Part shown: piece by piece, positions 1 through 64,000 of the stretch
Numbering within the stretch: position 1 is the stretch's first letter
Layout of the letters: every line of letters begins with the position of its first letter
NCBI GenBank assembly: GCA_041664925.1
Contig: JBAYJV010000001.1
Location: 56,121-120,120 of the forward strand
DNA from: Minisyncoccota bacterium
GTDB taxonomy: Bacteria > Patescibacteriota > Minisyncoccia > JBAYJV01
Reading direction: 5' to 3'
Length of the DNA stretch: 64,000 nucleotides
Made by a program: the position numbers and the translations under genes
The notes under the pieces: generated by a model
Told to the model about the DNA's origin: nothing
Seen by the model: the letters and a program-made list of their open reading frames with translations, nothing else
Database searches by the model: none

Positions 1-2936
1 GCTCTTTCATGAGGAGAGCGCAATTCAAGAATTTCTTCTACGCGAGGAAGGCCCTGAGTAATATCTCCTTCACCGGCAACGCCACCAGCATGAAAAGTTC
101 TCATTGTTAACTGAGTTCCCGGTTCTCCAATTGATTGGGCGGTAATAATACCGACAGCTGTTCCCATGCTCACAAGTTTATTCTTTCCTAAATCATAACC
201 AAAGCATTGCTGACATAATCCTTCATGTGCTTTGCAGGTAAGTGGAGAACGAATTTTTATTTTTTCAATGCCTGTTGCAGCAATTTTTTTGGCCGTACTT
301 TTATTAATAAGTTCACCGGCTTTTGCAATCACTTCTTTCCCATTTTTGATATCTTCTAGAATCACGCGACCAACTAGGCGTTCATCAAAACCAAGTCCAA
401 TGTCTTCAGTATCTTTAGCTCGAAGCTCAAATCCTTCAGTATCACCACAGTCTTCCTCCCGAATAATAATATCCTGACAGACATCAACTAAACGGCGCGT
501 TAAGTAACCAGCTACCGCTGTTTTAAGAGCAGTGTCGGTTGTTCCTTTTCTAGCACCGTGGGTCGAAATGAAGTATTCAAGAACATTGAAGCCTTCTTTG
601 AAGTTTGATAAAACTGGCAGTTCAATAATTTCTGAGGCTGGATTAATAACAAGACCCTTGATACCCGACATTTGGTTGGTTTGTCCCCACGATCCACGAG
701 ACCCAGAATCAAATATTTGGAAAATTGGACCATTTTTTGGTAAAACTTGCGGTACCAATTCAGAAATCTTATCAATCGCAGCAAACCAAACATCAATAAC
801 CTTAATCTTTCTTTCTTCGTCAGTGAGAAGACCTCTCTGATAATGACTATTCAATTCTTCAACTTGTTTTCCAGCGTCACCAAGAATTTTTCCTTTTTCA
901 GGAGGAGTAATCAAGTCATCAAACCCCCAGCTAATACCAGACTTAGTTGCATAATGAAAGCCTGTTTCCTTAATAGTATCCAATAATGGCGCTAGGATTT
1001 CGTGGTCATAGTTATCTATAATGTCAGCGACAATCTTTTGAAGAGCTTTTTTACCTAAGTTCTGATTTACGAATTGATATTCTTTCGGCAATTTCTCATT
1101 GAAAATAATTCTTCCCAAACTTGTTTCTATCATTTCTTGCGTCTTTGGATTAGGTACCTTAATCTTTGCTCTAAGATTTATGTGTCCAAAATTATGAGCA
1201 ATATAAGCTTCCTCTACTGAACTAAAAACAGATCCTTCTCCCTTAAGTCCCTCTTCTATTCTTGTCATCCAATAAACGCCCAAAACAATATCCTGAGTTG
1301 GATTAGCAATTGGATGGCCAGTTGCTGGTTTCAAGAGATTATTAGAGGACTTCATTATAGTTGATGCTTCTTCCTGGGCCTGTTTTGATAATGGCAAATG
1401 AAGCGCCATCTGATCACCGTCAAAGTCAGCATTAAACGCCTGACAAACCAACGGATGAAGTTTAATGGCATTGCCTTCAATAAGAATCGGTTTAAAGGCT
1501 TGAATACTGAGACGATGAAGAGTAGGGGCACGATTCAAAAGAATGTACTTATCTTTAATAACTTCTTCCAGCGAATCCCAAACCTCGCTCGATCCTTCTT
1601 CAATATAATGAGTTGCTGCCTTAATGTTTGGCGCTAACTCTTTCTCATAGATAAGTTTATGAATAACAAATGGTTTAAAAATTTCAAGAGCCATTCTCTT
1701 AGGAACACCGCATTCATCGAATTTAAGTTCTGGTCCAACGACGATAACGGACCTACCCGAATAATCAACGCGTTTTCCCAAAAGATTTTGACGGAATCGC
1801 CCTTGCTTCCCCTTAAGCATGTCAGCTAAAGATTTTAGGGCACGGCTTTGAGCGCTGACAGTTCTAACTTCTTTTCCTTTTCTAGCAGAATTATCAATGA
1901 GTGCGTCCACGGCTTCCTGAAGCATGCGTTTTTCATTGCGCAAAATAACCTCAGGGGCTTTAAGCTCTTGAAGCCTTTTTAATCGATTATTGCGATTAAT
2001 AACGCGGCGATATAAATCATTAACATCTGAAGTAGCAAAACGACCACCATCAAGTTGAACCATTGGTCTTAGATCTGGTGGCATAACCGGCAAGGCTGTG
2101 ATAAACATCCATTCCGGCCTCATGTTGTTAGTAATAAAATTTTTGATTAACCCTAATTGCCTGAGAAGCTTTTTTCTTTGAAGACCAGCCGCTTTTTCTA
2201 AGTGAGCATTAACGTCGGCAATCTTTTGTTCGAGATCAATTTCATCCATCATCTTTCGAAGCGCTTCAGCACCCATGCCAGCTTCAAACACTTCAGCATA
2301 TTTGCGACTGAGACTAAAATATTCTATTTCAGAAATCACTTGTCCTTTTCTTAATCGCCTCAACTCTTCGGCTGCCTTATTTCTTTTAAGTTCTAGCTTT
2401 TTCAATTCTTTTGTTTTCTCTTTTGCAGAAAATTTTTCTTTCTCCAATTCTTTCTTTTTGTTTTTATATTCAGAGTCAATATCTTTTAAGGCTTCTTTGC
2501 GGGCTTCACTATCAACGCTCATGACAACATAGCTTGTAAAATAAATAACTTTTTCAAGATCTTTAAGAGCAATATCCAAAAAGAGGCTGATTTTTGATGG
2601 AACACCGCGCAAAAACCAAATATGTGAAACAGGAACAGCGAGTTTAATATAGCCCATCCTCTCTCGCCTTACCGATGCGGTTGTTACTTCAACCCCGCAT
2701 TTGTCACAGACAATACCTTTATAGCGAATTTTCTTATACTTTCCACAATAACATTCATAATCCTTTTCTGGACCAAAAATGCGCTCGCAAAAAAGACCAT
2801 CCCTCTCTGGTCTATGAGTTCGATAATTAATAGTCTCCGGTTTGGTAATTTCGCCATAACCCCAATCTAAAATCTCATCCGGAGAGGCAATTTTTAACTT
2901 TAGAGCGTCGAAGTCTTGAATTGTTTCTTCTATCAT
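1..2936 (-). CDS. rpoC: DNA-directed RNA polymerase subunit beta' (partial; C-terminus lies beyond the window start)
   Basis: The minus-strand translation from the ATG at 2936 reads [56 protein letters not shown]. The far end contains [20 protein letters not shown]. It sits immediately downstream of rpoB. No long six-frame ORF is listed because the frame runs off the window. Confidence 0.9.
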
Positions 2937-2944
2937 GGAAGTTT

Positions 2945-5900
2945 TTATTGATTATTTTCTTTTTTTACTTGATCCTTTTTCGCGACCTTTTTGCCAACAA
3001 GCTCAACGGAAAAACCAAGACTTCTGAGCTCATTGAGTAAGACATTGAAGGATGCTGGAATGTTTGGGCTTTTAATTTCTTGTCCCCCGATAATAGACTC
3101 GTAAGCTGCTGCTCTGCCCAAAACATCATCTGATTTAATAGTAAGCATTTCTTGAAGAGTATATGCTGTCCCATAGCCTTCTAACGCCCATACTTCCATT
3201 TCACCAAATCTTTGGCCACCAAACTGAGATTTGCCTCCGAGAGGTTGTTGGGTAATCAAAGAATAAGGACCAATTGAACGCATATGAATCTTGTCGCTTA
3301 CAAGATGATTAAGTTTCATCATGTAAATTTGACCAACTGTACTTGGCTGACCAAATTCTTTACCTGTCCTTCCGTCGCGAAGTTGGAATTTACCGCTTGG
3401 TGAAAAACCTTGATCTGTTAAAGATTTTCTAATTTCTTCTTCAGTGATACCGGACAATGACGGAGTTAAAATTCTGCAATTCAAAGATTTTGCTACCATA
3501 CCCATATGGGTCTCAAGAATTTGTCCGATATTCATACGAGATGCAACTCCAAGTGGATTTAAAACTATATCAACTGGCGTACCGTCTTCTAAATACGGCA
3601 TATCCTCAACTGGCAAGATTTTGGAAATAACACCCTTGTTTCCATGACGTCCAGCTAATTTATCTCCAGCTTCAATCTTTTTAAATTGAGCGACTTCAAC
3701 TTGAATGCTTTTAATAACACCCGATGATAATTTATCTCCCTTATCCTGAGAGAAAACACGAACACCAATGACTCTTCCTTTTTTACCATGCGGAAGGGTT
3801 AGCGAACTATCTTTAACATCTCGGGCTTTATCGCCAAAGATTGATCTCAATAATCTTTCTTCGGCCGTTAAATCAGTTTCTCCTTTTGGAGAAATTTTAC
3901 CAACTAAGATATCTCCTTGTTTAACTTCAGCGCCAATTCGCACAATACCTTCCTCGTCAAGATCTTTAAGTCTTTCTTCTCCAACATTTGGAATGTCAGG
4001 CGTAGTAATTTCAGGACCAAGTCTTGTGTCACGGACATCTACCGTAAAATCTTCGATATGAATTGAACTGAAACGATCATCGCGAACAACCTTTTCTGAA
4101 ATAATTACCGCGTCTTCAAAATTGAATCCTTCCCATGACACAAAAGCAACCAAAAGATTTTGACCAAGCGCCAAAGTGTCTTTATCAATAGCTGGGCCTT
4201 CAGCGATCACTTGCCCTTTAGTAATTTTATCGCCTTTTCTTACAAGAGTTCTTTGATGAATGCAAGTATATTGGTTTGATCTTCTAAAGTTGGCGAGATG
4301 ATATTCTTTATTCTTTTTTGTTTTATCGCTTAAAATTACAACCTTGCTAGCATCAGCCTCAATTACCTTTCCCGATTCATCAGCTACCAAAATCATACCT
4401 GAATCAAGAGCAGTTCTTTTCTCCATCCCCGTTCCTACTAAAGGCGCCTGAGGATTAATACACGAAACAGCTTGGCGTTGCATATTTGAACCCATCAAAG
4501 CACGGTTTGCATCATCATGCTCCAAAAAAGGAATTAATGATGTCGCAACTGAAATTGATTGATTGGGAGCGACATCCACAAGATCAACTTTACCAACTTC
4601 AATTATTCCTGGTTCTGATTTTATGCGCGCCTCAATTTTTTTGTTTTTAAATTTACCTTCGACATCACGAGGTTCGCCCGCATGAGCAATAACATATTTT
4701 TCCTCCTCGTCCGCAGTCAGATAAACTACTTCGTCTATAACGCGTCCATTTTTAACACGATAATAAGGAGTGATTAAAAATCCATACTGGTTTAGCGAAG
4801 CATAAGTTGAAATATGATTGACTAGTCCGATATTGGGACCTTCTGGAGTTTGAATCGGACAAAGGCGTCCATAATGACTTGGATGAACATCACGAACTTC
4901 AAAACCAGCCCTTTCTTTCGTAAGACCACCTGGACCCATAGATGAAACACGACGCTTATGTTCAAGTTCCGCCAAGGGATTGACTTGATCCATAAACTGC
5001 GATAATCGAGACGAAATGAAAAATTCCCGCACAACGGTGGCCAATGGTCTAATATTGATAAGTTGGGCGGGTGTAAGTGTATATAAATCAAGGGTGCTCA
5101 TTCTATCTTTAATGATTCTAATCATACGAGCCAATCCAACCTGAACTCGGTTTTGCAAAAGTTCGCCAACGCATTTAACGCGGCGATTGCTCAAATGATC
5201 AATATCGTCAGGGCGCGCCTGAGGATTTTGATTGAGTTTAATAATTTCCTTAACAATCAAAACAATATCGTTGATTGAGAGAATTCTGTCGTCAAAAGTA
5301 ACTTTCTTTGTTTTGTCGGTCTTACTGCTTCCCGGCTTGTGCAATCCAAGTCTTTGATCAAGTTTCCAGCGACCAACTTCAGAAATATCATATCTTTCAA
5401 AACTGAACATCGCCTTCAAAAGACTTTTAGCATTATCAACTGTTGCCAATTCACCTGGACGAATTCTGCGATAAACTTCGATCAATCCATCGCCCTGATT
5501 ATTAGTAATATCTTTTTCTAAAGTCTGGCCAATATAATCAACTTCTCCGCCGAGTAAAACATCTCTAAAAACTTCTTTAACATTTGCCATTGAATCAATG
5601 AAGGGTTTTTCCCCTTCTCTAATACCAGAAAATGCTTTCAAAAAGGCAGTCACAGCAATCTTTCTTTTTCTGTCAACTTTAATGTAGAGAACGCCGTGGT
5701 TATCTGTTTCAATTTCAAGCCAAGCGCCGCGATTCGGAATGATCTTGGCTCCGAAATAATGACGGCCATTTTCATATCTTGAATTAAAAAACACGCCAGG
5801 TGATCTAGCGAGTTGAGAAACAATAACACGTTCAACGCCATTTAAAACAAAAGTTCCGCGATCGGTCATCAGCGGAAAATCTCCCATAAAAACATCTTGC

Positions 5901-6235
5901 TCTTTAATTTCGCCTGTTTTTTTGTTTTTTAAACTCAGTCTTACTCTAAGAGAAGCCTCGTGAGAAGCATTGTGCTCTTTGGCCTCAACTTCATCGTGTT
6001 TCGCTTTATCCAAATGATAATCTAGGAAAGAGAGTTCTAACTCCTTTCCTGAATAATCAGTAATTGGCGAAATTTCATCGAAAAGATCTCGAAGTCCCTT
6101 TTCAAAAAACCATTTATATGAATCTAACTGAATTTCAATCAGATTAGGAAGAGGGAGACTTTTTTTGGGAAAGTTTGAGAATTTTTTCTCTTCCATTGTT
6201 TGGGTGATTAACAAACAAAAGACCCTCGCCTTCAA
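2945..6235 (-). CDS. rpoB: DNA-directed RNA polymerase subunit beta
   Basis: 1096 aa ORF containing the conserved rpoB blocks [38 protein letters not shown] and NMQRQAV. Confidence 0.95.
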
Positions 6236-6423
6236 AGGCTAGAAAGGGTTGGTATTTTAAAGCTCGAAAAAATAATGAGTATCCACCATTTTTTGTAGAG
6301 GGTGGTGATTGGCTTCAGCAAAGCCAATCTGCTAGTATTTAAACTTGACGCTCGTCTAGGGTAAACGCAAAAAACTGGAGGTAGGCAAAACTTCCCCTCA
6401 ACGAGGTTTTATTATGTTATCTC

Positions 6424-6451
6424 ATTGTAGCGCGGATTTTTTGTTTGTCAA
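6424..6451 (-). promoter_or_regulatory. Candidate promoter for rpoB-rpoC, minus strand: TTGACA-N16-TACAAT, followed by an ~190 nt leader with hairpins
   Basis: Minus strand reads ttgacaaacaaaaaatccgcgctacaatga upstream of rpoB. The leader contains gattggcttcagcaaagccaatc and ccaccctctacaaaaaatggtgg hairpins. Confidence 0.45.
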
Positions 6452-6543
6452 TAGATATCTGTGGATAGTAAAATTATATTTATTCCTCAACGCTTCAAAT
6501 GGTGGAAATGAGGCGTTCAAGCAATCCTTCTTGAGCCGTTCAG

Positions 6544-7068
6544 TTATCCGGCCAACTCATAATAAACCGCATGCCCTGTCTTTCCTATTTGGCGAATTCT
6601 CCCTTGTTTTTCTAAAATATTCAAATAGCGAACAACTGTCGCATCCGACTTTCTTACAATCTTTCTAATTTCCTGATTAGTCAATCTTCTTTTTTCGGCC
6701 AATGCCGCCACAATTTTCTCAAGTTGTTTTTCTTTCCTCATGGCAATTTTTTGCTTGGCCTTTTCTAAAAGTTGGGCAATTATATTTTGTCCTGAATTAT
6801 TTTCTATCGGAGCAGGCGCATCAGTTGGCAAAATTGAATTCTCATTAATCACAGGTACTTCATTTATCTCCGGACTTTTTTCTTGGATATTTTCAGCTGA
6901 TGTTATTTCTGATTTCGGCTCAATCGCTACTTCCTGTGAATTTTCGGGTGAAGTCGGCATTGATTCTTGTTGAATTTCTGGCAAAATCTCCGAACTATTA
7001 TCTTTTATTGGCGCTTGATCTTGTATCTGGTTTTGCGCTTGATCTTGTCCTAAATTTTCTTCACTCAT
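6544..7068 (-). CDS. Winged-helix DNA-binding protein with an acidic, Q-rich N-terminal region. Candidate regulator.
   Basis: C-terminal ~70 aa KQLEKIVAALAEKRRLTNQEIRKIVRKSDATVVRYLNILEKQGRIRQIGKTGHAVYYELAG has a wHTH-like pattern. Its leader contains one copy of the GGAGGCTGAGCCTCC palindrome. Confidence 0.5.
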   Translation of the reverse strand: MSEENLGQDQAQNQIQDQAPIKDNSSEILPEIQQESMPTSPENSQEVAIEPKSEITSAENIQEKSPEINEVPVINENSILPTDAPAPIENNSGQNIIAQLLEKAKQKIAMRKEKQLEKIVAALAEKRRLTNQEIRKIVRKSDATVVRYLNILEKQGRIRQIGKTGHAVYYELAG

Positions 7069-7174
7069 AATAATAGATTTAATGGATTTAATGAATTAAT
7101 TAGTGGATAATGAATAATATAATGAACAATAATAATGATAAATGATAATCATTAATAATCAATAATCAATAGAA

Positions 7175-7203
7175 ATATGTGGGAGGCTGAGCCTCCCACA
7201 TAT
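7175..7203. promoter_or_regulatory. Solitary 29-bp perfect palindrome atatgtgggaggctgagcctcccacatat in the leader of the wHTH gene. Candidate operator.
   Basis: Perfect 14-bp arms. The same palindrome heads three larger modules elsewhere. It lies between a TTGAAA-N17-TATAAT promoter (about 7262-7290, minus) and the wHTH start. Confidence 0.5.
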
Positions 7204-7322
7204 TTCTGATGAAACAAAAAAACCGCTTTTTAGCGGTTTTCCCTTTTCAAGGGAACTCTCCATAATTATACCACACCTTACTTAATTTTTCAAGCTTTTT
7301 GAAAAAAATCCACAATTTTATT

Positions 7323-7353
7323 AATAAAAAGCAGAGAGTCCGTAGACTCTCTG
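7323..7353 (-). terminator. Intrinsic terminator for 7368..7754
   Basis: Hairpin cagagagtc-cgta-gactctctg followed by a T-run on the minus strand. Confidence 0.6.
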
Positions 7354-7367
7354 CAGATCTTGAATCC

Positions 7368-7754
7368 CTACTCGACAGGAATGAGACAAACGCCAAGACG
7401 ATATTTCTTCTTATCGTCTTCGCAAGACAGATCGACCGGAGCTAATCCACTAGTACTGTGCCAACCAAGTCTTCCGTCTCCACTCGAATCTCTGGCCGCA
7501 ACCAACGATTCGATGGTAACGATAGTTGCTTCAATCTTACACTCTGCGGTGTTTCTCTTGCGAGCCTTCATGAAACTGGGCTCCGCCTTTACGATTGCTT
7601 CTTCGCGTCCTTTCGCAAGAACATACGCCCTGACATCAATGGGAACTGTCCCGGGCGCTCTCTCGTCGCTGTCATAGTAAGAACCCATGAAATGAACGCA
7701 CCAGAACATCTCACCTTCGTCAGTTGGACGAGTTGTTGAGATAATCCCTGCCAT
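7368..7754 (-). CDS. Hypothetical small protein (128 aa), GC-rich island gene
   Basis: AGGAGG sits 10 nt before the ATG. It has a dedicated TTGATT-N17-TATAAT promoter and its own terminator. GC content is clearly above its surroundings. No recognisable family. Confidence 0.5.
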   Translation of the reverse strand: MAGIISTTRPTDEGEMFWCVHFMGSYYDSDERAPGTVPIDVRAYVLAKGREEAIVKAEPSFMKARKRNTAECKIEATIVTIESLVAARDSSGDGRLGWHSTSGLAPVDLSCEDDKKKYRLGVCLIPVE

Positions 7755-7804
7755 AGACTCTCATCCTCCTTTTAGTCAAGAACCGAAGATTCTCCAACAT
7801 TCTC

Positions 7805-7832
7805 ATTATACCACATATTAATAAAAAATCAA
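7805..7832 (-). promoter_or_regulatory. Near-consensus sigma70 promoter (TTGATT-N17-TATAAT) driving 7368..7754
   Basis: Minus strand reads ttgattttttattaatatgtggtataat, then a ~45 nt leader, then AAAAGGAGG. Confidence 0.6.
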
Positions 7833-7927
7833 GCTTTTTGGGTTTGAACATCAAAAAATCACGGTTAATGTGACTTCTTAAATGAAACTTGTTTAATAAA
7901 ACAAGATTTTGCAACGCTATCAAAGAC

Positions 7928-8095
7928 ATATGTGGGAGGCTCAGCCTCCCACATATTTCAAAATCCCAGCGCCAGATATGGAAAATCGGAGGCTAAGCCT
8001 CCGATTTGAGTCTCCGATTTGGTTAAAATATTCAACGCAAATGTTCAACACTCGGTGTCTAATATCTAGTCGTTATCAGGCATTTGTTGATAACA
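7928..8095. repeat. Double-palindrome module, copy 1: pal1 at 7928-7956, pal2 at 7983-8007, plus a conserved AT-rich tail
   Basis: atatgtgggaggctcagcctcccacatat and aaatcggaggctaagcctccgattt are both perfect. The module is almost identical to the copy at 10476-10620 and continues into the shared spacer and promoter at 7805-7925. Confidence 0.7.
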
Positions 8096-8118
8096 AGATT
8101 TTTCAATGCCATTAAGGT

Positions 8119-8430
8119 TTAGAAATAACCGCAAACAACTTTACCGTCAATTAATGACCAACAGTCTGATTCATTTTCATAATTAGCACAGTGTCCGACT
8201 ACGTTTTCCTTGCCCTCATTTTCCCACCCAAAATCACATCTTCCTTGGCATTGGTTTGAGTCCGTGCATTCTTTGCCGCCGTCATTCATTTTGTGATTAC
8301 AGGTCTGCCAAAGGGATGCCCATTTTCCACCCTCAAGTAAACAGAAAGCGTGTGGTATTTTCGGTATTAGTATTGCTCCAATAGTAATTAAAATTAATAA
8401 AGTTATAAAAAGAGTAATTTTCTTTTTCAT
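8119..8430 (-). CDS. Small secreted cysteine-rich protein (signal peptide plus 12 Cys)
   Basis: Hydrophobic N-terminus MKKKITLFITLLILITIGAILIP followed by Cys-rich CTDSNQCQGRCDFGWENEGKENVVGHCANYENESDC. Confidence 0.45.
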   Translation of the reverse strand: MKKKITLFITLLILITIGAILIPKIPHAFCLLEGGKWASLWQTCNHKMNDGGKECTDSNQCQGRCDFGWENEGKENVVGHCANYENESDCWSLIDGKVVCGYF

Positions 8431-8468
8431 ATTTTTTTATTATATATTAATTAAAAAATGTTATTAAA

Positions 8469-8996
8469 TTATTTGGATAATGACGGATAATTCCAATCCT
8501 CAATGAATTTAACTGGATAGGGAGGTAATAATTCAATCAAGGCCGTGCCGAATGTCGCCGAAATAATATTCGCAATCAAAATAGCAAGTATAAGTTTTTT
8601 GAAGCTAACTTTCTTTAATGCTATTTTTAAGAATATACTTTCGAAACAAACAATGATTAGTTCGGGGAAAAATAACATCCTCCAAATATAGCTTGCTGAT
8701 TTCGCAGATGCCTCATGATAACCCATGTTTGCAAGGAAAACATACAGAAGCGCTACCGATATTGCATTAGCTATGATAATAAAAAGAATTTCTTTCTTTT
8801 TTCTAAAACCAAATAACCAAAGAATTGACAACTCCAATAAAAGAGCAACTAATAAAGTTACTCCAAATTTTTCTATGTGAAATAAAGATGTTTGGGGTCC
8901 AATATATGAATTATCAAGAACGATGGGATTAGCTAAAACACAACTACATGACAATAAGCCAATAAATGAAAATAGCAAAACAAATACCTTTTTCAT
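8469..8996 (-). CDS. Multi-pass membrane protein, hypothetical
   Basis: Several hydrophobic segments and AT-rich host-like composition. Confidence 0.4.
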   Translation of the reverse strand: MKKVFVLLFSFIGLLSCSCVLANPIVLDNSYIGPQTSLFHIEKFGVTLLVALLLELSILWLFGFRKKKEILFIIIANAISVALLYVFLANMGYHEASAKSASYIWRMLFFPELIIVCFESIFLKIALKKVSFKKLILAILIANIISATFGTALIELLPPYPVKFIEDWNYPSLSK

Positions 8997-9259
8997 ATTT
9001 TTTTATTAGTTAGTCTTTTTGAGTTAATTCTATAGATTATCTGACTAGATAAGAAAAATAAAATAATACCAATAATTATAAGGTAAGATTTATCTAGTTT
9101 TGGAAAGATAATATAGATAATAAATGTAAGCAGGACCGAAGAAATAACTCCCGGCACCACTGGCGCGTACAATACGTCTGAAAAACTCGCTCCCCTATAT
9201 ATGTCCCAAGGATTAGTCTTAGTCCATGTTCGAAAAAATATATTCTTTTTTATTTTCAT
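8993..9259 (-). CDS. Small membrane protein, hypothetical
   Basis: Two hydrophobic helices. Overlaps the upstream gene by 4 nt. Confidence 0.3.
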   Translation of the reverse strand: MKIKKNIFFRTWTKTNPWDIYRGASFSDVLYAPVVPGVISSVLLTFIIYIIFPKLDKSYLIIIGIILFFLSSQIIYRINSKRLTNKKI

Positions 9260-9366
9260 ATTTTTTTATTTACTTTTGCCTTCATATTTTATCACAAAGT
9301 TTAAGTTTACGGATGTGCATAAATCCCTCCTTCGTCCCAGTAAACCGGGACTACGGACGGGCAAAG

Positions 9367-9401
9367 CAAAAAAAAGGGGTGCCACGCACCTGCGCGACAC
9401 C
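9367..9401 (-). terminator. Intrinsic terminator for 9423..9785
   Basis: 10-bp stem ggtgtcgcgc-aggt-gcgtggcacc followed by T8 on the minus strand. Confidence 0.65.
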
Positions 9402-9422
9402 CAGCTATTTACCTCTTTTCTC

Positions 9423-9785
9423 CTAGCAACTTCTGGTTCCAAATGCTCCCAGAGGAACCCGAGAAACATCGAACACTGGAACCCGTACTCTCTGACGGAC
9501 TCCCGACAACCTCGATCCTTCCTTGTCGTAGGCTTCTACCGGTTTCCACTTTCTCTCGAAAGCAACCGGCTCATGCGGAACTGGGATGATGGTGTCGGAC
9601 TGACCATGAAATGTAACGGTCAGCGGACATCCACATTCCAGACACTTGTCCGGAGGGAAATCAAAGCCCATGTGGGTCGGTACTTCGTGTCCGTTTTTGC
9701 AGAAGCGAACACTGTTTGTATCCCACGAGCCGAACCAATCGCCGATACGACTCGTTGTGACCATAGCTGTGGTAGCCATGACCAA
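9423..9785 (-). CDS. Hypothetical small protein (120 aa) with CxxxH...CxxC(x)C motifs, GC-rich island gene
   Basis: GGAGG sits 6 nt before the ATG. It has its own TTGATT-N17-TATAAT promoter and terminator. CKNGH...CLECGC suggests a zinc ribbon. Confidence 0.5.
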   Translation of the reverse strand: MVMATTAMVTTSRIGDWFGSWDTNSVRFCKNGHEVPTHMGFDFPPDKCLECGCPLTVTFHGQSDTIIPVPHEPVAFERKWKPVEAYDKEGSRLSGVRQRVRVPVFDVSRVPLGAFGTRSC

Positions 9786-9827
9786 CCTCCTTTTACTGCT
9801 TTTTGAGTCTCTGACGGTACTACTTCT

Positions 9828-9856
9828 ATTATACCATATTCAAATACAAAAATCAA
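9828..9856 (-). promoter_or_regulatory. Near-consensus sigma70 promoter driving 9423..9785
   Basis: Minus strand reads ttgatttttgtatttgaatatggtataat. Confidence 0.6.
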
Positions 9857-9941
9857 GCTTTTTGGGGGTAAAATACACAAAAAAAGGCCGTCTTCGCACA
9901 CTTGTACGAGTACGGCCTCTACGCTACGCTTCAAGACACGG

Positions 9942-10279
9942 TTACGAAATCTTGCGCAGAACCTCTTCGCTTGCAGAATGAGTAGCTTCGATGAACCAAC
10001 TAGACACGACTCCCAAATTAGACATTTCTGTTTCGAGAAGGCCTTCAAATACCACTAGATACGGAGTGAACGCTGGGCCAAGATTATAAGTCGTCACGGC
10101 AATTCTCAAGATATCGGCCTTTGAATCTCCACCCGTCTTCACGAGAATATACTCTTCAACGAAACCCCTGTAAAACAGGGCTAAAATTAGCTCGTTAAGA
10201 GCAATGTGAGGCAAAAGTTCGCGAACTTGTACAGGCCCACCCTCTTTCGTCCTATCTCTGTAGAAACTCACTTTTACCA
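9942..10279 (-). CDS. Hypothetical small protein (~112 aa from MVKVSFYRDR), GC-rich island gene
   Basis: AAGGAGG sits 7 nt before the ATG at 10279. The longer ORF start at 10343 has no SD. A terminator hairpin ggccgtcttcgcacacttgtacgagtacggcc plus T7 lies at ~9886-9925. A TTGATT-N17-TATAAT promoter lies at 10351-10379. Confidence 0.5.
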
Positions 10280-10350
10280 TTGCGCAACCTCCTTGGTTTT
10301 GAGATTGAATACTTCTATAATCAAAAAACCGCTTTTTGATCATCTACGTG

Positions 10351-10379
10351 GATTATATCATATTAAGATACAAAAATCA
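10351..10379 (-). promoter_or_regulatory. Near-consensus sigma70 promoter driving 9942..10279
   Basis: Minus strand reads ttgatttttgtatcttaatatgatataat. Confidence 0.6.
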
Positions 10380-10620
10380 AGCTTTTTGGGTTTGAACATC
10401 AAAAAATCACGATTAATGTGACTTCTTAAATGAAACTTGTTTAATAAAACAAGATTTTGCAACGCTATCAAAGACATATGTGGGAGGCTCAGCCTCCCAC
10501 ATATTTCAAAATCTCATCGCCAGATATGGAAAATCAGAGGTTTAGCCTCCGATTTGATGAAAATATTTAACGCAAATATTCAACACTCGGTGTCTAACGT
10601 CTAGGCATTATCAAGGATTA
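10380..10620. repeat. Double-palindrome module, copy 2: pal1 at 10476-10504, pal2 at 10532-10555 (2 mismatches)
   Basis: About 95% identical to 7836-8095 over ~250 bp, including the spacer hairpin cttgttttattaaacaag. Confidence 0.7.
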
Positions 10621-11117
10621 GGTACAAAAAATCCCACTTTTGTTTTTAATTCTTCTGCCAAATTTTCAGCGATCAAGTCTTTGCTCTTTAAATAATTTAC
10701 TTTATTAATGAAATTATTAATCCACACATTCTTTTCTTGATCGCTTTGCGCATCGCGAATTTTGTAAAGATAATAAAGCAGGTTTCTTTCAATAAAAATC
10801 TTTGATTGCAAAATTTCCGATACATTCCCTTCGCCTATTCCTTCTTCTTCATTAGTTTTATTAAAACTAGCAGTCCAATTAAATGGTAGTGTGCCAACAT
10901 TTCTTACTTTCAAATATTGGGATTTTACTTCATATGGTTGCATATTGGAAAATCCTAAAGAAGCGCTGGTTGTTGAATCTTCGGTGCTTAAATCCAAAGT
11001 TCCTGCCTCAAGATTACTTTCCGCTGAAATCTCGGCATCTGAATAATATGAAACCGTATAGCCAGCACATCCCAAAGAAGCAATTAGTAAAATTATAATG
11101 ATTAAATCTCTTTTCAT
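10611..11117 (-). CDS. Secreted hypothetical protein (signal peptide)
   Basis: N-terminal MKRDLIIIILLIASLGCAGYT. No confident family, though it loosely resembles TasA/camelysin-like secreted proteins. Confidence 0.45.
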   Translation of the reverse strand: MKRDLIIIILLIASLGCAGYTVSYYSDAEISAESNLEAGTLDLSTEDSTTSASLGFSNMQPYEVKSQYLKVRNVGTLPFNWTASFNKTNEEEGIGEGNVSEILQSKIFIERNLLYYLYKIRDAQSDQEKNVWINNFINKVNYLKSKDLIAENLAEELKTKVGFFVPNP

Positions 11118-11129
11118 AATTATTGTGAT

Positions 11130-12944
11130 TTATTGGCTCGCTTCAAAAACAATATCATACCAACTTTTTGCTCCTTGATATTTATTGTCATTCGTTTCAA
11201 GCCATGTTTCAATTTTCACACACGCGCCAACACTACTATCCAACCTCCCCATATTTACCATTCCCAAATCTTTGATGAATCCCGTCTTTACCATTTCAAA
11301 AGATAAATTCTGGTCCTCGCAATTCTCCGTTTGCTCTATTGTTCCGTCGAGATAATGCCCTTTAACATCTTCTATCAATTCATCAATCGTCACTTCGCCC
11401 TCTCTTTTAATTTTATTGTCCGAATCGTCGTCAAATTCAATTTCATAAGTATGCTCTTCTCCTTCAGAAATTCCGTCAGAAAAATCTTCAAGCTCCGATG
11501 TCGAATCCGATGCGTAATAGGTTGCAAAATCAAAACTATCATCATTGTTTAGTCCTGTGATTTTTATTTGGTATTGGCCATCTTGAGGATCAGGAATATG
11601 GACAATTTTTGGTCCGCTTGGATCGGAAGGCTCTTCAAATTCGGCAAAGGGAATTTCCGATGTTTCACTGGAAATAATTTTTCCATCAGGAGCAATAATC
11701 TCAACTTTCGCATTTTCTGTGAAAAGAAAATCAAGACTATCTTCAAATTCCCTAGGCGCTGGCGCGATATCAACATCGGACAATTCAATCGGCGGACCAG
11801 AGATCGGAGTAGGAAATAGTTCAGAAATTGGCGGAGTCGGGTGTCTTAACCAATAGATGACTTCTTCAATCGCTCGATGAGGTAGAGCAGTGTGTTTGGT
11901 TGTTTCAAAAAAACCCATTCTTTGATTACCAACCTCAGAAAATGCCTCTGGTCCCGGATTAGGATCAAAGTCAGGATCTGTTTCTGGCGCTGGCATTCCT
12001 ATAATATCTGAAAGTAAAACCGATTTTTTCAAAACCCGATTATCTCCTTCCAAATCATTTTTTGCCGGCGGAAAAGGGCAAGGATAGCCATCCTGCCAAG
12101 TTGTCGCTCCAGGCATTATTGGTTCAACTAAAATATTGCCAACTGTTGACTCGCCATCGCCTCCTAAATTACTAAAATAAACTCTCGATTGAAGATTCAT
12201 GGTTCCCATCCAATTATTCAAATCTTCCAAAAAAAGGTTTTGGCCATCTGGATTATCTGGCATAAATGGCGTTGAACCCCCTTGTAAATCCACCTCTCTT
12301 AAATATTCGTAGGTCGGCATTAATTCCCCCAGCGAAGGCACATATTCGTGAATCAATTCATAATTTGATTCGGTCTGTGGATAAACCATTTGGCGCAAAT
12401 ACCAGAGATAGGAATCTAAGACATATTTATAAGATTTTCCCCAATTTTTTGGAATTACTCCACCCTCCCAAGGACTATAAGCGTCAGAAGAGCCATTGTT
12501 GGGAACACCTAGCATGACCAATCGCTCAACATCATTTTCAAATTGATCTGATTGAATATAATAACGCGACACCAATCCGCCCATTGAATGCGCCACAATA
12601 TCCACTTTTTCTGCCCCTGTGAGCATTTTCACTTCATCGATTTTTGCCTTTAAAAATTGAAAGGCGGAATCTCTGTTTGATTTCCGCCAATCATAAAAAG
12701 CGACATATACATCAAACCCTTCATTTTCCAGAGTTTGGATTAAGGAATCATAAACATGAACTCCCGGGAAAAATCCCCATGAATCGCTAAAAATATTATT
12801 AACCATCACATGCCAGTTCCACGAAGCGTTAATTCCCGGCACCAAAATAACCGGATTATGATTTTGGCTGCCGGCAAATGATCCAAAACCAAAATTTCCC
12901 AGAATTAAAAAAATAACTATAAGTATAGTTTTTATTCTTTTCAT
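11130..12944 (-). CDS. Secreted alpha/beta-hydrolase (lipase/esterase-like) with an acidic C-terminal extension
   Basis: Signal peptide, a GxSxG nucleophile elbow DIVAHSMGGLVSRYY, and a D/E-rich C-terminal region. Confidence 0.65.
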   Translation of the reverse strand: MKRIKTILIVIFLILGNFGFGSFAGSQNHNPVILVPGINASWNWHVMVNNIFSDSWGFFPGVHVYDSLIQTLENEGFDVYVAFYDWRKSNRDSAFQFLKAKIDEVKMLTGAEKVDIVAHSMGGLVSRYYIQSDQFENDVERLVMLGVPNNGSSDAYSPWEGGVIPKNWGKSYKYVLDSYLWYLRQMVYPQTESNYELIHEYVPSLGELMPTYEYLREVDLQGGSTPFMPDNPDGQNLFLEDLNNWMGTMNLQSRVYFSNLGGDGESTVGNILVEPIMPGATTWQDGYPCPFPPAKNDLEGDNRVLKKSVLLSDIIGMPAPETDPDFDPNPGPEAFSEVGNQRMGFFETTKHTALPHRAIEEVIYWLRHPTPPISELFPTPISGPPIELSDVDIAPAPREFEDSLDFLFTENAKVEIIAPDGKIISSETSEIPFAEFEEPSDPSGPKIVHIPDPQDGQYQIKITGLNNDDSFDFATYYASDSTSELEDFSDGISEGEEHTYEIEFDDDSDNKIKREGEVTIDELIEDVKGHYLDGTIEQTENCEDQNLSFEMVKTGFIKDLGMVNMGRLDSSVGACVKIETWLETNDNKYQGAKSWYDIVFEASQ

Positions 12945-12951
12945 TAAGTAC

Positions 12952-13401
12952 TTAAAAATATAACACTCCTATTTGCCCTAATCCCCATGCAACAAAATAC
13001 GCCCAAATTGCAAGTAAAATAACTCCTGTAATTATTGTAAGTAAAAGACTAATAAGAAATCTTTTTAAATTAAATTTTTTATATTTAATCCACGCAATTA
13101 TAAGCGGAGAAATGGTGAATATTAAATATAACCACAAAGTTTGATATAGCGTACCTTTTTCTAGCGATTCCATTAACCATCCTGAATTTCGGACATTATT
13201 GTATAAATGTCTATCATACCAATTACCCAATATCCAAATTCCCACAAATATTCCGATACTTAAAAGATAACTCAAAAAAATCCAGCGCCATTTTAAAAGT
13301 TTCGCTTTCCAGATAATAAAAAAAGGGCTTAAAATCAGCCCGATGGTTATAATCACATAGCCCCAAGTAATTAATTTTTCCGAAGCACTTCCTGTTGGCA
13401 T
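12952..13401 (-). CDS. Integral membrane protein (4 TM), hypothetical
   Basis: Four hydrophobic helices. Copy 3 of the double-palindrome module sits directly upstream. Confidence 0.45.
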   Translation of the reverse strand: MPTGSASEKLITWGYVIITIGLILSPFFIIWKAKLLKWRWIFLSYLLSIGIFVGIWILGNWYDRHLYNNVRNSGWLMESLEKGTLYQTLWLYLIFTISPLIIAWIKYKKFNLKRFLISLLLTIITGVILLAIWAYFVAWGLGQIGVLYF

Positions 13402-13486
13402 AATTTCACTAGTCTTTATTAATGCTATATTTTAATACAACATTATACCCAATTTTCCTCATCTTCTCCATTCCCCTTATCCACAG

Positions 13487-13625
13487 ACATATGTGGGAGG
13501 CTGAGCCTCCCACATATTTCAAAATCTCAGCGCCAGTTATAGTAAATCTGAGGCTAAGCCTCCGATTTAGTTCGATTTGATAGAAAATGTTAAACACTCG
13601 GTGTTGAACATTTTGTCTTGAAACA
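13487..13625. repeat. Double-palindrome module, copy 3: pal1 at 13489-13517, pal2 at 13545-13568
   Basis: atatgtgggaggctgagcctcccacatat is perfect. aaatctgaggctaagcctccgattt has 1 mismatch. The module is adjacent to a TGGGTATAAT -10-like element upstream of 12952..13401. Confidence 0.65.
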
Positions 13626-13639
13626 TTGTTAAACAAAAA

Positions 13640-14486
13640 AAAGACGGCCCCAGAGATTCTTTTCCCTGGGACCGCAACTCTCTCATTTTAGCTCCGTAGT
13701 AAGACCGACATTTCGCCGTCGGTCGCGCCCCGTCTAGACATTCGTCTAGGTGACGAGGTACCGACCCTGTAACTTCCGGGGTAACTGTTTGATCGTCAGC
13801 ATACCCGACTCCATCCCCCCAATCGCTTCGCGTCCATGACGCGACGCCTTCCTTCGCAATAGTTAGCGAACCTGTAGACCGCAGACCTCGGTAGAGCGAA
13901 AGCCCTATTGCCAAACTTCGCGTCTCCGTCCCGAGTTCACCGGCGAAATTCTCTAGTGTGAACGCGGAATATGATCTTCTAGTCTCTTCCTGGCTTTTTT
14001 TGCCATTGCCAGTTCCTGGTAACCGTTTTCTATGTACCTACGTGAATCCGCTCATGCCTCCCCTTCCATTATAGTAGGGATTTATCAGGCGATAGGGTTA
14101 CCTATTAAGGTAACGCTTCGCCCTCGCACCATTCTCTGTCCGACTTGTCGCTAATTTCTATGGATGGTAAGGTTCTATGAGCCCGGTGGACTCTCCTCCT
14201 TTCAAGTTTAGGGTTCCGATTTGCTGCTCTCCCGAGCTAGCGCCATTTAGACTGTACACGCATACCGAGATGTTGGTCGCATATCGCGTACCAAGCGTTG
14301 GTTATGCAGTGGGTTGTTAAGTACAACCAGACTCGGAAACCCCAACTCACTTTGTTGCACACTCTCTACGTCAACTGAAGAACAAGACTCGTGATGCTAC
14401 AGATGATCGCAAGGCACGACATGATGAAAGCTTCGCGTGGCCACTTAACCATAACGCTCAACCTCCTCTTTCATTCTCTATTATCC
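13640..14486 (-). ncRNA. Candidate large structured ncRNA of ~850 nt. It begins with a 28-codon hydrophobic micro-ORF and ends at an intrinsic terminator.
   Basis: A perfect TTGACA-N17-TATAAT promoter lies at 14487-14515 (minus). About 52% GC against an AT-rich background. No ORF of 60 aa or more in any frame across ~800 nt. Many local hairpins, for example ctagacgaatgtctag, gaccgacggcgaaatgtcggtc and cgcgtcatggacgcg. A terminator hairpin plus T8 lies at ~13633-13672. Near the 5' end, an SD precedes the ORF MVKWPREAFIMSCLAIICSITSLVLQLT. Confidence 0.35.
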
Positions 14487-14515
14487 ATTATAGCATACCC
14501 CATTCCAAATGTCAA
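14487..14515 (-). promoter_or_regulatory. Consensus sigma70 promoter TTGACA-N17-TATAAT for the 13.6-14.5 kb unit
   Basis: Minus strand reads ttgacatttggaatggggtatgctataatgg. Confidence 0.6.
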
Positions 14516-14631
14516 TAGTTTTTACCTATTTTTACGGAAATTCGCCATTTTTTAAAATATCACGCCAGTTAATTGCGACTAAAAAAAATGAGCGGGTTTG
14601 CTGTTTTGCAAATCCGCTCTTCACTATTTCT

Positions 14632-15267
14632 TCAGTTATTAACTAAGTCCTTCATTCTTCGAATAAGATCTTCCTTGAAATCAAAAGCAGCAAACTTACA
14701 GGTTTCCAGTAATTGCTTAAGGGTTTTGGCCTTTTCGCCCATCTTTACAATAGCTAATCCGGCAAGACTTCCGCGGGGATTATTCTCACGAATCTTGGCC
14801 CATTTTTCAAAGGACAAATCGAGTCCGCGAATTTTGGCAAGAATTGTTTCTCTTCTTTGAAGATTACTGTCATCTTCACGATAAACTTCAAGATATTCGT
14901 CAATCCTATTTGCCAATTTTACCATTTCTTCATCAGCAATAAGTCCTATGTGTCCAAGACCAGGATCAGCTTCTTTGGCTCTTCTCCAGTCACTAAAGGT
15001 TCCTAACCTTTTCATCTCTACAAGAACCACTTCTGCTTTACTAAGCGGTCCGCGAAGATAAGTCTGTAACCAATTATCAAAAGTTCCTAGGCGCCGCATT
15101 CTTGAGACAATTTTAATACGAATTTCTCCGGAAGCATGTCCATACGCTTCCAATAAATCTTGGAAATTCAACGCATCAAACTCTTCTGGGGTTAAGTTGT
15201 CCCATTTAAGAACAACTGCCAAACCAATTCCCGCTGTCTTGACTAACTCGTCAAACTCTATTGCCAT
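14632..15267 (-). CDS. Hypothetical protein (211 aa) with an internal RLGTF(D/S)(N/D)W repeat
   Basis: Long ORF. Terminator hairpin gagcgg...ccgctc plus T-run downstream. No family recognised. Confidence 0.45.
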   Translation of the reverse strand: MAIEFDELVKTAGIGLAVVLKWDNLTPEEFDALNFQDLLEAYGHASGEIRIKIVSRMRRLGTFDNWLQTYLRGPLSKAEVVLVEMKRLGTFSDWRRAKEADPGLGHIGLIADEEMVKLANRIDEYLEVYREDDSNLQRRETILAKIRGLDLSFEKWAKIRENNPRGSLAGLAIVKMGEKAKTLKQLLETCKFAAFDFKEDLIRRMKDLVNN

Positions 15268-15284
15268 GTTTCCTCCTTGTCTTT

Positions 15285-15698
15285 TTACTTTTTCGGACTG
15301 ACAAAGATATAAAGTTCTGCTGTTCCAGAACCATAGCCAATATGATATTCAATTGGCTCAATGGATTCTATGATATAATTCTTGCTAATCTCTTTTAGTC
15401 CTTCTCTTAGAGCATCCCCAAGACCTATTCCCTCTGAGCTGCCGCTATTACCTATGATACGATTTAATTCTAGAGCAACAATTCTTGCTAGATTTGGCTG
15501 AATCCATTCAATTGAGTAGCTTGGTTTTTCTACTTCAATAACGGGCGTGGAAGAATTCTTGCTCCTACCACATCCTGATAGAATCACACATACCGCCAAA
15601 ACTAAACAAATAACTCCAACGACTGGCCAACCAAATGCTTTTTTCTTTGTCATATTTCCTCCCTCTATGTTTTTTGAGAACTGCCCACATCCTATCAC
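15285..15698 (-). CDS. Putative lipoprotein
   Basis: Signal peptide ending ILSGC (lipobox-like). Confidence 0.45.
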   Translation of the reverse strand: MIGCGQFSKNIEGGNMTKKKAFGWPVVGVICLVLAVCVILSGCGRSKNSSTPVIEVEKPSYSIEWIQPNLARIVALELNRIIGNSGSSEGIGLGDALREGLKEISKNYIIESIEPIEYHIGYGSGTAELYIFVSPKK

Positions 15699-15735
15699 GA
15701 TGAAAATAAAATGTCAATACTTAGTTGTAAAGTCA

Positions 15736-15981
15736 TTAAGCATTGAGTCCTTCGGCTGTTGCTTTGGCAATATTACAGGAAATCACGCTGGCATCCGGAT
15801 CGCATTCCACAAGAAATTCTGGCATATCTTTGACTTTCGCTTGCTTTAAAATTCCATCTATTGCTGGCAAAAGATTTTCTAAAAGGGTTTTATCTGACGC
15901 AATTTCTTTTTTTATGGTTTCATTTCCCGTACCTAAAACAAGTTCTGCTTTCTCTTTTTTTATTTTTATTAAAAATTTCAT
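15736..15981 (-). CDS. Small protein with weak resemblance to the TsaB/YeaZ N-terminal region. Low confidence.
   Basis: The strings LVLGTGNE and SVISCNIAKATAEGL are reminiscent of TsaB motifs. The start was taken at MKFLIKI. Confidence 0.25.
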   Translation of the reverse strand: MKFLIKIKKEKAELVLGTGNETIKKEIASDKTLLENLLPAIDGILKQAKVKDMPEFLVECDPDASVISCNIAKATAEGLNA

Positions 15982-16106
15982 AGTAAGATGATCACACATT
16001 GTCCCCAGTTAATCCATCTATTTTAGGTTGGTTTTGTCAAAAATTCAATACTGCCAAGCTTATTTCGTTTTGGGAAAAATAGATGATAGACTGAAAGAAA
16101 ACAAAT

Positions 16107-17612
16107 ATGCCCGACAAAAAGAAACCCATCAAAAAAATAGAGGAAAAAGAATCAGTCTCCAAGGAAGAAGTCGAACCAAAGACAGAAAAGCCAGAGAGAT
16201 TTAATTTTGATAGACTGGCTGTTAAGATTCCCGAGGATAGAATACCGCCTCAATCTATCGAAGCTGAGCAATCAGTTTTGGGATCGGTGATGATTGATAA
16301 AAATGCGATTTTCAGAGTCGTTGATACTTTGCGCCCTGAATCTTTTTATCGTCGCAGTCATCAGCTTATTTATATAACTATCCTTGAACTTTTTTCAAGA
16401 CAGGAATCGATTGATCTTTTGAGCGTCTCTGCAAAGCTTGAAGAAAAAAAACAGCTTGAAGAAGTCGGTGGCAGAACTTATCTGGCAAATCTGGTAAACG
16501 CCGTGCCGACATCAAGCCATATCGCCAGCTACGCTAAGATTGTTTCCAAAAAGAAAATCTTGCGCGATTTAATCGACGCTTCCTATTATCTATCCCAGCT
16601 CGGCTACAACGAAGATGCAGACATTGATCAGGTTTTGGATGCTGCCGAGAAAAAAGTTTTTTCCATTGCTCAAAAATCATTCACCCACGAATTTCTATCT
16701 TTGAAAGATCCGCTCGCTGAAGCCTTCAATCGTTTTGATCAGCTCCATCAAAGAGCCGGCACAAAGCTTCGCGGCATCGCTACCGGCTATCCCGATTTGG
16801 ATAATAAATATCTTTCCGGTTTTCAAAAAACCGATTTGATAATTTTAGCGTCTCGTCCCCGTATCGGAAAAACTTCTCTTGCTCTAGATATTGCCCGCCA
16901 TGTCGCTCTCAGGGAAAAAAAAGCCGTCGGTATTTTCAGCCTTGAAATGTCAACTGATCAATTGGTCGATCGCCTTGTCGCGCAGGAAGGAAAACTTGAT
17001 TTATGGAAATTGAGAAGCGGCAATTTGGCTGATCATGATTTTGATGTTATTCAGCAAGTTTTGGATGACTTGTCGCGAGCGCCGATTTACATTGATGACG
17101 GCATGTCGAGTAATGTTTTACAAATGAGAGCAATGTCGCGACGATTGCAAGCGCAGACCGATTTGGGTTTGATTATTATAGATTACTTACAATTGATGGA
17201 ACCATCAGCTAAAACGGAAAGTCGTGTTCAAGAAATTTCTCAGATTTCTCGTGCCCTCAAGGGTTTGGCGCGTGAACTCAATGTCCCAGTCCTAGCGCTT
17301 TCCCAGCTTTCCCGCGCTGTTGAGCACAGATCTTACGCCATTCCCAAACTCTCTGATCTTCGCGAATCCGGATCAATTGAACAAGATGCGGATGTTGTCA
17401 TGTTTATTTATAGGGAAGAAAAAGCGCCGCCCGAAATTGGCATTAAATTGGAAGGCCAGGTTATTGTCGCCAAGAACAGAAATGGTCCGACCGGTCATGC
17501 CGATGTTTATTTCAGAGAAAAATCAGCAACTTACGAATCGGTTTCAAAACGCTTTGACGGCGCAGAAGAAATAGCATTCCCCGACGACCAAGACATCATG
17601 CCACCGATGTAA
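16107..17612 (+). CDS. dnaB: Replicative DNA helicase DnaB
   Basis: N-terminal IPPQSIEAEQSVLGSVMID, a Walker A SRPRIGKTSLALDIARHVA, and the RecA-like C-terminal domain. Confidence 0.9.
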   Translation: MPDKKKPIKKIEEKESVSKEEVEPKTEKPERFNFDRLAVKIPEDRIPPQSIEAEQSVLGSVMIDKNAIFRVVDTLRPESFYRRSHQLIYITILELFSRQESIDLLSVSAKLEEKKQLEEVGGRTYLANLVNAVPTSSHIASYAKIVSKKKILRDLIDASYYLSQLGYNEDADIDQVLDAAEKKVFSIAQKSFTHEFLSLKDPLAEAFNRFDQLHQRAGTKLRGIATGYPDLDNKYLSGFQKTDLIILASRPRIGKTSLALDIARHVALREKKAVGIFSLEMSTDQLVDRLVAQEGKLDLWKLRSGNLADHDFDVIQQVLDDLSRAPIYIDDGMSSNVLQMRAMSRRLQAQTDLGLIIIDYLQLMEPSAKTESRVQEISQISRALKGLARELNVPVLALSQLSRAVEHRSYAIPKLSDLRESGSIEQDADVVMFIYREEKAPPEIGIKLEGQVIVAKNRNGPTGHADVYFREKSATYESVSKRFDGAEEIAFPDDQDIMPPM

Positions 17613-17674
17613 AAAATATAATATATTATTGTATAAAAAAAGAGTCCCGGTTTCTGCCGGGGCTCGTTTTGTTT

Positions 17675-17938
17675 CTACTCGGCGCAATATGAAACAAGCG
17701 GAATGACTCTGACATAAAGCATGAACATCTTAGGGCAAGGTATCACGCGCCTCCCAAAACGAACAAACCAAGAAGGGTTTTTACTATACGAATCGCTAAT
17801 GTAAATTATTCTCTTGGTAACCTTCACAACAAAACCAATGCGCCTCTCCCCAATAAAACCAGCCTCAACAAAAGATATCGCATCTCCTACTTTTAGGCTC
17901 CTGATGACATTGTCATCTTTTTCCCTCTGCATGTTCAT
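17675..17938 (-). CDS. Hypothetical small protein (87 aa), moderately GC-rich
   Basis: ORF in a GC-enriched block. A bidirectional terminator hairpin lies at ~17640-17670. Confidence 0.35.
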   Translation of the reverse strand: MNMQREKDDNVIRSLKVGDAISFVEAGFIGERRIGFVVKVTKRIIYISDSYSKNPSWFVRFGRRVIPCPKMFMLYVRVIPLVSYCAE

Positions 17939-17971
17939 TTTCCCTCCTCAGCACACTCTTTCTCTCTTTTT

Positions 17972-18349
17972 TCAGTTTCTCTGTGTCTCTTGAGGCGCCA
18001 CTTCCGCACCCCGCGTTTCGCGGAACTTCCGAACCTTGTCAAGGATTTCGACATAGACCGGCAGGTATAGTCGAGCAGCTTCAGTAAATTGATCATGTAT
18101 TTCTTGAGCCTTCTCTATGGATTGCGCTTTGTCCCTAAGAAGAATCTGTCCACTATCTCTCAAGGATAGAACATAACCCTTGGTTTCTCCACCGATCAGC
18201 TTATTGACCCAATTACAGGCTTCGACGACCAACCCTGATCTTTCATTTGTTGGGTCCTTCTTAAACTCCTCGTTTCTTTGAACAAGTTGTTTATAAGCCC
18301 AACCTTTTGCCAAACTGCGTACTCGTTCTTCAATCGTCTTTATCTGCAT
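17972..18349 (-). CDS. Hypothetical small protein (125 aa), GC-rich island gene
   Basis: A TTGACT...TGATAGAAT promoter lies at ~18463-18495 (minus). The leader has a cccggcatgccggg hairpin, and an SD precedes the ATG. Confidence 0.45.
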   Translation of the reverse strand: MQIKTIEERVRSLAKGWAYKQLVQRNEEFKKDPTNERSGLVVEACNWVNKLIGGETKGYVLSLRDSGQILLRDKAQSIEKAQEIHDQFTEAARLYLPVYVEILDKVRKFRETRGAEVAPQETQRN

Positions 18350-18622
18350 TTTCTCCCTCCATTAGAGATTCTCGGTGAGTCTACGAACTTAGAAGCTCTT
18401 ATGTCTCGCCGAACCCCGGCATGCCGGGGGAAGGCGGACAAAAAACCTATCTTTTATTCCTACTACGTATTCTATCACACTCTTCAAAAAAGTCAATAGT
18501 GCCGTTGCAATCGCTCTTTTTTAAGGTAAGATTAAGTTAGAGAACTTTTAATTATCAATTTTCGATTTTTTTATTCGAAATCTTTACTTTTCACTTTACA
18601 CTTTAAATTTTAAACTTGAAAC

Positions 18623-19246
18623 GTGTATCCTGAAATTATAAAAAATTTAATTAGAATTTTCGCTGATTTACCCGGAGTTGGGGAAAGAGCAGCGACAAGA
18701 TATGTTTTTTATTTCCTCAAAAAACCAAAAAAAGACATTGATGAATTTATAGAAAATCTTGATCGTCTTAAAAAAGAAATTGCCCTCTGTTCTAAATGTT
18801 ATAACATCGCCCAAATATCATCAAAAAATTCTTCTAATCTATGTGTTATTTGCCAAGACAAAGAAAGACGGAAAGAACAAATTTGTCTTGTTGAAAAAAT
18901 TTCCGATATTGACCGCATTGAAAGCATGCATTTTTATAATGGCGTTTATCATGTCTTAACTGGCTTAATAAATCCTGTCAAAGGCATCACGCCTCAAAAA
19001 TTAACTTTCAATCGCCTTGTTTCTCGCCTCAAAGAATTCAAGCGCCAAGAGAAAACACCGGAACTAATCATGGCCCTAAATCCAACTCGCGAAGGCGATT
19101 TGACGGTCAATTATACAAAAGAGATTTTGGCGCCTTTAAAAATAAAAATTACTCGCTTAGCGCGAGGCATTCCCACTGGCGGCGAACTTCAATATGCCGA
19201 CGAAGACACGCTCAAAGAATCCTTTACGCAGAGAAAAGAATTATAA
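18623..19246 (+). CDS. recR: Recombination protein RecR
   Basis: HhH motif LPGVGERAATRYVFYF, a C4 zinc finger CSKCYNIAQ...CVICQD, and a Toprim C-terminal domain. Confidence 0.9.
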   Translation: MYPEIIKNLIRIFADLPGVGERAATRYVFYFLKKPKKDIDEFIENLDRLKKEIALCSKCYNIAQISSKNSSNLCVICQDKERRKEQICLVEKISDIDRIESMHFYNGVYHVLTGLINPVKGITPQKLTFNRLVSRLKEFKRQEKTPELIMALNPTREGDLTVNYTKEILAPLKIKITRLARGIPTGGELQYADEDTLKESFTQRKEL

Positions 19247-19302
19247 ATTAAAAAGAAAAGGGCTTGCAACTTCGCAAGCCCCTTGTTTGTTTATTCTAAA
19301 TG

Positions 19303-20208
19303 TCACCGCAGAACATTGAGAACTGCCAATGCCTGTGCTGCAGCTTTTAAGGATTCGTGGTACGGAAAATCATGCAGTGTAAGTATCCGGGGAATATAAG
19401 AATACGGATTACTCGAATCATATTCCTCCGTTGACCAGCTATGCTCTCTGAGATAAGGATGATTTTGCCAATAAGCCAAAATTCTTTCCTTTAGAATGTC
19501 AGTACTTAGATATGCCCTATAGTGCAATCTTGTAAATGTAAGAGAAACTTGAAGTAAAACATCAGTCAGTCCAGCATTAATCATTGCATCAATGAGAAGA
19601 TTTGGCTTATGTTTCAAAACTGCGATAAATGGCCACCTGCAAACACAATGATCGTAATTACCTTCGTTTTTCATGAAAGCTTCTTGGGCTTCCCAAAGTT
19701 CAAGTAAAAATTCTTTAGTTTTTCTCAAATACGGTTCGCTAAAAACAACATGATGAGGATTACAAAGAAAAAGAAGAATTTCTTCTAAGTTATTACTTGT
19801 TATTGCCCAACTTGCATTGCACCACTCGATCGTTCCGGTAAGTTTTGGTAAAAACTTGTCCAGAACAAGCTTACAAACTCTATTTGCTATGATTACAGAA
19901 CTTGGCAAAGAACTTTCTTTTCCAGATGCTCTCTTGTCTTTGTCTGCCCAGTCATCTACGACTTGTCCAGGCTCAGCCAAATTAAGATAGAACCTTAATC
20001 CTCTCCGAGTAACTTCTGCTGGATCTAAATTTTCAGAATTAAATCCTCGGTAAAGAATCCTACTCGCTCCATTATGCAATATCCCAATAGCAATTTCCAA
20101 GCTTTCTGCTTTATGAAGCGCCTCGAGGAATTGTTCCCATGTTTCGATCCTGCCCACTTGAGCCAGATGGCTCACCACTTCTTCTTGCGTGACGACTCTC
20201 TCTGTCAT
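19303..20208 (-). CDS. Hypothetical protein (301 aa)
   Basis: Strong SD AAAGGAGGTGCGCG before the ATG. A TTGACA-containing promoter is upstream. The bidirectional terminator gggcttgcaacttcgcaagccc lies at 19258-19281. Confidence 0.45.
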   Translation of the reverse strand: MTERVVTQEEVVSHLAQVGRIETWEQFLEALHKAESLEIAIGILHNGASRILYRGFNSENLDPAEVTRRGLRFYLNLAEPGQVVDDWADKDKRASGKESSLPSSVIIANRVCKLVLDKFLPKLTGTIEWCNASWAITSNNLEEILLFLCNPHHVVFSEPYLRKTKEFLLELWEAQEAFMKNEGNYDHCVCRWPFIAVLKHKPNLLIDAMINAGLTDVLLQVSLTFTRLHYRAYLSTDILKERILAYWQNHPYLREHSWSTEEYDSSNPYSYIPRILTLHDFPYHESLKAAAQALAVLNVLR

Positions 20209-20510
20209 CGCGCACCTCCTTTAATTTCGCCAACCTAGTCCGGTCGGCTATATACTCGTATCGTATTATAAATATTAAAGTTTGTCAATGTTTTGATTTG
20301 AAATCTTGACTTTATTAAATTTGAATCGTACGATTGGAGTATAGTTCTTAGTTACATATATGTAGTCCGTCTTTATTTCGATAAATCGAAATTTCGACGA
20401 GATAAATTCTTCTTCGCCAACAGGTTTTATCCGCCTTCACAGGTGCTTCGGCAGAACATAAGAATTTCTATAATTCTTAAACTCATCAAGAAACTCTAAT
20501 GGAGGTGAGT

Positions 20511-20936
20511 ATGCCTATACAAAGAAATCTCACTATCACCTCAAAAGAAGGTCTCAGTATTTCTCTGACTTATGATGAGTCAGATAACACCGTTTCTCGG
20601 CGTAAAAAAGATATGTCGATTTCGGTGACCGTTCCTGTATCAATCGCCATACTTAAGCTTAATTGGAATCTAGTTGGAGAGGAAAGAAAGAAACTTTTAG
20701 CCGATGAACAGTTCATTAGACAATTATTTTCCGTACAAAATGTTGGAAAAATAGGCTTTACTAGTGATAACGAAGTCTTGGTAATACGCAACGATGAGAC
20801 CATCGACTGGTCACCAACTATTCGAGAAATCACCCAAGCTCTTTTCCAATACGAAGAACGAAAAAGAGCCAGAATCAGCCGCGCAACAAATCTTATCAAT
20901 CAGTGCTTACCAGAAGAAAGTTCAAATCCGGGCTAA
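20511..20936 (+). CDS. Hypothetical protein (~141 aa)
   Basis: GGAGGTGA sits 5 nt before the ATG at 20511. Divergent from 19303..20208. Confidence 0.45.
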   Translation: MPIQRNLTITSKEGLSISLTYDESDNTVSRRKKDMSISVTVPVSIAILKLNWNLVGEERKKLLADEQFIRQLFSVQNVGKIGFTSDNEVLVIRNDETIDWSPTIREITQALFQYEERKRARISRATNLINQCLPEESSNPG

Positions 20937-20998
20937 GTAGTCCGGATTTTTTAATGAAAAAACGCGGCGTGATGCCGCGCTTTCTGTTGTCTGTTTAT

Positions 20999-21466
20999 TT
21001 ATTCAAAGAATGTTTCTTGTTTCTCCTTTTTAGTTTCTTTTTCAATTTTCTTGGTAGTCTTTTTCTTGGTTACTGGTTTTTCCAGCTTCGATTCAGTCTT
21101 TTTTTCCTCTTTCTTTTCTGTTTTTCTTTCTACTTTCTTTGGCGCCTCAAATTCCTTATTCCCAATCTTGGTAATTTCAACCAATGAGAAAAGTTGGCGA
21201 TGACCTTTTTTAACTTTATAGCGCTTCTTTGCTTTATATTTAAAAACAATGATTTTTTTATCTTTGGCTTGATCAATGACCTTTCCTTCAACTTTTTCTT
21301 TGAGAAAAGGAGTACCGATTTCAACTTCGTCATTATCGTTGGCAAACATTAGTACTTCTTCAAAAATCAAAGTATCGCCGATATTTTTATCAACTTTTTC
21401 AATTTTTATTCTTTGGCCTAATTTGACCAAGTATTGTTTTCCGCCTGTTTTAATAACTGCTTTCAT
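20999..21466 (-). CDS. rplU: 50S ribosomal protein L21 with a lysine/glutamate-rich C-terminal extension
   Basis: MKAVIKTGGKQYLVKLGQRIKIEKVD...FKYKAKKRYKVKKGHRQ matches the L21 core. A ~50 aa K/E-rich tail follows. Confidence 0.8.
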   Translation of the reverse strand: MKAVIKTGGKQYLVKLGQRIKIEKVDKNIGDTLIFEEVLMFANDNDEVEIGTPFLKEKVEGKVIDQAKDKKIIVFKYKAKKRYKVKKGHRQLFSLVEITKIGNKEFEAPKKVERKTEKKEEKKTESKLEKPVTKKKTTKKIEKETKKEKQETFFE

Positions 21467-21545
21467 ATAATTAGAACATGGAATTTAGAATTTAGAAGTT
21501 AGATTTAAGGATAAAAACCCATTTTATATTAAGTATTGGAAAATG

Positions 21546-23255
21546 TCAATTCTCTTCCCGTTTTTTCATCGCTGCTTGAAGTGCTTCTTTTAAGGCACTC
21601 TTGTCAGGCTCAGATTTTTCCAACCTGGAATTAGTCATTCTTGGGCCGGTTTTCTTTATGTCTTCTAGTTTATCTTTTTTTGCTGAATCAATTTCTTTTG
21701 TTTTTGCTTCTGGCGCTTTAACTTCCTCGGTAATCTTTTTCTCTAGTTCAGGCCTAGTCGAACTTGGACCGACCTCGTTTTTACGATCGCCTTTTGGAAT
21801 TGGAGGAAGTTCGCCGCTTCTGATTTTTTCAAGGCAACTATCGCAATAAACTGGTCGGCGATTGTCAGGCTTAAAAGGAAGTAAGGCTTTGCCACCACAA
21901 TGAGCACAGATTGCTTCGTGAAGTTCTTTACCTTTCTGAATTGCCTCAGATTCTAGGGTTTGACTGCCATAACCTGCCCATGAAGCGATTTTCATTTCAA
22001 CTTCATCTCTTTGAGTAGCATAACGTTCACGGCTCAATTTTATAACTGTTTCGCGACAAGATTTTTCTTCTTTGGGATATGGCGGAAGGGTCGTCGCCGA
22101 GAATGGGCGAGACGCCATGCCGTCAATCATTAATTTCAAATAAATATCGTATTTTGCCAAACCAACCAAATCAGTCGCGGTAAATTCTGGCATAAGCTCT
22201 CTTTCGAGAAATTCGGCATCTTCGGCACCCACTCTAAAAGTAATTAGTGTGCCGACATTGCCAAAAACTGCGTCTCTGACTTCTTCTTCCAGTTGCGCAA
22301 TGTATTGGTGAGCCAAAATAAGATCTAGGCGATATTTTCTTGCCTCAGACAAAATATTTGCAAATGATTCTGTGGCAAAGTTTTGAAATTCATCGACATA
22401 TAAATAAAAATCTTGTCTTTCTGATTCTGGAACATCAACCCGACTCATTGCTGCCAATTGAAGTCTCGTAATCATCATTGCGCCCAATAAAGCAGAATTA
22501 TCTTCACCAATAAGACCTTTAGATAAATTCATAATCAAAATCTTTCCCTCATCCATGACTTGGCGCAGATTTAGTTTTGATTTGGTTTGACCGACAATAT
22601 TACGCACCAATGGACTTGTGAGAAATTGTCCGACCTTGTTTTGAATTGGCGCTACCGCTTCAGCTAAAAATCTGTCAGGATATTTTTGGAACTCATCTAT
22701 CCAAAAACTTCTTACAACCGGATCCTGAATTTTTTCAATAACTTTGCCTCGGTATGTTTTATCAACAAGCATTCTCATAATGCCAAGCAAGGTGCTATTG
22801 GGATATTCAAGAAGCGCCAAAATCGCATTTCTTAAAAGATATTCCAATCTGGGACCCCATGAATCGGCCCATATCTTCTTAAAAACGCCCACAAGACCAG
22901 AAGCAACTAAGTGCCTTTGTTCTGGAGATACTTTTTCAATAACATTAAGCGCGATCGGAAAATCTAGATCGCTGGGATTAAAATAGATGACATCGTTAAC
23001 TCTGGATTTGGGAATAAAATCAAGCATTTTGTCAGCAAATTCGCCGTGAGGATCAACAATTGCCATGCCATGTCCCGCCCTAATATCAGCAATTGCCATA
23101 TTTTCTAAAACAGTGGTTTTTCCAACACCGGTTTTTCCAATAACATAAACATGACGGCGGCGGTCGTCAATTTTTATACCGAATTTACGGCGTTCATTCC
23201 TAAAATTTGTTTCTGCAAAGAGGGCAATTTTATCAATCATTGTTTTTTTATACAA
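21546..23255 (-). CDS. P-loop ATPase of the HerA/FtsK/VirD4-TraG (DUF87-like) superfamily with a C-terminal zinc ribbon and K/E-rich tail
   Basis: Walker A YVIGKTGVGKTT, DPHGEF and a Walker B-like LYVDEFQNF. A CxxC...CxxC pair CAHCGGK...CDSCLEK near the C-terminus. Confidence 0.5.
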   Translation of the reverse strand: MYKKTMIDKIALFAETNFRNERRKFGIKIDDRRRHVYVIGKTGVGKTTVLENMAIADIRAGHGMAIVDPHGEFADKMLDFIPKSRVNDVIYFNPSDLDFPIALNVIEKVSPEQRHLVASGLVGVFKKIWADSWGPRLEYLLRNAILALLEYPNSTLLGIMRMLVDKTYRGKVIEKIQDPVVRSFWIDEFQKYPDRFLAEAVAPIQNKVGQFLTSPLVRNIVGQTKSKLNLRQVMDEGKILIMNLSKGLIGEDNSALLGAMMITRLQLAAMSRVDVPESERQDFYLYVDEFQNFATESFANILSEARKYRLDLILAHQYIAQLEEEVRDAVFGNVGTLITFRVGAEDAEFLERELMPEFTATDLVGLAKYDIYLKLMIDGMASRPFSATTLPPYPKEEKSCRETVIKLSRERYATQRDEVEMKIASWAGYGSQTLESEAIQKGKELHEAICAHCGGKALLPFKPDNRRPVYCDSCLEKIRSGELPPIPKGDRKNEVGPSSTRPELEKKITEEVKAPEAKTKEIDSAKKDKLEDIKKTGPRMTNSRLEKSEPDKSALKEALQAAMKKREEN

Positions 23256-23257
23256 AA

Positions 23258-23289
23258 TTACTCCACCGGCAAACGAGTAGGCGGACCGC
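23258..23289. repeat. 32-bp perfect direct repeat, copy 1 (ttactccaccggcaaacgagtaggcggaccgc)
   Basis: Identical to 23897-23928. The two copies exactly bracket gene 23292..23885. Confidence 0.8.
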
Positions 23290-23291
23290 TA

Positions 23292-23885
23292 TCAGTCATT
23301 AATTTGAGATAGTGCTTGAGCATATAAAACAGGCGAAATCTCTTTTACTTTAGCTGCTAAATTTCTTACTATTCCCATTTCCGATTCCCATCCTTCTATA
23401 GAAGGCATAAAGAACACAAAAGCTCTCTCTTCTCGAGTAAGTTTATCTCTTATTTCATCTTGTGAAAGTTTTTTTCCACTAACAAAACCATCTACGGCAG
23501 AATCTGGAATTCCTAATGCTTTTCCAAAAGCATTGTGATATTTACTCATTTCACCTTGATGATCTTGTGCATCCTGTACTTTTTCTAAAAATTCTTGTGT
23601 TCTTGCTACAATATATCCTAACGACACAAATGGCTCATTTTGGTAATCAACACTATTCTCTTTATGAGCAAGACCACATCGACTAAATAATTCTTCTATG
23701 TGTTTCTTTGCTAATAAAACTTCTTCTGGATGAATTAAGTCGGTTTCAATAAAAGAAGCTGGTTTAATGTCCAGAATAACGGCCAAAAGAGCAATTTTCG
23801 ATTGAACCATCAATTCTGTTGCGCCCTCTAATTCTCTCAGTGTTTCCGGTTGAATAAATATTTCCCGTGAATTAATTGTTTCCAT
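23292..23885 (-). CDS. Hypothetical protein (197 aa) bounded by 32-bp direct repeats
   Basis: ORF METINSREIF... No family recognised. Confidence 0.45.
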   Translation of the reverse strand: METINSREIFIQPETLRELEGATELMVQSKIALLAVILDIKPASFIETDLIHPEEVLLAKKHIEELFSRCGLAHKENSVDYQNEPFVSLGYIVARTQEFLEKVQDAQDHQGEMSKYHNAFGKALGIPDSAVDGFVSGKKLSQDEIRDKLTREERAFVFFMPSIEGWESEMGIVRNLAAKVKEISPVLYAQALSQIND

Positions 23886-23896
23886 GGAATATAAGC

Positions 23897-23928
23897 TTAC
23901 TCCACCGGCAAACGAGTAGGCGGACCGC
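23897..23928. repeat. 32-bp perfect direct repeat, copy 2. It encodes the C-terminal residues PPTRLPVE* of 23897..25324.
   Basis: Identical to copy 1. Confidence 0.8.
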
Positions 23929-25324
23929 CTCTCTTAGCCTCAACTTTTGGCAATTCAGGCGTAAGAACAGATTTCATCGGGAAGTGAAAGATTGTTGCCA
24001 ATTCTTCGGTATTCAAGAGCATTCCTTTGTGACCTCTGTCTGGTTTACCAAAAGCGCGAGTTTTGAAATAATTATAAATCTCGCGCATTCTCACAATTCT
24101 TAATCTCTTGAGAGTCAACGGTAGTATTTTATGCTTCCAGGCAAGATAATAATTATATTTTCTATACCTCCAAATATAAGGACGTTTGACGGTATATTTA
24201 ATCGGTTGACTGATTCCAAAACTATTTAAAACGCTATCATTGAATTGCATAAATGCTCCAACTAAAGTCTCGGCCTTCACTGAACTAAAGATTTCATTAG
24301 GAGCAAAGTAGGCAAAACGAAGCATCGTGTAAAAACCAAGCTTTGAAATATTTCTATCAATTGCTAAACAAACTTCTCTTTCTCCGGGGGAAAGTTTAAA
24401 ATATCCGCTATCAGCAAGAGATTTTTCTTTTTCATCTGTTTCGTAAACTTTTTCTTCGGGAAGGATCAATTCTCCGCCTGTGATCAAGTTTTCTACACGA
24501 GTAGTAACGTGAGGATGAAAGCCAAGAAGTTCGCGAATAAGACGGCGTAAAACACCAACTTCCTGAATCTCAGCAACATCACGACCCATAATCTTGTCAA
24601 TCAACGCCCTGCCATCTTCTTGCCATTTTGAAAACATGGGAATGCCAATAACATAGTGAAGCCACATTTGTTCACCCTCGCCGATAGCATTCATCGCTTC
24701 AAGAACTGCCGCAAATGGATCAACGACAAATTCTGATTCTTTACCAGCTTTAATTTCAAATTGTTGATAAGTTCTAATTGGATAAGCGTCTTTTTTTTCT
24801 AAAACAAATTCTCCGGCTGCTAATTTATATTCATTGTTGGGCAAAACTTTAGGCGCATTTTTAACATAATCTTCAACTTCTTGGATCTCAACTTCGGGAA
24901 ATTGAGCATAAATCAAAGATTCTACCGTAGTCCTGTATTTTCTTTCTCCTCTAATATAGAAGTGGATGCTTCCTTCAATGCTTGCAAGTTCTAAGCTATA
25001 GGATGTTTCCAGGTAGCCCTTTAATTCAACCTCAAGCTTGGTAACTCCCTTTGATGTTCCGTGAAGTCCGGCAAAAATTTGTTCCATGCCAAGCGGGGTT
25101 TTCTCAAGAGCCTGAGGAATTCTAATTTCTAGGAGACAATAATCTTGTCTAGCTAAAAACATATCTTCCCAATAATCATGAAAGCGTTTGCGCAATTTTT
25201 TTTGAATTTTAAAAACTTTGAAAAACAAAAACAGCCCAATTATAAGCCAAAAGACCCACAAATAAGGCTGTGTAGCAATCCATATTTTTCCTGCTATCAA
25301 TGGTACATTTTCAAGAAATTTCAT
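23897..25324 (-). CDS. Membrane-anchored hypothetical protein (475 aa)
   Basis: N-terminal TM segment LWVFWLIIGLFLFF. No family recognised. Adjacent to the HerA/VirD4-like ATPase. Confidence 0.45.
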   Translation of the reverse strand: MKFLENVPLIAGKIWIATQPYLWVFWLIIGLFLFFKVFKIQKKLRKRFHDYWEDMFLARQDYCLLEIRIPQALEKTPLGMEQIFAGLHGTSKGVTKLEVELKGYLETSYSLELASIEGSIHFYIRGERKYRTTVESLIYAQFPEVEIQEVEDYVKNAPKVLPNNEYKLAAGEFVLEKKDAYPIRTYQQFEIKAGKESEFVVDPFAAVLEAMNAIGEGEQMWLHYVIGIPMFSKWQEDGRALIDKIMGRDVAEIQEVGVLRRLIRELLGFHPHVTTRVENLITGGELILPEEKVYETDEKEKSLADSGYFKLSPGEREVCLAIDRNISKLGFYTMLRFAYFAPNEIFSSVKAETLVGAFMQFNDSVLNSFGISQPIKYTVKRPYIWRYRKYNYYLAWKHKILPLTLKRLRIVRMREIYNYFKTRAFGKPDRGHKGMLLNTEELATIFHFPMKSVLTPELPKVEAKRGGPPTRLPVE

Positions 25325-25424
25325 AAAACTCCTCTGCGAGAGTGACTTAACAAAGCCACTCTCATATGCCCTCCCAAAAAGGGAAAGCCTTAATTAAATA
25401 TTAAAAGGCCTTTCCTTCGTAACT

Positions 25425-26474
25425 TTATTTTTTCAAAATGTATTTGCCAGGCGTCTTTTCAATAAACTCTGGATTGCTCTTGAGATTAAAGCGAATTGTA
25501 GATTCTTTAACAAAGCGTTCTTTCAAAACGAGTTCAACGAGTTTCTTGTCTGTCAAGATTTTATCTTTGTTTTGCTTGAAAACTTTGATCAAGATATCTT
25601 TAACTGTTCCACGGCTATAGCCCCATTCAGTTAAAGCATAGAGTCCTCGTCCCACAAGAACGAATCGGCTGTCCTTAATCAGTTCGTTGTGAACAGTTTG
25701 AGATTTAGCAATGTGTCGTGAAAACTTGGCTTTGTTAATTTCATCGGCTATAGCCCTGAAATGAAGAGGTTTTTCTAATTTCTTAACCACTAAATAAGCT
25801 TTGTCTTTAACACCTCTTGGGTTAATCTCAGGCCATTCACTTAAGCCCAAATCATCATAAATATTTCTGTCAACTTGTTTAGAAGCATCAATATATGATC
25901 CAATCGCTTGTCTTGAGAAGAAAGGAAAATTCTTCTTAAGCTTGGCAATAACTGCTTTTTCTTGAAGAGGAGATTTAGACTTTTTGAATATAGCCACTAA
26001 TTCGTTAATCAAAGAACGTGCCTGGTCTAAGGCCTTACTTTGAGTATACCATATATCATAAAATTTTGCATTCTCTTTCGCAAGTTTAAAATTGGTGCCT
26101 AAATTCAAAAGCAAAAGGGTGAAACCTCTGTATTTTGTTTTATCTAAATCAGGAGCAATATATTCAACAAATTCCTCAAGAAGTTTATCCTCGCGCATTA
26201 ATCCGCCTCTTTCAGAAATAAAAAGCTCCAAATCTTCTAAAATTTGCTTAACGCTGGCCAAATTTTCTTTCGATCTTAATCTTCGAAGTCCCTCTTCTTC
26301 AATCTGCCTAACTCTTTCTCGGGTAATACCATAAGTATGACCGATTGATTCAAGAGTTTCTTTTCTTTTTTTATTAATACCAAAACGTCGGACAATTACG
26401 TCCTGAGTTCTTTTAGGAAGATTTTTTATCACCTTCCTCAATGCCTCCTTGAAGTCGATGTGAGTGTTTGACAT
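25425..26474 (-). CDS. Protein with an N-terminal sigma-70 region-4-like HTH followed by a domain of unknown function
   Basis: ETLESIGHTYGITRERVRQIEEEGLRRLR resembles sigma70 region 4. Confidence 0.45.
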   Translation of the reverse strand: MSNTHIDFKEALRKVIKNLPKRTQDVIVRRFGINKKRKETLESIGHTYGITRERVRQIEEEGLRRLRSKENLASVKQILEDLELFISERGGLMREDKLLEEFVEYIAPDLDKTKYRGFTLLLLNLGTNFKLAKENAKFYDIWYTQSKALDQARSLINELVAIFKKSKSPLQEKAVIAKLKKNFPFFSRQAIGSYIDASKQVDRNIYDDLGLSEWPEINPRGVKDKAYLVVKKLEKPLHFRAIADEINKAKFSRHIAKSQTVHNELIKDSRFVLVGRGLYALTEWGYSRGTVKDILIKVFKQNKDKILTDKKLVELVLKERFVKESTIRFNLKSNPEFIEKTPGKYILKK

Positions 26475-26749
26475 ATTAGTGTGAAAAAATTAAAACATAT
26501 TTATTGCAAAAAGTTTACCCTTAAAGGCATCGTATCACAAGGCAAATGACTTGTCAATACCTATCTCTAGAATACTATGGATATTTATTTTGTCAAGTGC
26601 TTTATTCGTTTTTATGAAAATTACTCATAAGGTCAATAGATAGATCAGTAATTCTAACGCCTATGTTGGTTTGGTGATTCATAAAATTATACATAAAAAA
26701 ACAAAATATCCGGCATTTTGCCAGATATTTTTAATTTTATTATATTAAT

Positions 26750-28555
26750 TCACCAACTTCCGCCGCCACCGCCGCCACCGCCGCCACCAGAAAATCCACC
26801 GCCACCGAAACCGCTTGCTCCACCGGCAGCACCTTGGCCAGGTGAGATAATCGAATTGTTTGCGTTTGAAGTAAAACTATTAAGACTAGAAACAAAAAGC
26901 ATTGAATTGAATGATGATCCCGTTGAGCCCTGATACCAATCAGGCGGATTGATATAAATATCTTTGAATTGTTTCGCCCATTCTTTTTCTAATCCAAAAA
27001 CCATGGCATAGGGTAAAAGTTTTTCAAAGAGTTGGGGATTTTTTTCCGGCGCATTGTGAAACTTAATTCGATCCGTTTCCGCAATCCTAATATATTCTCT
27101 AAGCCCCAAAACTTCTTCTCTGGTAATCACTCCTTTTTGCGTCCGTTTATGCATTAAAGCTGTAAAAATAATAAGAATAATAATGGTTGCGACGACACTA
27201 AAAATAGTCATCGCCCCGCCAGTTCCGTGAATAATGCTAACATAAAAAATTATAAATACAATAAATATAATTCTTAATGAAAACACGAAGGAAAATAATT
27301 TCTTCCCTGAGAAATCATTTGGTTTAGTCGCCACATATCCCTTGTCAAAAAGCAATTTATTGACCTTCTTTTTAATACTTGCCAGGCTTGCCTGAAATGT
27401 CGTTTTATCAATATCTGAAAGCTTAATGGTTTTGACTTTCTTGCCATCTTTTTCTACAGTATCTGCATCTTCAAATAACGCTTCCATCAATTTTTGGTCA
27501 AAATCATTTTCTAAATCATCTTCATCTTTTAATGCTTCTAAAAGATAGTCTTTGCTTTTGAAAATAAGTGTTTTCTTTTCAATCTGGGTAATCTTTAAAT
27601 ATCCTTGAATAGCCAAGTTGATGATTTCAGCGGATAAATCCCGATTATCAACCCGGTAATCTAGAAACGTACCGACTTCAATCGGCGTTAGATTGTCCGG
27701 CGCTTCATATTGGGGAATAATTGTTCCTCGTCCTTTGGGATCGCGACCTTTTTTCCACCAAAAACAAAATTCAATTAAGAAAACTATAATCGGTAAAAAA
27801 ATGATTTTATTATCCCATAAAACATTGGATGATTTTTGCAAAGCGCTCGGCTCAATCACAATGCCTTTGGGAAATCCGACAACAATCGTCAAGCCTTCTT
27901 TGGCGCCTAAGTTATTCTGGAGAAAACTGATTTCTCGAATAGAGGCAACTTCCAAAGCGCTTTCTGGTTTTGAGATTAAAGAGCACTTTTCTTTACTTCC
28001 TAGAATTCCAAAAAAACAATCTGTTTGCAGTTCTGGATCAGCTATGCTTTCAGGTAATATTATTTTTGCCGATGCTTGATTGATGGAAATTCCCCATTCG
28101 TTACCCGTTGCATTCCAATAAAGCTCATCCGAATCTTTGAAATAATTAATCGCGCGATCGATCTTATATTTAATAATGTAGGTCTTAATGCCAGAGATTA
28201 GCTTATTCGGATCGCCAATTTTTATGCTTTTATCATTACCTTGATCGGATAAGGTAAATTGATAAGGATTGTTATTTTCGTCAATTACATTAATATCCGA
28301 AATCCCTAAGTTAAAATTCCCGCCACGCGCCTGATAATGAATGTGAATATTGCGATAAATGCCATGGCGTTGTAAATCATCAAAATTATAAAGAATCCTT
28401 TCTTCAACACTGATCCTGCTATCCCGATTAATCTTAATCACAACGTCAAAATTATCAATTTTTTCTTCTGCAAAAACTCCCAAAGAAAAACACAATCCAA
28501 AAAATATAAATAATGAAATAATAATCTTTTTCATATCCTTTATTTTAGCAGACAA
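26750..28555 (-). CDS. Membrane protein with an N-terminal extracellular domain, TM helices and a glycine-rich C-terminal tail. DUF2207-like by architecture.
   Basis: Signal/TM region, two internal TM helices, and a C-terminal GQGAAGGASGFGGGGFSGGGGGGGGGGSW. A terminator hairpin atatctggcaaaatgccggatat plus T-run follows downstream. Confidence 0.4.
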   Translation of the reverse strand: MSAKIKDMKKIIISLFIFFGLCFSLGVFAEEKIDNFDVVIKINRDSRISVEERILYNFDDLQRHGIYRNIHIHYQARGGNFNLGISDINVIDENNNPYQFTLSDQGNDKSIKIGDPNKLISGIKTYIIKYKIDRAINYFKDSDELYWNATGNEWGISINQASAKIILPESIADPELQTDCFFGILGSKEKCSLISKPESALEVASIREISFLQNNLGAKEGLTIVVGFPKGIVIEPSALQKSSNVLWDNKIIFLPIIVFLIEFCFWWKKGRDPKGRGTIIPQYEAPDNLTPIEVGTFLDYRVDNRDLSAEIINLAIQGYLKITQIEKKTLIFKSKDYLLEALKDEDDLENDFDQKLMEALFEDADTVEKDGKKVKTIKLSDIDKTTFQASLASIKKKVNKLLFDKGYVATKPNDFSGKKLFSFVFSLRIIFIVFIIFYVSIIHGTGGAMTIFSVVATIIILIIFTALMHKRTQKGVITREEVLGLREYIRIAETDRIKFHNAPEKNPQLFEKLLPYAMVFGLEKEWAKQFKDIYINPPDWYQGSTGSSFNSMLFVSSLNSFTSNANNSIISPGQGAAGGASGFGGGGFSGGGGGGGGGGSW

Positions 28556-28566
28556 TTTCTATTACA

Positions 28567-28600
28567 TCAAAAAAGGAGATTAGCGCGCTAACTAATCTCC
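28567..28600 (-). terminator. Strong intrinsic terminator ending micro-ORF module 1
   Basis: Minus strand reads ggagattagttagcgcgctaatctcc followed by TTTTTT. Confidence 0.7.
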
Positions 28601-28627
28601 CGTACTTTGCTTAAAAGAACTGCAAAC

Positions 28628-28660
28628 TTACATGTCGTCTTCTTCGGCCATTCTTTTCAT
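28628..28660 (-). CDS. Micro-ORF MKRMAEEDDM (10 aa)
   Basis: AAGGAGGcaaag ATG. Its paralogue at ~29533-29590 encodes MKRMAEEDNMRSRETDII. Confidence 0.35.
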   Translation of the reverse strand: MKRMAEEDDM

Positions 28661-28840
28661 CTTTGCCTCCTTAGAGACCAATAATCGTTGCTTTCCTCAT
28701 GCGCTCCTCCTTGATGCTTTTGATTACACTTTTAGAGAGATACTTTTCTCATTCTCATTTTTTTCCTCCTTGATACTAGAGTCCCGCCGGAAGTATTTTC
28801 ATTTCTCTTTTCTTAGGTTAAAACACCGATTTTTTTCATT

Positions 28841-28990
28841 TTATCCAATCCCTCCCGTTGACGAACATCCATCATCACTGTCATGTGGACCAGAACCATA
28901 TAGATGATTAACAAGACTCACTAATACTTCAGCAGCATCAGAGCTAACATATACTGGTTCCCCGCTGGAATCGTAGGGCCCGTTTGTCAT
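28841..28990 (-). CDS. Micro-ORF, 49 aa: MTNGPYDSSGEPVYVSSDAAEVLVSLVNHLYGSGPHDSDDGCSSTGGIG
   Basis: GAGGATGA lies upstream. It is the longest member and shares the GPxD/SG-rich character of its neighbours. Confidence 0.35.
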   Translation of the reverse strand: MTNGPYDSSGEPVYVSSDAAEVLVSLVNHLYGSGPHDSDDGCSSTGGIG

Positions 28991-29143
28991 AGCTAATCAT
29001 CCTCACCCGTCATTCCCTCGAGAGTGTTCTGTCCACCCTCGCCATCTCTCGGTCCGTTCACCATAGAACACCCCTACTCGCTGTCATCCGGACCACTGGT
29101 CCGATCGTCAGGTCCTCTGTTTTGCATTTTCTCTCCTTGTCGC

Positions 29144-29260
29144 CTATCCGCCGAAAGGAAAATCGTTCTTCATCCAAGAACTTTTGTTGCCACGCACGCC
29201 CCCATCCCTGGGTCCGCGCATCATCCCGTCATCGCCAAAACTCTTGCCGCCTCTTTTCAT
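29144..29260 (-). CDS. Micro-ORF, 38 aa: MKRGGKSFGDDGMMRGPRDGGVRGNKSSWMKNDFPFGG
   Basis: AAGGAGGaagaa ATG. Confidence 0.35.
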   Translation of the reverse strand: MKRGGKSFGDDGMMRGPRDGGVRGNKSSWMKNDFPFGG

Positions 29261-29270
29261 TTCTTCCTCC

Positions 29271-29372
29271 TTAATGCTTTTCGACTTCGTTGTATGCCTG
29301 ACTTATCGCAGTAAGTTGCGCTTTGGCAAAAGCCAAACCCTTCCGATTGTTTCTCTTGGTGCACCGACACAT
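29271..29372 (-). CDS. Micro-ORF, 33 aa: MCRCTKRNNRKGLAFAKAQLTAISQAYNEVEKH
   Basis: AAGGAGGtttct ATG. Basic peptide. Confidence 0.35.
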   Translation of the reverse strand: MCRCTKRNNRKGLAFAKAQLTAISQAYNEVEKH

Positions 29373-29495
29373 AGAAACCTCCTTAGTCCCGACTTTGTCT
29401 GCTTTTTTACTAAGCCATCTTCGCTATCATTTTTCCTCCTTGGACCCATACTCACTCTGTATAATTATATTACCACTATATTTAAAAAAGGCAAT

Positions 29496-29529
29496 ACAAA
29501 AAAGGAGATTAGCGCGCTGACTAATCTCC
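29496..29529 (-). terminator. Strong intrinsic terminator ending micro-ORF module 2. Same hairpin family as 28567-28600.
   Basis: Minus strand reads ggagattagtcagcgcgctaatctcc followed by TTTTTT. Confidence 0.7.
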
Positions 29530-29783
29530 TATGCTTTACTTAAAAGAACTGCAAACTATATGATATCCGTTTCGCGACTCCTCATATTGTCTTCTTCGGC
29601 CATTCTTTTCATCTTCGCCTCCCTAGAGAACCATTGCTCTTTTCATTTGCTCCTCCTTAAAGAGCAGTCTCGTACTAGCCAATTAATCGCCCGCTTTGAC
29701 GCTTCTTTGCGTTTTCACGGGGATCACCTCGCTCCTTTTGAAGTTTGGTTTACTTGACTCTACGAGCCTCTCCTTTCACCTCC

Positions 29784-29876
29784 TTAGAGGCAAAACGGAT
29801 CGTCGTCACCATCGTCCGAACCGTCTTCGTCGTCCCCTGAACCGCTAGTATCTCTGTTTACTAAACAACTCTTCAT
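29784..29876 (-). CDS. Micro-ORF, 30 aa: MKSCLVNRDTSGSGDDEDGSDDGDDDPFCL
   Basis: ATG in the module 2 transcript. Acidic, with a Cys near each end. The SD is weak. Confidence 0.25.
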   Translation of the reverse strand: MKSCLVNRDTSGSGDDEDGSDDGDDDPFCL

Positions 29877-29948
29877 TATGACACTTAGAAGAACTAAAAC
29901 TATAACAAGCCGTCTTTTTTGTGATGTGTTTTTCGTGTTTATCCCTCC

Positions 29949-30002
29949 TTACGCCTCTGCTTTAATGCGATAAAGCCCTGTTTCTTTTCCTACCCTTTCC
30001 AT
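29949..30002 (-). CDS. Micro-ORF, 17 aa: MERVGKETGLYRIKAEA
   Basis: GAGGTGAtttcc ATG. Confidence 0.3.
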   Translation of the reverse strand: MERVGKETGLYRIKAEA

Positions 30003-30180
30003 GGAAATCACCTCGTATTAATTTTAACGCGTTTTTAAAAAAAGAAAAGAGCAAAAAACAAATTAAAAATTTAAAGTGCAAATTGTAAAATCAAAGTTTA
30101 AAATTTAAAGTTAGTCTTGAAGTCAAAATTCTTAACTTATAATTTTAATTTTGAACTTTTAACTTACTACTTTTAACTAA

Positions 30181-30204
30181 AAAACGGGGGTATGTCCCCG
30201 TTTT
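30181..30204. terminator. Bidirectional intrinsic terminator downstream of secF
   Basis: Perfect 10-bp stem aaaacggggg-tatg-tccccgtttt. Confidence 0.65.
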
Positions 30205-30243
30205 AGTAGTATAAATGTTCTGAATTATTAAACCGAAATAATT

Positions 30244-31152
30244 TTACGCCTTATGAGTTCTGTGTTTCCAATTTTCCCAGGTCACCAACAGGGCGCTTGC
30301 GATAAAGATTGAAGAATAAGTACCGAAGAAAATTCCAAAAATTAGCGCCAGAACAAAATCTTTTATTGTTTCACCGCCAAAAAACATAATCGCAACCAAA
30401 GCAAGTTCTGTTAGCAGTGAAGTATTGATTGACCTAATTAATGTCTGAGAAATGCTTCTATTAACAATCTCTTCAAATGTTTCTTTGGCGCTATGACCCA
30501 AGTTTTCTCTGATTCTATCAAAAACAACAATCGTGTCATGAACCGAATAACCAAAAATCGTCATCAAGGCAGCTACGAAAGGCAAGCCAACTTCAATATT
30601 TGAAAATCTACCCAAAATTGAAAAAATACCAGTAACAATCAGAAGATCATGAATCAAAGCAATAACTGCTGTCGTGCCGTATTTCCAAGATGCCACCGGC
30701 CAAGAAACTCTGCGAAAAGCCCAGGCAATATAACTAATGATACCGACAGCGCTCAGAAAAACTGCCCATAGAGTTTTACTCTTTAGTTCTCTTCCAACAA
30801 CCGGCCCAATCGAATCATATCTTTTTTCTTCAAGAGTTTGTTTTTTTGAGGTTGCTAGCGTTCTTAAATCTGTCAAAACTTTTTGATGAGTTGCTTCGTC
30901 AGATTGCTGGAAGCGTAACATAAAACTGTCATCTCCAACTGGCTGAATAATGAGACTTAATAATTTCTGACCTTCTAGTGCGTCTTTAATTTCTTGAACT
31001 GAAACTTCAGTCGTATTTGAAAATTTTACTTCAAGAAGACTACCACCAGTAAAATCAATACCGAACTTGAGCCCCCACATTGAAAGACTAACAATACTAA
31101 TGATTGAAAGAATTCCAGAAAAGATAAAGAATATTTTTCTATATTTAATCAT
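30244..31152 (-). CDS. secF: Protein translocase subunit SecF
   Basis: LKFGIDFTGGSLLEV and a SecF-type multi-TM C-terminal region. It overlaps secD by 8 nt. Confidence 0.9.
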   Translation of the reverse strand: MIKYRKIFFIFSGILSIISIVSLSMWGLKFGIDFTGGSLLEVKFSNTTEVSVQEIKDALEGQKLLSLIIQPVGDDSFMLRFQQSDEATHQKVLTDLRTLATSKKQTLEEKRYDSIGPVVGRELKSKTLWAVFLSAVGIISYIAWAFRRVSWPVASWKYGTTAVIALIHDLLIVTGIFSILGRFSNIEVGLPFVAALMTIFGYSVHDTIVVFDRIRENLGHSAKETFEEIVNRSISQTLIRSINTSLLTELALVAIMFFGGETIKDFVLALIFGIFFGTYSSIFIASALLVTWENWKHRTHKA

Positions 31153-32542
31153 GTTTTTTCACTGACCATAACCAATGAATATTTTTAAGACGCGTCTCTG
31201 CGACCAAGATTAAAAGTTGACGCGTAAAGGTAATCGCCGTAAACATTGAAGCAAGCACGCCAATACTGAAAGTCAGCGCAAATCCTCTAACAAAACTCAC
31301 TCCCACCCAATAGAGAATCGCTGCTGTAATCAAGCTTGAAATGTTGCTATCGCGAATCGAATTCCATGCTCTGTGAAAACCTTCGGTGATTGATCGGTCC
31401 AAGTCTTTGCCCAACTCTCGCTCCTCTTTCATTCTCGCAAAAATCAAAACATTTGCATCCACTGCCATGCCTAAGGTTAGAATAAATCCAGCAATACCAG
31501 GAAGAGTCAATGTGACCGGCACTAATTTAAACACTGCCAAAAGCAATGCCGCATAGACTGCCAGAGCGATAGTTGCCAGAACTCCGGGCAATCGATAGTA
31601 AAGAATCATGAATAATGCTATCAAAATGAATCCCAAAATTCCTGCTCTTAAACTTTTATCAAGAGAAATTTTTCCAAGACTTGCTCCAACTGTTTGTTGG
31701 CTAATGATTTTTATAGGAACAGGCAGGGCACCGGCATTCAGACTTCTTACCAATTCTTGCGCTTCGGCAACAGTAAATTTTCCGGTAATTCTGGCTTCTC
31801 CTGAAGGAATTTCTTCATTAACTGTCGGCACACTAATTGGGACGCCATCGAGATAAATCGCTACCCTCTTGCCAACATTTCTCTTTGTAATTTGGGCAAA
31901 CAATTTTGCGCCTTCGTCGTTGAGTTGGAATAAAATTTCTGGTTGTCCGGTTGTTTGATCGAATCTAACCTCAGAGTTTTTTAACATTCTTCCATCAAGA
32001 CCAGTTTGTATAAAATAAGGATCTTCGGTCAATCTTTGTCCTTCTTTCTGCGCCTCTAAAATCTTATCTCGTTCTGCTACCGGCCTTTCTTCTTTAAATT
32101 CCAAATATGGCGTTTGACCAATCATCTGGATTGCCTGAGAGATATCATTAACACCAGCCAATTCAACAATCAAACGATGATTGCCTCCCGACATATCAAC
32201 TTGCACCAAGGGCTCAGCGACACCGAAAAGGTTAACGCGGCGTTCAATAACATCACGAACACCAACCAAAGCCTGATCTTGATCGGCAGCCGCAATATTT
32301 TTCATGTCGGCTTCATAAACTAAGTGAGCTCCACCCTGCAGATCTAGTCCTAATTTAAATGGTTTATTATAAAAATGGCGAAATTCACGACCAAAAACTC
32401 CATTGGGCAATGCCTTATTTAGATCGTCGGCTGTTTTATCCCAAGCATTGGGAAAATCGAAATTAGCTGCTAAAAAAGTGATAATAAAAATTGCAATAAC
32501 GGCCAGACGAACCTTTGTCCTTGTAGATAACGACTTAAACAT
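31145..32542 (-). CDS. secD: Protein translocase subunit SecD
   Basis: LGLDLQGGAHLVYEAD periplasmic domain and SecD TM bundle motifs. Confidence 0.9.
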   Translation of the reverse strand: MFKSLSTRTKVRLAVIAIFIITFLAANFDFPNAWDKTADDLNKALPNGVFGREFRHFYNKPFKLGLDLQGGAHLVYEADMKNIAAADQDQALVGVRDVIERRVNLFGVAEPLVQVDMSGGNHRLIVELAGVNDISQAIQMIGQTPYLEFKEERPVAERDKILEAQKEGQRLTEDPYFIQTGLDGRMLKNSEVRFDQTTGQPEILFQLNDEGAKLFAQITKRNVGKRVAIYLDGVPISVPTVNEEIPSGEARITGKFTVAEAQELVRSLNAGALPVPIKIISQQTVGASLGKISLDKSLRAGILGFILIALFMILYYRLPGVLATIALAVYAALLLAVFKLVPVTLTLPGIAGFILTLGMAVDANVLIFARMKEERELGKDLDRSITEGFHRAWNSIRDSNISSLITAAILYWVGVSFVRGFALTFSIGVLASMFTAITFTRQLLILVAETRLKNIHWLWSVKKHD

Positions 32543-32694
32543 GTTAATTTAATGAAATTATGAAAATTAATACTTCAAAAATTGGTGACTAAAAATCATT
32601 TATCCATATTACCACTAATTTTTCTTTTTTCAAATATCTTATAGTTCTTAACAAAAAAAGAGGGAGATGAACGGGGCATCTCCCTTTTAACTGC

Positions 32695-33858
32695 TTACAG
32701 AATCTCTAGAATAGACAACTGAAGCGATGCTATTCTAGTTTCATCAAGAGAATCATGAACGGGCATTTCCTCAATAGCTTCCAGAGCTCGATTGATATCT
32801 TGTCGATTCCCAGTAAGTTCTGCTATATCGACAAGAGCGTTTGCTCGCTCATTTTGAGACACGAAATGATCGTGGAAGCGTTCTTTGAAAATGCCTTTCA
32901 CTTTAGTAATATCTCTCTTGTCCTTGCTTATTCTAGCAATTGCAACCCATGCTGCAAAGTAAGGATACAAACCAGTATATACTTTGCAGATTCGATCAGT
33001 TAACTCTCTCGCTCTTTCAATGTCGCCAAATTCTGATAAAACCGTAATGACTTCCACATATAATCGTTCACGTTCGTCTCCACTTTCGACCGTAATAAGA
33101 TCTAAAGCGCAATCAATATCATCCTTGTTCTTGCTTACTTGTGCAATTCCTAACATTTTTCTGACTTCATCCTCTATAGAAAACCCGAAAATACTTATTC
33201 CGGTTTTAGACATAACAACTTTTCTTGCCTTATCAATATCTTTCTCTGTTTTAGTTATTGATGCGACCGCGCAATCAAGGCCGAATTGACTGCCAATTTT
33301 GCGCACTTCTTCAACCATGCCCAGCTCAAATAAACTTTCCATAAGCGCAATGAGGGCAATGCGACCATCGCGATCTTTTAAGGTATCTTTGTCTGACTCT
33401 TTGATTATTGAAAGCGCCTTATCTAAATATGCCCTATCTTTGGTCAATTTTGCCATTTTAGCAAACAGCTCTATTCTTGCACTTACTACTAATTCTGAGA
33501 TTCTATCATTTACTGTAATGTCAGCAAAATTCTTTCGAGCCGCTTCAATATCTTTCTTGTTTTGAGTTGCTTCGGCCAATTCTATTAAGACCAAACTTTT
33601 AGAGAACAAATCTTCATCATCAGAAATAAACTCGCGAGCTTTGTCGAATTGATTGGTTTTAATCAAATACCTGAAAATCCTTAACTGGCCCAATGATGCG
33701 CTACGCTTAACGACTCTGTCGAAAAGTTTCTGTTTCAGAATTACCAAAGACCTTTCTTTGGCATTACCAATGACCTCTGTTATGTAATCCGCGGTAACAT
33801 GACCAAGCCCCACTTGTCTAAAGAACTCCCTGTACTGCCCGCTTGTCGGTTCGGACAT
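32695..33858 (-). CDS. Alpha-helical repeat protein (TPR/HEAT-like), hypothetical
   Basis: Recurrent ~35-aa helical repeats of the form KDIxxAxxxxxxI. No catalytic motif. Confidence 0.45.
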   Translation of the reverse strand: MSEPTSGQYREFFRQVGLGHVTADYITEVIGNAKERSLVILKQKLFDRVVKRSASLGQLRIFRYLIKTNQFDKAREFISDDEDLFSKSLVLIELAEATQNKKDIEAARKNFADITVNDRISELVVSARIELFAKMAKLTKDRAYLDKALSIIKESDKDTLKDRDGRIALIALMESLFELGMVEEVRKIGSQFGLDCAVASITKTEKDIDKARKVVMSKTGISIFGFSIEDEVRKMLGIAQVSKNKDDIDCALDLITVESGDERERLYVEVITVLSEFGDIERARELTDRICKVYTGLYPYFAAWVAIARISKDKRDITKVKGIFKERFHDHFVSQNERANALVDIAELTGNRQDINRALEAIEEMPVHDSLDETRIASLQLSILEIL

Positions 33859-34043
33859 TTCTGTCTCCTGTTTTTCTGCGCCTTGGTATTAAGATGCCTC
33901 ATCTGTGACGCGTCCCGTTAACACGCCAAAGCATGACATCTTGACTATAGCGACGCAGCTATTTGAAACCTATCACTTTTTATATTGATTGTCAATACAA
34001 AAGAAGAACATCGCTGTTCTTCTTCTTTTGTTTTTCTAATTTA

Positions 34044-35336
34044 TTAAATTCCTTTTCTCGCTTTTTTTAAATTCATTTCTCTCGCCAAGCGTTCAATCGC
34101 TTTTACATAAGCGGCATGCCTGAAACTGATTCTTCTGTCTTCAGCGATTTTTTTCATATCTTGATATGCATCAATCAGCATTTTTTCTGCGCGGGTCAAA
34201 ACTTCGGTCTCTGACCAATATGAGCCCTCAAGATTTTGAAACCACTCCAAATAACTCACCATCACTCCGCCAGCATTTGCTAAAATATCAGGAATTACCA
34301 AAATTCCCTTTTCTTCTAAAATTTTATCCGCTTCAGCCGTTACCGGACCGTTTGCCATTTCAAGGACAATTTTTGCTTTTATTCTATCGGCATTATGTTC
34401 GTTGATTTGTCCTTCAATCGCTGCGGGAATCAAAATATCAACTTCTTTTTCTAAAAGCTCGTTATTAGAAATAAGCTGAGCGCCGCTCGCAACCGAACAA
34501 GATGATTCGGTGCAGTAACATTTAGTTACCGTGCCACTTTTTTTAACGCATTTTTGAATCATATCAGGATCAAATTTTTTGTCTTTATAGCTTGCCTCAA
34601 TTCCACCCTTAGCATCAGAGATTGCGACAATGCGGAAGCCAGCTTTTTTCAAAATTTGCGCAATATTTCCGCCAACATTGCCAAAACCTTGGATCGCCAC
34701 TGTCGGTGAAGTTTTTAAAAGTTTTGGATAATAATCTTTAATAACTTCTCTTAAAATGACCGCTCCGCCATAAGCTGTCGAAATATCACGCCCCTTAGAT
34801 CCGCCAATTTTTACCGGCTTTCCTGTGAATGATGCTGGCACAAATTCCCCTTTTAATTTTGAATATTCATCAACCATCCACGCCATAATTTGAGGATTAG
34901 TATTAACATCAGGGGCAGGAACATCGACATGCGGTCCAATAAAATTAAACATCGCTTTAATGTATCCTCTTGACAATTCTTCAAGTTCATGTTTTGAAAG
35001 TTTCGCTGGATCAACCTGAATTCCACCCTTGGCTCCACCGAAAGGAAGTCCGGCAAGCGATGTTTTCCATGTCATAATCGAGGCCAATGCCTTTACTTCT
35101 TCTAAATTAACTTGCGGTGAAAATCTGATGCCTCCTTTATATGGTCCTAAAACATTCGAATGCTGAACTCTGAAAGAAGGAAACATTTTTACTTCTCCAT
35201 TGTCCATCTCAACAGGAATTGAAAAATGCAAAATGCGATTCGGCGATTGGAGCTGTTCTAAAACCCTTGTTTCGAGTCTTAAAATTGTCGCTGCCTCATT
35301 AATAAATTTCTGAGTATTGTCTAAAAATCCATTCAT
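34044..35336 (-). CDS. gdhA: Glutamate dehydrogenase (Glu/Leu/Phe/Val dehydrogenase family)
   Basis: KGGIRFSPQVNLEEVKALASIMTWKTSLAGLPFGGAKGGI and a GFGNVG dinucleotide-binding motif. Confidence 0.9.
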   Translation of the reverse strand: MNGFLDNTQKFINEAATILRLETRVLEQLQSPNRILHFSIPVEMDNGEVKMFPSFRVQHSNVLGPYKGGIRFSPQVNLEEVKALASIMTWKTSLAGLPFGGAKGGIQVDPAKLSKHELEELSRGYIKAMFNFIGPHVDVPAPDVNTNPQIMAWMVDEYSKLKGEFVPASFTGKPVKIGGSKGRDISTAYGGAVILREVIKDYYPKLLKTSPTVAIQGFGNVGGNIAQILKKAGFRIVAISDAKGGIEASYKDKKFDPDMIQKCVKKSGTVTKCYCTESSCSVASGAQLISNNELLEKEVDILIPAAIEGQINEHNADRIKAKIVLEMANGPVTAEADKILEEKGILVIPDILANAGGVMVSYLEWFQNLEGSYWSETEVLTRAEKMLIDAYQDMKKIAEDRRISFRHAAYVKAIERLAREMNLKKARKGI

Positions 35337-35337
35337 A

Positions 35338-36294
35338 TTATTTTTGAGTTAAATAATCAAGAGCGCTTAAAAGAGCAATTGTTCCTGCGCCAGAAGCAAT
35401 TGAAATTTGTCGATAGGGTAGATCAGTTACATCACCAGCTGCAAAAAGTCCCGGAAATTGGGTCTTTCCAAATTTATCAGTCACAACTTCTCCTCTTTCA
35501 TCCAACACCCCCAGGTCTTTATTTATAAAATCAGTATTTGCCGTAAGCCCAACATAGACAAAAGCTCCTTCCACTTCAATTTCTTTCTTTTCACCGGATA
35601 CGAGATTTTCATATCGAATACCCTTTAATAAACTTTCGCCAAAAAATTCTGTTGTTTTAACTTGGTGGATAATTTCAATATTTCCTAAACTTTTAACTTT
35701 ATCAATATGAGTCTTTTCTCCTTTCATCGCCTCTCCAATTGTCAAAATATAAACTTTACTAGCGATTAAAGAAAGAGAGAGGGCCGCTTTTAAAGCAGAA
35801 TTTCCTCCACCGATAACAGCGACATTTTTTCTTTTAAAAATTGGCCCATCGCAAGTTTCGCAATAACTCACGCCTTTATTAGAAAATTCTTTTTCTCCGG
35901 GAATTTCTAATTTCTTATGCCTTGCCCCGGAAGCCACAATAACTGTTTTTGTTTCGTATTCTTTATCGTTGATTTTGACTAAAAATCCTTCACCCTTTTT
36001 TGTTAATTCAGAAACTTTCCCTAAAACAACTTCGGGGCTATTGCTCCTGAAATGTTCCTCAAACTTTTTTGCAAGTTCCAGTCCCGAAATCGAACTAAAT
36101 CCCATATAATTTTCCATCAGACCAACCCGAGCAGCATTTCCTCCAATATTTTCTGAAACAACCAAAAATTTCAGCCCCGATCTTGAAGCATAAATCGCAG
36201 CTGACATTCCTGCTGCCGAAGCGCCGATTATAATTAAATCAAACATAGATATTAGCTTAAAGCTTAAAGCGCAAAGCTCAAAACAACAACTCAA
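35338..36294 (-). CDS. trxB: Thioredoxin-disulfide reductase
   Basis: FAD motif IIIGASAAGMSAA, a redox CETC pair, and an NAD(P) motif VIGGGNSA. Confidence 0.85.
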   Translation of the reverse strand: MSCCFELCALSFKLISMFDLIIIGASAAGMSAAIYASRSGLKFLVVSENIGGNAARVGLMENYMGFSSISGLELAKKFEEHFRSNSPEVVLGKVSELTKKGEGFLVKINDKEYETKTVIVASGARHKKLEIPGEKEFSNKGVSYCETCDGPIFKRKNVAVIGGGNSALKAALSLSLIASKVYILTIGEAMKGEKTHIDKVKSLGNIEIIHQVKTTEFFGESLLKGIRYENLVSGEKKEIEVEGAFVYVGLTANTDFINKDLGVLDERGEVVTDKFGKTQFPGLFAAGDVTDLPYRQISIASGAGTIALLSALDYLTQK

Positions 36295-36341
36295 AAATCA
36301 AAACTAAAAAACTTTGAGTTTTAGGCTTTAGTTTTAAGTTT

Positions 36342-36361
36342 TAACATTTGCCTGCCTGCCG
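36342..36361. repeat. 20-nt hairpin repeat cctgcctgccggtaggcagg (family member)
   Basis: Near-perfect palindrome. Other members lie at 36816-36835, 36880-36899, 39775-39793, 41410-41429, 57368-57387 and 61034-61054. Confidence 0.6.
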
Positions 36362-36470
36362 GTAGGCAGGAATTTAAATATTTAAATCCGAATGACCGAA
36401 ACTGTTTTAGATTTAGAATTTTTAGAATTAGATATTGTTTCGTATTTCGTACTTCGAATTTCGTGCTTAA

Positions 36471-36707
36471 TTAGTCTATCCCCAACAACTCCTTAATTCT
36501 TTCCTCATTAAAGCCAATTACAATTTCCCCTTCAATATCAATCACCGGCACTCCTAGTTGACCAGTCTTTTTTATCATTTCTTCTCTAGCCGCATCGTCT
36601 GAAGAAACATCTTTGGCTTCAAATTCAACATGACTGCTCTTTAAAAACTCCTTTACAATAACACAATACGGACAAGTCGGCGTCGAATAAACAATAACTT
36701 TTTTCAT
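36471..36707 (-). CDS. Glutaredoxin-like protein (CPYC)
   Basis: VIVYSTPTCPYCVIVKEFL. 78 aa. Confidence 0.7.
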   Translation of the reverse strand: MKKVIVYSTPTCPYCVIVKEFLKSSHVEFEAKDVSSDDAAREEMIKKTGQLGVPVIDIEGEIVIGFNEERIKELLGID

Positions 36708-36857
36708 TATAGTAAAATCTACAAATATATTCTATTCTAATCTTTTTTTATCCTTAAATCAAACCCCGTGATTTTACAATATTTATTTGCTTGCCCGTCC
36801 GTAGTCCCGGCATGCCCTGCCTACCGGCAGGCAGGATTGACCCGTTAAAACGAAATA

Positions 36858-36995
36858 AATATCCTCCTTCGTCCCTTGGCCTGCCTATCGGTAGACAGGG
36901 CTACGGAAGGATTATTGATTGCATATTTCTTCACTTCGTTCAGAAACGCAATCAATAAAAAAGAAGGGGGGTACCGCTCTGGTACCCCCTCTCGT
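36858..36995 (-). other. Composite 3' module of gene 37003..37653: terminator, then the 11-bp inverted repeat ttattgattgc...gcaatcaataa, then a structured motif AUCCUUCCGUAG-hairpin-CGAAGGAGGAU
   Basis: The same three-part arrangement occurs at 55811-55918 downstream of 55924..56232. Confidence 0.5.
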
Positions 36996-37002
36996 AAAAG
37001 CT

Positions 37003-37653
37003 CTACGCCTTTACGAGACGAACCTCGCCATCCTGCACTCGCAGGTGGCACTTTGCTTTCACGGCCACCGGCCCATCGCCGATTTTCTGGCCGTTCTCAT
37101 CCTTCAGCCATTCCATCGCTGGTCGAGGAGGCCGATTTTGCTCAATCACGCGAAGCGGCTTGCGCGCTTCACAGTTGATACTTAGTGAAGCGGCACCAGC
37201 AACCTCCTCTTCGTCTTTGAAGAACGGGTTTCGGAAAGCCCTGACGCGCCAGAGCGCTTCCCTGAAGATATTCCGCAGCTCTGCGTAGATCAGGTGCTTA
37301 ACCCGATCAAATCCCTCGTTCGCCTGAAGATCTTCTTGGCGAACGAAGACGAATCGCGCCATCCAGTAGAACTGACCTTTTTGCTTTCCATGCGGTCTCT
37401 TCTGACAGATCGCGCTTACAAGAGCGAACCCCGCTTCTTCCAGATCGCTGACGAATTGATCTAGAGAGCAATTCATGTCTTCGACCGGCTCGATGATCAT
37501 CGTGCCGTTCGCCCGAACCTTCCTTTCTACTCTCTCTTCGGGTTGCTCTTTCTCGTCAACGTCAATCCACTTTGGAAGGACATTGGGATTTGAGAAGCTA
37601 ACCTGAACCATGACCAACTTCACTGACCCATCAAGCAACGTTCCTGAAGACAC
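37003..37653 (-). CDS. Hypothetical protein (~216 aa from the GTG start), GC-rich island gene
   Basis: Perfect TTGACT-N17-TATAAT promoter at 37714-37741. AAGGAGG sits 5 nt before the GTG at 37653. Terminator gggggtaccagagcggtacccccc plus T-run. Confidence 0.45.
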   Translation of the reverse strand: MSSGTLLDGSVKLVMVQVSFSNPNVLPKWIDVDEKEQPEERVERKVRANGTMIIEPVEDMNCSLDQFVSDLEEAGFALVSAICQKRPHGKQKGQFYWMARFVFVRQEDLQANEGFDRVKHLIYAELRNIFREALWRVRAFRNPFFKDEEEVAGAASLSINCEARKPLRVIEQNRPPRPAMEWLKDENGQKIGDGPVAVKAKCHLRVQDGEVRLVKA

Positions 37654-37713
37654 TTGCGCCTCCTTGTGATGGCTTGTATGAAGAGAACTAGCTAACCTTC
37701 TTTTCACTATCCA

Positions 37714-37741
37714 TTATAGCATATTTGACATTGAAAGTCAA
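37714..37741 (-). promoter_or_regulatory. Consensus sigma70 promoter for 37003..37653
   Basis: Minus strand reads ttgactttcaatgtcaaatatgctataatgg. Confidence 0.6.
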
Positions 37742-37869
37742 TATTTCATGCCTCAGCGCAAGCTTTTTATGCCTTTTTTTGTGTAATTTTAAGAAAACAA
37801 AAAAATACAGAGATAATTCCCTGTTTTTTTAACACCAATAGTTGATAGTCGAAAATTGAAAATTGAAAA

Positions 37870-38436
37870 TTAAAATCTTAGCTTGTCTAAGATTTTATTC
37901 ATGTCTTCGTCTTTTTTTGGATCAATTCTGACATAATCATCATTGTCGTGGGGCAAATTGGTGATTGCTAAAACTTCGGCTTTTTTGTCAGTCAAAGGAT
38001 AGAAAACATGATAAACGCCTTGGGGCACTAAAATTTGTGCCATTGATTCTGGAAGAAAATAACCATCGACATCTTGAATATTAATATTTTCGTCTTTTTC
38101 TCCAGCTAAAACAGTAAAGGTTTTTCCTTTTGTTTTTGAATCATCCCTAAAATCCTTAAATATCCAAAGACAAGTCCCGGACAGAGTATAAAAATGTTCT
38201 ATAAGTTTATGATGATAGTGACCGCCACGAGCGACACCTTTTTGGGTAGCGGTAGAGCTATAAACATTCCCAATTTTTCCGTTTATTAACTCATTATCGT
38301 TTCCACCCGGCGCAATTTCATACAAATAACCGCGCTCATCCCCAACAACTTTGTTGAGCTTTATCACTAGACCATCAATATTAGTATAAATAATATTCAT
38401 TAAAATCCGAAGCACGAAATCAGAAATCCGAAACAA
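37870..38436 (-). CDS. Cupin-fold sugar nucleotide epimerase/isomerase (RmlC/FdtA-like)
   Basis: ARGGHYHH motif and cupin length. Adjacent to rmlB. Confidence 0.5.
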   Translation of the reverse strand: MFRISDFVLRILMNIIYTNIDGLVIKLNKVVGDERGYLYEIAPGGNDNELINGKIGNVYSSTATQKGVARGGHYHHKLIEHFYTLSGTCLWIFKDFRDDSKTKGKTFTVLAGEKDENINIQDVDGYFLPESMAQILVPQGVYHVFYPLTDKKAEVLAITNLPHDNDDYVRIDPKKDEDMNKILDKLRF

Positions 38437-38535
38437 TATTTAATTTTCAAAATCATAAATTCAAAACTGTTTCGATCATTTGGATTTAAATATTTGAATT
38501 TGTTTCGAATTTCGAAATTCGAATTTCGAGTTTAA
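38401..38535. repeat. ~130-bp AT-rich element with inverted ends (cgaaatcagaaatccgaaacaa ... ttgtttcgaatttcg)
   Basis: Related copies at 47521-47650 and 60915-61085. Half copies at 36395-36470 and 46325-46400. Confidence 0.55.
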
Positions 38536-38539
38536 AAAT

Positions 38540-39733
38540 CTATGATTTTTTAATGTGTACATTAAATCCTTCTCCTCTCTTTTTTATCCCTTCTACCCAC
38601 CATTGATTATTCAAATACCAATCAACGACATCAGGAAGAGTTGATTCAAAAATTTTAGTCGGCGTCCATTTGAGATGCTGATTAATTTTTGTTGTATCGA
38701 TAGAATAACGGCGATCATGACCCGGCCGTTCATCGACAAAAATAATGAGATTATCTTTTCTGCCCAAGATTTTTAGGATTGCTCTTGCCACATCAATATT
38801 GTGCCTTTCTTGGTTGGCGCCAATATTATAGACTTCTCCCGGAACGCCATTCTGTAAAATATTATCAATCGCTACGCAATGATCTTCTACAAAAATCCAA
38901 TCTCGCATATGCATCCCATCGCCATACAGAGGAACTTTTTCATTCGCCATTGCTCGATAAAGAAAGAAAGGAATCATTTTTTCGGGAAATTGGTACGGAC
39001 CATAATTGTTTGAGCAATGAGTGACAATCACGGGAACTTTATGAGTTTTAAAATACGCTCGACACATTAAATCTCCGCCCGCCTTGGCAGCTGCATAAGG
39101 AACATTGGGCGCAAACGGACTGTCTTCTTTAAAATGCCTGTCCTCATCTAAATCAACTGAACCAAAAGTTTCGTCTGTAGAGATTTGAATAAATTTTTTC
39201 GTGCCAAACTTTTTTACCGCTTCAAGAATAGTATGAACACCGATAACATTCGTCATTAGAAATTCTCTTGCTCCGCCATGAATACTTCTGTCGACATGAG
39301 TCTCTGCGGCAAAGTTAATGACAAAATCTGGCTTTTCTTTTAAAAATACTTCATCTATTTTTTTGTCGTCAGCAATATCCCCTTGAATAAATTTATAATG
39401 CGGATTGTTTTCAAGACCTTTTAAATTATCAAGATTTCCCGCATAAGTTAATTTGTCATAATTTATAACATTATAATTAGGATATTTTCTGAGAATATAG
39501 TGAACAAAATTACTGCCAATAAAACCAGCGCCGCCGCAAACAAGAAGCTTGGTTTTTGTTCCGCCTGTCTTATGAAAATATTCAAAAATCTGATCTTTTG
39601 TTAATTCAGTAACAACCGCCAATTCATCCAGGCTCATTTTCCCTTCCTGATATAAATCAAAAAACTTTTTAAGTTTTTTTAGATAAATTTCAGAATGTTT
39701 TTTTGTTTTTGACTGTTTTTTCTTCTCTTTCAT
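38540..39733 (-). CDS. rfbB: dTDP-glucose 4,6-dehydratase with a ~60 aa N-terminal extension
   Basis: LLVCGGAGFIGSNFVHYIL Rossmann motif and an SDR-extended catalytic region. Confidence 0.8.
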   Translation of the reverse strand: MKEKKKQSKTKKHSEIYLKKLKKFFDLYQEGKMSLDELAVVTELTKDQIFEYFHKTGGTKTKLLVCGGAGFIGSNFVHYILRKYPNYNVINYDKLTYAGNLDNLKGLENNPHYKFIQGDIADDKKIDEVFLKEKPDFVINFAAETHVDRSIHGGAREFLMTNVIGVHTILEAVKKFGTKKFIQISTDETFGSVDLDEDRHFKEDSPFAPNVPYAAAKAGGDLMCRAYFKTHKVPVIVTHCSNNYGPYQFPEKMIPFFLYRAMANEKVPLYGDGMHMRDWIFVEDHCVAIDNILQNGVPGEVYNIGANQERHNIDVARAILKILGRKDNLIIFVDERPGHDRRYSIDTTKINQHLKWTPTKIFESTLPDVVDWYLNNQWWVEGIKKRGEGFNVHIKKS

Positions 39734-39812
39734 TTATTGAAAATTTTAAATTATGAATTCTTCCAAAATTTTGCCCGCCTACCGGCAGGCAGGCATTTTG
39801 CACTTTTAATTT

Positions 39813-40628
39813 TTAACTTTTCTTGCCTCTCCATTTCCAAAGATATTTTAGATAGCTCTTTATATGAGTTCGCGTTAATTTATTAGTAAAAATATCAAGA
39901 ACGCCTCTTTTTGAGTCAGACGCTTTTAAGTGAAAATGGCGGATTGTCGCTTTCGGCAAATAATAAACCTTGAAACCTTCGTTCCTGAATCGATGGCACC
40001 AATCAACGTCTTCAAAATACATAAAATATCTTTCATCCATCAATCCGACCTTGTCGACATATTCTTTCTTAGTCATCATTGCTGATCCCATGATCCAATC
40101 AATTTCAAAGGGCTCATTTTTTCCTGTTTTTTGAAATTCAAATTTTTCAAGCGCGCTTTTTCCCCAATGGGTTTTTCTCCAAAAAGTCCTTCGCGCTAAA
40201 ACCGTGCCCAGAGTATATTCTCTAAAATAAGATTTCTGAATTGAATCATCAATATTAATAAGTTTTGGACCGACGATGCCAGCTTTTTTATTCTCGTTTA
40301 AAAACTTCATCATTTCCAAAAGAGATTTTTCGTTATCAATTACCGTATCGGCATTTAAGATTAAAATAAATTCACCTTCAGCATTTTTTAATCCCTTGTT
40401 GACTAATTTTGCATAACCGACATTTTTTCGAAACGCCAGATGCTTAATTTCAGGATGATGATATTTTATTAAAAAAGCCATTCCAGCGTTTGCGGAAGAA
40501 TCGCAAACAAAAACTTCATACTGAATAGTTGTAAGATTTTCTTTTATAGACTTAAGGCAACTCAATAACAAATGAGGTGTCTTATAGTGAGTGATAATTA
40601 TTGAAAGTTCAGGTTTTGTCATAAACAA
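39813..40628 (-). CDS. Glycosyltransferase family 2
   Basis: LSIIITHYKTPHLLLSCLKSI followed by DSS...NADTV. Confidence 0.7.
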   Translation of the reverse strand: MFMTKPELSIIITHYKTPHLLLSCLKSIKENLTTIQYEVFVCDSSANAGMAFLIKYHHPEIKHLAFRKNVGYAKLVNKGLKNAEGEFILILNADTVIDNEKSLLEMMKFLNENKKAGIVGPKLINIDDSIQKSYFREYTLGTVLARRTFWRKTHWGKSALEKFEFQKTGKNEPFEIDWIMGSAMMTKKEYVDKVGLMDERYFMYFEDVDWCHRFRNEGFKVYYLPKATIRHFHLKASDSKRGVLDIFTNKLTRTHIKSYLKYLWKWRGKKS

Positions 40629-40693
40629 AAAAAATAAAACCGATTTGATTTCTAATTTACCATAAAAAGGATAAAAAGAAAAGCCCTGCCACG

Positions 40694-41338
40694 CTAGCAG
40701 GGCAACTTTTTCAGGTCTAAAAGATCTTTGTATCGGGCTATTATACCCCTATCATCCGCTCCAATAATCTCGCTATCCACAGAAAGCATGGGAATTTCAT
40801 CTAGGAAGAAGAAGTGCCTATCAAGAATAATTTCGTTTTTATCTTCGGGTGGATCAGACAATTTCTCTCCGACATAAATCAGTACCACCGGTTGACCATG
40901 GATCAAAAATGCTGATTTTGATAACGATCTTCCTCTCAATATTAAGACTTTTTCGATCTCGTAATCTCCGACTTCTTCTCTTAGTTCTCTTAATGCTGTA
41001 TCTCCAGGCCTTTCACCATCCCTTGAGTATCCCTGAGGAAGTTCCCAACCCTCAACCTGAGGAATTGGCCTCCATTTGCGAACTAATCCGATTCTGCCAG
41101 ATTCATCAATCGGCAGGACATATACCCCCGGTCTTTCATCTAGAGCCATTTGATCCCAGTCAATCTTTTTTGTAATTGGATCAATAACGGCTAGATGGGG
41201 CACATTTCCAAAAGGACTATGGGCATCTCTGGCAACTCTACCGCTTCCATCTCGCCAAATGCTAGAAGAATTGTGTACAAGATAAGACGGATCACGCTCG
41301 GCCGCTGTTACAAACGGAACAGCAACTTGTCTGCGCAT
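40694..41338 (-). CDS. NUDIX hydrolase
   Basis: Nudix box GWELPQGYSRDGERPGDTALRELREEVG. Confidence 0.7.
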   Translation of the reverse strand: MRRQVAVPFVTAAERDPSYLVHNSSSIWRDGSGRVARDAHSPFGNVPHLAVIDPITKKIDWDQMALDERPGVYVLPIDESGRIGLVRKWRPIPQVEGWELPQGYSRDGERPGDTALRELREEVGDYEIEKVLILRGRSLSKSAFLIHGQPVVLIYVGEKLSDPPEDKNEIILDRHFFFLDEIPMLSVDSEIIGADDRGIIARYKDLLDLKKLPC

Positions 41339-41448
41339 AAATATCGTCCTCCTTTAGATTATCTTAGCGAACAAGGTGAGCTTTAGATAATTTTAAGTCC
41401 TGCCGAAGTCCTGCCTGACGGCAGGCAGGCTTAACGAAGGCGGACAAT

Positions 41449-42117
41449 TCAGCTACCATCCACTAATTCACTTAAAGAACTAATTACGATATCTGCTCCT
41501 GCCTGTATAAGTGCATCTGCGCTGACGGTTCTGGTAATCCCAATTGCCAGCATTTTTGCTTTGCGAGCAAGTTTCATATCACCAGAACCATCGCCAACTA
41601 AACATCCTTGACTAGTAAAGTCATCAAAAGAAACATCAATTATCTCAGCAAATATGGTAATGTGCGCCCCACCTTTTGGAATATCATCAGAACCTAAAAA
41701 CATAGTAAAGTACTCCAATAAGCCCGTTTCCCTAAGCCGTCTATGAAGAATACGCCCCTTGGTCCCGCTCGTAATAAACATCTTAACGTTTTCTCTCTTT
41801 AAATCATCAAGAAGTTGCCTGACATCATTAAAAAGATCTGCTGGCAATTCTTCGCTCATTTCAAAAAATTCTTCGTACCTCTCGGCAATATCGGCTTCAG
41901 TAAAAGATTTTCCTTCTTGCCTTAACAATCCCCTGAATTGCTCTTTGAGATTCATGCCTGCGGTAGCAAAATAAAATCTTCTCGCGACATCTTTATCGAC
42001 ATCGAAATAACGATGCACTAGATCACTGAAAGTTTCTCTGTATCCAGGCATCGTATTAAAGAGCGTTCCATCAGCATCAAAAACCACAAATCTTTTACAT
42101 GCAAGTTGTTTCCCCAT
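41449..42117 (-). CDS. HAD-superfamily hydrolase (phosphatase)
   Basis: Motif I VVFDADGTLFNT. Confidence 0.7.
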   Translation of the reverse strand: MGKQLACKRFVVFDADGTLFNTMPGYRETFSDLVHRYFDVDKDVARRFYFATAGMNLKEQFRGLLRQEGKSFTEADIAERYEEFFEMSEELPADLFNDVRQLLDDLKRENVKMFITSGTKGRILHRRLRETGLLEYFTMFLGSDDIPKGGAHITIFAEIIDVSFDDFTSQGCLVGDGSGDMKLARKAKMLAIGITRTVSADALIQAGADIVISSLSELVDGS

Positions 42118-42232
42118 AATATTTCCTCCTTGAAGTTACATAAAGTCTATCACAAATTTTAAATATGTCAATACAAAACAACGCCGCCCGGAAGGACGGC
42201 ATTGTTCGTATAGTTTTGAAGTAACCTCAAAA

Positions 42233-42478
42233 TTATTCGGCTGGTGTTTCGGTTGGAACAGTTTCCGTTGTGTTTGTTGTTCCTGTTTCTGTTGGAACGG
42301 TTTCTGTTGTCTCGCCAGTTGGAGTAGTAGTTTCTTCTGGAACTACTTCCTCTGTTACCGGAGTATTGGTTTCGTCAATTGGGGTTTCTTTTTTCTGAGT
42401 AACAACCAAAACAATGAGGACCACGACAATGATGGCAATCACTATCCAGATCCAAAGATTTTTATTTTTTAAATCCAT
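42233..42478 (-). CDS. Small membrane-anchored protein with a T/E/P-rich low-complexity tail
   Basis: One TM helix, then repetitive TPVTEEVVPEETTTPTGETTETVPTETGTTNTTETVPTE. Confidence 0.35.
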   Translation of the reverse strand: MDLKNKNLWIWIVIAIIVVVLIVLVVTQKKETPIDETNTPVTEEVVPEETTTPTGETTETVPTETGTTNTTETVPTETPAE

Positions 42479-42709
42479 TTTTGTGTTCTTTCATGGGTAA
42501 TACAAAATATGATTATGTCGACCATATAAACTTCTATATCCTATTCTAAGGCCTTATAAAAAAAAGTAAAGTCTTTTTTTGTGGATAAACAAAAAAGTTA
42601 AAAATTTAAAGTTTAAAATGAAAAGTTCAAAATTTAAAATGAAAAATTATTGTATTTATTCTTAATAAAATCTATCTCAATTTTGCACTTTTAACTTTTA
42701 ATTTTAAAT

Positions 42710-43858
42710 TTAGCTTGTGATCCATCGCTCCATCTCTTTTGCTCCTACTTTTTTACTTTTCATAATTATCTTCCTCTGTCTAAAGGCCTTTGGTATTTGC
42801 TTTAATAAATCGGGAATGATTTTAAAAATTTTTCTTTCAAATAAAACAACATATCCCCAAGAACGAATTTCTTTCCAAAAAATTAATGGAAAATCTTTTA
42901 TATAAGAACTTAAAATTTCATTTTTAATTTGCATTAATCTCTGGTTTTTGAAAGAGATTTTTTTGGCAAATAAAGAAATGCCTTTTCGCTCTTTAAGAAT
43001 TTCCAAACTTTTTTTTGAAGCGCTTTCTCCCGCTCCTCTCTCGTGATAAGCCAAAACGCTGGGAGCATAAATCGCTTTCCATCCGTATAATCTCAGACGC
43101 CATGCTAAATCAACATCTTCTTTATAGGCAAAAAACGATTCATCGAAGAATTCGCATAGTTCTTCTTTTTGATCTGCCATGGGCAGAGAAAAATTAGAAG
43201 AACTTGCGCCCTCCGTAGCCTTGCGCGAAGGAGGGCTTATTCTTTTATTATTGAAAATTAGAAGCCTCGTGTCTTCCAGCGCACTCCTTCGATAAACTGG
43301 AACGGCGCCATCTGCTCCAAAAATTTCTTCCTGCTTATCAAATTGACCATCGTCTCTCTGTCCCTGGCCGCGATTTAAAATTCGCCTATTTTTAAGCATT
43401 AAAAGTCCGGTCGTATCAAAAATATTTTTGGGCTGATTGGCTTTAAAATCATATTTTAAAACTTTGGGTTGGAGCGCCGCAATCTTTTTATCTTTTTCTA
43501 AAATCTTAATCGCTTCGCTTAAAAAACTAGGAGACAAAATCGCATCTTGATTTAAAAGCATCACATATTCGCCATCGGTTAATTTTATGCCTTGATTATG
43601 TCCGGCCGCAAAACCAACATTTTCTTTATTTTGAATAAAACTGATTTTCTTATGTTTTTCTCTTTTCGCTTTTCGCTTTTCGCTGTCAAAATAATTCTCG
43701 ATTATTTTGACTGTCTTATCGCTTGAATTATTATCAATAATCAAAACTTCGTAATTCGAATAGTCCTGAGCCAAAGCCGAATCTAGACATGGCTTTAAGT
43801 ACTTTTCGCCATTCCAAGTCAATATATTGACATTAATTTTTGGATACATATAGCACAA
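42710..43858 (-). CDS. Glycosyltransferase family 2
   Basis: EVLIIDNNSSDKTV and an ED-containing catalytic region. Confidence 0.7.
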   Translation of the reverse strand: MCYMYPKINVNILTWNGEKYLKPCLDSALAQDYSNYEVLIIDNNSSDKTVKIIENYFDSEKRKAKREKHKKISFIQNKENVGFAAGHNQGIKLTDGEYVMLLNQDAILSPSFLSEAIKILEKDKKIAALQPKVLKYDFKANQPKNIFDTTGLLMLKNRRILNRGQGQRDDGQFDKQEEIFGADGAVPVYRRSALEDTRLLIFNNKRISPPSRKATEGASSSNFSLPMADQKEELCEFFDESFFAYKEDVDLAWRLRLYGWKAIYAPSVLAYHERGAGESASKKSLEILKERKGISLFAKKISFKNQRLMQIKNEILSSYIKDFPLIFWKEIRSWGYVVLFERKIFKIIPDLLKQIPKAFRQRKIIMKSKKVGAKEMERWITS

Positions 43859-44194
43859 ATTATTCTCTGTAAAATTCTTGGCAAAGAAATCATTAGAAGT
43901 TAAAAGTGTAAAGTGAAAAATGAAAAATCACAATGTAAAATTGAAAATTTTAAATTTTAGATTGTTGTTTTTATCTTTTCGTTTTTAGTTTTTCGCTATT
44001 AATGATCGCAACTTCACAATTAAAATCCAACTGTCATCCTGACCCTGTACCGTACGGTGCAGGGGAAGGATCTCGAGAACTTGTCCTGAGCTTGTCGAAG
44101 GATTCTTCACTCCGTTCAGAATGACAGATATTCTAACTATTTGTAACTATTTACGTCTTTATACGCATAAATTCGTATTTTGACACCAAAACTA

Positions 44195-44223
44195 TTGCTT
44201 TTTTATATTAAATATGGTATAAT
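44195..44223 (+). promoter_or_regulatory. Sigma70 promoter TTGCTT-N17-TATAAT for 44256..44684
   Basis: ttgcttttttatattaaatatggtataat. Confidence 0.55.
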
Positions 44224-44255
44224 GATAATAGGCAAAAAATCGTAAGGAGGTTTTT

Positions 44256-44684
44256 GTGACAGACAGCGACGAGAAGATTCCAGTAGAGGCAACTCTGGTT
44301 GTCAAAAGGGGTGGCGAGACTCACACCATCGGCATCACCGACGAGTTGTACATGTGCGAGATCCTTGAGGACCTCAGAACGGCTAAGGATCCCGCTGCGC
44401 ATCTCGCGAACTTCATCGAAGAGGAGATGGGCAAGCGTCCACGGCGACAGTCTGCTTCAGAAGAAGACTGTCGCGAATGGCCAGATGGATTCATGTCTGG
44501 AGATAGAGTAACATGGTGTCGGCCAGAAAATCATCGAACAAAAGCTCTTGTGGTGTCTTGGCCCAGAAAAGAGGTCCCTGATGGGAAAGTGCCCGTCAGA
44601 ATCAATCTGGGAAAGCCGGATGAAGATTCATTGGAGTTCGCCGATCCGAAAGACCTAACCCAAGGCGGACCAGCCTGGCCCTAG
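44256..44684 (+). CDS. Hypothetical protein (142 aa; GTG start), GC-rich island gene
   Basis: AAGGAGG sits 5 nt before the GTG. Terminator gaccgcccag...ttgggtggtc plus T-run at ~44719-44760. Confidence 0.45.
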   Translation: MTDSDEKIPVEATLVVKRGGETHTIGITDELYMCEILEDLRTAKDPAAHLANFIEEEMGKRPRRQSASEEDCREWPDGFMSGDRVTWCRPENHRTKALVVSWPRKEVPDGKVPVRINLGKPDEDSLEFADPKDLTQGGPAWP

Positions 44685-44721
44685 GAGACAACTAAGCAAT
44701 CAGTATCAAGCGACCGCCCAG

Positions 44722-46317
44722 CTAGGAGAGTTGGGTGGTCGTTTTCTTTTTCTCCAATAATGGTAAAGAAGAAACGATTGCTATTTCAGCCGCAAAAAAC
44801 ATCATTACCCTAGCATCAAAAATTGCAATATCAAAGAAAGAGTAAACAAAAACCCACAAGAAATAAAATCCTAAAAATGCCACCAAAAGACTATGTGAGT
44901 CTTTAATCTTTTCTTTAAAGAAAAGATAACATCTTTTAAGAATTTCATAGAAAATCAAAACATTCAACATTAATCCCAAAATTCCCATTTCTGCGCCAGA
45001 ATTTAAATAAACATTATGAGCAGTTGAGCCGGCTTTTTGAAGCAAGACATCTTGTTCAAGCACGACCGGAAAATTACCGATCCCTACGCCCAAGAAAGGT
45101 CTTTTTATAATTGACTCAACGCTTTTTTTCCAGATAAAAAGTCTTCCTTGATTTGAGGTTTCTTCGATATCAAAAATACTTTTAAGTCTTTTTAGGGTTA
45201 AGGTATTGTCTATTTTATCTTTAGCATTGAATTGAGAAATTGAAAGAAAAAGAGAAGACACTAATAACATTATTATAAAAGAAGAAAGGGTGATGAGGAT
45301 AATTTTCGTAGTATTCCCTCCTTTTTTCTTTATAAGAAAGTAAAGCGCCATTACAATCGGAGCTCCAACGCTTAGCCAAACTCCCCTCGTTCCAGAAAGA
45401 GCAATAAAAAATTGCATCAGACACAAAACGATGGCTTGTAGAATTAAAATCGCATCTATTTTTTTATTCTTTAAATAACGACTCACCATAAACCAGAGTA
45501 AAATCGGTGTTGCCAAAACAAGATAAAGAGCAAAAGAATGCGAATCGGTCATTGTTGAAAAAAGCCTTAGACGAGGTGAGCGACCAGGAGAATAAGAAAA
45601 CCAAGTATTTGCTCCAGAAACAATATTAGCCAGATCCGTTCCATAAAAAGTTTGAGCTACCTTCCATGTCCACCATTCCCAAAAATGACCTAGGCTTGTG
45701 AAATAACTGAAGATAAGCTGGAAAACACCGGCAATAAAAATAAATAAGGAAGATACAAATAAATACTTAATTGTTTTTTTGAGAAGATTTTTCTTTTTAA
45801 TAATATACAACGCTAGTGGATATATTAGAATCATTTGTCCTACATAAAATAATCTTTTTATGGCTGTTCCTTTGTCAAAAGCGACAAGAACTGATATGAG
45901 CGCTAAAGAAAAATAAAGAACTGTCCAAAGTTCTAGTTTATTATTATTTAAATGAAGCCAAATCTTTTTTGGTAATTTTTTCCAAAAATCAATTTTAAGT
46001 AAAATTCGAAGTGGAAATTGCTGAGCTAAATATCTTGTAAAAAGAATCAATATTGCAATTCGCCAGATATTTAGAGAATCAAATCCGCGAGAAACTGGAA
46101 GCGCGACGAATAATGGAATTGTTAGTAGGTAAAAAAGAATACCATCTTCAATCTTCATTAAGAAAAGATAAAAAAAGATCAGAAAAGCTGATCCAGCGAT
46201 TGTTTCTCTCGGCAAAAATCCAAAAACAATACCTAAAATAATAATTAAATTAAAAACATAAAGAAGGTAAATCGGGTTTATGTAAATGTTCTTTTTAAAA
46301 AAATTTATTAATTTCAT
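44722..46317 (-). CDS. Polytopic membrane protein, O-antigen ligase/polymerase-like
   Basis: At least 10 predicted TM helices with a large loop. Located in the glycosyltransferase cluster. Confidence 0.45.
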   Translation of the reverse strand: MKLINFFKKNIYINPIYLLYVFNLIIILGIVFGFLPRETIAGSAFLIFFYLFLMKIEDGILFYLLTIPLFVALPVSRGFDSLNIWRIAILILFTRYLAQQFPLRILLKIDFWKKLPKKIWLHLNNNKLELWTVLYFSLALISVLVAFDKGTAIKRLFYVGQMILIYPLALYIIKKKNLLKKTIKYLFVSSLFIFIAGVFQLIFSYFTSLGHFWEWWTWKVAQTFYGTDLANIVSGANTWFSYSPGRSPRLRLFSTMTDSHSFALYLVLATPILLWFMVSRYLKNKKIDAILILQAIVLCLMQFFIALSGTRGVWLSVGAPIVMALYFLIKKKGGNTTKIILITLSSFIIMLLVSSLFLSISQFNAKDKIDNTLTLKRLKSIFDIEETSNQGRLFIWKKSVESIIKRPFLGVGIGNFPVVLEQDVLLQKAGSTAHNVYLNSGAEMGILGLMLNVLIFYEILKRCYLFFKEKIKDSHSLLVAFLGFYFLWVFVYSFFDIAIFDARVMMFFAAEIAIVSSLPLLEKKKTTTQLS

Positions 46318-46352
46318 CTTATTTTAGAAATGCTAATTTTTGATATTTGAAT

Positions 46353-47519
46353 TTAAATATTTTGATTTGTTTCGCATTTCGATATTCGAATTTCTGATTT
46401 TAAAAAACCTATGGTTTTTTCGGCGCATTCTTTCCATGAAAATTCTTGCGCTTTTTTTAAACCTTGTTCTTTTGTCTGATTATAGGTTTTTTTGTTTTCA
46501 ATTGCTATTTTCATTGCTCCTTCAATTTGTTTTGAATCTTGCGGATCGTCAACCCAAAAACAGCCATCACCCAAAACCTCTTTAAAAACTTGGGCATTGC
46601 CGCAAATAACTGGCGTGTCACAACTTGCTGATTCTAAAAGTGGCAAGCCAAAACCCTCATATAAGGAAAGGTAAATTGTTGCATTTGCTCCTCCGTAAAG
46701 AATTAGCATTTCTTCGCTTGAAACAAAATTTGGAAAATAAATAATCGCTTGTCTTTCTAATTTCTGATTTGTTTTCTTTGCCAACATTTCAATATCTTGT
46801 TTTGATGTTAAGTCTTTGCCAATAATCAAATATTGAAAATCATAATGTTGTTTTGCGATTTTCTCAAAAGCCAAAATTGACTCTCGAACATATCGCCTAT
46901 CAAAAATTGCTGCCACAAAAAGAAAGTAATTTTTCTTTATGCCATATTTTTCTTTGGTAAATTTTAGCGCTTTATCATTAATGACTGGTTTAAAAATTTC
47001 ATCAGATGCCAAAGGTGTAACATTAATTTTTTTTGAATCAATTTTATAAAATTTAATTATTTCGCGCTTGGTAAATTCTGATGGCGCAAAAATTAAATTT
47101 GCTTTTTTTGCTGATTTTTTTCCAATCCACTTAACGAGAATTTTATCTAAAATACGAAAGTTAAACAATTCTGGATGTGCTTCATAAATTATATCATGAA
47201 TTGTCAGCGCTGTTTTTCCTTTATAAAAAAGCGGGAGAAAATATGACGGCGAGAACAATAAATCAACTTGATCTATTTTCGCCTGAAACGGCAAAAGAAT
47301 GTGCTGAAAAAGAGCAGTGCTTGAGCCCAAAAACGACTTTAAGATTTTAATCTTGAAATTATCAGACTTTGGTAATTTTCCAGCCGTTTCTTTATCTCTA
47401 ATATATAGTATAAAATCAATTTCTTTTTCGTTTTTAAAAAAACTCAAAAGATTGAGCACATAACGCTCAATTCCTTTTTGATCTCTAATATGATGACAAT
47501 CAAGACCGATAGTTATCAT
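46353..47519 (-). CDS. Glycosyltransferase family 4 (GT-B)
   Basis: C-terminal EGFGLPLLESASCDTPVICGN. Confidence 0.7.
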   Translation of the reverse strand: MITIGLDCHHIRDQKGIERYVLNLLSFFKNEKEIDFILYIRDKETAGKLPKSDNFKIKILKSFLGSSTALFQHILLPFQAKIDQVDLLFSPSYFLPLFYKGKTALTIHDIIYEAHPELFNFRILDKILVKWIGKKSAKKANLIFAPSEFTKREIIKFYKIDSKKINVTPLASDEIFKPVINDKALKFTKEKYGIKKNYFLFVAAIFDRRYVRESILAFEKIAKQHYDFQYLIIGKDLTSKQDIEMLAKKTNQKLERQAIIYFPNFVSSEEMLILYGGANATIYLSLYEGFGLPLLESASCDTPVICGNAQVFKEVLGDGCFWVDDPQDSKQIEGAMKIAIENKKTYNQTKEQGLKKAQEFSWKECAEKTIGFLKSEIRISKCETNQNI

Positions 47520-47603
47520 AAAGTTCGAAATTCGAATATCGAAACTCGAAACAATATTTAATTTTCAAAATTCTAAATTCAAAACAGTTTTAGTTATTTG
47601 GAT

Positions 47604-48599
47604 TTAGATATTTGAATTTGTTTCGAATTTCGGATTTCGTGCTTCTGATTTAAAATTTATTTTTCCAGTTTTTTTTCTCCAAAAATCCCACGTAGCTTTA
47701 AAAATAGGGTTTATCCATTTTCTTTTTTCAGGAATAAATATCTTGGGAAATTGCTTAAATAATTTATAAATTGAATAAAAAACGGCAAAAGTTTTTTGAA
47801 AAAAATTCCCATTCCACCACGCCAAATAATATCCATTTCTTACTAAATAATAAATATAATTAAATGAAAGATATTCAGTTGAATGGTAGCCTTTATGATA
47901 AATCACGGAGTCAGGCACGATGACATGGACGAATCCTTTCTTGAATGCCCTTACCGCCCAATCAGAATCTTCATAATATAAAAAGTAATCTTCGCGCATC
48001 AATCCAATTTCATTTAGAACACTTTTGCTTACTAATAAAGCAGTACCAGTAATATAATCTGTTAAAAATGGTTTCGTTTTACCAAGATTTTCTTTTAACT
48101 TTCCATGATCTCTCAGCTCTGCTTGAAGCAGATTGCACTTAATGTAGCCGCCATTTGAATAAATCGTTTTTTTGTCTTCGTAAAAAATTCTTGATCCCAA
48201 AAAGCCAATTTTTTTAGCCTTTAATTCTGAATAATTTTGACTATTTTCTGAAACCTCAATTAATTTTGAAAGAAAATCTTTTTCAACTTTTGTGTCCGGG
48301 TTTAAAAGCAAAAAATAATCAGCGCCCATTTTTTGTGCTTCACGAATTCCCAAGTTGCACCCGCCAGCAAAACCTAAATTTTTAGTAGATTTTATGATCT
48401 GCGTTACGGGTCTCGAGTCTTGGGTTTCGAGTTTTTCCAAAAAATCCGAGATTCTTTGGAGCGAATCATTGGATGATCCATTTTCAACAACAAAAACATT
48501 GAAATTAGAATAATCTAACTTCAAAAGGCTTTTGAGGCAACCTATTGTCTCTTCAAAGCCGTTGTAGTTAACTATAATGATAGAAACTTTGGGAAGCAT
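47604..48599 (-). CDS. Glycosyltransferase family 2
   Basis: VSIIIVNYNGFEETIGCLKSL and DxD-type motifs. Confidence 0.7.
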   Translation of the reverse strand: MLPKVSIIIVNYNGFEETIGCLKSLLKLDYSNFNVFVVENGSSNDSLQRISDFLEKLETQDSRPVTQIIKSTKNLGFAGGCNLGIREAQKMGADYFLLLNPDTKVEKDFLSKLIEVSENSQNYSELKAKKIGFLGSRIFYEDKKTIYSNGGYIKCNLLQAELRDHGKLKENLGKTKPFLTDYITGTALLVSKSVLNEIGLMREDYFLYYEDSDWAVRAFKKGFVHVIVPDSVIYHKGYHSTEYLSFNYIYYLVRNGYYLAWWNGNFFQKTFAVFYSIYKLFKQFPKIFIPEKRKWINPIFKATWDFWRKKTGKINFKSEARNPKFETNSNI

Positions 48600-48794
48600 A
48601 ATTAGAATATAGAAGTTGGAAGTTGGAAGTTAGAAGTTAGAAGCTAAATAATTCCGAATGTATTCTCTAAATTCCATATTCAAGATTCTAAATTCTATCC
48701 TATTAATGATACAAAACCTACGCGCCAAAAACAAGAAAAACAAATGTACGAGGTCGAACCTCGTACATTTTCTTTTTATTTCAATAAGGTGTAC

Positions 48795-49913
48795 TTACTT
48801 TTCTTCTCTTTTCTTGAATTTTCCGTCAATTCTTTCCATGACTTCTTTTATGCCACCATACTCAAGTTCGTCATAAGACAGCATTGCTGCTCCAGAAAAT
48901 CCTTGACGGCGAATCTCAACCGCTTTTCTCGCTACTTGCGATCTAATTTCATCCCAAAACGGCTGATCAAATGCATCCGCAACTTCGGTTAATTTTCCTA
49001 AATGAACACAATAAGTAGCGCAACTGACGATTGGCGGACCATCGAAATAAGAAACAGATGTATTTTGTTTGACCGGCATTAAAGGACAAGTGTGCGATCC
49101 TCGCATTCCTCCCGGCACATAGTGACCGATTGCATAAGGCGCCAAAACTTCTCCAGTAGCCGGAAAATCTTTTTGAACTCGGCAGATGGCAACCGGATCA
49201 TCTTTTCCCACATATTTACCGGCAATATTGCGAAGTCTTGTTGTGCTTTGAATCATTGCCATTTCTCCCGAAGCCTTCGAGTAAACCGCTTCAATACAGA
49301 ATCTATCGTTATCTCTCAAAAGCGCTGCAATCTCATAAATATTTTCAGGACTATTTAATTCTATCACCCTATCGTGACTTGCTTCTGAAACATCTAAAAT
49401 AACAAATTTATAACCCTGTCCCATTCTAGTAGACAATAGCAATCCCGGAGTATTCATGGGATCGCAAAAGGTTAAATAAAAAGGAAGATTATAAGCGCCC
49501 GGACTAGTTTTATCGGCAGCAAAAATCATAAAAGGCTCATTTTCTCTTTCTTCAAATTCCATTTCCGCAATCGCTGGTCCAGCGCCTTTGATGTTTCCCG
49601 AAAAAGAATTCTTTAAAATATCTTGCCCGGCGCCATAAAGACCCTGTTTCTTAGCAACTTTCGTTCCTCGAATAAACGCATTCCATGCAAGATGATGAAT
49701 TGTAGAATTATTCGTGCCATAAGTATGAACCATTAAAATCGCGATGTCGTCACCCGTAAAAGTAATGCGATAGTCAGTAATTTTACCATTTCTTAGAGCA
49801 GTTTTAATTGGTTTTTCAACTTCTGCCAAGATATCAGCAGAAGGTTTAATATGACCACCGATTGAGCCGATATCTGCTTTTATTACGCTTAATGTTATTT
49901 TCATAAATGTCAA
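48795..49913 (-). CDS. Fructose-1,6-bisphosphate aldolase/phosphatase (archaeal-type class V FBPase)
   Basis: N-terminal ITLSVIKADIGSIGGH and GDDIAILMVHTYG...HHLAWNAF match the bifunctional FBP aldolase/phosphatase family. Confidence 0.8.
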   Translation of the reverse strand: MTFMKITLSVIKADIGSIGGHIKPSADILAEVEKPIKTALRNGKITDYRITFTGDDIAILMVHTYGTNNSTIHHLAWNAFIRGTKVAKKQGLYGAGQDILKNSFSGNIKGAGPAIAEMEFEERENEPFMIFAADKTSPGAYNLPFYLTFCDPMNTPGLLLSTRMGQGYKFVILDVSEASHDRVIELNSPENIYEIAALLRDNDRFCIEAVYSKASGEMAMIQSTTRLRNIAGKYVGKDDPVAICRVQKDFPATGEVLAPYAIGHYVPGGMRGSHTCPLMPVKQNTSVSYFDGPPIVSCATYCVHLGKLTEVADAFDQPFWDEIRSQVARKAVEIRRQGFSGAAMLSYDELEYGGIKEVMERIDGKFKKREEK

Positions 49914-50079
49914 ACTTTTTAAAATTTAAAATATTTCATACTTTCTCATACTCTATCAGATTAATTAATTTTCTCAATACCTCCAAGCTGTGGATAATTG
50001 ATAAATACAATAAAAAAAGGGCTCTTGCAACCGCAAGAGCCCAAAGAAACTAAGAACTCAAAGAACAAATTAAGGAACT

Positions 50080-50095
50080 AAGTGCCTAAGCACTT
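50080..50095 (-). promoter_or_regulatory. DGR-associated hairpin directly after VR-A: 6-bp stem aagtgc/gcactt with loop ctaa
   Basis: Same hairpin at 52852-52868 after VR-B. Absent after the TR. Confidence 0.5.
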
Positions 50096-50760
50096 TAGTC
50101 GCAGAGGCACAACAGGCAACAATCGTAACCCCAGCCGCGAACGAAACAATCGAGGTTGAAGACCCAACCGCCATCCAGGCGCTGATTCACGCGCGGCACA
50201 CGGTGAGCGCCAGTTTCGTCTTTCCAGCAAGCTTCTTTCTCGTCAAGAGAAATAACCCACTTGCCTTTAGGGAATTTCTCTTTCGCCTGTTCATAGACAA
50301 CAGACAGCCCCTGAGCTCCAACAAGATATGCTCCCTGCGATTTCATGAAAGCCAATCCATCAGGAGAAGAAATCGGCGGTTTCCTGATCAAGAAGATCTT
50401 GGCTACATAGGTTTTGCCAGGAATGAGTCGATGAGTTGGATTCGCGAAGTTATCATTAGTGATTTTCTCGTTGAAATAGTTAAATTCACCGCGATGATTA
50501 TTCGCAAACAAGGCAAGCTGTGTGCTATGACTGTAGTCCAGAGGCACCTTCACCAAGAAAGTGCTCCATAGGGCAAAGCGATCATCTGGAACAGCGCCTT
50601 GGAGCAAAGCTCTCTTCAGGACCTCGTTAAGATCACCTTGACTTTTGCTCCATGCTTCTGCTGTTGCTTGCTCGATCTCGCCAGGTCGCGGCAATTGCCG
50701 AATGACACTGGCCAGAAACTCCACCCACCATCCTGAAACCTCTGGGGCTGTTCTGCTCAT
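50095..50760 (-). CDS. DGR target protein A. The C-terminal ~40 codons form variable region VR-A at ~50098-50213.
   Basis: The C-terminal 75 aa are nearly identical to target B. VR-A differs from the TR almost only at TR adenine positions. SD AAAGGAGGG before the ATG at 50760. Confidence 0.7.
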   Translation of the reverse strand: MSRTAPEVSGWWVEFLASVIRQLPRPGEIEQATAEAWSKSQGDLNEVLKRALLQGAVPDDRFALWSTFLVKVPLDYSHSTQLALFANNHRGEFNYFNEKITNDNFANPTHRLIPGKTYVAKIFLIRKPPISSPDGLAFMKSQGAYLVGAQGLSVVYEQAKEKFPKGKWVISLDEKEACWKDETGAHRVPRVNQRLDGGWVFNLDCFVRGWGYDCCLLCLCD

Positions 50761-51023
50761 AGCAGTTGTTCCCTCCTTTTCCAACTCTCTTGGCAAGCAT
50801 TGCGAGCCCTAGAGAGTTGTGATCCCGGATTGCCGGGACTTCTTTTGGCTATTAGATAGGCCGCCAAATGCCTTGCTCCCCACAACGAGAAGCGCAAAAG
50901 GCATTAAAATTAACGCTCTTTGCGCTTATTACTGTATTCATCTTTATCACGAAGAAACTACTTTCTTTCATTCTATCACACTTCAATAAAAAAATCAAGC
51001 GATTAACTTATTTTTAGAAATTA

Positions 51024-52004
51024 TTAATCAAAAATAAGCCCAATGCGTTTCCTCAATTTATAAGTATTCCCATGACTCAATAATCCTCGATAAGAAATAA
51101 TTGTTTGCGGTTCAGGGTAATTCTTTAACTTTCTAATAATTTTTCTTTTGGTTTTTGTTCTAATTTGCCGATGATATGGAAAGTGTATCCATCCTAAAAA
51201 ATCTATACCAGAAGCATGTGTTTTGATAAACATTTTTTCTTCGCGCAAATTTAATCCAAGTTTATCGTGTAAAAATTCACGGATACTTAATAGCAAAATA
51301 TCAAGATACTCTTTGTCGTCGGATAAAATTACAAAATCATCGGTATAGCGAATATAATATTTTACGCGAAGCTCTTGTTTTAAATACATATCAAAATCAT
51401 GCATATAAATATTGGCAAAAAGTTGTGAGATAATATTTCCTAAAGGCAAACCGATATTTGGACGAGTAACATAAAAACTTGCCAAAACTTTCTTTATCAG
51501 CCACATAACATTAGAATCTTCAATGTGTCTTTCTAGTATTTCAATCAATATTTTGTGATCAATGCTGGCAAAAAACTTCTTAATATCACATTTAAGCACA
51601 TAACAATTTCGCGAATTATTTTTTGATACTTTTCTCGCAAAATACCTAATCCTATTGAGCGCTTTATGGGTTCCTTTTTTCTTACGGCACGAATAAGAAT
51701 CATATATAAATTGCTTATCAAAGTACTCATATAATTCTTGGTACATCAAATGATGCAATAAACGATCGCGCACGGTTGCTTTATGAATAATGCGCGGTTT
51801 TGGATCGGAAATGCTAAACTTAAAATAAGGGCCATGCTCGTATGTTTGAAAAGCAAGAGAGCGATAAAGATCAACTATATTATCGGCAAGATTAACTTGA
51901 AAAATCATTACATCTTTTCTGTGTTTTTTGCCTCGTAAAAAACATTCCCAAGCTACAAGCAAATTTTCAATCTTTATGATATTCTTGTATTTATGGTTAA
52001 ACAT
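51024..52004 (-). CDS. Diversity-generating retroelement reverse transcriptase
   Basis: RT motifs: YVLKCDIKKFFASIDH; LPLGNIISQLFANIYM, which carries the DGR-hallmark LGxxxSQ; and YIRYTDDFVIL (YxDD). Start taken at MFNHKY. Confidence 0.8.
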   Translation of the reverse strand: MFNHKYKNIIKIENLLVAWECFLRGKKHRKDVMIFQVNLADNIVDLYRSLAFQTYEHGPYFKFSISDPKPRIIHKATVRDRLLHHLMYQELYEYFDKQFIYDSYSCRKKKGTHKALNRIRYFARKVSKNNSRNCYVLKCDIKKFFASIDHKILIEILERHIEDSNVMWLIKKVLASFYVTRPNIGLPLGNIISQLFANIYMHDFDMYLKQELRVKYYIRYTDDFVILSDDKEYLDILLLSIREFLHDKLGLNLREEKMFIKTHASGIDFLGWIHFPYHRQIRTKTKRKIIRKLKNYPEPQTIISYRGLLSHGNTYKLRKRIGLIFD

Positions 52005-52020
52005 AAATTCGCCTATATTT

Positions 52021-52407
52021 ATGATGAAACATACATTTGTTTGCGATAAATCTCCTCTTGTGCTTGCAAAAACTAAAGAAGCATACTGGATGTGGCACAA
52101 AAACTTAGTCAATATTAACCGCCTTGATCGATACACAATTGGTTCAAAAATTGATGGTATTTTTTTATCATTATTAGAATTAATTTTTAGAGCCAGTTTT
52201 GCGTATGATAAATTTGAAAAACTTTCTTTAGTTTCGCAAGCCATAGTAAAAAACGATCTCTTAAAATTCTTTTTACAAATTGGCTGGGAACAAAAAATAA
52301 TTGATCATACAAATTATGGTTTACTAATATTGTTTTTAGACGAAATCGGCAGAATGCTTGGGGGCTGGAAAAAGAATCTACGCGAAAAAACTCCTGCCAA
52401 TAAATAG
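52021..52407 (+). CDS. Accessory variability determinant (Avd)-like four-helix-bundle protein (128 aa), inverted relative to the RT and TR
   Basis: The C-terminal DEIGRMLGGWKKNLREK parallels Bordetella bAvd EVGRILGSWIARVNRK. Size and helical pattern fit. It lies between the TR and the RT. Confidence 0.6.
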   Translation: MMKHTFVCDKSPLVLAKTKEAYWMWHKNLVNINRLDRYTIGSKIDGIFLSLLELIFRASFAYDKFEKLSLVSQAIVKNDLLKFFLQIGWEQKIIDHTNYGLLILFLDEIGRMLGGWKKNLREKTPANK

Positions 52408-52424
52408 CAGGAGAAATCAAATTA

Positions 52425-52547
52425 GTGGCAGAGGCACAACAGGCAATAATTGTAATTCCAGTCGTTCTCGAAATAATTGAGGTTGAAGTTCCAATCGCCA
52501 TTCAGGTTCTGATTCATGTTCGGCACACGGTGATTGCCAGTGGCACG
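52425..52547 (-). repeat. DGR template repeat (TR)
   Basis: A non-coding third copy of the ~120-bp VR sequence. All ~27 differences to VR-B are at TR coding-strand adenines, except one next to the IMH-like end (gccac against gcgac). Confidence 0.8.
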
Positions 52548-52868
52548 TAAATTATAACATACCATCTATTCCACCAAAAGCGACGCCTGTCGCTTTTTGT
52601 ATTTTATATTGAGTCTTAATACTCACTAGTATGCTATATCGACTTGTTTGATTTTTTCATAAAAGGATGCGCTCATTCACAAGAACGTATCCGGTGAATA
52701 CCTCGCAAACTCCCTTTATGAGAACTCGATGATATGAAGCCATGACCGCATATCAAATCTAATTTCTAGATTAATTATAATATGAAAAAGGACCCTTGCA
52801 ACTGCAAGGGTCCCCAAAGAAACTAAGAACTCAAAGAACAAATTAAGGAACTAAGTGCCTAAGCACTT

Positions 52869-53516
52869 TTAGTCGCAGAGGCACAACAGGCAATAACTGC
52901 AATTCCAGCCGCCCCCGAAATAATCGAGGTTGAAGCGCCAACCGCCAACCAGGCACTGAACCATGAACGGCACACGGGGAAAGCCAGAGGCGTCTTTCCA
53001 GCAAGCGTCTTTCTCGTCAAGAGAAATAACCCACTTGCCTTTAGGGAATTTCTCTTTCGCCTGTTTATAGACAACAGACAGTCCTTGAGCTCCAACAAGA
53101 ATTGCCCTATGTTGTCTCAGAACTGCCAAATTATCTTCCGAAGAAACAACTGATCCGGAAGTAATTCCAATCAGTTTTACAGTGTAAACCTTTCCCGGAA
53201 TCAGCTTTGTAGTAACGCCAGCAAAATGTTCGTCTGTAATATCATTGTTATAGAAGACAAAATCGCTACCATGCATGCGCTTGAATTTGGCAAGCTGAGT
53301 GGCATGGCCATAGTCATCAGGCACCTTAAATGTAAAAGTGCTCATGACAAAATATCGAGGATCTATGGTTCTTAAAAACCTTTCTCTTCCTTCTTTTGTC
53401 AAACCATTAAACCACTCCCATTGTTCAAGAGTGATTTGTCCTTGCCGCGCTTTCTGTAGCGTGTCAACTAGCAGACCAGCCATTTTGGCCGCTTCTGCGC
53501 CGATGACGATTGTCAT
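52869..53516 (-). CDS. DGR target protein B. VR-B at ~52873-52994.
   Basis: C-terminus GAQGLSVVYKQAKEKFPKGKWVISLDEKDACWKD...CLLCLCD. An adenine-specific TR/VR mismatch pattern. SD AAAAAAGGAG before the ATG. The 5' flank is shared with target A. Confidence 0.7.
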   Translation of the reverse strand: MTIVIGAEAAKMAGLLVDTLQKARQGQITLEQWEWFNGLTKEGRERFLRTIDPRYFVMSTFTFKVPDDYGHATQLAKFKRMHGSDFVFYNNDITDEHFAGVTTKLIPGKVYTVKLIGITSGSVVSSEDNLAVLRQHRAILVGAQGLSVVYKQAKEKFPKGKWVISLDEKDACWKDASGFPRVPFMVQCLVGGWRFNLDYFGGGWNCSYCLLCLCD

Positions 53517-53915
53517 CGTTTTCTCCTTTTTTGGCTGTTAAAGGCCGCCAGAACCTTGCTTCTCACAACGAGAAGCGCAAAAGGCATTAAAATTAACGCT
53601 CTTTGCGCTTATCGCTATAATTGCAAAATTAAAGATAACGCTCTTTGCGCTTATCGCTATAATTGTGCAAAATCCTATTTATTTCGCATCATATTTATAC
53701 ATACCACATTATTGGTAATAAATCAAGGGTTTAAGGGTGATATGTGTATATGTGTTGATTTTTTTAATTTTATAGTTACAATTGTCAATGCGTGTTAAAA
53801 AGACACATGTTCCTAAAAAGGAGGTTTATGACTTTTCCGTCAGCGCTTTCTCCTCCAAGACTCTTTTGACGAATTGGTGTGGTGACCAACAAACAAAAGT
53901 CAAAGGAGAGATACA

Positions 53916-54332
53916 GTGGATGTGACGGAACTTCGAACCCCAGTCTTGTTCCAAGACCCTGAAGTTGAAGGAGTATCCTTTCATATTGGGTGCAATCATG
54001 GTTCTCAGGAAATAATGCTCTGTGAAAGCAGTCAACAAGCATTAATGATGAGACAAGCTCTCGAATTAGTCGGTCTCAATGTCATTCCTGGAAAAGAGAG
54101 ACTTGAAACTAATGGTGATGGAAAAAGACAATTTAAGGCCTTCCCTATTAATGTAACGCCGGGTTGCCACAGAAATGGAACAGTTGTCGTAAACTGTCAT
54201 GATCAAACTGCGGCAATAGCGCTTGAAGTTCTTGTTCGTCAACCGAAAGTTCACTTTGCGTCATTTGATGTTCTCCCTATTAAAGATAGCAGAAGAAGTA
54301 CTGGAGGAAAAAGAGTTAGTAGTCGTAGATAA
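53916..54332 (+). CDS. Hypothetical protein (138 aa; GTG start), GC-rich island gene
   Basis: AAGGAGAG sits 6 nt before the GTG. It is preceded by a 13-codon micro-ORF MTFPSALSPPRLF that has a perfect SD. Confidence 0.4.
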   Translation: MDVTELRTPVLFQDPEVEGVSFHIGCNHGSQEIMLCESSQQALMMRQALELVGLNVIPGKERLETNGDGKRQFKAFPINVTPGCHRNGTVVVNCHDQTAAIALEVLVRQPKVHFASFDVLPIKDSRRSTGGKRVSSRR

Positions 54333-54387
54333 AACAATAAAGAACCTCGCTAGAAGTTAGCGGGGTTCATTTTTTTGTATTAATTTA

Positions 54388-55206
54388 TTATTTCATTATT
54401 TCTGAAACTTCCCTAAAACGATTAGGAAGAGTTTCTTTAAAGTATATTTCCCTTTCCAATTCGTTAATATTTTCGATATCCTGCCAAAGAGCTCTTCCTG
54501 CCAAAAATCCAACCGCGCCATTTTTTGATGCTACTTCAAGTTCCGATTCAAAAACTTCAAAACTCACTCCTTTAGTTAATAAAATCCAAGGAATACCTTC
54601 AAGAATTTTTGTTATATCCTTGCACAACAAATCATTTCCCGGAAAATCAAGTTTGAAAACATCGGGACGGATGTCATTTTTAAGTAATAATTTTAAAGAT
54701 TCTATAACTAGACCTACATCATTGCCTTCGTTCGGATCAATGATTACTTCTAGAAATAATGGTAACTCATTTTTCCTTGAATCCTCAAGGATTCTTTTTG
54801 CAATTTCGATTTGATGAATTGCGGTTTTTTTGTGAGGATGAAAAGGCAAGAGAAGTTTTACACCGGAAGCTCCTAGAATTTTAAGTTGCTCTACTTTATA
54901 TTGGATTTCTGTTTTTGGACCATCTTCGCTTTTTTCATATCCGGATCTTTCCGCACACAAAAGATAAGGAACTCCTTTGTCTTTTTTTATTTGATTATAT
55001 GCTTCATAGCCATAAAAAGGATCAATCAAAAGACCGCTCATTTGATCCAAGGTTGATTCAATGATTTTCTTTTTAAGTTCGACTATCTCTTCTTTTTTAA
55101 CGCTATCAGGATTACTGGGATTAATAATCTTTTTGAAGGTCGTTCTGTGATCAAGCGCCAGCATCAGAAACTTCCCGTCTTTCTTAAATATGTTTAAATT
55201 TGTCAT
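54388..55206 (-). CDS. Class I aldolase (DhnA/LacD-like fructose- or tagatose-bisphosphate aldolase family)
   Basis: FLMLALDHRTTF and TIM-barrel aldolase length. Start taken at MTNLNIFKK because the longer frame runs through a terminator-like hairpin. Confidence 0.5.
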   Translation of the reverse strand: MTNLNIFKKDGKFLMLALDHRTTFKKIINPSNPDSVKKEEIVELKKKIIESTLDQMSGLLIDPFYGYEAYNQIKKDKGVPYLLCAERSGYEKSEDGPKTEIQYKVEQLKILGASGVKLLLPFHPHKKTAIHQIEIAKRILEDSRKNELPLFLEVIIDPNEGNDVGLVIESLKLLLKNDIRPDVFKLDFPGNDLLCKDITKILEGIPWILLTKGVSFEVFESELEVASKNGAVGFLAGRALWQDIENINELEREIYFKETLPNRFREVSEIMK

Positions 55207-55433
55207 ATAGACTAATTCTATCAAAAAAAACCTCCCCTTGAAAGAGGGGGGAGATAGAAGATAGCCCCGCACAATTCTTGCTAAGCTTAAGTGAAGCTAG
55301 AATTTAGGGAGTCCCGTGAACCTTCGTGTATTTCAAGATAAACAAAGTAAAATATGCGGGGTCCTCGTAAAACCAATGATTCGCTAAGAGCTCATCAGGT
55401 TTTACGGGAAAGTTAGAATGCTGAATACAAAAT

Positions 55434-55751
55434 CTAATCACCAAGTTTTAATTTATAATCCTGACCGTTGTTTAATGAATGGTAGCTGAAAATTGAATTA
55501 TTGTATGGATCTCCTGAAATATATTCCTCGGTTTTTAATAGATTAATTAGCGATTCTCCATTATTGGCTTCGGGGTAAAACCCGTTGTTAGAATAATAAA
55601 GCTCAAGAGCAGTTGAAATTTGATGAATATTGGCTTGATTTGCCATAGATTTCGTTTCTTTTAAAATATCTTCTATATGCAAAGTTGCGCCATTAACGAC
55701 AATAGTGGTGCCGATGAGCGATGCGATTAGAAAATGTAGAAGTGATTTCAT
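55434..55751 (-). CDS. Secreted protein with a pseudopilin (GspG-like) C-terminal domain signature
   Basis: Signal peptide, then ISTALELYYSNNGFYPE...YISGDPYNN. It lacks a classical prepilin leader. Confidence 0.35.
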   Translation of the reverse strand: MKSLLHFLIASLIGTTIVVNGATLHIEDILKETKSMANQANIHQISTALELYYSNNGFYPEANNGESLINLLKTEEYISGDPYNNSIFSYHSLNNGQDYKLKLGD

Positions 55752-55810
55752 AATTTAGTTTTAGATAATATTCATATTCTATACAAATAATATCTTTTGT
55801 CAAGAAAAAA

Positions 55811-55918
55811 AGTCCTCCTTCGCCCTAACAGGCTACGGCGGGATTATTGATTGCATAATCTTCATTTTGTTCAGAAATGCAATCAATAAAAAAACCCGCC
55901 TTTTTCTTTTGGCGGGCA
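55811..55918 (-). other. Second copy of the composite 3' module: terminator, then the inverted repeat ttattgattgca...tgcaatcaataa, then a structured motif
   Basis: Downstream of 55924..56232. Collinear with 36858-36995. Confidence 0.5.
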
Positions 55919-55923
55919 ACACT

Positions 55924-56232
55924 CTAACTTCTTTTGCGATGAAAGAACTGCGACAAAGCAAAACGATGATGTTTTTCAGGCAATCTTGGTAATTCAGAAA
56001 CTTGACCAGTGGCAAAAGCGATCGCCTGACGCTTTATTTCTTCACATTTTTCATGCGACATACCCAATTCCTCGAACATATAACTTAAGGAATCTGTAAC
56101 TAATTCAGGCAAAGGTCGCCCTACTCTTTTTGCAAACATACTATCTAAAGCCATTTGGTCCCCAGCCATGCCGTCATACCACACATACTTTCTTTTTCCT
56201 CCAATTCTTTTGAGCCACCTGAATAACCTCAT
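55924..56232 (-). CDS. Hypothetical small protein (102 aa), GC-rich island gene
   Basis: AAAGGAGG before the ATG. The structured motif atcctcccgtagttctggcgagccagaacgaaggaggat lies in its leader. Confidence 0.4.
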   Translation of the reverse strand: MRLFRWLKRIGGKRKYVWYDGMAGDQMALDSMFAKRVGRPLPELVTDSLSYMFEELGMSHEKCEEIKRQAIAFATGQVSELPRLPEKHHRFALSQFFHRKRS

Positions 56233-56371
56233 ACTCTGCCTCCTTTGATCGCTTTGATGTACTAATTATAAGTTACTATTTGAAACATGCATCCTCCTTC
56301 GTTCTGGCTCGCCAGAACTACGGGAGGATACAAGAAAGCGTAAATTCTTTTATCATTAACGCTTTCTAGTA

Positions 56372-56444
56372 CAGGGGCGGCAGGACTTGAACCTGCAACC
56401 ACTGGTTTTGGAGACCAGTACTCTGCCAATTGAGCTACGCCCCT
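56372..56444 (-). tRNA. tRNA-Trp (CCA)
   Basis: Cloverleaf aggggcg/cgcccct acceptor, anticodon loop cuCCAaa, T-loop ttcaagt. No encoded CCA. Confidence 0.85.
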
Positions 56445-56479
56445 TCAAAGTAATGAGTCTTGCTCATTACTATGGTTTG

Positions 56480-56638
56480 CTATTTTTTTGTTTCTTTGTG
56501 CAAAGTGTGTTTTCTATCCCAAGGACAATGTTTCTTTAATGATAATTTTTCTTGGATAGTTTTTTTGTTTTTTCGAGTATTATAATTTACTCTTCCGCAC
56601 TCCGTACATTTCATTTTAACAATACTTTTTTGTGGCAT
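56480..56638 (-). CDS. rpmG: 50S ribosomal protein L33 (52 aa)
   Basis: [52 protein letters not shown] carries the L33 signature. It is below the six-frame ORF length cutoff. Confidence 0.8.
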
Positions 56639-56642
56639 GTTT

Positions 56643-57095
56643 TTAATTAATTAATTTCCATTCTCCAGTTTTTAAATCTACTTCATAAATCGACACATTG
56701 GCTCCCATGTATGGATCGCTACCGGAAACTAATTTCCACATATCCTTTCCCGAGTGGAAGAAACCGATAACTTGCCATAGATCATCTTTTTTTTGAAGTA
56801 ATAATTGTCTAGTATTTTGATTATCTCCATACTCAACATACAAACGAGATTTATCTATAAGACTAAAACGGATCAGATGCCAACTTCCACCAAGTACCGG
56901 CTTTTCTGGAGAGAGTTGATTGATATTCTTTGAGATGGAATCTATCGTTTCTTTTGTTAGAGGAACACTCACTGAATTGTCTTCGCGAAATAGCGTTGAC
57001 TCTGGAGTTTCTTTTTTTATCCTACTTAAACAATAGATTGTCCCGCCAATAACCAAAATAATAATAATCAAGATAACAATATTTCTTTTTCCCAT
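56643..57095 (-). CDS. Membrane-anchored hypothetical protein
   Basis: N-terminal TM segment [14 protein letters not shown]. Confidence 0.4.
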
Positions 57096-57150
57096 TCTTT
57101 TTTTACTACAAGTATGAGCCTACTGAGGATTGTTTTTTCTTATTTGGAAC

Positions 57151-57223
57151 AAGCCCACGATCGGGATTGGACCGATGACCTCCCCCTTACCAAGGGGGTG
57201 CTCTACCAACTGAGCTACATGGG
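57151..57223 (-). tRNA. tRNA-Thr (GGU)
   Basis: Acceptor gcccatg/cgtgggc (one G-U pair), D-arm gctcagttggtagagc, anticodon stem ccccc/ggggg with loop uuGGUaa. Confidence 0.75.
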
Positions 57224-57230
57224 CCCTTGT

Positions 57231-57313
57231 ATGGGTAGGGAGGGATTTGAACCCCCGAAGCCATAAGGCGCGAGATTTACAGTCTCGTCCGATTGACCAC
57301 TCCGGCACCTACC
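57231..57313 (-). tRNA. tRNA-Tyr (GUA), long variable arm
   Basis: Acceptor gggtagg/cctaccc, anticodon loop cuGUAaa, type II variable arm, T-loop ttcaaat. Confidence 0.85.
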
Positions 57314-57350
57314 CGTTTAAGTAGCTAAGACTTTATCTAATATATAAATA

Positions 57351-57403
57351 TGCCTCGTCCGATTGACCCCTGCCTGTCGGCAAACAGGACTCCGGCACCT
57401 ACC
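57351..57403 (-). pseudogene. tRNA-Tyr 5' fragment (acceptor and D-arm) interrupted by a 20-nt CCTGCC..GGCAGG-family hairpin
   Basis: gggtaggtgccggagt[cctgtttgccgacaggcagg]ggtcaatcggacgag is otherwise identical to the 5' 35 nt of tRNA-Tyr. Confidence 0.5.
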
Positions 57404-57406
57404 CAG

Positions 57407-57447
57407 TTGGAGCCGTCCCTGAGACTCGAACTCAGAACCTACTGTTT
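57407..57447 (-). other. 3' half of a second tRNA-Thr(UGU)-like gene (anticodon-stem 3' strand, T-arm, acceptor ggacggc, encoded CCA)
   Basis: aaacagtaggttctgagttcgagtctcagggacggctcca. Its acceptor is complementary to the 5' half at 57607-57640. Confidence 0.5.
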
Positions 57448-57473
57448 ATCCCGCACCACGCTTAGTAAGTCCA

Positions 57474-57545
57474 AGCCGAGAGTGAGAATCGAACTCACAA
57501 CCTACTGTTTACAAAACAGTTGCTCTACCGTTGAGCTATCTCGGC
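57474..57545 (-). tRNA. tRNA-Thr (UGU), intact copy
   Basis: gccgaga/tctcggc acceptor, D-arm gctcaacggtagagc, anticodon loop uuUGUaa, T-loop ttcgatt. Confidence 0.8.
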
Positions 57546-57606
57546 GAACTTAGCGAGTGCGGGATCCCGCACTGCTAATCCGCAGAGCGGAAAGCCAGCG
57601 CTGGGA

Positions 57607-57640
57607 CAAAACAGTTGCTCTACCTTTGAGCTAGGACGGC
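57607..57640 (-). other. 5' half of the second tRNA-Thr(UGU)-like gene (acceptor gccgtcc, D-arm, anticodon-stem 5' strand)
   Basis: gccgtcctagctcaaaggtagagcaactgttttg. It is separated from its 3' half by ~160 nt that contain the intact tRNA-Thr. Confidence 0.5.
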
Positions 57641-57645
57641 CCATT

Positions 57646-58896
57646 CTATTTGCCTATTTTATCTTCACAATCCTTGAGTAAATCTTTTATTTTTTGATCT
57701 CCAGACCCAAGTTTAATCGCCATCTCAAAAGATTCCTTGGCATATTCAAACTTATCTTGATTGTAATAAATTTTCCCTAATCTCTTATACGCTTCAATGT
57801 TTTTAGGATCTTCAACAATCTGAGCTATAAGCTCATCTTCAATTTTTTGAATAGTTTCTTGAGATACCTGATCGCTTGGAGGATTAATATTTTTAACTTC
57901 TGGTTTGGCAATTTCGACAATTTCCTTTTCTATCTCCTCTTCCACTTCTCTCTCAATTTTATCGACTATATTCTCTTCCTCTGGTTTTATTGCTTCTACA
58001 GGAATTTTCTGCTCAACTTCCTTCTTTTCTCCACTTACAATTTCTGACTCAGCCTCAATTACATGTTTCTTTTCTTCCGCTTTTCCTGTCTTTCTTAAAA
58101 GTTCTCCTAAAAATATTTCAGGCTTAAAAGTAATGTTTCTTTTCTGGCTTAATTGTTTTTTAAGCTTTTTGTCTTCTTCTGACAACACAACGCGAACTTT
58201 AATTTTCTTTACTAACTCTCGAAAAAGAATTAATGCTTTTTTTATTTCTATTTTTTTAGCAATTTTTTTTACCCCACCAGCAGATCCTTTTGCGGCAAAT
58301 TCGATTCCTTTTCTGGTACGACTAAGCAGGTTGAGGCCCTTTTTAGAAAATGCCACTAAAATTTCTTTCGATTTGTCGTCTATTTTTCCGTTATTCTTAC
58401 CAAACTTTTTAAATAAACTTTTTTTAGCTTCTTCTATTGGAACAACTTCTTTTTCAATTTTCTCTTCCATTAGTTCATTTTCTTTTTTCTCTTGATCATT
58501 TTCTATTCTGGTTGTTATAAAATCTATGTTTTGCTTTTTTGAAAATTTCTTTTTTAAACTTCTAAAAACTTTTTTTAAAGATCTTCCGACAAAGACAACT
58601 ATTTTCTTTACCCTTTCCCTTAAAAACATAAAGACTTTCCTAGTTATTTCGCCAATTTTTTTAATTTTTATTTTTGCAAAAAAACTTAAGATTTTGTTTT
58701 TATCTACCGATTTAATCTTGCCAAAAACTTTCTTTGTGACTACTTTTGTGCTTTCAAACATCTTCTCAACTGGCTTCATTGAAATCTCAGCAGCATTTAA
58801 ATCTTCTTCTTTGACCTTATTCCATTTCTGTCGATAAAGGTAAACAAAATAGACCACTCCTATTACCAGGACGATATAGAGAATAATTTCTAGCAT
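57646..58896 (-). CDS. K/E-rich membrane-anchored protein with a C-terminal TPR-like repeat
   Basis: N-terminal TM, a long charged low-complexity region, and a C-terminal AYKRLGKIYYNQDKFEYAKESFEMAIKLG. Confidence 0.4.
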   Translation of the reverse strand: MLEIILYIVLVIGVVYFVYLYRQKWNKVKEEDLNAAEISMKPVEKMFESTKVVTKKVFGKIKSVDKNKILSFFAKIKIKKIGEITRKVFMFLRERVKKIVVFVGRSLKKVFRSLKKKFSKKQNIDFITTRIENDQEKKENELMEEKIEKEVVPIEEAKKSLFKKFGKNNGKIDDKSKEILVAFSKKGLNLLSRTRKGIEFAAKGSAGGVKKIAKKIEIKKALILFRELVKKIKVRVVLSEEDKKLKKQLSQKRNITFKPEIFLGELLRKTGKAEEKKHVIEAESEIVSGEKKEVEQKIPVEAIKPEEENIVDKIEREVEEEIEKEIVEIAKPEVKNINPPSDQVSQETIQKIEDELIAQIVEDPKNIEAYKRLGKIYYNQDKFEYAKESFEMAIKLGSGDQKIKDLLKDCEDKIGK

Positions 58897-58906
58897 AAGA
58901 AAATGC

Positions 58907-59494
58907 TTAGATTTGATAGCGAGTGAATCTCGTAATTTGAATGTTTTCTCCTAATCGAGCAATAATCTCCTTGAGCAACTGATCAATGGTTTTTGATTCA
59001 TCTCTAAAATAAGACTGAGATAGAAGAGAGTTTTCTTTTTTAAATTTATCGATTTTTGAAGTAATTGCCTTTTCTAACCGTTCTCCTTGAAGTTTTTGTC
59101 CGATAAATTCTTCTCTAAATAATTTTTCTTGTTTTTTAAGATCTTCCTCGGGAATATAATCAGGCGACAAATAAATTGGATTATAACCAGTTATCTGAAG
59201 AGTTAATTCCTTACAAAATTCTTTAAATTCTGTGTTTTTTGCAACAAAATCAGTCTCGCAATGAACTTCGACTATAGCTCCAATTTTTTGATTGCCATGG
59301 ATATAGGCATGAATTATTCCTTGATTTGTTTCCCTGGTTAATTTTTTTTCTGCAACTTTTTCTCCTTGACCCCTTAAAATTTCTTTTGCTTTCTTAAAAT
59401 CACCTTTTGCGTCAGTCAGGGCTTTTTTGCAGGCCATCATTGATACTCCAGTTTCTTCGCGAAGTTTTTTAACATCTTGGGCTGAAATGTTCAT
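58907..59494 (-). CDS. tsf: Elongation factor Ts
   Basis: N-terminal VKKLREETGVSMMACKKALTDAKGDFKKAKEILR (UBA-like), then the EF-Ts core. Confidence 0.85.
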   Translation of the reverse strand: MNISAQDVKKLREETGVSMMACKKALTDAKGDFKKAKEILRGQGEKVAEKKLTRETNQGIIHAYIHGNQKIGAIVEVHCETDFVAKNTEFKEFCKELTLQITGYNPIYLSPDYIPEEDLKKQEKLFREEFIGQKLQGERLEKAITSKIDKFKKENSLLSQSYFRDESKTIDQLLKEIIARLGENIQITRFTRYQI

Positions 59495-59532
59495 AGTATC
59501 TTTAAATTACAATTATATCCTTATTAATGTGA

Positions 59533-60291
59533 CTATTCAGATTTCTCAACAGGTGATGCTGTTCTTCCTCGACCGCTTTTAATCGCTTCACCTACTTTTC
59601 CTAAAATATATTCTATTGCCATCAAGGAGTCATCATTAGCGGGAATAGGATAATCAATGTCTCGAATGTCAGCATCCGTATCGCATATAGCAACAACCTT
59701 AATGCCTTGTTTTTTTGCTTCACCAATAGCTAAATAACTATTTGGGACATCTAATAAGAAGAGGGCTTTTGGCATTTTTTCAAGGATCCCAAGTCCGCCC
59801 CAAACTCTATGAAGACGCTCTGCTTCTTTAACAATAACGCGCTTATCTTTCTTGGATATGGCCTCAAATTCTTGGCTTTTCTGTTTGGCTTCTAATTCTT
59901 GAAGACGAGCAATGCGTTTTTTAATAGTGGTAAAGTTTGTTAAAATACCGCCAATCCACCTTTCTGTAATGTGGAGTAGTTTATTTTCTGTGGCAAATTT
60001 ATGTAAGAAGGCGCGAACATTTGGTTTTGTGCCAATAAAAACCATCTCATCCTTATTTGCATAAAGATCTCTGATAAACTCTACTGCCTCGGCTAGCTTC
60101 TCTTGAGTCTTTTCAATATCCATAAGATAGATATTGTTGCGCTTCTCAAATACGAAAGGCAACATGCTGGGATGCCAGCGGGATTTCTTGTGACCAAGAT
60201 GAATACCGAGCTTTAAAAGACTATTATTGTCGGTTTGAACAACTTTCTTTGTGCTGATAGTAGACATTTTTTCTTTAAAATTTTTTAGCAA
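59533..60291 (-). CDS. rpsB: 30S ribosomal protein S2
   Basis: LLKLGIHLGHKKSRWHPSMLPFVF plus the conserved central and C-terminal S2 blocks. Confidence 0.9.
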   Translation of the reverse strand: MLKNFKEKMSTISTKKVVQTDNNSLLKLGIHLGHKKSRWHPSMLPFVFEKRNNIYLMDIEKTQEKLAEAVEFIRDLYANKDEMVFIGTKPNVRAFLHKFATENKLLHITERWIGGILTNFTTIKKRIARLQELEAKQKSQEFEAISKKDKRVIVKEAERLHRVWGGLGILEKMPKALFLLDVPNSYLAIGEAKKQGIKVVAICDTDADIRDIDYPIPANDDSLMAIEYILGKVGEAIKSGRGRTASPVEKSE

Positions 60292-60490
60292 TAAAACTTA
60301 AACAAGGTTAAATCTAAAGACTAACCCAAGTAAGTAAAAGTATATCAAAGTCTTGAAAAAATGCAAGAACCTTAATGAAAAATCCAAATTTCAAAGCCTA
60401 AATATCAAATCAATGCCAAATGATTTAATTTTTAAATTTAACTAACAAAAAGGGAGCGGGTTTTCTTTCCCGCTCCTCAGGCTAACTGGC

Positions 60491-60841
60491 TTATTCCTCC
60501 AAAAGTGTGGCATATCCAAGCTTTTCAAGCAAGCGCTCAAGCTTGGCTCGAGGCCCAGAGAAGACAATCTGTGATTTACATACAAGGAACTTATCTTTAC
60601 ACCTCTGGTCCCTTTCTTCAACGACAGTAGCATCGATCACTGATTTACTTTCATCAATTTGCCATACAGATTCTTCGATTACGCAATAACAGCACGGATA
60701 CCTGAAGTGACCGACTCTCTTGTGTCTGCTAATAACATAAACTACGGGTATTAAGCCAAAACCCATAGAACCAGACTTAACTGCCAAAACATCTTTTAAT
60801 GCTACTTCCCTGGTCTTTTTCTTTTCAGTCTTTTTAGTCAT
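60491..60841 (-). CDS. Hypothetical protein (116 aa)
   Basis: ORF with a basic N-terminus. No family recognised. Confidence 0.35.
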   Translation of the reverse strand: MTKKTEKKKTREVALKDVLAVKSGSMGFGLIPVVYVISRHKRVGHFRYPCCYCVIEESVWQIDESKSVIDATVVEERDQRCKDKFLVCKSQIVFSGPRAKLERLLEKLGYATLLEE

Positions 60842-60914
60842 TTTTCCTCCTTAATGCCCCAGTGATTTCTCCAATGCCGTTAGCGTATCATGCTTAGTTT
60901 AAAAAAGCAAGTGT

Positions 60915-61085
60915 TTTGACTAAAATTCGAAGCACGAAATCAGAAATACGAAACAAATTCAAAATTCTAATAATTAATTTTAAAAACTGTTTAGAATTTA
61001 ATATTTTTGAATTTAAATATTGTTTCGAATTTCCCTGCCTGACGGCAGTCAGGGATATTCGAATTTCGAATTTGATTGCGTACTT
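60915..61085. repeat. ~130-bp inverted-end element, copy 3, carrying an embedded CCTGCC..GGCAGG-family hairpin at 61034-61054
   Basis: aaaattcgaagcacgaaatcagaaatacgaaacaa ... ttgtttcgaatttccctgcctgacggcagtcagggatattcgaatttcg. Confidence 0.55.
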
Positions 61086-61138
61086 GCAAACCCTTTTAAA
61101 GTATGCTATTTTAAGATATTAAATTTGTATCAAAACTT

Positions 61139-61393
61139 ATGAAAGATAAAATTCATCCAAAATACAATTCTGAAGCAGAAGTCAGTTGCGATTGTGGCGC
61201 AAAATTCAACGTTGGATCAACCCTTGAAAAGATTCATACCGAAATCTGCTACAAATGTAATCCTCTCTACACCGGAGAAAAGAGAATTGTCGATACTGCT
61301 GGACGAGTTGAAAAGTTTAAAGCAAGAAGTCAAAAAACGAAGACAATCAAAGAAGATAAAAAAACTAAAACTACCAAAAAATCTAAGAAATAA
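61139..61393 (+). CDS. rpmE: 50S ribosomal protein L31
   Basis: MKDKIHPKYNSEAEVSCDCGAKFNVGST...CYKCNPLYTGE with the C4 zinc motif. Confidence 0.85.
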   Translation: MKDKIHPKYNSEAEVSCDCGAKFNVGSTLEKIHTEICYKCNPLYTGEKRIVDTAGRVEKFKARSQKTKTIKEDKKTKTTKKSKK

Positions 61394-61400
61394 TTAGATT

Positions 61401-62135
61401 ATGGACAAAAACGCTTTAGTTATGGAAATCAGACCAGGGGCTGGAGGAGACGAGGCCGCTCTTTTTGCCGCTGATCTTTTGCGCATGTATCAAAAATTTA
61501 TTGAAAAAAAAGGCTGGCGCATGACTTTTGAAGAAATTGAAAGAACCAGTTTGGGTGGCATTAAATATGCCGTTTTAAGTATTAAAGGAGAAGGCGTGGC
61601 CGATATTTTAGCTCATGAAGGAGGCGTTCATCGCGTTCAGAGAATTCCCAAAACAGAAAAAAGCGGACGCGTTCATACTTCTGCCGCTTCAGTGGCAATC
61701 CTGCCTCAAATGGAAGAACTTTCAGGACTCGAAATTAATCCTCAGGATTTAAAAATAGACACTTACCGATCTTCCGGCGCTGGCGGACAACATGTTAATG
61801 TGACAGAATCCGCTATAAGAATTACTCACATTCCTACTGGACTGGTGATCACTTGTCAAGACGAAAGATCTCAGCATAAAAATCGAGAAAAGGCGATGAA
61901 GAAAATAAAAACAGAATTGTTCTACATGAAAAAACGCCAAGGCGTTGAAAAAGTTGATCAAATCCGCCGAGAGCAAGTTATGGAATCAGACAGGTCCGAC
62001 AAAATCCGCACCTATAATTTCCCGCAAAATCGGCTTACTGATCATCGCATTAATAAATCGTGGCAGAATCTTGATAGCATTATCGAAGGAGACTTGGATA
62101 AGGTTACTAAGACTTTGTCACAAACATTAAAATAA
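61401..62135 (+). CDS. prfA: Peptide chain release factor 1-like (GGQ, PxT-type) lacking the N-terminal domain 1. 244 aa.
   Basis: It starts at the domain-2 motif [22 protein letters not shown]. It has [18 protein letters not shown] (the PxT loop) and SGAGGQHVN, and ends with the RF1-type [14 protein letters not shown]. Confidence 0.75.
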
Positions 62136-62175
62136 ATAAAAAAAGGAGGGCCTTTACTGAAAGGGGGTGAAATAA

Positions 62176-62901
62176 ATGGCTAAAAAAATTAAAAAAGGCT
62201 CAGAAAAATTTGAGGAAGAAAAAGAATTTGATCTGCCTGAGGGTTTGGAATTATTAGAAACAAATGGTTGGGGTAATAAGGTTTTTAAGTGGATAAAAGA
62301 TAACTTCTCAGCGATCATTCTTCCAATTATCGCTCTTGTTATTCTAGGCGGAGGTATTTACCTCTATTCGCAACAGAAAAGCAATGATCTCAATGTAGAT
62401 CAATCAGATCTCCAAAGTGGTATTACTATCGATCTAGAGAAGAACGAAGGCGAAGAGGCAACACCAGTTGAAGAAGTAACAGAGACAAAAGAAGAGGTTG
62501 CTGTCGCCCCAATAACTGAAACAAAAACAGACGAGACCGTGGTTAAAAACGAAGAAGTTAAGACTGATACAGAAGAAACTGTTATCACTCCTGCTCCAGT
62601 AACAGGGTCAACTTCCTACAGTGAAGTAGCTCTGAAAGGAGATGGCGTGACCAATTTGGCTCGTCGCGCATTGAAGACTTATATTACTTCAAGCAATGTA
62701 AAACTTTCTGCTGAACAGAAGGTTTATGCTGAAGATTATATTCAAAACAACACAGGCACAAGAATGTTAAGTTCTGGAGAAAAAATTGAATTCTCCAATA
62801 ACCTGATTAAGGATGCTATCAGCCAGGCTCAGAAATTGACAGTTAATCAGCTCCATAACCTGGAACAATATTCTCGCTTAGTTCCTTCTCTTAACTATTA
62901 A
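62176..62901 (+). CDS. Membrane-anchored hypothetical protein with a T/E-rich linker
   Basis: One TM helix IILPIIALVILGGGIYLY, then a T/E/V-rich low-complexity region, then a C-terminal domain. Confidence 0.4.
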   Translation: MAKKIKKGSEKFEEEKEFDLPEGLELLETNGWGNKVFKWIKDNFSAIILPIIALVILGGGIYLYSQQKSNDLNVDQSDLQSGITIDLEKNEGEEATPVEEVTETKEEVAVAPITETKTDETVVKNEEVKTDTEETVITPAPVTGSTSYSEVALKGDGVTNLARRALKTYITSSNVKLSAEQKVYAEDYIQNNTGTRMLSSGEKIEFSNNLIKDAISQAQKLTVNQLHNLEQYSRLVPSLNY

Positions 62902-63099
62902 CCTATCATCTTTCGGTGATAGTTCTGAACTCAAGTTCTTTTGAATAAAATAACTGAACGCGTTCTTTAAATAAAACTTGTCAGGCGGAAGCGATAATTC
63001 GCATCTTGGCTTGGCCCAAAAGACTCTCCACAGGGAGAGTTTTTTGGTTAAAAAAAAGGCTCTTACGCAACTTGCGTAAGAGCTTCTATGTTGACTAGA

Positions 63100-63495
63100 C
63101 TAAATATCTAACTCTTTGACATGTGGCGTCAAGTCTCCTTCAATCAATATTCCTTCTTCTCTAATCTTACCAAGTAAACCTTCAATTCCCGGCATATTTC
63201 CAGAAAAAAATTGATGACTTGCTACTCGCATATGACTCAATTCCGGACAAACTTCACAATGATAAGAACTTCCACGGAACAGATTGCTTAATTTCTGAGC
63301 AAGCGCCGCTTTCTTTTCGTCCAAATTCCTGCAGGGGGTTCTTATCTTGACATCTCCTACGGTATATGTCGACTCTCCCGTTGGTTCACCAGTTACACTA
63401 CAATCTATTTCCAAATAATCATCAGCGATAATCGCCCCTGTTTTCGTATCGCCAGAAATCAAAGTTACCTCAACGCACCGTTTTTCTACTTTCAT
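63100..63495 (-). CDS. Hypothetical protein (131 aa) with a CxxC...H/C metal-binding pattern
   Basis: AAGGAGG sits 8 nt before the ATG at 63495. The longer frame from 63546 has no SD. Contains HCEVCPELSH. Confidence 0.4.
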   Translation of the reverse strand: MKVEKRCVEVTLISGDTKTGAIIADDYLEIDCSVTGEPTGESTYTVGDVKIRTPCRNLDEKKAALAQKLSNLFRGSSYHCEVCPELSHMRVASHQFFSGNMPGIEGLLGKIREEGILIEGDLTPHVKELDI

Positions 63496-63620
63496 ATTAT
63501 TCCTCCTTACCTGCTTGAAGCAGATCTCTTCTATGGCATACTTCATTATAGTACAAAAAAATAATTTGTCAAGTCAAAAAGAAAAGAGCCCCGGCTTACC
63601 GGGGCTCAAGGATTCAAAGA

Positions 63621-63926
63621 TCAAGATAACTTCCGAGCAGATGCAATACCTAAGCGAAGGCCAAGGGTATTATTACTCCTTGGACTAGCAATAAGGATAG
63701 TACTGCTATCATGTACGCCAATTTCAACATGTTGACCATTTAAGGTTATAGAACTAGTTCTCACATAAATTTCATTAAATAAGAAAACTTTTCTGACTCG
63801 ATAGAAAGCAATAATAAACCAAACTAGCTCAGCGACATTCGGAACCCTTTCTTCGCTAGATAAAAACTGAATTTGATTATCCCACTCTAGCATGAAACAA
63901 CGCGGAACTGTTCCTTTTCGAATCAT
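63621..63926 (-). CDS. Hypothetical protein (101 aa)
   Basis: ORF only. Low confidence. Confidence 0.25.
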   Translation of the reverse strand: MIRKGTVPRCFMLEWDNQIQFLSSEERVPNVAELVWFIIAFYRVRKVFLFNEIYVRTSSITLNGQHVEIGVHDSSTILIASPRSNNTLGLRLGIASARKLS

Positions 63927-64000
63927 TAACCATTCATGATTCGCTTTGTCTTCTTTGCCAAATAGTTGATTTTCATCTTCAATCCATCCACCTGACTTAA

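Follow-up and report, generated by a model that had tools for sequence, protein, structure and literature searches.

Why does an AT-rich genome carry short GC-rich genes that seem to bring their own expression signals? A sequence-only reading of the window (the whole 64,000-nt stretch analysed; GC 37.6%) had picked out at least eleven such units between housekeeping genes, and proposed that they were either acquired cargo, perhaps derived from phages or plasmids, or a distinct, highly expressed regulon. We examined their composition and signals, their products, their distribution among relatives, and the explanations that might account for them.

Composition and expression signals

The units were compared within a set of 62 curated genes, 23 housekeeping and 39 others. 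The listed ORFs exist, except that the one given as 9942..10279 was out of frame; its ATG is at 10280, making the CDS 9942-10280. Their GC is indeed higher, as had been claimed, at 0.405–0.536 against a housekeeping median of 0.359 (n=23; Mann-Whitney p=8e-6), and their GC3 also exceeds that of the 23 housekeeping genes (p=9.5e-5). Codon usage is distinct between units and core genes (chi2=279, df=41, p=4e-37). Ribosomal and translation genes (L21, S2, L31, EF-Ts, RF, rpoB) are core-like in codon usage rather than unit-like, so the units do not share the GC and codons of the highly expressed core. Despite these strong statistics the class is graded rather than sharply separate: its low-GC units reach down into the upper part of the core range (u55924 at GC 0.405, u17675 at GC 0.42, u53916 at GC3 0.27; dnaB reaches 0.431), and u53916 and u55924 are marginal members. 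Every GC-rich unit also contains long antisense ORFs.

A strong SD (duplex dG <= -9 kcal/mol) precedes 20 of the 62 genes: all 11 listed coding units, as the reading had it, and nine more that its list, which was too short, had left out. None of the 23 housekeeping genes has one, against 20 of the 39 others (Fisher p=9.8e-6), which bears out the description of housekeeping SDs as weak or absent. AAGGAGG occurs 34 times where 8.6 are expected, the three GTG starts (units 37003, 44256 and 53916) were confirmed, and leaders without SD are enriched in adenines at -8 to -3. Set against the rest, the SD-led group is richer in GC (0.44 vs 0.355, p=3e-8), also by GC3 (p=4e-6); its start regions are more structured (-8.4 vs -5.2 kcal/mol, p=0.008), and its terminators are stronger (p=0.002). 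For the units themselves the claim of strong terminators also held, with a median hairpin of -20.8 vs -7.5 kcal/mol (p=1.5e-4).

Promoters told a more mixed story. Each unit had been credited with its own consensus promoter; nine have good ones (u7368, u9423, u9942, u17972, u37003, u44256, u53916, DGR target 1 and the 13.6–14.5 kb unit), while u17675, bicistronic with u17972, has none, and those of DGR target 2 and of u55924, which lies directly downstream of tRNA-Trp, are poor. The statement that core genes lack obvious consensus promoters did not hold up: generic -35/-10 scores gave no separation between the units and the core (p=0.12), and rplU and a pilin-like gene score 11/12. The sole class-specific type was the extended -10 promoter scoring >=10/12, found at 8/20 SD-led genes and 0/42 others (p=4e-5). 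The observation is real and statistically strong, yet less uniform than claimed; Small orphan genes led by an SD, often GC-rich, mostly closed by a terminator of their own and in many cases opened by a promoter of their own, make up about a third of the genes in the AT-rich genome of this uncultured Paceibacterota (CPR) bacterium.

Table. Coordinates of the units and associated features; "unlisted" marks genes that the sequence-only reading did not include
Feature	Span	Strand	CDS	Promoter	SD	Terminator	Remarks
u7368	7331..7832	-	7368-7754, 128 aa	TTGATT-16-TGgTATAAT 7805-7832	AAGGAGG 7765-7771	7331-7354	GC 0.496
u9423	9377..9856	-	9423-9779, 118 aa	9828-9856	9786-9792	9377-9402	Cys-rich; GC 0.527
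u9942	9879..10380	-	9942-10280, 112 aa	10352-10380	10288-10294	about 9879-9919	
13.6–14.5 kb unit	13640..14515	-	14366-14452, 28 aa	perfect TTGACA-17-TGcTATAAT 14487-14515	SD-led	13644-13675	hydrophobic peptide; GC-rich conserved RNA of about 700 nt, 13640-14365
Hypothetical, unlisted		-	14632-15267, 211 aa		SD-led		
Hypothetical, unlisted		-	15285-15653, 122 aa		SD-led		lipoprotein-like N-terminus
u17972 + u17675	17646..18496	-	17972-18349 and 17675-17938	TTGACT-16-TGaTAGAAT 18469-18496		common, 17646-17661	bicistronic
Hypothetical, unlisted		-	19303-20208, 301 aa		SD-led		
Hypothetical, unlisted		+	20511-20936, 141 aa		SD-led		
u37003	36955..37741	-	37003-37653, GTG start, 216 aa	TTGACT-17-TGcTATAAT 37713-37741	37659-37665	36955-36989	GC 0.531, GC3 0.60
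NUDIX, unlisted	within 40694..42117	-	40694-41338		SD-led		
HAD hydrolase, unlisted	within 40694..42117	-	41449-42117		SD-led		
u44256 inserted cassette	44016..44772	+	44256-44684, GTG start, 142 aa	TTGACA 44180-44185; TTGCTT-17-TGgTATAAT 44195-44223	44244-44250	44710-44752	757 nt; 96-nt hairpin element about 44030-44130
DGR target 1	50012..50993	-	50095-50760	TTGATT-17-TGaTAGAAT 50965-50993	SD-led	about 50012-50042	GC 0.497; long 5' UTR
DGR variable-repeat region	50094-50372						recurs at 52868-53146 and 52415-52541
RT between DGR targets	51024-52244				none		RVT_1 match; AT-rich
DGR target 2	52869..53516	-	215 aa	poor	SD-led		GC 0.454
u53916	53755..54378	+	53916-54332, GTG start, 138 aa	TTGATT-16-TACAAT 53755-53782		about 54343-54378	GC 0.417, GC3 0.27
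u55924	55888..56245	-	55924-56232, 102 aa		56239-56245	55888-55917	GC 0.405
Hypothetical, unlisted		-	60491-60841		SD-led		
Hypothetical, unlisted		+	62176-62901		SD-led		
Hypothetical, unlisted		-	63100-63495	12/12 consensus	SD-led		

Proteins and RNA encoded by the units

That the proteins belong to no recognisable family was upheld: Pfam and PADLOC gave no match for any listed unit, and PHROGs a single marginal one among ten proteins scanned (u17675 to phrog_2251, E=9.5e-4). Among 5.8 billion proteins, relatives numbered 7 for u37003, 2 for u44256 and 14 for u7368, the last exclusively CPR; u17972 had only three cluster representatives among 1.84 billion. Homologues whose source could be identified came from Paceibacterota- or Falkowbacteria-type MAGs or from unclassified metagenome contigs. 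These searches show the units to be orphan and lineage-restricted; they also evolve fast. They are real genes: dN/dS was 0.18–0.49 for five units (neighbours, 0.016–0.18), including 0.23 and 0.24 for u9423 and u9942 against their L087 orthologues (77% and 72% identity), and the AlphaFold model of u37003 is confident (pLDDT 84, pTM 0.81). The u7368 model has a pLDDT of 72, and a fold search with these two models matched no known fold. Their families span genomes of 33% to 52% GC at 35–62% identity, which together with the confident folds marks u37003 and u7368 as old, selected proteins.

The 13.6–14.5 kb unit had been described as having no ORF at all, but an SD-led 28-codon ORF opens it. The RNA that follows has an MFE z-score of -3.05 and 18 compensatory pairs in comparison with L087, and no Rfam match. 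We read the unit as a small membrane-peptide ORF followed by a candidate structured RNA of ~700 nt.

Gain, loss and age among relatives

Comparison loci came from L087 (DnaB 95–98% identical), L084, L088 and L174. At least some units vary in presence, by single cassettes. The u44256 cassette, not present in L084, splits the wzy 3' end. Copies of an imperfect 15-nt direct repeat (44001-44015 and 44773-44787) lie on either side of it, and the fossil of the wzy terminus at 43966-44016 (last 14 codons) encodes EVAIINSEKLKTKR*, identical to the C-terminus of L084 Wzy. Judging by the sequence, the cassette was inserted into the wzy 3' end. The HAD gene, absent from L084, represents an indel that separates the NUDIX promoter from the NUDIX 5' UTR, and u37003 has a syntenic orthologue in L084. 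L087 has an extra cassette (promoter, three SD-led ORFs, terminator) precisely between its u9942 and u9423 orthologues, and has the 14632..15653 region replaced; for the u7368 region no counterpart could be detected there. Small membrane genes of that islet (8119-9259) that are AT-rich and lack an SD are no better conserved in L087, so variability is not particular to the GC-rich class. L088 carries five small SD-led genes at a site with two in the window, and three tandem paralogues of u17972. L174 has an array of about 10 small genes, mostly with SD-like leaders and their own promoters, which holds a u7368 homologue. Among 962 genes of other low-GC Patescibacteria loci, 13 of 28 GC outliers were SD-led, vs 13.6% overall (p=2e-5).

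For most units dS is no different from that of the neighbouring genes (0.44–0.93); they have therefore co-diverged with the backbone and are long resident, not recent arrivals. For u37003, two of three lineages show about as many strong-to-weak as weak-to-strong changes (31:30 and 36:28), where a rough neutral decay model expects about 2.6:1; this points to GC being maintained rather than decaying. The GC of the u37003 family exceeds that of the host by 0.11–0.18 in all four genomes, one of them a host at 47% GC. The u7368 family appears to form a "naturalisation" series, running from the window, with a GC excess of +0.12 relative to its host and an SD of -12.7, down to Falkowbacteria, with an excess of 0.00 and no SD; the two measures drop together, a trend with Spearman rho=-0.7 (n=5, p=0.19).

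Origin of the units

The reading we lean towards, with slightly better than even confidence, is that the GC-rich units are chromosomal, moron-like, self-contained accessory cassettes from a CPR gene pool, encoding small soluble CPR-restricted proteins. A cassette would be transcribed from its own sigma-70-type promoter, often extended -10, or as part of a two- or three-gene mini-operon, translated via canonical contact of its SD with a putative anti-SD, and ended by its strong intrinsic terminator; native genes follow another regime, with short A/U-rich leaders and no SD. Having all its own signals, each cassette would be expressible wherever inserted and insulated from its neighbours. Cassettes would come and go singly, at terminator/promoter junctions or gene 3' ends. 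A small-orphan pool common to higher-GC Patescibacteria is the most likely source of their mid-GC, codon usage and SD. Once resident they would pass vertically for long periods, evolving several-fold faster than housekeeping genes yet under purifying selection, their foreign signature fading slowly or never. The proteins may act in conflict or host interaction, since they are small, fast-evolving and patchy, and lie in variable islets beside DGR and surface-polysaccharide genes.

The earlier proposal of acquired cargo with its own signals survives in part: the units are orphan, fast-evolving and subject to single-cassette indels, but most are not recent. Counting against cassette transfer, long-resident units are still GC-rich, and we identified neither a mobility gene nor a defined recombination site. 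A donor was not found either; the closest relatives are just 48–75% identical, so a transfer event is something we infer rather than see.

Phage "morons", a concept of Hendrix and Juhala (reviewed in PMC3594210), are likewise transcribed independently, each from its own promoter to its own factor-independent terminator, have GC unlike their flanks, are present or absent between collinear relatives, and encode small accessory proteins mostly without known function. Unlike morons, the units lie between chromosomal housekeeping genes rather than in a prophage, phage relatives were not found, most have been vertically inherited since the split from the nearest relatives, and they differ from their neighbours also in translation-initiation signal. 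Integron cassettes share head-to-tail single-gene modules, hairpin-forming repeats between them and cassette-by-cassette variation. The units differ in having their own promoters and terminators and in being scattered in the chromosome rather than in one array; an integrase was not seen, nor was any attC-type site recognised. Acquired genes and ORFans are in most cases richer in AT than the genome that hosts them, whereas the units are GC-richer, an excess that lasts over a dS of about 0.7–0.9. Otherwise the units resemble the compositionally atypical, horizontally acquired genes and ORFans that form the "atypical" class of GeneMarkS-2 (PMC6028130): short, fast-evolving, lineage-restricted and patchy, with deviant composition and codon usage. 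The orphan cassette pattern is notable, but it matches a type of genome feature already known.

A native translational regulon is a considerably less likely explanation. Bulk translation would be SD-independent, and a minority of genes would keep a strong SD and GC-rich structured mRNA, being translated strongly or only with anti-SD available; the signals would be held by selection and would not be relics of transfer. The sharp SD split (0/23 vs 20/39) fits this, as does the GC of u37003, which sits at equilibrium along two of its three lineages and is raised in four of four hosts. The window and L084 agree in SD, promoter and terminator to the last nucleotide, against a dS of about 0.9 in the coding interior. 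Start regions rich in GC carry more structure, so that initiation there would require an SD. Bacteroidia show SD-"blind" translation with few SD-led genes, e.g. rpsU (PMC7797042, PMC9976891, PMC13000453), and Flavobacterium ribosomes without bS21, which translate SD-led mRNA better, provide a precedent (PMC9976891). In Bacteroidia and in this genome alike, most genes, including all housekeeping genes, are SD-less with A-rich leaders, the adenines at -8 to -3 resembling those of Bacteroidia (PMC13000457, PMC7797042), and a minority has a very strong SD. The anti-SD motif itself occurs in just 48% of Parcubacteria 16S sequences (PMC9297842). Unlike Bacteroidia, the window belongs to a Paceibacterota host and has about a third of its genes SD-led, orphan accessory genes rather than rpsU. 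Against a regulon, the members are unrelated orphans with no common function, gained and lost cassette-wise, and their codon usage differs from that of ribosomal-protein genes, which speaks against the highly expressed regulon of the earlier reading in its simple form. The Falkowbacteria u7368 member is AT-rich and without SD, so the signals are not fixed in that family, a point against a conserved regulon.

We consider it improbable that the units are phage or plasmid remnants, that is, true morons or plasmid genes from integrated elements, and nothing links them to such a source as had been suggested. The moron anatomy described above (PMC3594210), a VirD4-like coupling protein at 21546-23255 and the weak PHROGs match of u17675 would suit this origin. 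Against it, tblastn found no match for the 20 SD-led proteins in GenBank phages (50,697 records) or for nine listed ORF units in PLSDB (72,556 records), the u37003 and u7368 families (the only two scanned) have no IMG/VR relatives, PADLOC gave no match, and nine of the ten proteins scanned against PHROGs were unmatched. CPR phages are poorly sampled, which makes the absence of phage matches weak evidence. Flanking the units are housekeeping genes whose synteny is conserved (rmlC–unit–grx, dnaB–units–recR, rpmG–tRNA-Trp–unit), and we saw neither an integrase nor capsid or replication genes.

Birth de novo seems less probable again. GC-rich structured RNAs or hairpins would give stop-free frames, gain an SD and become proto-genes, with mini-ORF arrays and the RNA unit as intermediates and long stop-free frames arising only in GC-rich elements. 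The extreme orphan status, the lack of known-fold likeness in both modelled proteins, the long antisense ORFs and the GC-rich non-coding transcripts at 13.6–14.5 kb and 28.6–30.0 kb, in which several tiny ORFs are SD-led, are consistent with this. But u37003 and u7368 fold confidently and belong to old, selected families, dN/dS is well under 1, and a non-coding ancestor sequence was found for no unit.

An assembly or binning artefact, with foreign GC-rich pieces joined into an AT-rich contig, would suit the metagenomic source and the abrupt composition change at unit borders, but its probability is negligible and we rejected it: identical junctions recur in independent assemblies (JGI 3300037810, ENA ERZ27249449, Logan SRR18595301 and SRR6484324), the diverged relatives L084 and L087 have orthologous arrangements, and promoters and terminators join native sequence seamlessly.

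Composition and start signals of the units

Sixty-two curated genes were scored for GC, GC3, SD/anti-SD duplex energy, best -35/-10 match and downstream hairpin energy. The listed ORFs, GC-rich orphan units named here by coordinate (u7368 and so on), are real, with GC of 0.405–0.536 and GC3 mostly of 0.43–0.60. Median GC was 0.454 for the units and 0.359 for 23 housekeeping genes (p=8e-6), and median GC3 was 0.466 vs 0.295 (p=9.5e-5). The deviation from the highly expressed core proposed in the sequence-only reading stands: pooled codon usage differed between units and core (chi2=279, df=41, p=4e-37), with codons ending in G or C about twice as frequent in the units. Ribosomal and translation genes had core-like codon usage, unlike the units. 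Codon bias of highly expressed genes was rejected as the explanation, because ribosomal-protein genes have core-like GC3 (0.23–0.32). The class had also been described as ~50% GC; u55924, u53916 and u17675 are compositionally marginal.

A strong Shine-Dalgarno sequence (SD; duplex dG <= -9 kcal/mol) was found at 20 of the 62 genes, namely 11 listed units and nine others (five hypotheticals, two genes near the window end, a NUDIX gene and a HAD hydrolase gene), and at none of the 23 housekeeping genes (Fisher p=9.8e-6). Every listed coding unit has its SD, as had been claimed, with energies of -12.1 kcal/mol vs +0.4 for housekeeping genes (p=3.5e-6); one start needed correction, that of u9942, from 10279 to 10280. 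Genes with a strong SD (SD-led genes) averaged 0.439 GC vs 0.355 (p=3e-8), but the nine extra ones were only slightly enriched, 0.399 vs 0.353 (p=5e-4). GC is therefore a graded property and the SD an all-or-none one, and the SD is the real dividing line. AAGGAGG occurred 34 times in the window vs 8.6 expected; five of these sites belong to a separate hairpin motif and nine lie in a mini-ORF region.

The SD is absent in 42 of the 62 genes. Counted over the upstream 20 nt of 41 SD-less genes, leaders were 78% A/T, with A at 46–68% from -8 to -3 (68% at -3) and T at 63% at -1. Start regions folded more weakly in SD-less than in SD-led genes (-5.2 vs -8.4 kcal/mol, p=0.008). The SD-less leaders resemble those of Bacteroidia, where initiation is SD-independent and uses upstream adenines (PMC13000457, PMC7797042); as there, most window genes have no SD and carry upstream adenines, with an SD-led minority. 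In the Bacteroidia-type system the anti-SD is present in 16S rRNA, but is sequestered by bS21, bS18 and bS6. Only 48% of Parcubacteria 16S sequences have an anti-SD motif, about half having no detectable one (PMC9297842). No rRNA gene was among the genes called in the window or 10 kb beyond it.

Promoters scoring at least 9/12 were predicted in nine units, including the RNA unit and DGR target 1, and six of them reached at least 10/12 with TGn. Promoters had been proposed as specific to the class. This holds for extended -10 promoters of at least 10/12, seen in 8/20 SD-led and 0/42 other genes (p=4e-5), but not for generic -35/-10 scores, which did not separate units from core (p=0.12); rplU and a pilin-like gene reach 11/12. 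Nor does each unit have its own promoter: u17675 is predicted to lie on one transcript with u17972, and u55924 and DGR target 2 have no good one. The strong terminators were borne out, with a median predicted hairpin of -20.8 kcal/mol vs -7.5 for housekeeping genes (p=1.5e-4).

Chromosomal setting, gain and loss

The window has a GC of 37.6% and most of its genes on the minus strand. The recognisable genes are of ordinary chromosomal kinds: information processing (rpoB/C, dnaB, recR, secDF, L21, S2, L31, L33, EF-Ts, a release factor, four tRNAs), metabolism (gdh, trxB, grx, FBPase), a surface-polysaccharide cluster, a VirD4-like ATPase and a DGR. Genes adjoining the units are rpoB, dnaB, recR, rmlC, grx, wzy and rpmG/tRNA-Trp. 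An assembly artefact was rejected, as JGI metagenome contig Ga0376277_0000246 (327 kb) includes the window, contig k141_764501 of ENA assembly ERZ27249449 has the same genes, and several Logan contigs encode identical proteins. An rpoB-anchored scan of GTDB species representatives found no close relative, the best identity of the rpoB product being 62%; the best matches were Paceibacterota/Parcubacteria MAGs (Jorgensen-, Ryan- and Liptonbacteria), plus MAGs labelled as other CPR, e.g. Saccharibacteria.

In L084, a locus fetched for comparison, the u37003 orthologue lies between rmlC and grx as in the window, among neighbours 77–97% identical, with a GC of 0.49 against a backbone of 0.35. Promoter, SD, the last ~60 coding nt and terminator are nucleotide-identical in the two, at a gene-wide dS of 0.93. 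The 3'-end identity may come from a constraint on the RNA, from a small RNA derived from the 3' end, or from a role as recombination anchor.

Presence varies among relatives: the u44256 segment and the HAD gene are absent from L084, and u7368 has no detectable counterpart in locus L087. The u44256 segment lies within the 3' end of wzy. The Wzy C-terminus is ...AEVAIINSEKLKTKR before the stop in L084 and ...AEIAIVSSLPLLEKKKTTTQLS in the window, the latter from inserted DNA; a fossil of the old ending is still present beside the insert, which is flanked by an imperfect 15-nt direct repeat (11/15). This arrangement polarises the event as a gain in the window lineage. The insert comprises a 96-nt hairpin element, promoter, SD, ORF and terminator.

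L087 (DnaB 95–98% identical) retains u9423, u9942, u17675 and the RNA unit. An additional 680-nt cassette, with its own promoter, three small SD-led ORFs and a terminator, lies in L087 precisely where the u9942 terminator ends and before the u9423 promoter. DNA and protein searches gave no L087 counterpart of window 6.1–9.3 kb (including u7368) or 14.4–15.7 kb. In a further locus, L088 (DnaB 77%), five small SD-led ORFs lie between dnaB and recR vs two in the window, three of the five being u17972 paralogues. AT-rich, SD-less small membrane genes are likewise not conserved in L087, so variability by itself is not what sets the GC-rich class apart.

Positions in the window of units, variable segments and repeated elements
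Feature	Position	Strand	Remark
RNA unit	13640-14515	-	
Peptide ORF of RNA unit	14366-14452		SD-led
Small membrane genes	8119-9259		AT-rich, SD-less
Tiny-ORF units (two)	28560-30000	-	GC 0.44–0.48
61-nt terminator modules	28568-28628, 29497-29557		92% identical
HAD gene segment	41401-42146		
u44256 segment	44016-44772		
Fossil Wzy ending	43966-44016		EVAIINSEKLKTKR and stop
96-nt hairpin element	44030-44130		CTGTCATCCTGA...TCAGAATGACAG; left end of u44256 insert
u37003 end module	36955-37060		L084 10590-10770
Same module, 3' of u55924	55813-55893		
DGR	50040-53665		
DGR reverse transcriptase (RT) gene	51024-52244		RVT_1; AT-rich, SD-less
DGR target genes	50095-50760, 52869-53516		both GC-rich, SD-led
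DGR repeats	50094-50372, 52868-53146, 52415-52541		~80% identical
rpmG (L33)	56480-56638		
rpmG to u55924 region	56262-56638		
CCGTAG...GAAGGAGG motif	9326-9356, 36863-36906, 55814-55838, 56293-56323	-	
CCGTAG...GAAGGAGG motif	43213-43234	+	
ATATGTGGGAGGCTSAGCCTCCCACATAT palindrome	7171-7207, 7924-7960, 10472-10508, 13485-13521		
ATATGTGGGAGGCTSAGCCTCCCACATAT module	7824-8009, 10372-10557, 13385-13570		~186-260 nt
TTTCGAATTTCGAAATTCGAATTTCG element	36413-36473, 38478-38538, 46345-46405, 47596-47656		AT-rich, intergenic; also in L084

Nature and origin of the units

The units are coding, under purifying selection and faster-evolving. Against two related genomes dN/dS was 0.18–0.49 for u9423, u9942, u17675, u37003 and the NUDIX gene, which therefore are coding and selected, vs 0.016–0.18 for other conserved neighbours; amino-acid identity of units was 63–77% where that of DnaB was 98%. 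The proteins do lack a recognisable family, with no match in Pfam or PADLOC and one marginal PHROGs match (u17675). Relatives numbered 7 for u37003, 2 for u44256 and 14 for u7368, with 3 representatives for u17972. AlphaFold models were confident for u37003 (pLDDT 84, pTM 0.81) and moderate for u7368 (pLDDT 72); neither matched a fold among PDB chains, nor did u37003 among viral models.

The best-supported reading is that the units are chromosomal, moron-like accessory cassettes. Each would be a self-sufficient promoter-SD-ORF-terminator module encoding a CPR-restricted orphan protein; cassettes would be gained and lost singly, be long-persisting, and differ from the native core in composition and translation signal. 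Like phage morons, the units are predicted to be independent transcription units with their own promoter and intrinsic terminator, and their GC is unlike that of surrounding genes. Morons are also additional sequence that collinear relatives lack; here the u44256 cassette, the HAD gene and, in L087, the three-ORF cassette are precise insertions or deletions. Morons sit between conserved phage genes, whereas the units sit between bacterial chromosomal genes, and lacking a phage context they are not strictly morons. A tblastn search with concatenated unit proteins matched no GenBank phage or PLSDB plasmid, and scans of IMG/VR with the u37003 and u7368 family alignments found no relative.

In the main rival reading, the units form a native regulon that depends on the SD, and selection would maintain both its GC and its signals. 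The u37003 family lies 0.11 to 0.18 above host GC in all four genomes. By three-taxon parsimony, strong-to-weak and weak-to-strong changes in u37003 were 31:30 in the window, 36:28 in L167 (another comparison locus) and 44:19 in L084, so that AT bias appears in the L084 lineage only; the window count departs from a ~2.6:1 expectation (binomial p=4e-4), itself a rough neutral model of our own. Given these balanced changes, simple amelioration is not the whole explanation; GC may be kept high by selection acting on properties of the protein or RNA, or by biased gene conversion in cassettes that recombine often. This GC equilibrium, with promoter, SD and terminator identical across dS ~0.9, suggests selection on the SD-led set. 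The u7368 family, from hosts of GC 0.38 to 0.51, shows another pattern: gene-minus-host GC was +0.12 in the window (with AAGGAGG), then +0.06, +0.04, +0.03 and 0.00, the last a Falkowbacteria member in which the SD is missing, the terminator is weak and GC3 is 0.26. The series looks like naturalisation of a transferred gene, with n=5 and a trend that is not significant.

An extension of the regulon would posit two initiation regimes, an SD-independent one with A-rich leaders for housekeeping genes and one requiring a perfect SD for GC-rich orphans, whose composition and signals selection would maintain. The whole accessory set would be switchable via anti-SD availability, as a specialised-ribosome regulon of the reduced CPR ribosome; we regard this as unlikely. 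The units also resemble acquired atypical genes or islets, in that they depart from the host core in composition and codon usage. Acquired genes may further be patchily distributed or incongruent with the host tree; the unit families are tiny and their loci differ from one CPR genome to another, and most units have co-diverged with the backbone. No homologue above 75% identity was found outside the same species group as a donor, no integrase or transposase was found for the units, and only u55924 among them adjoins a tRNA gene. The units are not integron cassettes, because they have their own near-consensus promoters and no integrase: integron cassettes are promoterless and driven by a common Pc, intI adjoins their arrays but not the units (no recombinase family was found among ~60 window proteins with Pfam or NCBIfam). 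An attC site ends each integron cassette; the window has hairpin repeats, the palindrome in four copies and the CCGTAG...GAAGGAGG motif in five, which some units lack.

The moron-like cassettes may extend beyond the window. Across other low-GC Patescibacteria loci, retrieved by their dnaB or rpoB and comprising 962 ORFs, 13/28 GC outliers (>0.08 above the locus median) were SD-led vs 13.6% of all genes (p=2e-5). At 2491-8185 of L174, another Paceibacterota MAG contig, about ten consecutive small genes (70–157 aa) lie on one strand, most with an SD-like leader and their own TTGACA-17-TATnnT promoter, one being a u7368 homologue. Cassette arrays like this one may be common within the Paceibacterota clade.

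CPR (Patescibacteria) genomes are rich in small hypothetical proteins, and the split seen here, with an SD in every GC-rich orphan unit and in no housekeeping gene, bears on CPR translation initiation. If genome-wide, it would provide a simple sequence rule separating an accessory exchangeable pool from the native core, ready strong promoters, ribosome-binding sites and terminators for CPR genetics, and a concrete test of selective SD pairing by CPR ribosomes. Should the units be no more than transfers undergoing slow amelioration, they would be a well-documented but ordinary case of atypical accessory genes.

The candidate RNA unit and repeated elements

The RNA unit had been read as having no ORF, but a short SD-led ORF is present. 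The hydrophobic peptide it encodes has 28 aa in the window; the L087 version is 56 aa long and carries a membrane helix at its C-terminus. The unit's promoter is a perfect TTGACA-17-TATAAT with TG, and ~700 nt of 49% GC follow the peptide ORF before a strong terminator. Aligned with L087, the sequence shows invariant blocks interspersed with variable stems, and it has indels of 1, 2, 7 and 8 nt; there is therefore no conserved long ORF. RNAalifold on the two sequences gave 146 pairs, 18 with compensatory changes, and the MFE z-score was -3.05. No further copies were found by nhmmer with the window/L087 alignment on 2.3 Mb of CPR loci or by an exact 44-mer scan of IMG/VR, so the covariation rests on two sequences. 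From these, the unit is a candidate large structured RNA or long structured 3' UTR. Rfam, run on the whole window at gathering thresholds and on 13.3–14.7 kb at E<=10, found only four tRNAs, and no known RNA family matched the unit; a divergent RNase P RNA, raised by the 'GGAGAGTCCACCGGGCTCATAG' block, was dropped because none of the RNase P models gave a score at E<=10.

Another region has two transcription units with about 12 tiny SD-led ORFs of 6–38 codons (e.g. MKRAMVL, MKRMAEEDNM...) and nine AAGGAGG sites; both units close with the same 61-nt terminator module. In the DGR, the repeats look like two variable repeats and a template repeat, and a bAvd gene was called on the plus strand, overlapping the RT start (L168 1-232).

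The motif CCGTAG-[stem-loop]-(C)GAAGGAGG has five copies vs 0 expected, most between a unit terminator and the next promoter. Its SD-like 3' arm pairs with a CCUCC-like 5' arm, and it explains AAGGAGG sites with no gene after them. One copy follows rpmG and tRNA-Trp and precedes u55924; in many bacteria, secE-nusG occupies this place. Downstream of u37003, a 'TATTGATTGCAT...ATGCAATCAATA' hairpin is also essentially identical in L084, and its module recurs at u55924.

The palindrome ATATGTGGGAGGCTSAGCCTCCCACATAT, present four times, lies within a repeated module that provides the 'AAAAAGCTTGATTTTT...TGgTATAAT' promoter of u7368 and u9942 and has copies at matching places in L087. The 96-nt element has a 78%-identical copy at a different site, L087 5747-5842, with a lipase-like gene on one side and an M73-like gene on the other; the window has no copy at that place. 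This behaviour is MITE-like. The TTTCGAATTTCGAAATTCGAATTTCG element lies 5' of core genes of the polysaccharide, rmlC and trxB type and may be a native promoter or operator module.

Follow-up and report, generated by a model that had tools for sequence, protein, structure and literature searches.

The structured motif that recurs in the window (the whole 64-kb stretch of DNA analysed here) is probably a dispersed, non-autonomous, REP-like palindromic DNA repeat tagged with GTAG, i.e. repeat or mobile DNA, and the window contains five copies of it. The unit is found between genes, in frame inside genes, on phage contigs and in many phyla, and this spread makes it look like REP-like mobile DNA and not like a regulatory RNA of its neighbours. 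An earlier note had described four copies and recognized a conserved structured motif with a GUA/GAA loop and a variable inner hairpin. This description holds, the loop being nearly invariant and the inner hairpin staying paired. The role proposed with it, that of an RNA element of the genes in the GC-rich islands (a 3'-UTR or leader regulator or a protein-binding loop E), is not supported.

All four reported minus-strand copies were found with the claimed architecture by reading the sequence. Copy 1 had been placed at 9335-9375, but its true span is 9325-9366, so the earlier interval is shifted by about 10 nt and loses the 3' arm. It reads CTTTG-CCCGTCC-GTA-G-[TCCCGG TTTA CTGGGA]-C-GAA-GGAGGG on the minus strand and scores 19.1 bits with the covariance model of the family. 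Copy 2 (36861-36912, minus strand) reads ATCCTTC-CGTA-G-[28-nt inner hairpin]-C-GAA-GGAGGAT, its 28-nt inner hairpin being similar to the CCTGCC..GGCAGG hairpin module. Copy 3 (55812-55844, minus strand) reads ATCCCGCC-GTA-G-[CCTG TTAG GG]-C-GAA-GGAGGAC and copy 4 (56291-56334, minus strand) reads CTTG-TATCCTCC-CGTA-G-[TTCTGG CGAG CCAGAA]-C-GAA-GGAGGAT. Copy 5 is additional to these four. It lies on the plus strand at 43203-43236, inside an ORF on the minus strand (42710-43858), and reads CTTG-CG-CCCTCC-GTA-G-[CCTTGCG]-C-GAA-GGAGGG-C. The covariance model recovers all five window copies and ranks copy 5 highest (28.1 bits, E 7.5e-05). GTAG is present at the 5' foot of the hairpin in every copy. 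The pattern CCGTAG-N(4-34)-CGAAGG has five matches in the window where 0.04 are expected, and none of 100 shuffled sequences reached five; CGAAGGAGG also has five matches, with 0.44 expected.

In-silico folding of the five window copies produced, in each case, the outer helix, a 3x3 or 4x3 internal loop and the inner hairpin, as the earlier description had it. Minimum free energies range from -12.3 to -27.3 kcal/mol and z-scores from -1.1 to -6.7 (copy 4: -6.65). The complementary strands of copies 1, 4 and 5, the three tried, fold nearly as stably. While the outer stem is common to all five, their apical hairpins have unrelated sequences and vary in length from 7 to 28 nt. Compensatory changes in the outer helix had been claimed for the four reported copies, and this part was not borne out: the 3' arm is constantly GGAGG, substitutions in the 5' arm produce mismatches (G.G, G.A, C.A) or the wobble U.G, and differences on both sides are confined to the outermost pairs. 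Covariation of the outer helix is visible only after copies from other genomes are added.

The anatomy of the unit was derived from 160 copies collected with a fixed core and free arms. The consensus is C(T/C)TG-(C/T)CC(G/T)CC-GTA-G-C-YTTR-G-C-GAA-GG(C/A)GG(G/A), about 34 nt or longer, and conservation is confined to positions -8 to +22 around the core, with random composition outside. The 5' CYTG (C in 103, T in 86, T in 97 and G in 115 of the 160 copies) is unpaired and has no partner. The apical part is mostly C-UUUA-G, C-CUUG-G or C-UUCA-G and otherwise any well-paired hairpin; in some copies it is a nested CCTGCCCGCC..GGCGGGCAGG hairpin, and the apical differences in copy 2 and in loci L132 and L205 look like nested insertion of another hairpin. 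The GUA/GAA loop is nearly invariant and closed by C-G and G-C pairs. Among 133 covariance-model matches the second position of GTAG is T in 121, A in 9 and G in 2, so that GAAG and GGAG variants are present. The patterns used for scanning already prescribed some of the letters, and the invariance of the core and of GTAG is to that extent overestimated.

Covariation was tested in an alignment of 125 sequences (A1), from which the covariance model was also built. At the four free outer pairs 115 double-sided cells were counted, compared with 49.2±6.4 after shuffling, and none of 500 shuffles reached 115. Of the cells in these pairs 92.9% are paired, and sliding the partner lowers this to 54% or less. 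The pair types include G-C (52) with U-A (45) and C-G (53) with U-A (39), and the observed arm variants are CCGCC/GGCGG, CCUCC/GGAGG and CCCCC/GGGGG. The double-sided changes and the high degree of pairing indicate that the stems are under constraint. The inner hairpins are unrelated in sequence yet paired, with 180 Watson-Crick pairs, 18 G.U, 8 A.C and 9 others. G.U pairs are more numerous than A.C pairs in the outer helix (30 vs 19) as well as in the inner one (18 vs 8), a difference that amounts to no more than a slight preference for the GTAG strand. The earlier note had set its structured motif against a single repeat family devoid of compensatory changes; a single repeat family is indeed what was found, but compensatory changes are present in its stems.

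Outside the window the unit is widespread. A search pattern that covers every window copy was run on one genome for each species and returned at least 120 loci; most of the matches listed look real, with CCC(T/G)CC arms and an apical hairpin that pairs. These loci belong to Patescibacteria (Parcubacteria, Saccharimonadia, Roizmanbacteria and others), to Bacteroidota (including the isolates Flagellimonas and Muriicola), Verrucomicrobiota, Lentisphaerota and Omnitrophota, and to Nitrospirota, Acidobacteriota, Chloroflexota, Myxococcota and others, and their GC content extends from 0.33 to 0.73. A metagenome scan with the fixed core CCGTAGCTTTAGCGAAGG gave at least 120 loci as well, and nearly all of those listed have paired outer arms. 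In viral contigs the exact 18-mer CCGTAGCCTTGGCGAAGG was found at 41 loci. Viral matches to CCGTAG-N-CGAAGGAGGR are mostly due to chance, and about one in ten is clearly the motif, with a 6-nt apical mini-hairpin. The covariance model run over 100 loci detected 133 copies, including eight in a single 14-kb viral locus (L030); other loci with multiple copies are L215, L276, L294 and L387. Copy numbers per genome are extrapolated, since the data comprise 64 kb of the source genome and loci of 4-15 kb elsewhere. None of the papers searched contains the core sequences of the motif.

The orientation of the motif relative to genes was counted for about 100 copies in loci with a GC content of at most 0.5 and is close to random. 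About one third of them (33 copies) lie inside long ORFs; 21 of these are antisense and 12 are sense. The intergenic copies in these loci are flanked by 62 gene stops and 48 gene starts, and all neighbour orientations occur. Intragenic copies were found in a class I aminoacyl-tRNA synthetase of the ValRS type (L138) and an HsdM-type N6 methylase (L136), in both cases inside the Pfam domain, as well as in UvrA (L174), ribonucleotide reductase (RNR; L125), a GT1 glycosyltransferase (L123), a TraG-like ATPase (L183) and two phage proteins (L030). Most of them encode the peptide (P)SFAKAT(E/A)G. Copy 5 of the window is antisense and in frame within a GT2 glycosyltransferase gene, where it yields SPPSRKATEGA in a hypervariable loop. 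A bias with respect to the replication strand was considered (GTAG on the C-rich strand in 80 cases vs 49) and discarded: it is confounded with gene orientation, and the window shows the opposite.

Within the window, copy 1 starts directly after the T-run of a terminator at 9377-9402. Copy 2 has a terminator (36967-36989) on one side and a promoter-like site (36762-36734) on the other. Copy 3 separates the terminator of a 102-aa gene from the promoter of the next gene (55803-55776; 11/12 match, -35 box at 55803). Copy 4 comes 38 nt past tRNA-Trp, with the 102-aa ORF downstream of it. Only copies 1 and 4 have an ATG 4-5 nt past the GGAGG of their 3' arm, and it opens an ORF of 8-12 codons. The proteins of the GC-rich islands have no Pfam, NCBIfam or PHROG match, and the module upstream of their genes is merely a near-consensus promoter. 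At the gathering threshold an Rfam scan of the window reported four tRNAs only; around copies 2-4 no relevant Rfam family appeared at E≤10.

The inverted repeat TTATTGATTGCR...TGCAATCAATAA and the terminator that the earlier note saw adjoining copies 2 and 3 are present; read on the motif's own strand, they sit 5' of it. The companion palindrome, TTATTGATTGCG-[TTTCTGAACGAAGTGAAGAAATA]-TGCAATCAATAA, occupies 36913-36958 on the minus strand, with the terminator on one side and copy 2 on the other, and occurs a second time at 55845-55889 (minus strand) between a terminator and copy 3. The string TTCTGAACRRARTGAAGA beside copies 2 and 3 does recur at 44104-44121. The element around it (44040-44115 in the earlier note) had been called a degenerate relative of the motif; the common string stands but the kinship does not, this being a different element that has only the TTCTGAACGGAGTGAAGA module in common. 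It spans 44040-44135 on the minus strand (about 95 nt) and has a terminal inverted repeat GTCATTCTGA..TCAGGATGAC. An inverted half copy, CCCGTCCGTAGTCCC (36794-36808), lies on the plus strand some 55 nt away from copy 2; it equals the 5' half of copy 1 and is without the closing CGAAGG. A CCTGCCTGCC-GGTA-GGCAGG hairpin at 36810-36837 (minus strand), found by the covariance model, shares its stem sequence with the motif. Similar hairpins also occur 3' of genes at 41404-41431, 39768-39795 and 36349-36376.

Gain and loss of copies can be seen among relatives. Contigs encoding an identical L33 protein are of two types. One (L244) is like the window. The other contigs (L241, L242, L243, L245 and L246) are without the 102-aa gene, copy 4, the companion palindrome and copy 3, and this L241 type keeps the terminator and the downstream promoter. 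The loop containing copy 5 also varies between GT2 homologues: it is missing in the shortest ones, and in others it holds different repeat-derived peptides (SEVRSSKFEIRN, PTGRQA, AQGGPASGWQ). In a DNA alignment of the GT2 genes copy 5 belongs to a lineage-specific insert. An 11-nt direct repeat, TTCTAATTTTC, surrounds copy 5, but it is unclear evidence of a target-site duplication because a homologue without the motif has a different duplication at this place.

The closest known counterparts are the REPs and REPINs with GTAG, which RAYT (TnpA-REP) mobilizes (families GTAG-1 to GTAG-24 of Di Nocera et al. 2013, PMC3733652). REPs have GTAG at the hairpin foot and stem subfamilies with complementary changes, they form dimers and clusters, and intragenic REPs are described in repair genes such as uvrA (PMC3733652). 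The motif resembles them in being a short palindrome of 20-40 nt with GTAG at the 5' hairpin foot and a conserved CT nearby, in its compensatory stem variants with some G.T pairs, in the lack of a target-site duplication and perhaps in the inverted dimers and clusters of some other genomes. As with GTAG REPs, the copies are mostly intergenic or placed after genes, and some are in frame, including one in uvrA. In the GTAG-1 and GTAG-2 families the flank of the stem-loop that faces GTAG has a conserved motif of 3 bp (PMC3733652), and the unit similarly carries a short conserved element, GAA, opposite GTAG. The TTTA loop is known from a Marinomonas REP (PMC8266576). There are also differences. 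In classical REPs GTAG is a free terminal tag, whereas here it is enclosed by a conserved 6-bp outer stem; their stem is family-specific, whereas the apical hairpin of the motif varies within one genome; and REP families are usually restricted to one genus or family, whereas this core is found across phyla, in CPR bacteria and on viral contigs. Unlike for REPs, no RAYT gene flanked by the motif was found. The (P)SFAKAT(E/A)G peptides are not among the intragenic REP peptides of PMC3733652, supplement included.

Rickettsia palindromic elements are another partial analogue. Like them, the motif occurs between genes and in frame in conserved genes, where it contributes a short peptide to tolerant loops. 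Those elements are about 100-150 bp long or CGTC-tagged and are restricted to Rickettsia; the motif is about 34 nt long, GTAG-tagged and cross-phylum.

Several observations bear on how the unit may move. Covariance-model copies in other genomes form ten direct pairs and six inverted pairs; in all six the 5' ends face each other, and the opposite arrangement was not seen. The sole inverted arrangement in the window is the half copy near copy 2. Some other genomes have tandem arrays of the motif, and these do not fit TIGR-Tas arrays because the repeats here are identical and without spacers. Among 158 copies no offset was enriched in flanking direct repeats. The missing target-site duplication of fixed length fits transposition of the Y1/HUH kind, and on the same ground MITEs of the DDE type were rejected. 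TnpA-REP requires a GTAG guide and a hairpin on single-stranded DNA and cuts at CT located 5' or 3' of the REP (PMC8266576). The layout of GTAG, hairpin and CT and the lack of target-site duplications would thus be compatible with mobilization of the folded single strand by a trans-acting Y1/HUH enzyme of the RAYT or IS200-IS605 type, which we propose tentatively. GTAG at the hairpin foot would then be the guide and recognition tetranucleotide, and the CT of the conserved 5' CYTG would be the cleavage dinucleotide. As a repeat, the unit is inserted into unrelated DNA, both in intergenic gaps, often just past terminators, and in frame in tolerant protein loops. With such an enzyme the conservation of the stems would reflect recognition of the folded DNA strand, or repair that maintains palindromes, and not RNA function, and if transcribed copies acted at the RNA level, for example through a stable hairpin or by sequestering GGAGG, this would be a side effect. 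For a candidate enzyme, 16,767 ORFs from about 400 loci and the window were searched with phmmer and with an HMM built from E. coli RayT. No RAYT/Y1 gene flanked by the motif was detected among these ORFs, and such a gene may lie elsewhere in the genomes. Three RAYT-like ORFs were found. Two are flanked by other hairpins (L336 and L359), and the third, on a fragment of 512 nt (L240), itself contains the motif. The window contains no RAYT-like ORF by either search.

The main competing explanation is a structured RNA module, a hairpin with an S-turn like that of loop E or the sarcin-ricin loop, serving as a protein site, as a stabilizer against RNases or in Shine-Dalgarno sequestration, and owing its wide spread to a universal RNA-binding partner. 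It is suggested by the near-invariance of the GUA/GAA loop with its closing C-G and G-C pairs, by covariation of both stems, by the slight surplus of G.U over A.C and by the stable folds of the minus-strand RNAs. In the motif, as in sarcin-ricin and loop E structures, GUA stands opposite GAA between two Watson-Crick helices, and minimal copies with a 2-bp stem and a tetraloop are like 23S rRNA helix 95 in outline. The sequence of the sarcin-ricin loop (SRL) is AGUACGAGAGGACC. Compared with the AGUA of these structures, the 5' A is C in the motif, and the loop of the motif is free and not GAGA. Unlike functional loop-E RNA, the motif has no strand or transcription logic, the likeness being one of sequence and pairing. 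Copies 1-3 lie past intrinsic terminators, copies 2 and 3 between a terminator and the next promoter, and copy 5 is antisense in a coding region. Orientation is near-random, a third of the copies are intragenic and these are mostly antisense, the complementary strand is nearly as foldable, the G.U surplus is small, Rfam contains no match, and copies are missing from related strains, copies 3 and 4 even from those with the same L33. The spacing of GGAGG and ATG in copies 1 and 4, followed by short ORFs, could be taken as a sign of Shine-Dalgarno sequestration or a leader peptide. In the sample collected with free arms, GGCGG and GGAGG are equally frequent as the 3' arm, for which reason the Shine-Dalgarno likeness is no feature of the family, and with the ATG confined to these two copies the idea was dropped. 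A K-turn was rejected by inspection, as neither orientation has tandem G.A/A.G pairs beside a 3-nt bulge. A degenerate 5S rRNA and mimicry of the 16S 3' end, for which there is a short string likeness and no Rfam match, were rejected too. Altogether an RNA module appears unlikely.

A hairpin adopted by the host at the DNA level, selected and no longer mobile, would give a protein of the nucleoid, of replication or of repair a place to bind or pause, or would form part of a terminator or insulator. The placement of copies 1-3 directly past terminators agrees with this, as do T-runs 3' of copy 3 and of the flavobacterial copies L151 and L195, the CCTGCC..GGCAGG hairpins with the motif's stem after genes of the window and, in the part of the literature consulted, the binding of host proteins such as IHF by REPs and BIMEs. 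However, neither a T-run nor a conserved 3' context is general among the 160 copies, numerous copies lie within coding regions, and presence and absence vary among close relatives; we regard this explanation as quite unlikely. A recombination site bounding mobile gene cassettes, comparable to attC, is very improbable. In its favour, the 102-aa gene lies between the direct copies 4 and 3, and the whole segment (copy 4, gene, terminator, inverted repeat, copy 3) is missing in L241-type contigs. The layout is also like that of integron attC, a single strand folding into a site whose outer arms are conserved, whose centre is unpaired and whose apical part varies in length. The bracketed 102-aa gene is the only such case, however, and no other GC-rich gene has more than one copy; in L241 the empty site retains no copy; the attC core GTTRRRY is missing from all copies, as are the extrahelical bases at attC positions; copies inside genes and in tandem bound no cassette; and no recombinase or integrase match was found among the ORFs tried near copies.

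A REP-like repeat is the reading we retain, with two reservations. A near-identical core in more than eight phyla is unusual for REPs and could instead reflect a universal ligand, and the GUA/GAA loop with its flanking Watson-Crick pairs is plausible as an RNA S-turn. The conserved core may have an RNA or host-factor role. It may also be, though we suggest it with considerable caution, that the copies represent a superfamily of structured, phage-carried mobile hairpins spanning many phyla without a linked RAYT, one not described before. Such a superfamily, with its nearly invariant core CC-GUA-G...C-GAA-GG, would colonize intergenic DNA and also essential genes in frame (ValRS-type synthetase, UvrA, RNR), even in CPR genomes of about 1 Mb. 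It would imply a new mode of mobilization, for instance by a different HUH enzyme, a phage-encoded enzyme or replication-linked insertion of hairpins, or alternatively a hairpin of DNA or RNA, similar to loop E, that has a universal ligand in its hosts.

For the window, this means one candidate riboregulator fewer. If the REP-like reading is true, covariation of a hairpin is on its own no proof of RNA function, and the repeat would account for peculiar peptides in MAG annotations ((P)SFAKAT(E/A)G, RRSFSEGG, VALAKE) and for small ORFs called there spuriously. REP families and RAYT transposases have been studied almost wholly in Proteobacteria, where each family is usually confined to one genus. 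The unit described here keeps one core in CPR bacteria, Bacteroidota, the PVC group, Acidobacteriota, Nitrospirota, Chloroflexota and viral contigs. It would raise the question of what recognizes the element and how proteins tolerate its in-frame copies, and it would offer a route to ask how tiny palindromes cross between phyla.

In the GT2 glycosyltransferase gene that houses copy 5 of the motif (the ~34-nt GTAG-tagged palindromic repeat), 42710-43846(-), one surface loop at residues ~205-240 is a hot spot for repeat insertion. Comparison of proteins P0002-P0008 and P0020 uncovered that the content of this loop depends on the lineage: it holds peptides translated from AT-rich TTCGAAATTCGAA-type repeats, in other lineages PTGRQA, encoded by CCTGCC..GGCAGG hairpins, and in further lineages peptides encoded by other GC-rich modules. 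The shortest homologues lack the insert.

Hairpins of the CCTGCCTGCC-GGTA-GGCAGG type also occur 3' of genes (41404-41431, 39768-39795, 36349-36376, 36810-36837). They share a stem sequence with the motif and may be simpler relatives of it, or terminators. A ~95-nt MITE-like element at 44040-44135(-), whose terminal inverted repeat reads GTCATTCTGA...TCAGGATGAC, has the TTCTGAACGGAGTGAAGA module in common with the palindromes adjoining copies 2 and 3. Recurring AT-rich repeats of low complexity (TTTCGAATTTCGAAATTCGAATTTCG, TTAGAATTTAGAAGTTAGA) occupy intergenic sites upstream of genes, at 36405-36472, 38400-38537, 46337-46404, 47519-47655 and 60921-61057. At metagenome locus L276 (1300-2260) the motif is interleaved with long tandem arrays of a GC-richer version, GTTCGAAGTTCGACGTTCGATG.

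Six GC-rich orphan genes are present in the window: 9423-9779(-), 9942-10280(-), 37003-37707(-), 44256-44684(+), 50095-50796(-) and 52869-53516(-). Their GC content is ~45-53% vs 37% for the genome, and none matched Pfam, NCBIfam or PHROG. Most are preceded by a near-consensus promoter, TTGAyTTTT...TATGnTATAAT; upstream of 53516 this module gave no alignment. The three orphan genes preceding motif copies 1 and 2 are each closed by their own terminator, and 50095-50796 and 52869-53516 are paralogues (82% identity across 279 nt). The first GC-rich island is bracketed by 186-nt direct repeats at 7824-8009, 10372-10557 and 13385-13570, the first two of which are 97% identical. Every one of them contains a perfect 34-nt hairpin, ACATATGTGGGAGGCTCAGCCTCCCACATATTTC; the hairpins listed with these repeats lie at 7165, 7918, 10466 and 13479.

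A separate region, 28640-29600(-), has ~900 nt without any minus-strand ORF of at least 60 aa and a GC content of 0.46. Terminator repeats, 92% identical, are found at both ends (28568-28628 and 29497-29557). Between them lie ~10 very short ORFs, 6-40 codons long; a perfect AAGGAGG precedes each at 5-8 nt spacing, and the first (MKRMAEEDNM...) and last (MKRMAEEDDM*) peptides are paralogous. The region could be a small-peptide operon.

Among the loci from other genomes, metagenomes and viral contigs, L285 (1-200) carries four identical 32-nt tandem units, CATTCCGTAGCTTTAGCGAAGGATTGTCCAGC, and this array directly abuts the 3' end of an opposite-strand tRNA gene. Two clear REPtron/TIRtron-like units were detected on motif-bearing contigs, at L336 4200-5300 and L359 10740-11500. 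Each has a RAYT-like Y1 gene with its own hairpins on either side, GTAGCCGGCATCGGTGATGCCGGC dimers in L336 and TTACCGAGCCCTCCCYTCGGTAA in L359. Some organisms therefore have both Y1 enzymes and the motif.

Follow-up and report, generated by a model that had tools for sequence, protein, structure and literature searches.

The bacterial noncoding RNA classes OLE, GOLLD and ROOL each have between dozens and thousands of members, which show strong covariation and whose cores are conserved, and GOLLD and ROOL often lie near tRNAs or prophage genes. RNAIII of Staphylococcus aureus is a dual-function regulatory RNA that encodes the 26-aa delta-haemolysin; between species, its 5′ and 3′ parts are conserved and its middle diverges. 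The genomes of CPR/Patescibacteria are about 1 Mb or less in size with little noncoding DNA, and, apart from the universal RNAs and group I introns, to our knowledge almost nothing is known about regulatory RNAs in this group. GC-IGR searches make use of a GC content above the intergenic average in AT-rich genomes (PMC6429828, PMC11109978), and the Breaker-lab surveys accept motifs only with comparative data for conserved structure (PMC6429828, PMC8632094, PMC11109978).

Here, we analyzed a unit on the minus strand of a 64-kb stretch of DNA (hereafter the window, meaning the whole stretch that was analyzed) from a host genome of 38% GC. An earlier note, made from the letters of the sequence, had described a promoter-to-terminator unit lacking a long open reading frame (ORF), and had proposed a candidate large structured RNA with a type I toxin-like micro-ORF at its 5′ end. 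Overall, we regard the unit as a credible, if thinly supported, candidate for an orphan noncoding RNA gene. With two known copies, it offers a lead and not yet a discovery; if the reading is true, this 0.85-kb noncoding gene would join a small number of candidate large noncoding RNAs in the CPR radiation.

A transcription unit inside a variable gene island

The promoter given in the earlier note was confirmed at every consensus position, and an extended −10 TG was recognized in addition (Table 1). When the region from 12.5 to 15.5 kb was scanned for promoters, this was the sole perfect site and the best-scoring one, and the pattern TTGACA-N14-TGnTATAAT occurs once in the 64 kb, namely here; we call it the strongest promoter of the stretch. 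From this consensus extended −10 promoter, transcription is predicted to start near 14480 on the minus strand, and it would end after about 845 nt at the strong intrinsic terminator near 13635. The terminator had also been read correctly as a hairpin followed by a run of eight T residues; its stem spans 13675-13644, and the tail after the stem is CTTTTTTTTG.

The predicted transcript has a GC content of 50.5%, somewhat below the 52% estimated before, and an A+G content of 57%. In 200-nt windows, GC was 48-57% over 13600-14300, compared with 23-41% in the flanks. The tRNA cluster in the 64-kb window has 52% GC, a level to be expected of structured RNA where the genome is AT-rich. The four local hairpins that had been quoted previously were all found in the sequence. 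Taken together, the combination of promoter, terminator and GC island is clearly non-random, and we conclude that the transcription unit is real.

Table 1. Features of the unit and its downstream border, in coordinates of the window
Feature	Position	Strand	Remarks
Sigma-70 promoter, TTGACA-N17-TATAAT with extended −10 TG	14487..14515	minus	12/12 match
Predicted noncoding transcript, about 845 nt	13634..14480	minus	no coding signal, no Rfam family
AGGAGG (14467-14462), 9-nt spacer and ATG micro-ORF MVKWPREAFIMSCLAIICSITSLVLQLT (14452-14366)	14366..14467	minus	may be translated
Short block common to the L087 unit, GAACC(C)UAAA-N3-GAAAGGAG then CAUAGAACCU	14170..14216	minus	10-mer and 8-mer matches
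Best-conserved body element, hairpin GGGAUGGAG-NN-GGGUA [AUCAAA loop] UACCC	13779..13817	minus	local alignment with the L087 unit
Spurious 115-aa TTG ORF	13567..13914	minus	overlaps the last 280 nt of the RNA (its 3′ third) and continues past the terminator
Intrinsic terminator, GCGGUCCCAGGG-AAAAGA-AUCUCUGGGGCCGU then C U8	13634..13675	minus	13-bp stem, 8 GC
REP-like intergenic repeat, two palindromes	13482..13617	minus	directly downstream of the terminator, outside the transcript

The unit lies inside an island of about 9.5 kb that extends from rpoB (2945-6235) to an 87-aa gene (15736-15999), the latter being divergent from dnaB (16107-17612). Orphan genes fill this island, encoding a lipase-like secreted protein, a camelysin-like protein, membrane proteins, lipoproteins and an HTH protein. 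The flanking protein of 211 aa, which NCBI annotates as a hypothetical protein of a Candidatus Paceibacterota MAG, is likewise an orphan whose protein search matched only itself. We recognized no mobile-element or defence genes in the island, and PADLOC was negative on nine island neighbours, save for weak HTH-type matches on a 174-aa regulator. There were no agr-like quorum-sensing genes near the unit, and blastn of the unit against a phage collection gave no match.

Besides the REP-like repeat that borders the terminator, further copies are present at 7921-8071 and 10469-10593, with a partial copy at 7165-7208. Gaps of 250 nt or more without an ORF number only about 12 in the whole 64 kb, and the contigs are otherwise densely coding. 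With so few ORF-free gaps in a streamlined genome, the retention of a 0.85-kb noncoding unit is notable.

A positional counterpart in one related lineage

A DnaB protein search returned a small clade at 77-96% identity, and we examined the contigs of seven members together with the outlier P0014 (63%). Among the dnaB relatives examined (63-85% identity), a counterpart of the unit was found only in the P0004 lineage (85% DnaB identity), which comprises L087-L090 and L239. The units of this lineage are all identical and are represented below by L087. The locus of the window itself is carried by three assemblies that are 100% identical over the unit. The number of distinct unit sequences is two, every other contig being a 100% identical copy. 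In 80 GTDB Patescibacteria dnaB loci (DnaB identity of 60% or less), there was neither an nhmmer match nor a comparable GC-rich, ORF-free island.

The L087 unit (locus 9631-9066) occupies the same slot in the same orientation, directly after the orthologous 87-aa gene (47% aa identity). Its promoter, TTGACA-17-TATACT with a TG, matches the consensus at 11 of 12 positions, and its terminator is a long hairpin followed by A-U8. Between them lies a unit of 537 nt with about 44% GC, in a locus of 36% GC.

At the same slot, the unit is absent in seven relatives (L091/L092, L093-L096, L101/L102, L103, L104, L105 and L246), so that it is either dispensable or located elsewhere in those genomes. In L104 and L246 the rpoB leader comes directly after the small gene. 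Accordingly, rpoB and the 87-aa gene are about 0.3 kb apart in L104 and L246, about 1.2 kb in L087 and about 9.5 kb in the window. Judged by its presence and absence among the relatives, the unit is an accessory feature of an insertion hotspot. A slot that is hypervariable and that lacks the unit in seven relatives would also suit a different reading, in which the unit is non-functional island debris, that is, a decayed orphan gene or foreign DNA between a surviving promoter and terminator.

We compared the two units with each other. The promoter and the first transcribed bases form a stretch of 51 nt that is 74.5% identical to L087 (E=2e-6 in that search space), and this similarity appears in part to reflect the common TTGACA-N14-TGcTAtaaT consensus of the clade. 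For the best local alignment of the two bodies, 28 of 300 shuffles scored as well (p~0.09), and the z-scores of global alignments were 0-1.4. By these measures, the window and L087 bodies are not significantly alignable, which would be in line with debris, and homology beyond the promoter would rest on synteny together with short blocks. The 10-mer and 8-mer matches of the upstream block (14170..14216) are not statistically compelling alone.

The best-conserved body element is a hairpin at a similar place in both units, about 175 nt from the 3′ end in the window unit and about 160 nt in L087. We used this block for DNA pattern scans of viral (IMG/VR) and JGI metagenome sequences. The IMG/VR scans gave 120 chance matches and then 1, none of them credible. 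Of the 19 matches in the JGI metagenomes, only the L087 contig was real.

The folding of the two RNAs was evaluated by minimum free energy (MFE) z-scores. The full window transcript reached z=−3.3, much of which came from the terminator; without the terminator, the window body had z=−2.2 in sense and −3.2 in antisense, while coding controls ranged from +0.9 to −1.3. Local 200-nt windows of this copy gave z-scores of −0.5 to −2.6, mostly −0.5 to −1.4, which overlap the coding controls; they stood out only at the 3′ hairpins and at the downstream REP-like palindromes. The L087 body had z=−4.0 in sense and +0.7 in antisense. RNAalifold placed one invariant shared stem in the 3′ domain along with a few ‘compensatory’ pairs, which carry no weight at n=2. 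The folding stability predicted for the window RNA is thus modest. Of the ‘large structured RNA’ in the earlier note, the lack of a real protein gene and of a known family held up, whereas the structural part is not established by the z-scores of the body.

Modest z-scores that are not strand-specific, as in the window copy, again favour debris, but the strong sense-specific folding signal in L087 points the other way. So does the anatomy, as a near-consensus promoter and a strong terminator bracket the unit in both lineages. Unconstrained sequence should, in addition, drift to roughly 25-35% GC, but the two bodies have 44-51%; other intergenic gaps in these genomes have 25-38%. We consider the GC excess persisting in both lineages to be the best indirect sign of constraint. 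Protein similarity, as shown below, is absent in every frame, which also argues against a decayed gene. Hence, we regard it as rather unlikely that the unit is island debris.

Coding capacity and known RNA families

The earlier note had excluded ORFs of 60 aa or more, but a TTG-initiated ORF of 115 aa had been overlooked, which is called as a gene in two assemblies. No relative of this ORF was found among 5.8 billion clustered proteins, where the search matched only itself. We trained a codon-usage log-ratio (LLR per codon) on 24 long genes of the window. The 24 training genes and eight small neighbouring genes, most of the latter without family matches, scored +0.13 to +0.37, compared with −0.03 for the 115-aa ORF, −0.11 for the 28-aa micro-ORF near the 5′ end and −0.08 to −0.18 for the other internal ORFs.

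Six-frame translations of the unit matched no Pfam family at E≤1. Every frame on both strands contains 8-17 stops, and all three stop codons are present in each, so that recoding would rescue no ORF; stop-codon recoding was ruled out on this ground. The longest open frame (156 codons) was compared exhaustively by HMMER with 1.84 billion representatives, and it matched only itself and P0123, the 381-aa product of perfect 68-aa tandem repeats (E=4e-9). We rejected P0123 as a relative and judged the match spurious, because this E-value sums four repeat copies of one weak match (about 13 bits each, 29% identity).

The neighbouring proteins of the window gave no tblastn match in the L087 unit. An intact protein gene at this place in relatives, which the earlier note had named as the sign of a decayed pseudogene, was not encountered, the L087 unit having no ORF longer than 52 aa. 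With six-frame Pfam searches empty and neither the 115-aa ORF nor the 156-codon frame having true relatives, a decayed protein gene was rejected. These results indicate that the unit is not protein-coding. It is an independent promoter-to-terminator unit without a real protein gene, as first proposed; all internal ORFs have negative codon-usage scores, and the 115-aa ORF fails each of the coding tests.

As for the micro-ORF at the 5′ end, the GGAGG (14466-14462) and the 28-codon ORF behind it are present as described before, but the distance from the −10 element is 21 nt rather than 30 nt. The encoded peptide is one hydrophobic helix. Its length alone is not unusual; the arrangement of ribosome-binding site (RBS) plus ATG is unlikely to have arisen by chance, at a few percent by rough estimate. 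In a fold of the window transcript, a predicted 5′ hairpin sequesters the Shine-Dalgarno (SD) sequence of the micro-ORF.

No family of Pfam or NCBIfam, toxin families included, matched the 28-aa peptide, and the L087 unit contains no comparable hydrophobic ORF and no counterpart of the micro-ORF. We found no plus-strand promoter-like site between 13340 and 14530, so no antisense promoter faces the micro-ORF. With codon usage that is non-genic as well, the type I toxin reading is unsupported.

A micro-ORF with such a ribosome-binding site could also point to an mRNA for small proteins or to an RNA with a dual function, which would encode the hydrophobic 5′ peptide and/or an ORF of the 3′ block, the remainder being a long structured UTR. 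The 3′ block, the most conserved of the body, offers some features for this. In both species, the hairpin (13779..13817 in the window) shares sequence with a micro-ORF that is in frame (ME.G..IK..LP), the ATG ORFs of the two being MESGMLTIKQLP... and MEMGSIKAVSLP..., and an SD-like GGAG or AGGAGG is located 6-7 nt ahead of the internal ATG. Both indels between the two 3′ blocks are multiples of 3, and L087 could open a leaderless ORF (MEDVGS...) at its predicted +1. However, the peptide pairs score no better between species than unrelated ORF pairs do, and the conserved stretches (ATCAAA, TTACCC, GGGATGGAG) are nucleotide-identical with zero synonymous changes, which fits constraint at the RNA level better than at the peptide level. 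The 5′ peptide lacks an L087 homologue, codon usage is non-genic and family matches are absent; moreover, the micro-ORFs explain less than 10% of the transcript and leave its GC enrichment unexplained. A small-protein mRNA or dual-function RNA is therefore quite unlikely in our view.

We searched Rfam 15 (4227 models) at gathering score and at E≤10, using the window, the exact unit and the L087 unit as queries. At the gathering threshold there was no match in the window or L087, with the models of OLE, GOLLD, ROOL and HEARO included. At E≤10, only terminator-like or chance matches appeared (for example, the greA leader with 21.7 bits against a threshold of 60). The earlier note had been unable to assign the unit to RNase P, tmRNA, SRP, 6S or group I/II introns, and Rfam and ARAGORN returned nothing for them either; an assignment to OLE, GOLLD or ROOL, whose size range it had considered, is likewise unsupported by the Rfam scan.

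The window copy contains the string GGAGGAGAGUCC-ACC-GGGCUCAUAG, which resembles the CR-I/P4 segment GAGGAAAGUCCGGGCUCCAUAG of RNase P in E. coli M1 RNA. The string has no L087 counterpart, the complementary CR-V strand was not found by inspection, and RF00010 and RF00011 did not match the window unit at E≤10. RNase P RNA was rejected because the CR-I-like string is absent from L087 and no covariance model matched.

ARAGORN in default mode found no tRNA or tmRNA in the unit. Because group I introns are frequent in Patescibacteria and keep tRNA genes there out of annotations (PMC13011429), we also ran it with -m, introns of 0-1200 nt and a relaxed score, and no tRNA or tmRNA was found in either homologue, with the caveat that introns at position 35/36 evade standard tools (PMC13011429). 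Rfam gave no group I intron in the unit, and T-arm or acceptor halves were not visible; a tRNA or tmRNA with a group I intron was rejected on the ARAGORN and Rfam results. That the unit is a highly divergent or insertion-laden known RNA (RNase P, tmRNA, 6S, a group I intron in a tRNA/tmRNA gene, OLE, GOLLD or ROOL) is very improbable. The RNase P-like string and the habit of these genomes to hide tRNA genes lend it some appeal, but Rfam 15 at E≤10 was empty on both homologues bar terminator-like noise, the string is missing from L087, and ARAGORN with introns of up to 1.2 kb was empty.

The unit contains no internal repeat array of the TIGR or CRISPR kind. Counts of GGA and GGAG, made with a CsrA-type or anti-SD sponge in mind, showed no enrichment of either in the window copy and only a mild one of GGA in the L087 unit; CUCC does not occur in the window RNA (count of 0), which has no C-rich anti-SD loops. 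Within the window, no target for base pairing in trans exceeded chance, the longest complementarity being 13 nt (E=0.66).

Proposed reading and comparison with described systems

With the anatomy of the unit, its lack of coding capacity, the absence of a curated RNA family and one positional homologue established, we give about an even chance (roughly 0.5) to the reading that a Candidatus Paceibacterota (CPR) bacterium carries here a noncoding RNA gene that stands by itself, is expressed strongly and is specific to its lineage; its 5′ end and a 3′ hairpin domain would be conserved, while its core would evolve fast. The RNA itself would be the gene product and is predicted to be abundant, and selection for base-paired structure may keep its GC content 12-15 points above that of the genome. 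Such an RNA could act in trans, using its conserved 3′ domain (the GGGAUGGAG/GGGUA-AUCAAA-UACCC hairpin) along with a middle part that evolves fast and varies in length. As for its role, we speculate that it is tied to the hypervariable island of orphan secreted and membrane proteins, either by regulation or by sequestration of a protein partner; this is the most likely role, yet a speculation. Given its location in a fast-turnover island of such proteins, the unit could bear on the regulation of surface functions in an episymbiont.

A broader reading can be offered tentatively. The unit might be the first representative of a new class of large structured RNAs in Paceibacteria, 0.5-0.9 kb long and restricted to a genus; its members would be expressed at very high levels, evolve fast and combine a conserved hairpin domain at the 3′ side with a core that varies. 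Such a class might be dual-function with a membrane peptide, and it might be connected to a surface-protein island that episymbionts could use in host interaction. We hold this to be doubtful rather than expected.

A large ornate RNA class is possible. Like OLE, GOLLD and ROOL, the unit is a free-standing noncoding stretch of 0.5-0.9 kb that is GC-rich relative to an AT-rich host, contains many local hairpins and has no associated ORF. Unlike them, it matches none of the respective covariance models, and its class has two members with bodies that barely align. The window unit also differs from GOLLD and ROOL in not being near tRNAs or prophage genes.

The GC-IGR candidates of the Breaker-lab surveys are a further parallel, the unit being a long intergenic region with GC far above the intergenic average of its genome; it differs from them in the comparative data for conserved structure, with two distinct sequences here. 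With type I toxin-antitoxin systems (hok/sok, tisB/istR, fst), it shares a good RBS followed by a short ORF that encodes a single hydrophobic helix, with the SD in a predicted 5′ hairpin. It differs from these systems in that an antisense promoter is lacking, the transcript is 3-4 times as long as typical toxin mRNAs and the ORF is missing from the homologue.

The last comparison is with RNAIII. The unit has no sequence relationship to RNAIII, no agr-like neighbours and no C-rich anti-SD loops, and its peptide ORF is not present in the homologue. In its architecture, it is nevertheless like RNAIII: a predicted multi-hairpin RNA of more than 0.5 kb is placed behind a strong dedicated promoter with a short hydrophobic ORF near its 5′ end, the ends of the unit are conserved around a variable middle, and genes for secreted or surface proteins adjoin.

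An insertion hotspot next to rpoB

Between rpoB and the small 87-aa gene, which is divergent from dnaB, lies an insertion hotspot. We compared this interval in the window and in three contigs of relatives, as listed in the table. In two relatives (L104 and L246), it spans about 0.3 kb. In the related contig L087 it is about 1.2 kb long and holds the RNA unit only, while in the window it reaches about 9.5 kb and contains orphan genes for secreted and membrane proteins.

Coordinates of the compared intervals and of the sequence features
Feature	Contig	Positions	Strand
rpoB-to-small-gene interval	window	6235-15736	
rpoB-to-small-gene interval	L087	8474-9637	
rpoB-to-small-gene interval	L104	540-884	
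rpoB-to-small-gene interval	L246	7033-7309	
REP-like intergenic repeat, ~130 nt	window	13482-13617	
REP-like intergenic repeat, ~130 nt	window	7921-8071	
REP-like intergenic repeat, ~130 nt	window	10469-10593	
REP-like repeat, partial copy	window	7165-7208	
Palindrome 3' of RNA terminator	L087	~8975-9010	
Promoter of 137-aa gene	window	15717-15680	minus
5' region of RNA unit, compared with this promoter	L087	9631-9575	
Conserved 3' block of RNA unit	window	13798-13813	
Promoter spacer of RNA unit	window	14492-14507	
16-nt copy of RNA start	window	31421-31436	minus
465-aa ORF	window	31145-32542	
Annotated 711-nt gene	L089	6074-6784	

Repeated segments within the island

The REP-like repeat carries two palindromes, CGGAGGCTTAGCCTCCG and AAATATGTGGGAGGCTSAGCCTCCCACATATGTCT, and several island genes have a copy 3' of them; breakpoints of short-read assemblies fall inside this repeat. 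At the equivalent position in L087, a palindrome retains the flanks of the window repeat (AAAT.TGTG...CACA.AT), and its stem center differs by a compensatory change (GAGCAC/GTGCCC).

In the window, directly after the 87-aa gene, lies a promoter (TTGACATTT...TGATAGGAT) that drives a 137-aa lipoprotein-like gene. The sequence following it, GGATGTGGGCAG...CATAGAGGGA, is closely similar to the initial bases of the L087 RNA, GGATGTGGGTAGC-GTAGAGGGA, and this likeness hints at duplication or shuffling of promoters and 5' ends inside the island.

In the window RNA unit, the promoter spacer, TGGAATGGGGTATGCT, recurs as a direct repeat (14/16) in the conserved 3' block, TGGAGTCGGGTATGCT. Likewise, the L087 3' block GGATGGAGATGGGTAGC resembles the 5' end of the L087 RNA, GGAGGATGTGGGTAGC. 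The significance of both likenesses is marginal. The initial bases of the RNA unit, GAGAATGAAAGAGGAG, also have a perfect 16-nt copy (blastn-short, E=0.011) within a 465-aa ORF; this match is probably a purine-rich coincidence.

Probably spurious gene calls and the DnaB-bearing contigs

In L089, the source annotation places a 711-nt "gene" with a 26-residue product across the L087-type RNA unit, an odd call that is probably a gene-prediction artifact over noncoding sequence. The match to the longest open frame of the RNA unit, P0123, is a predicted protein of 381 aa composed of perfect tandem repeats of 68 aa (204 nt). Almost certainly, this ORF is spurious and lies on a tandem DNA repeat of some unrelated organism; it surfaced only because of its repeat-inflated score.

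P0012, a DnaB with 83% identity to the window DnaB, is encoded on contigs L097-L100, which are gene-dense, have 30% GC and carry their genes on one strand. Its neighbors include Cpn10, several methyltransferases and a Tad2-like protein, together with intein- or LAGLIDADG-containing glycosyltransferases, radical SAM and EPSP-synthase-like genes. These contigs resemble a phage or a mobile element belonging to the window's CPR clade, with a captured or shared host helicase.
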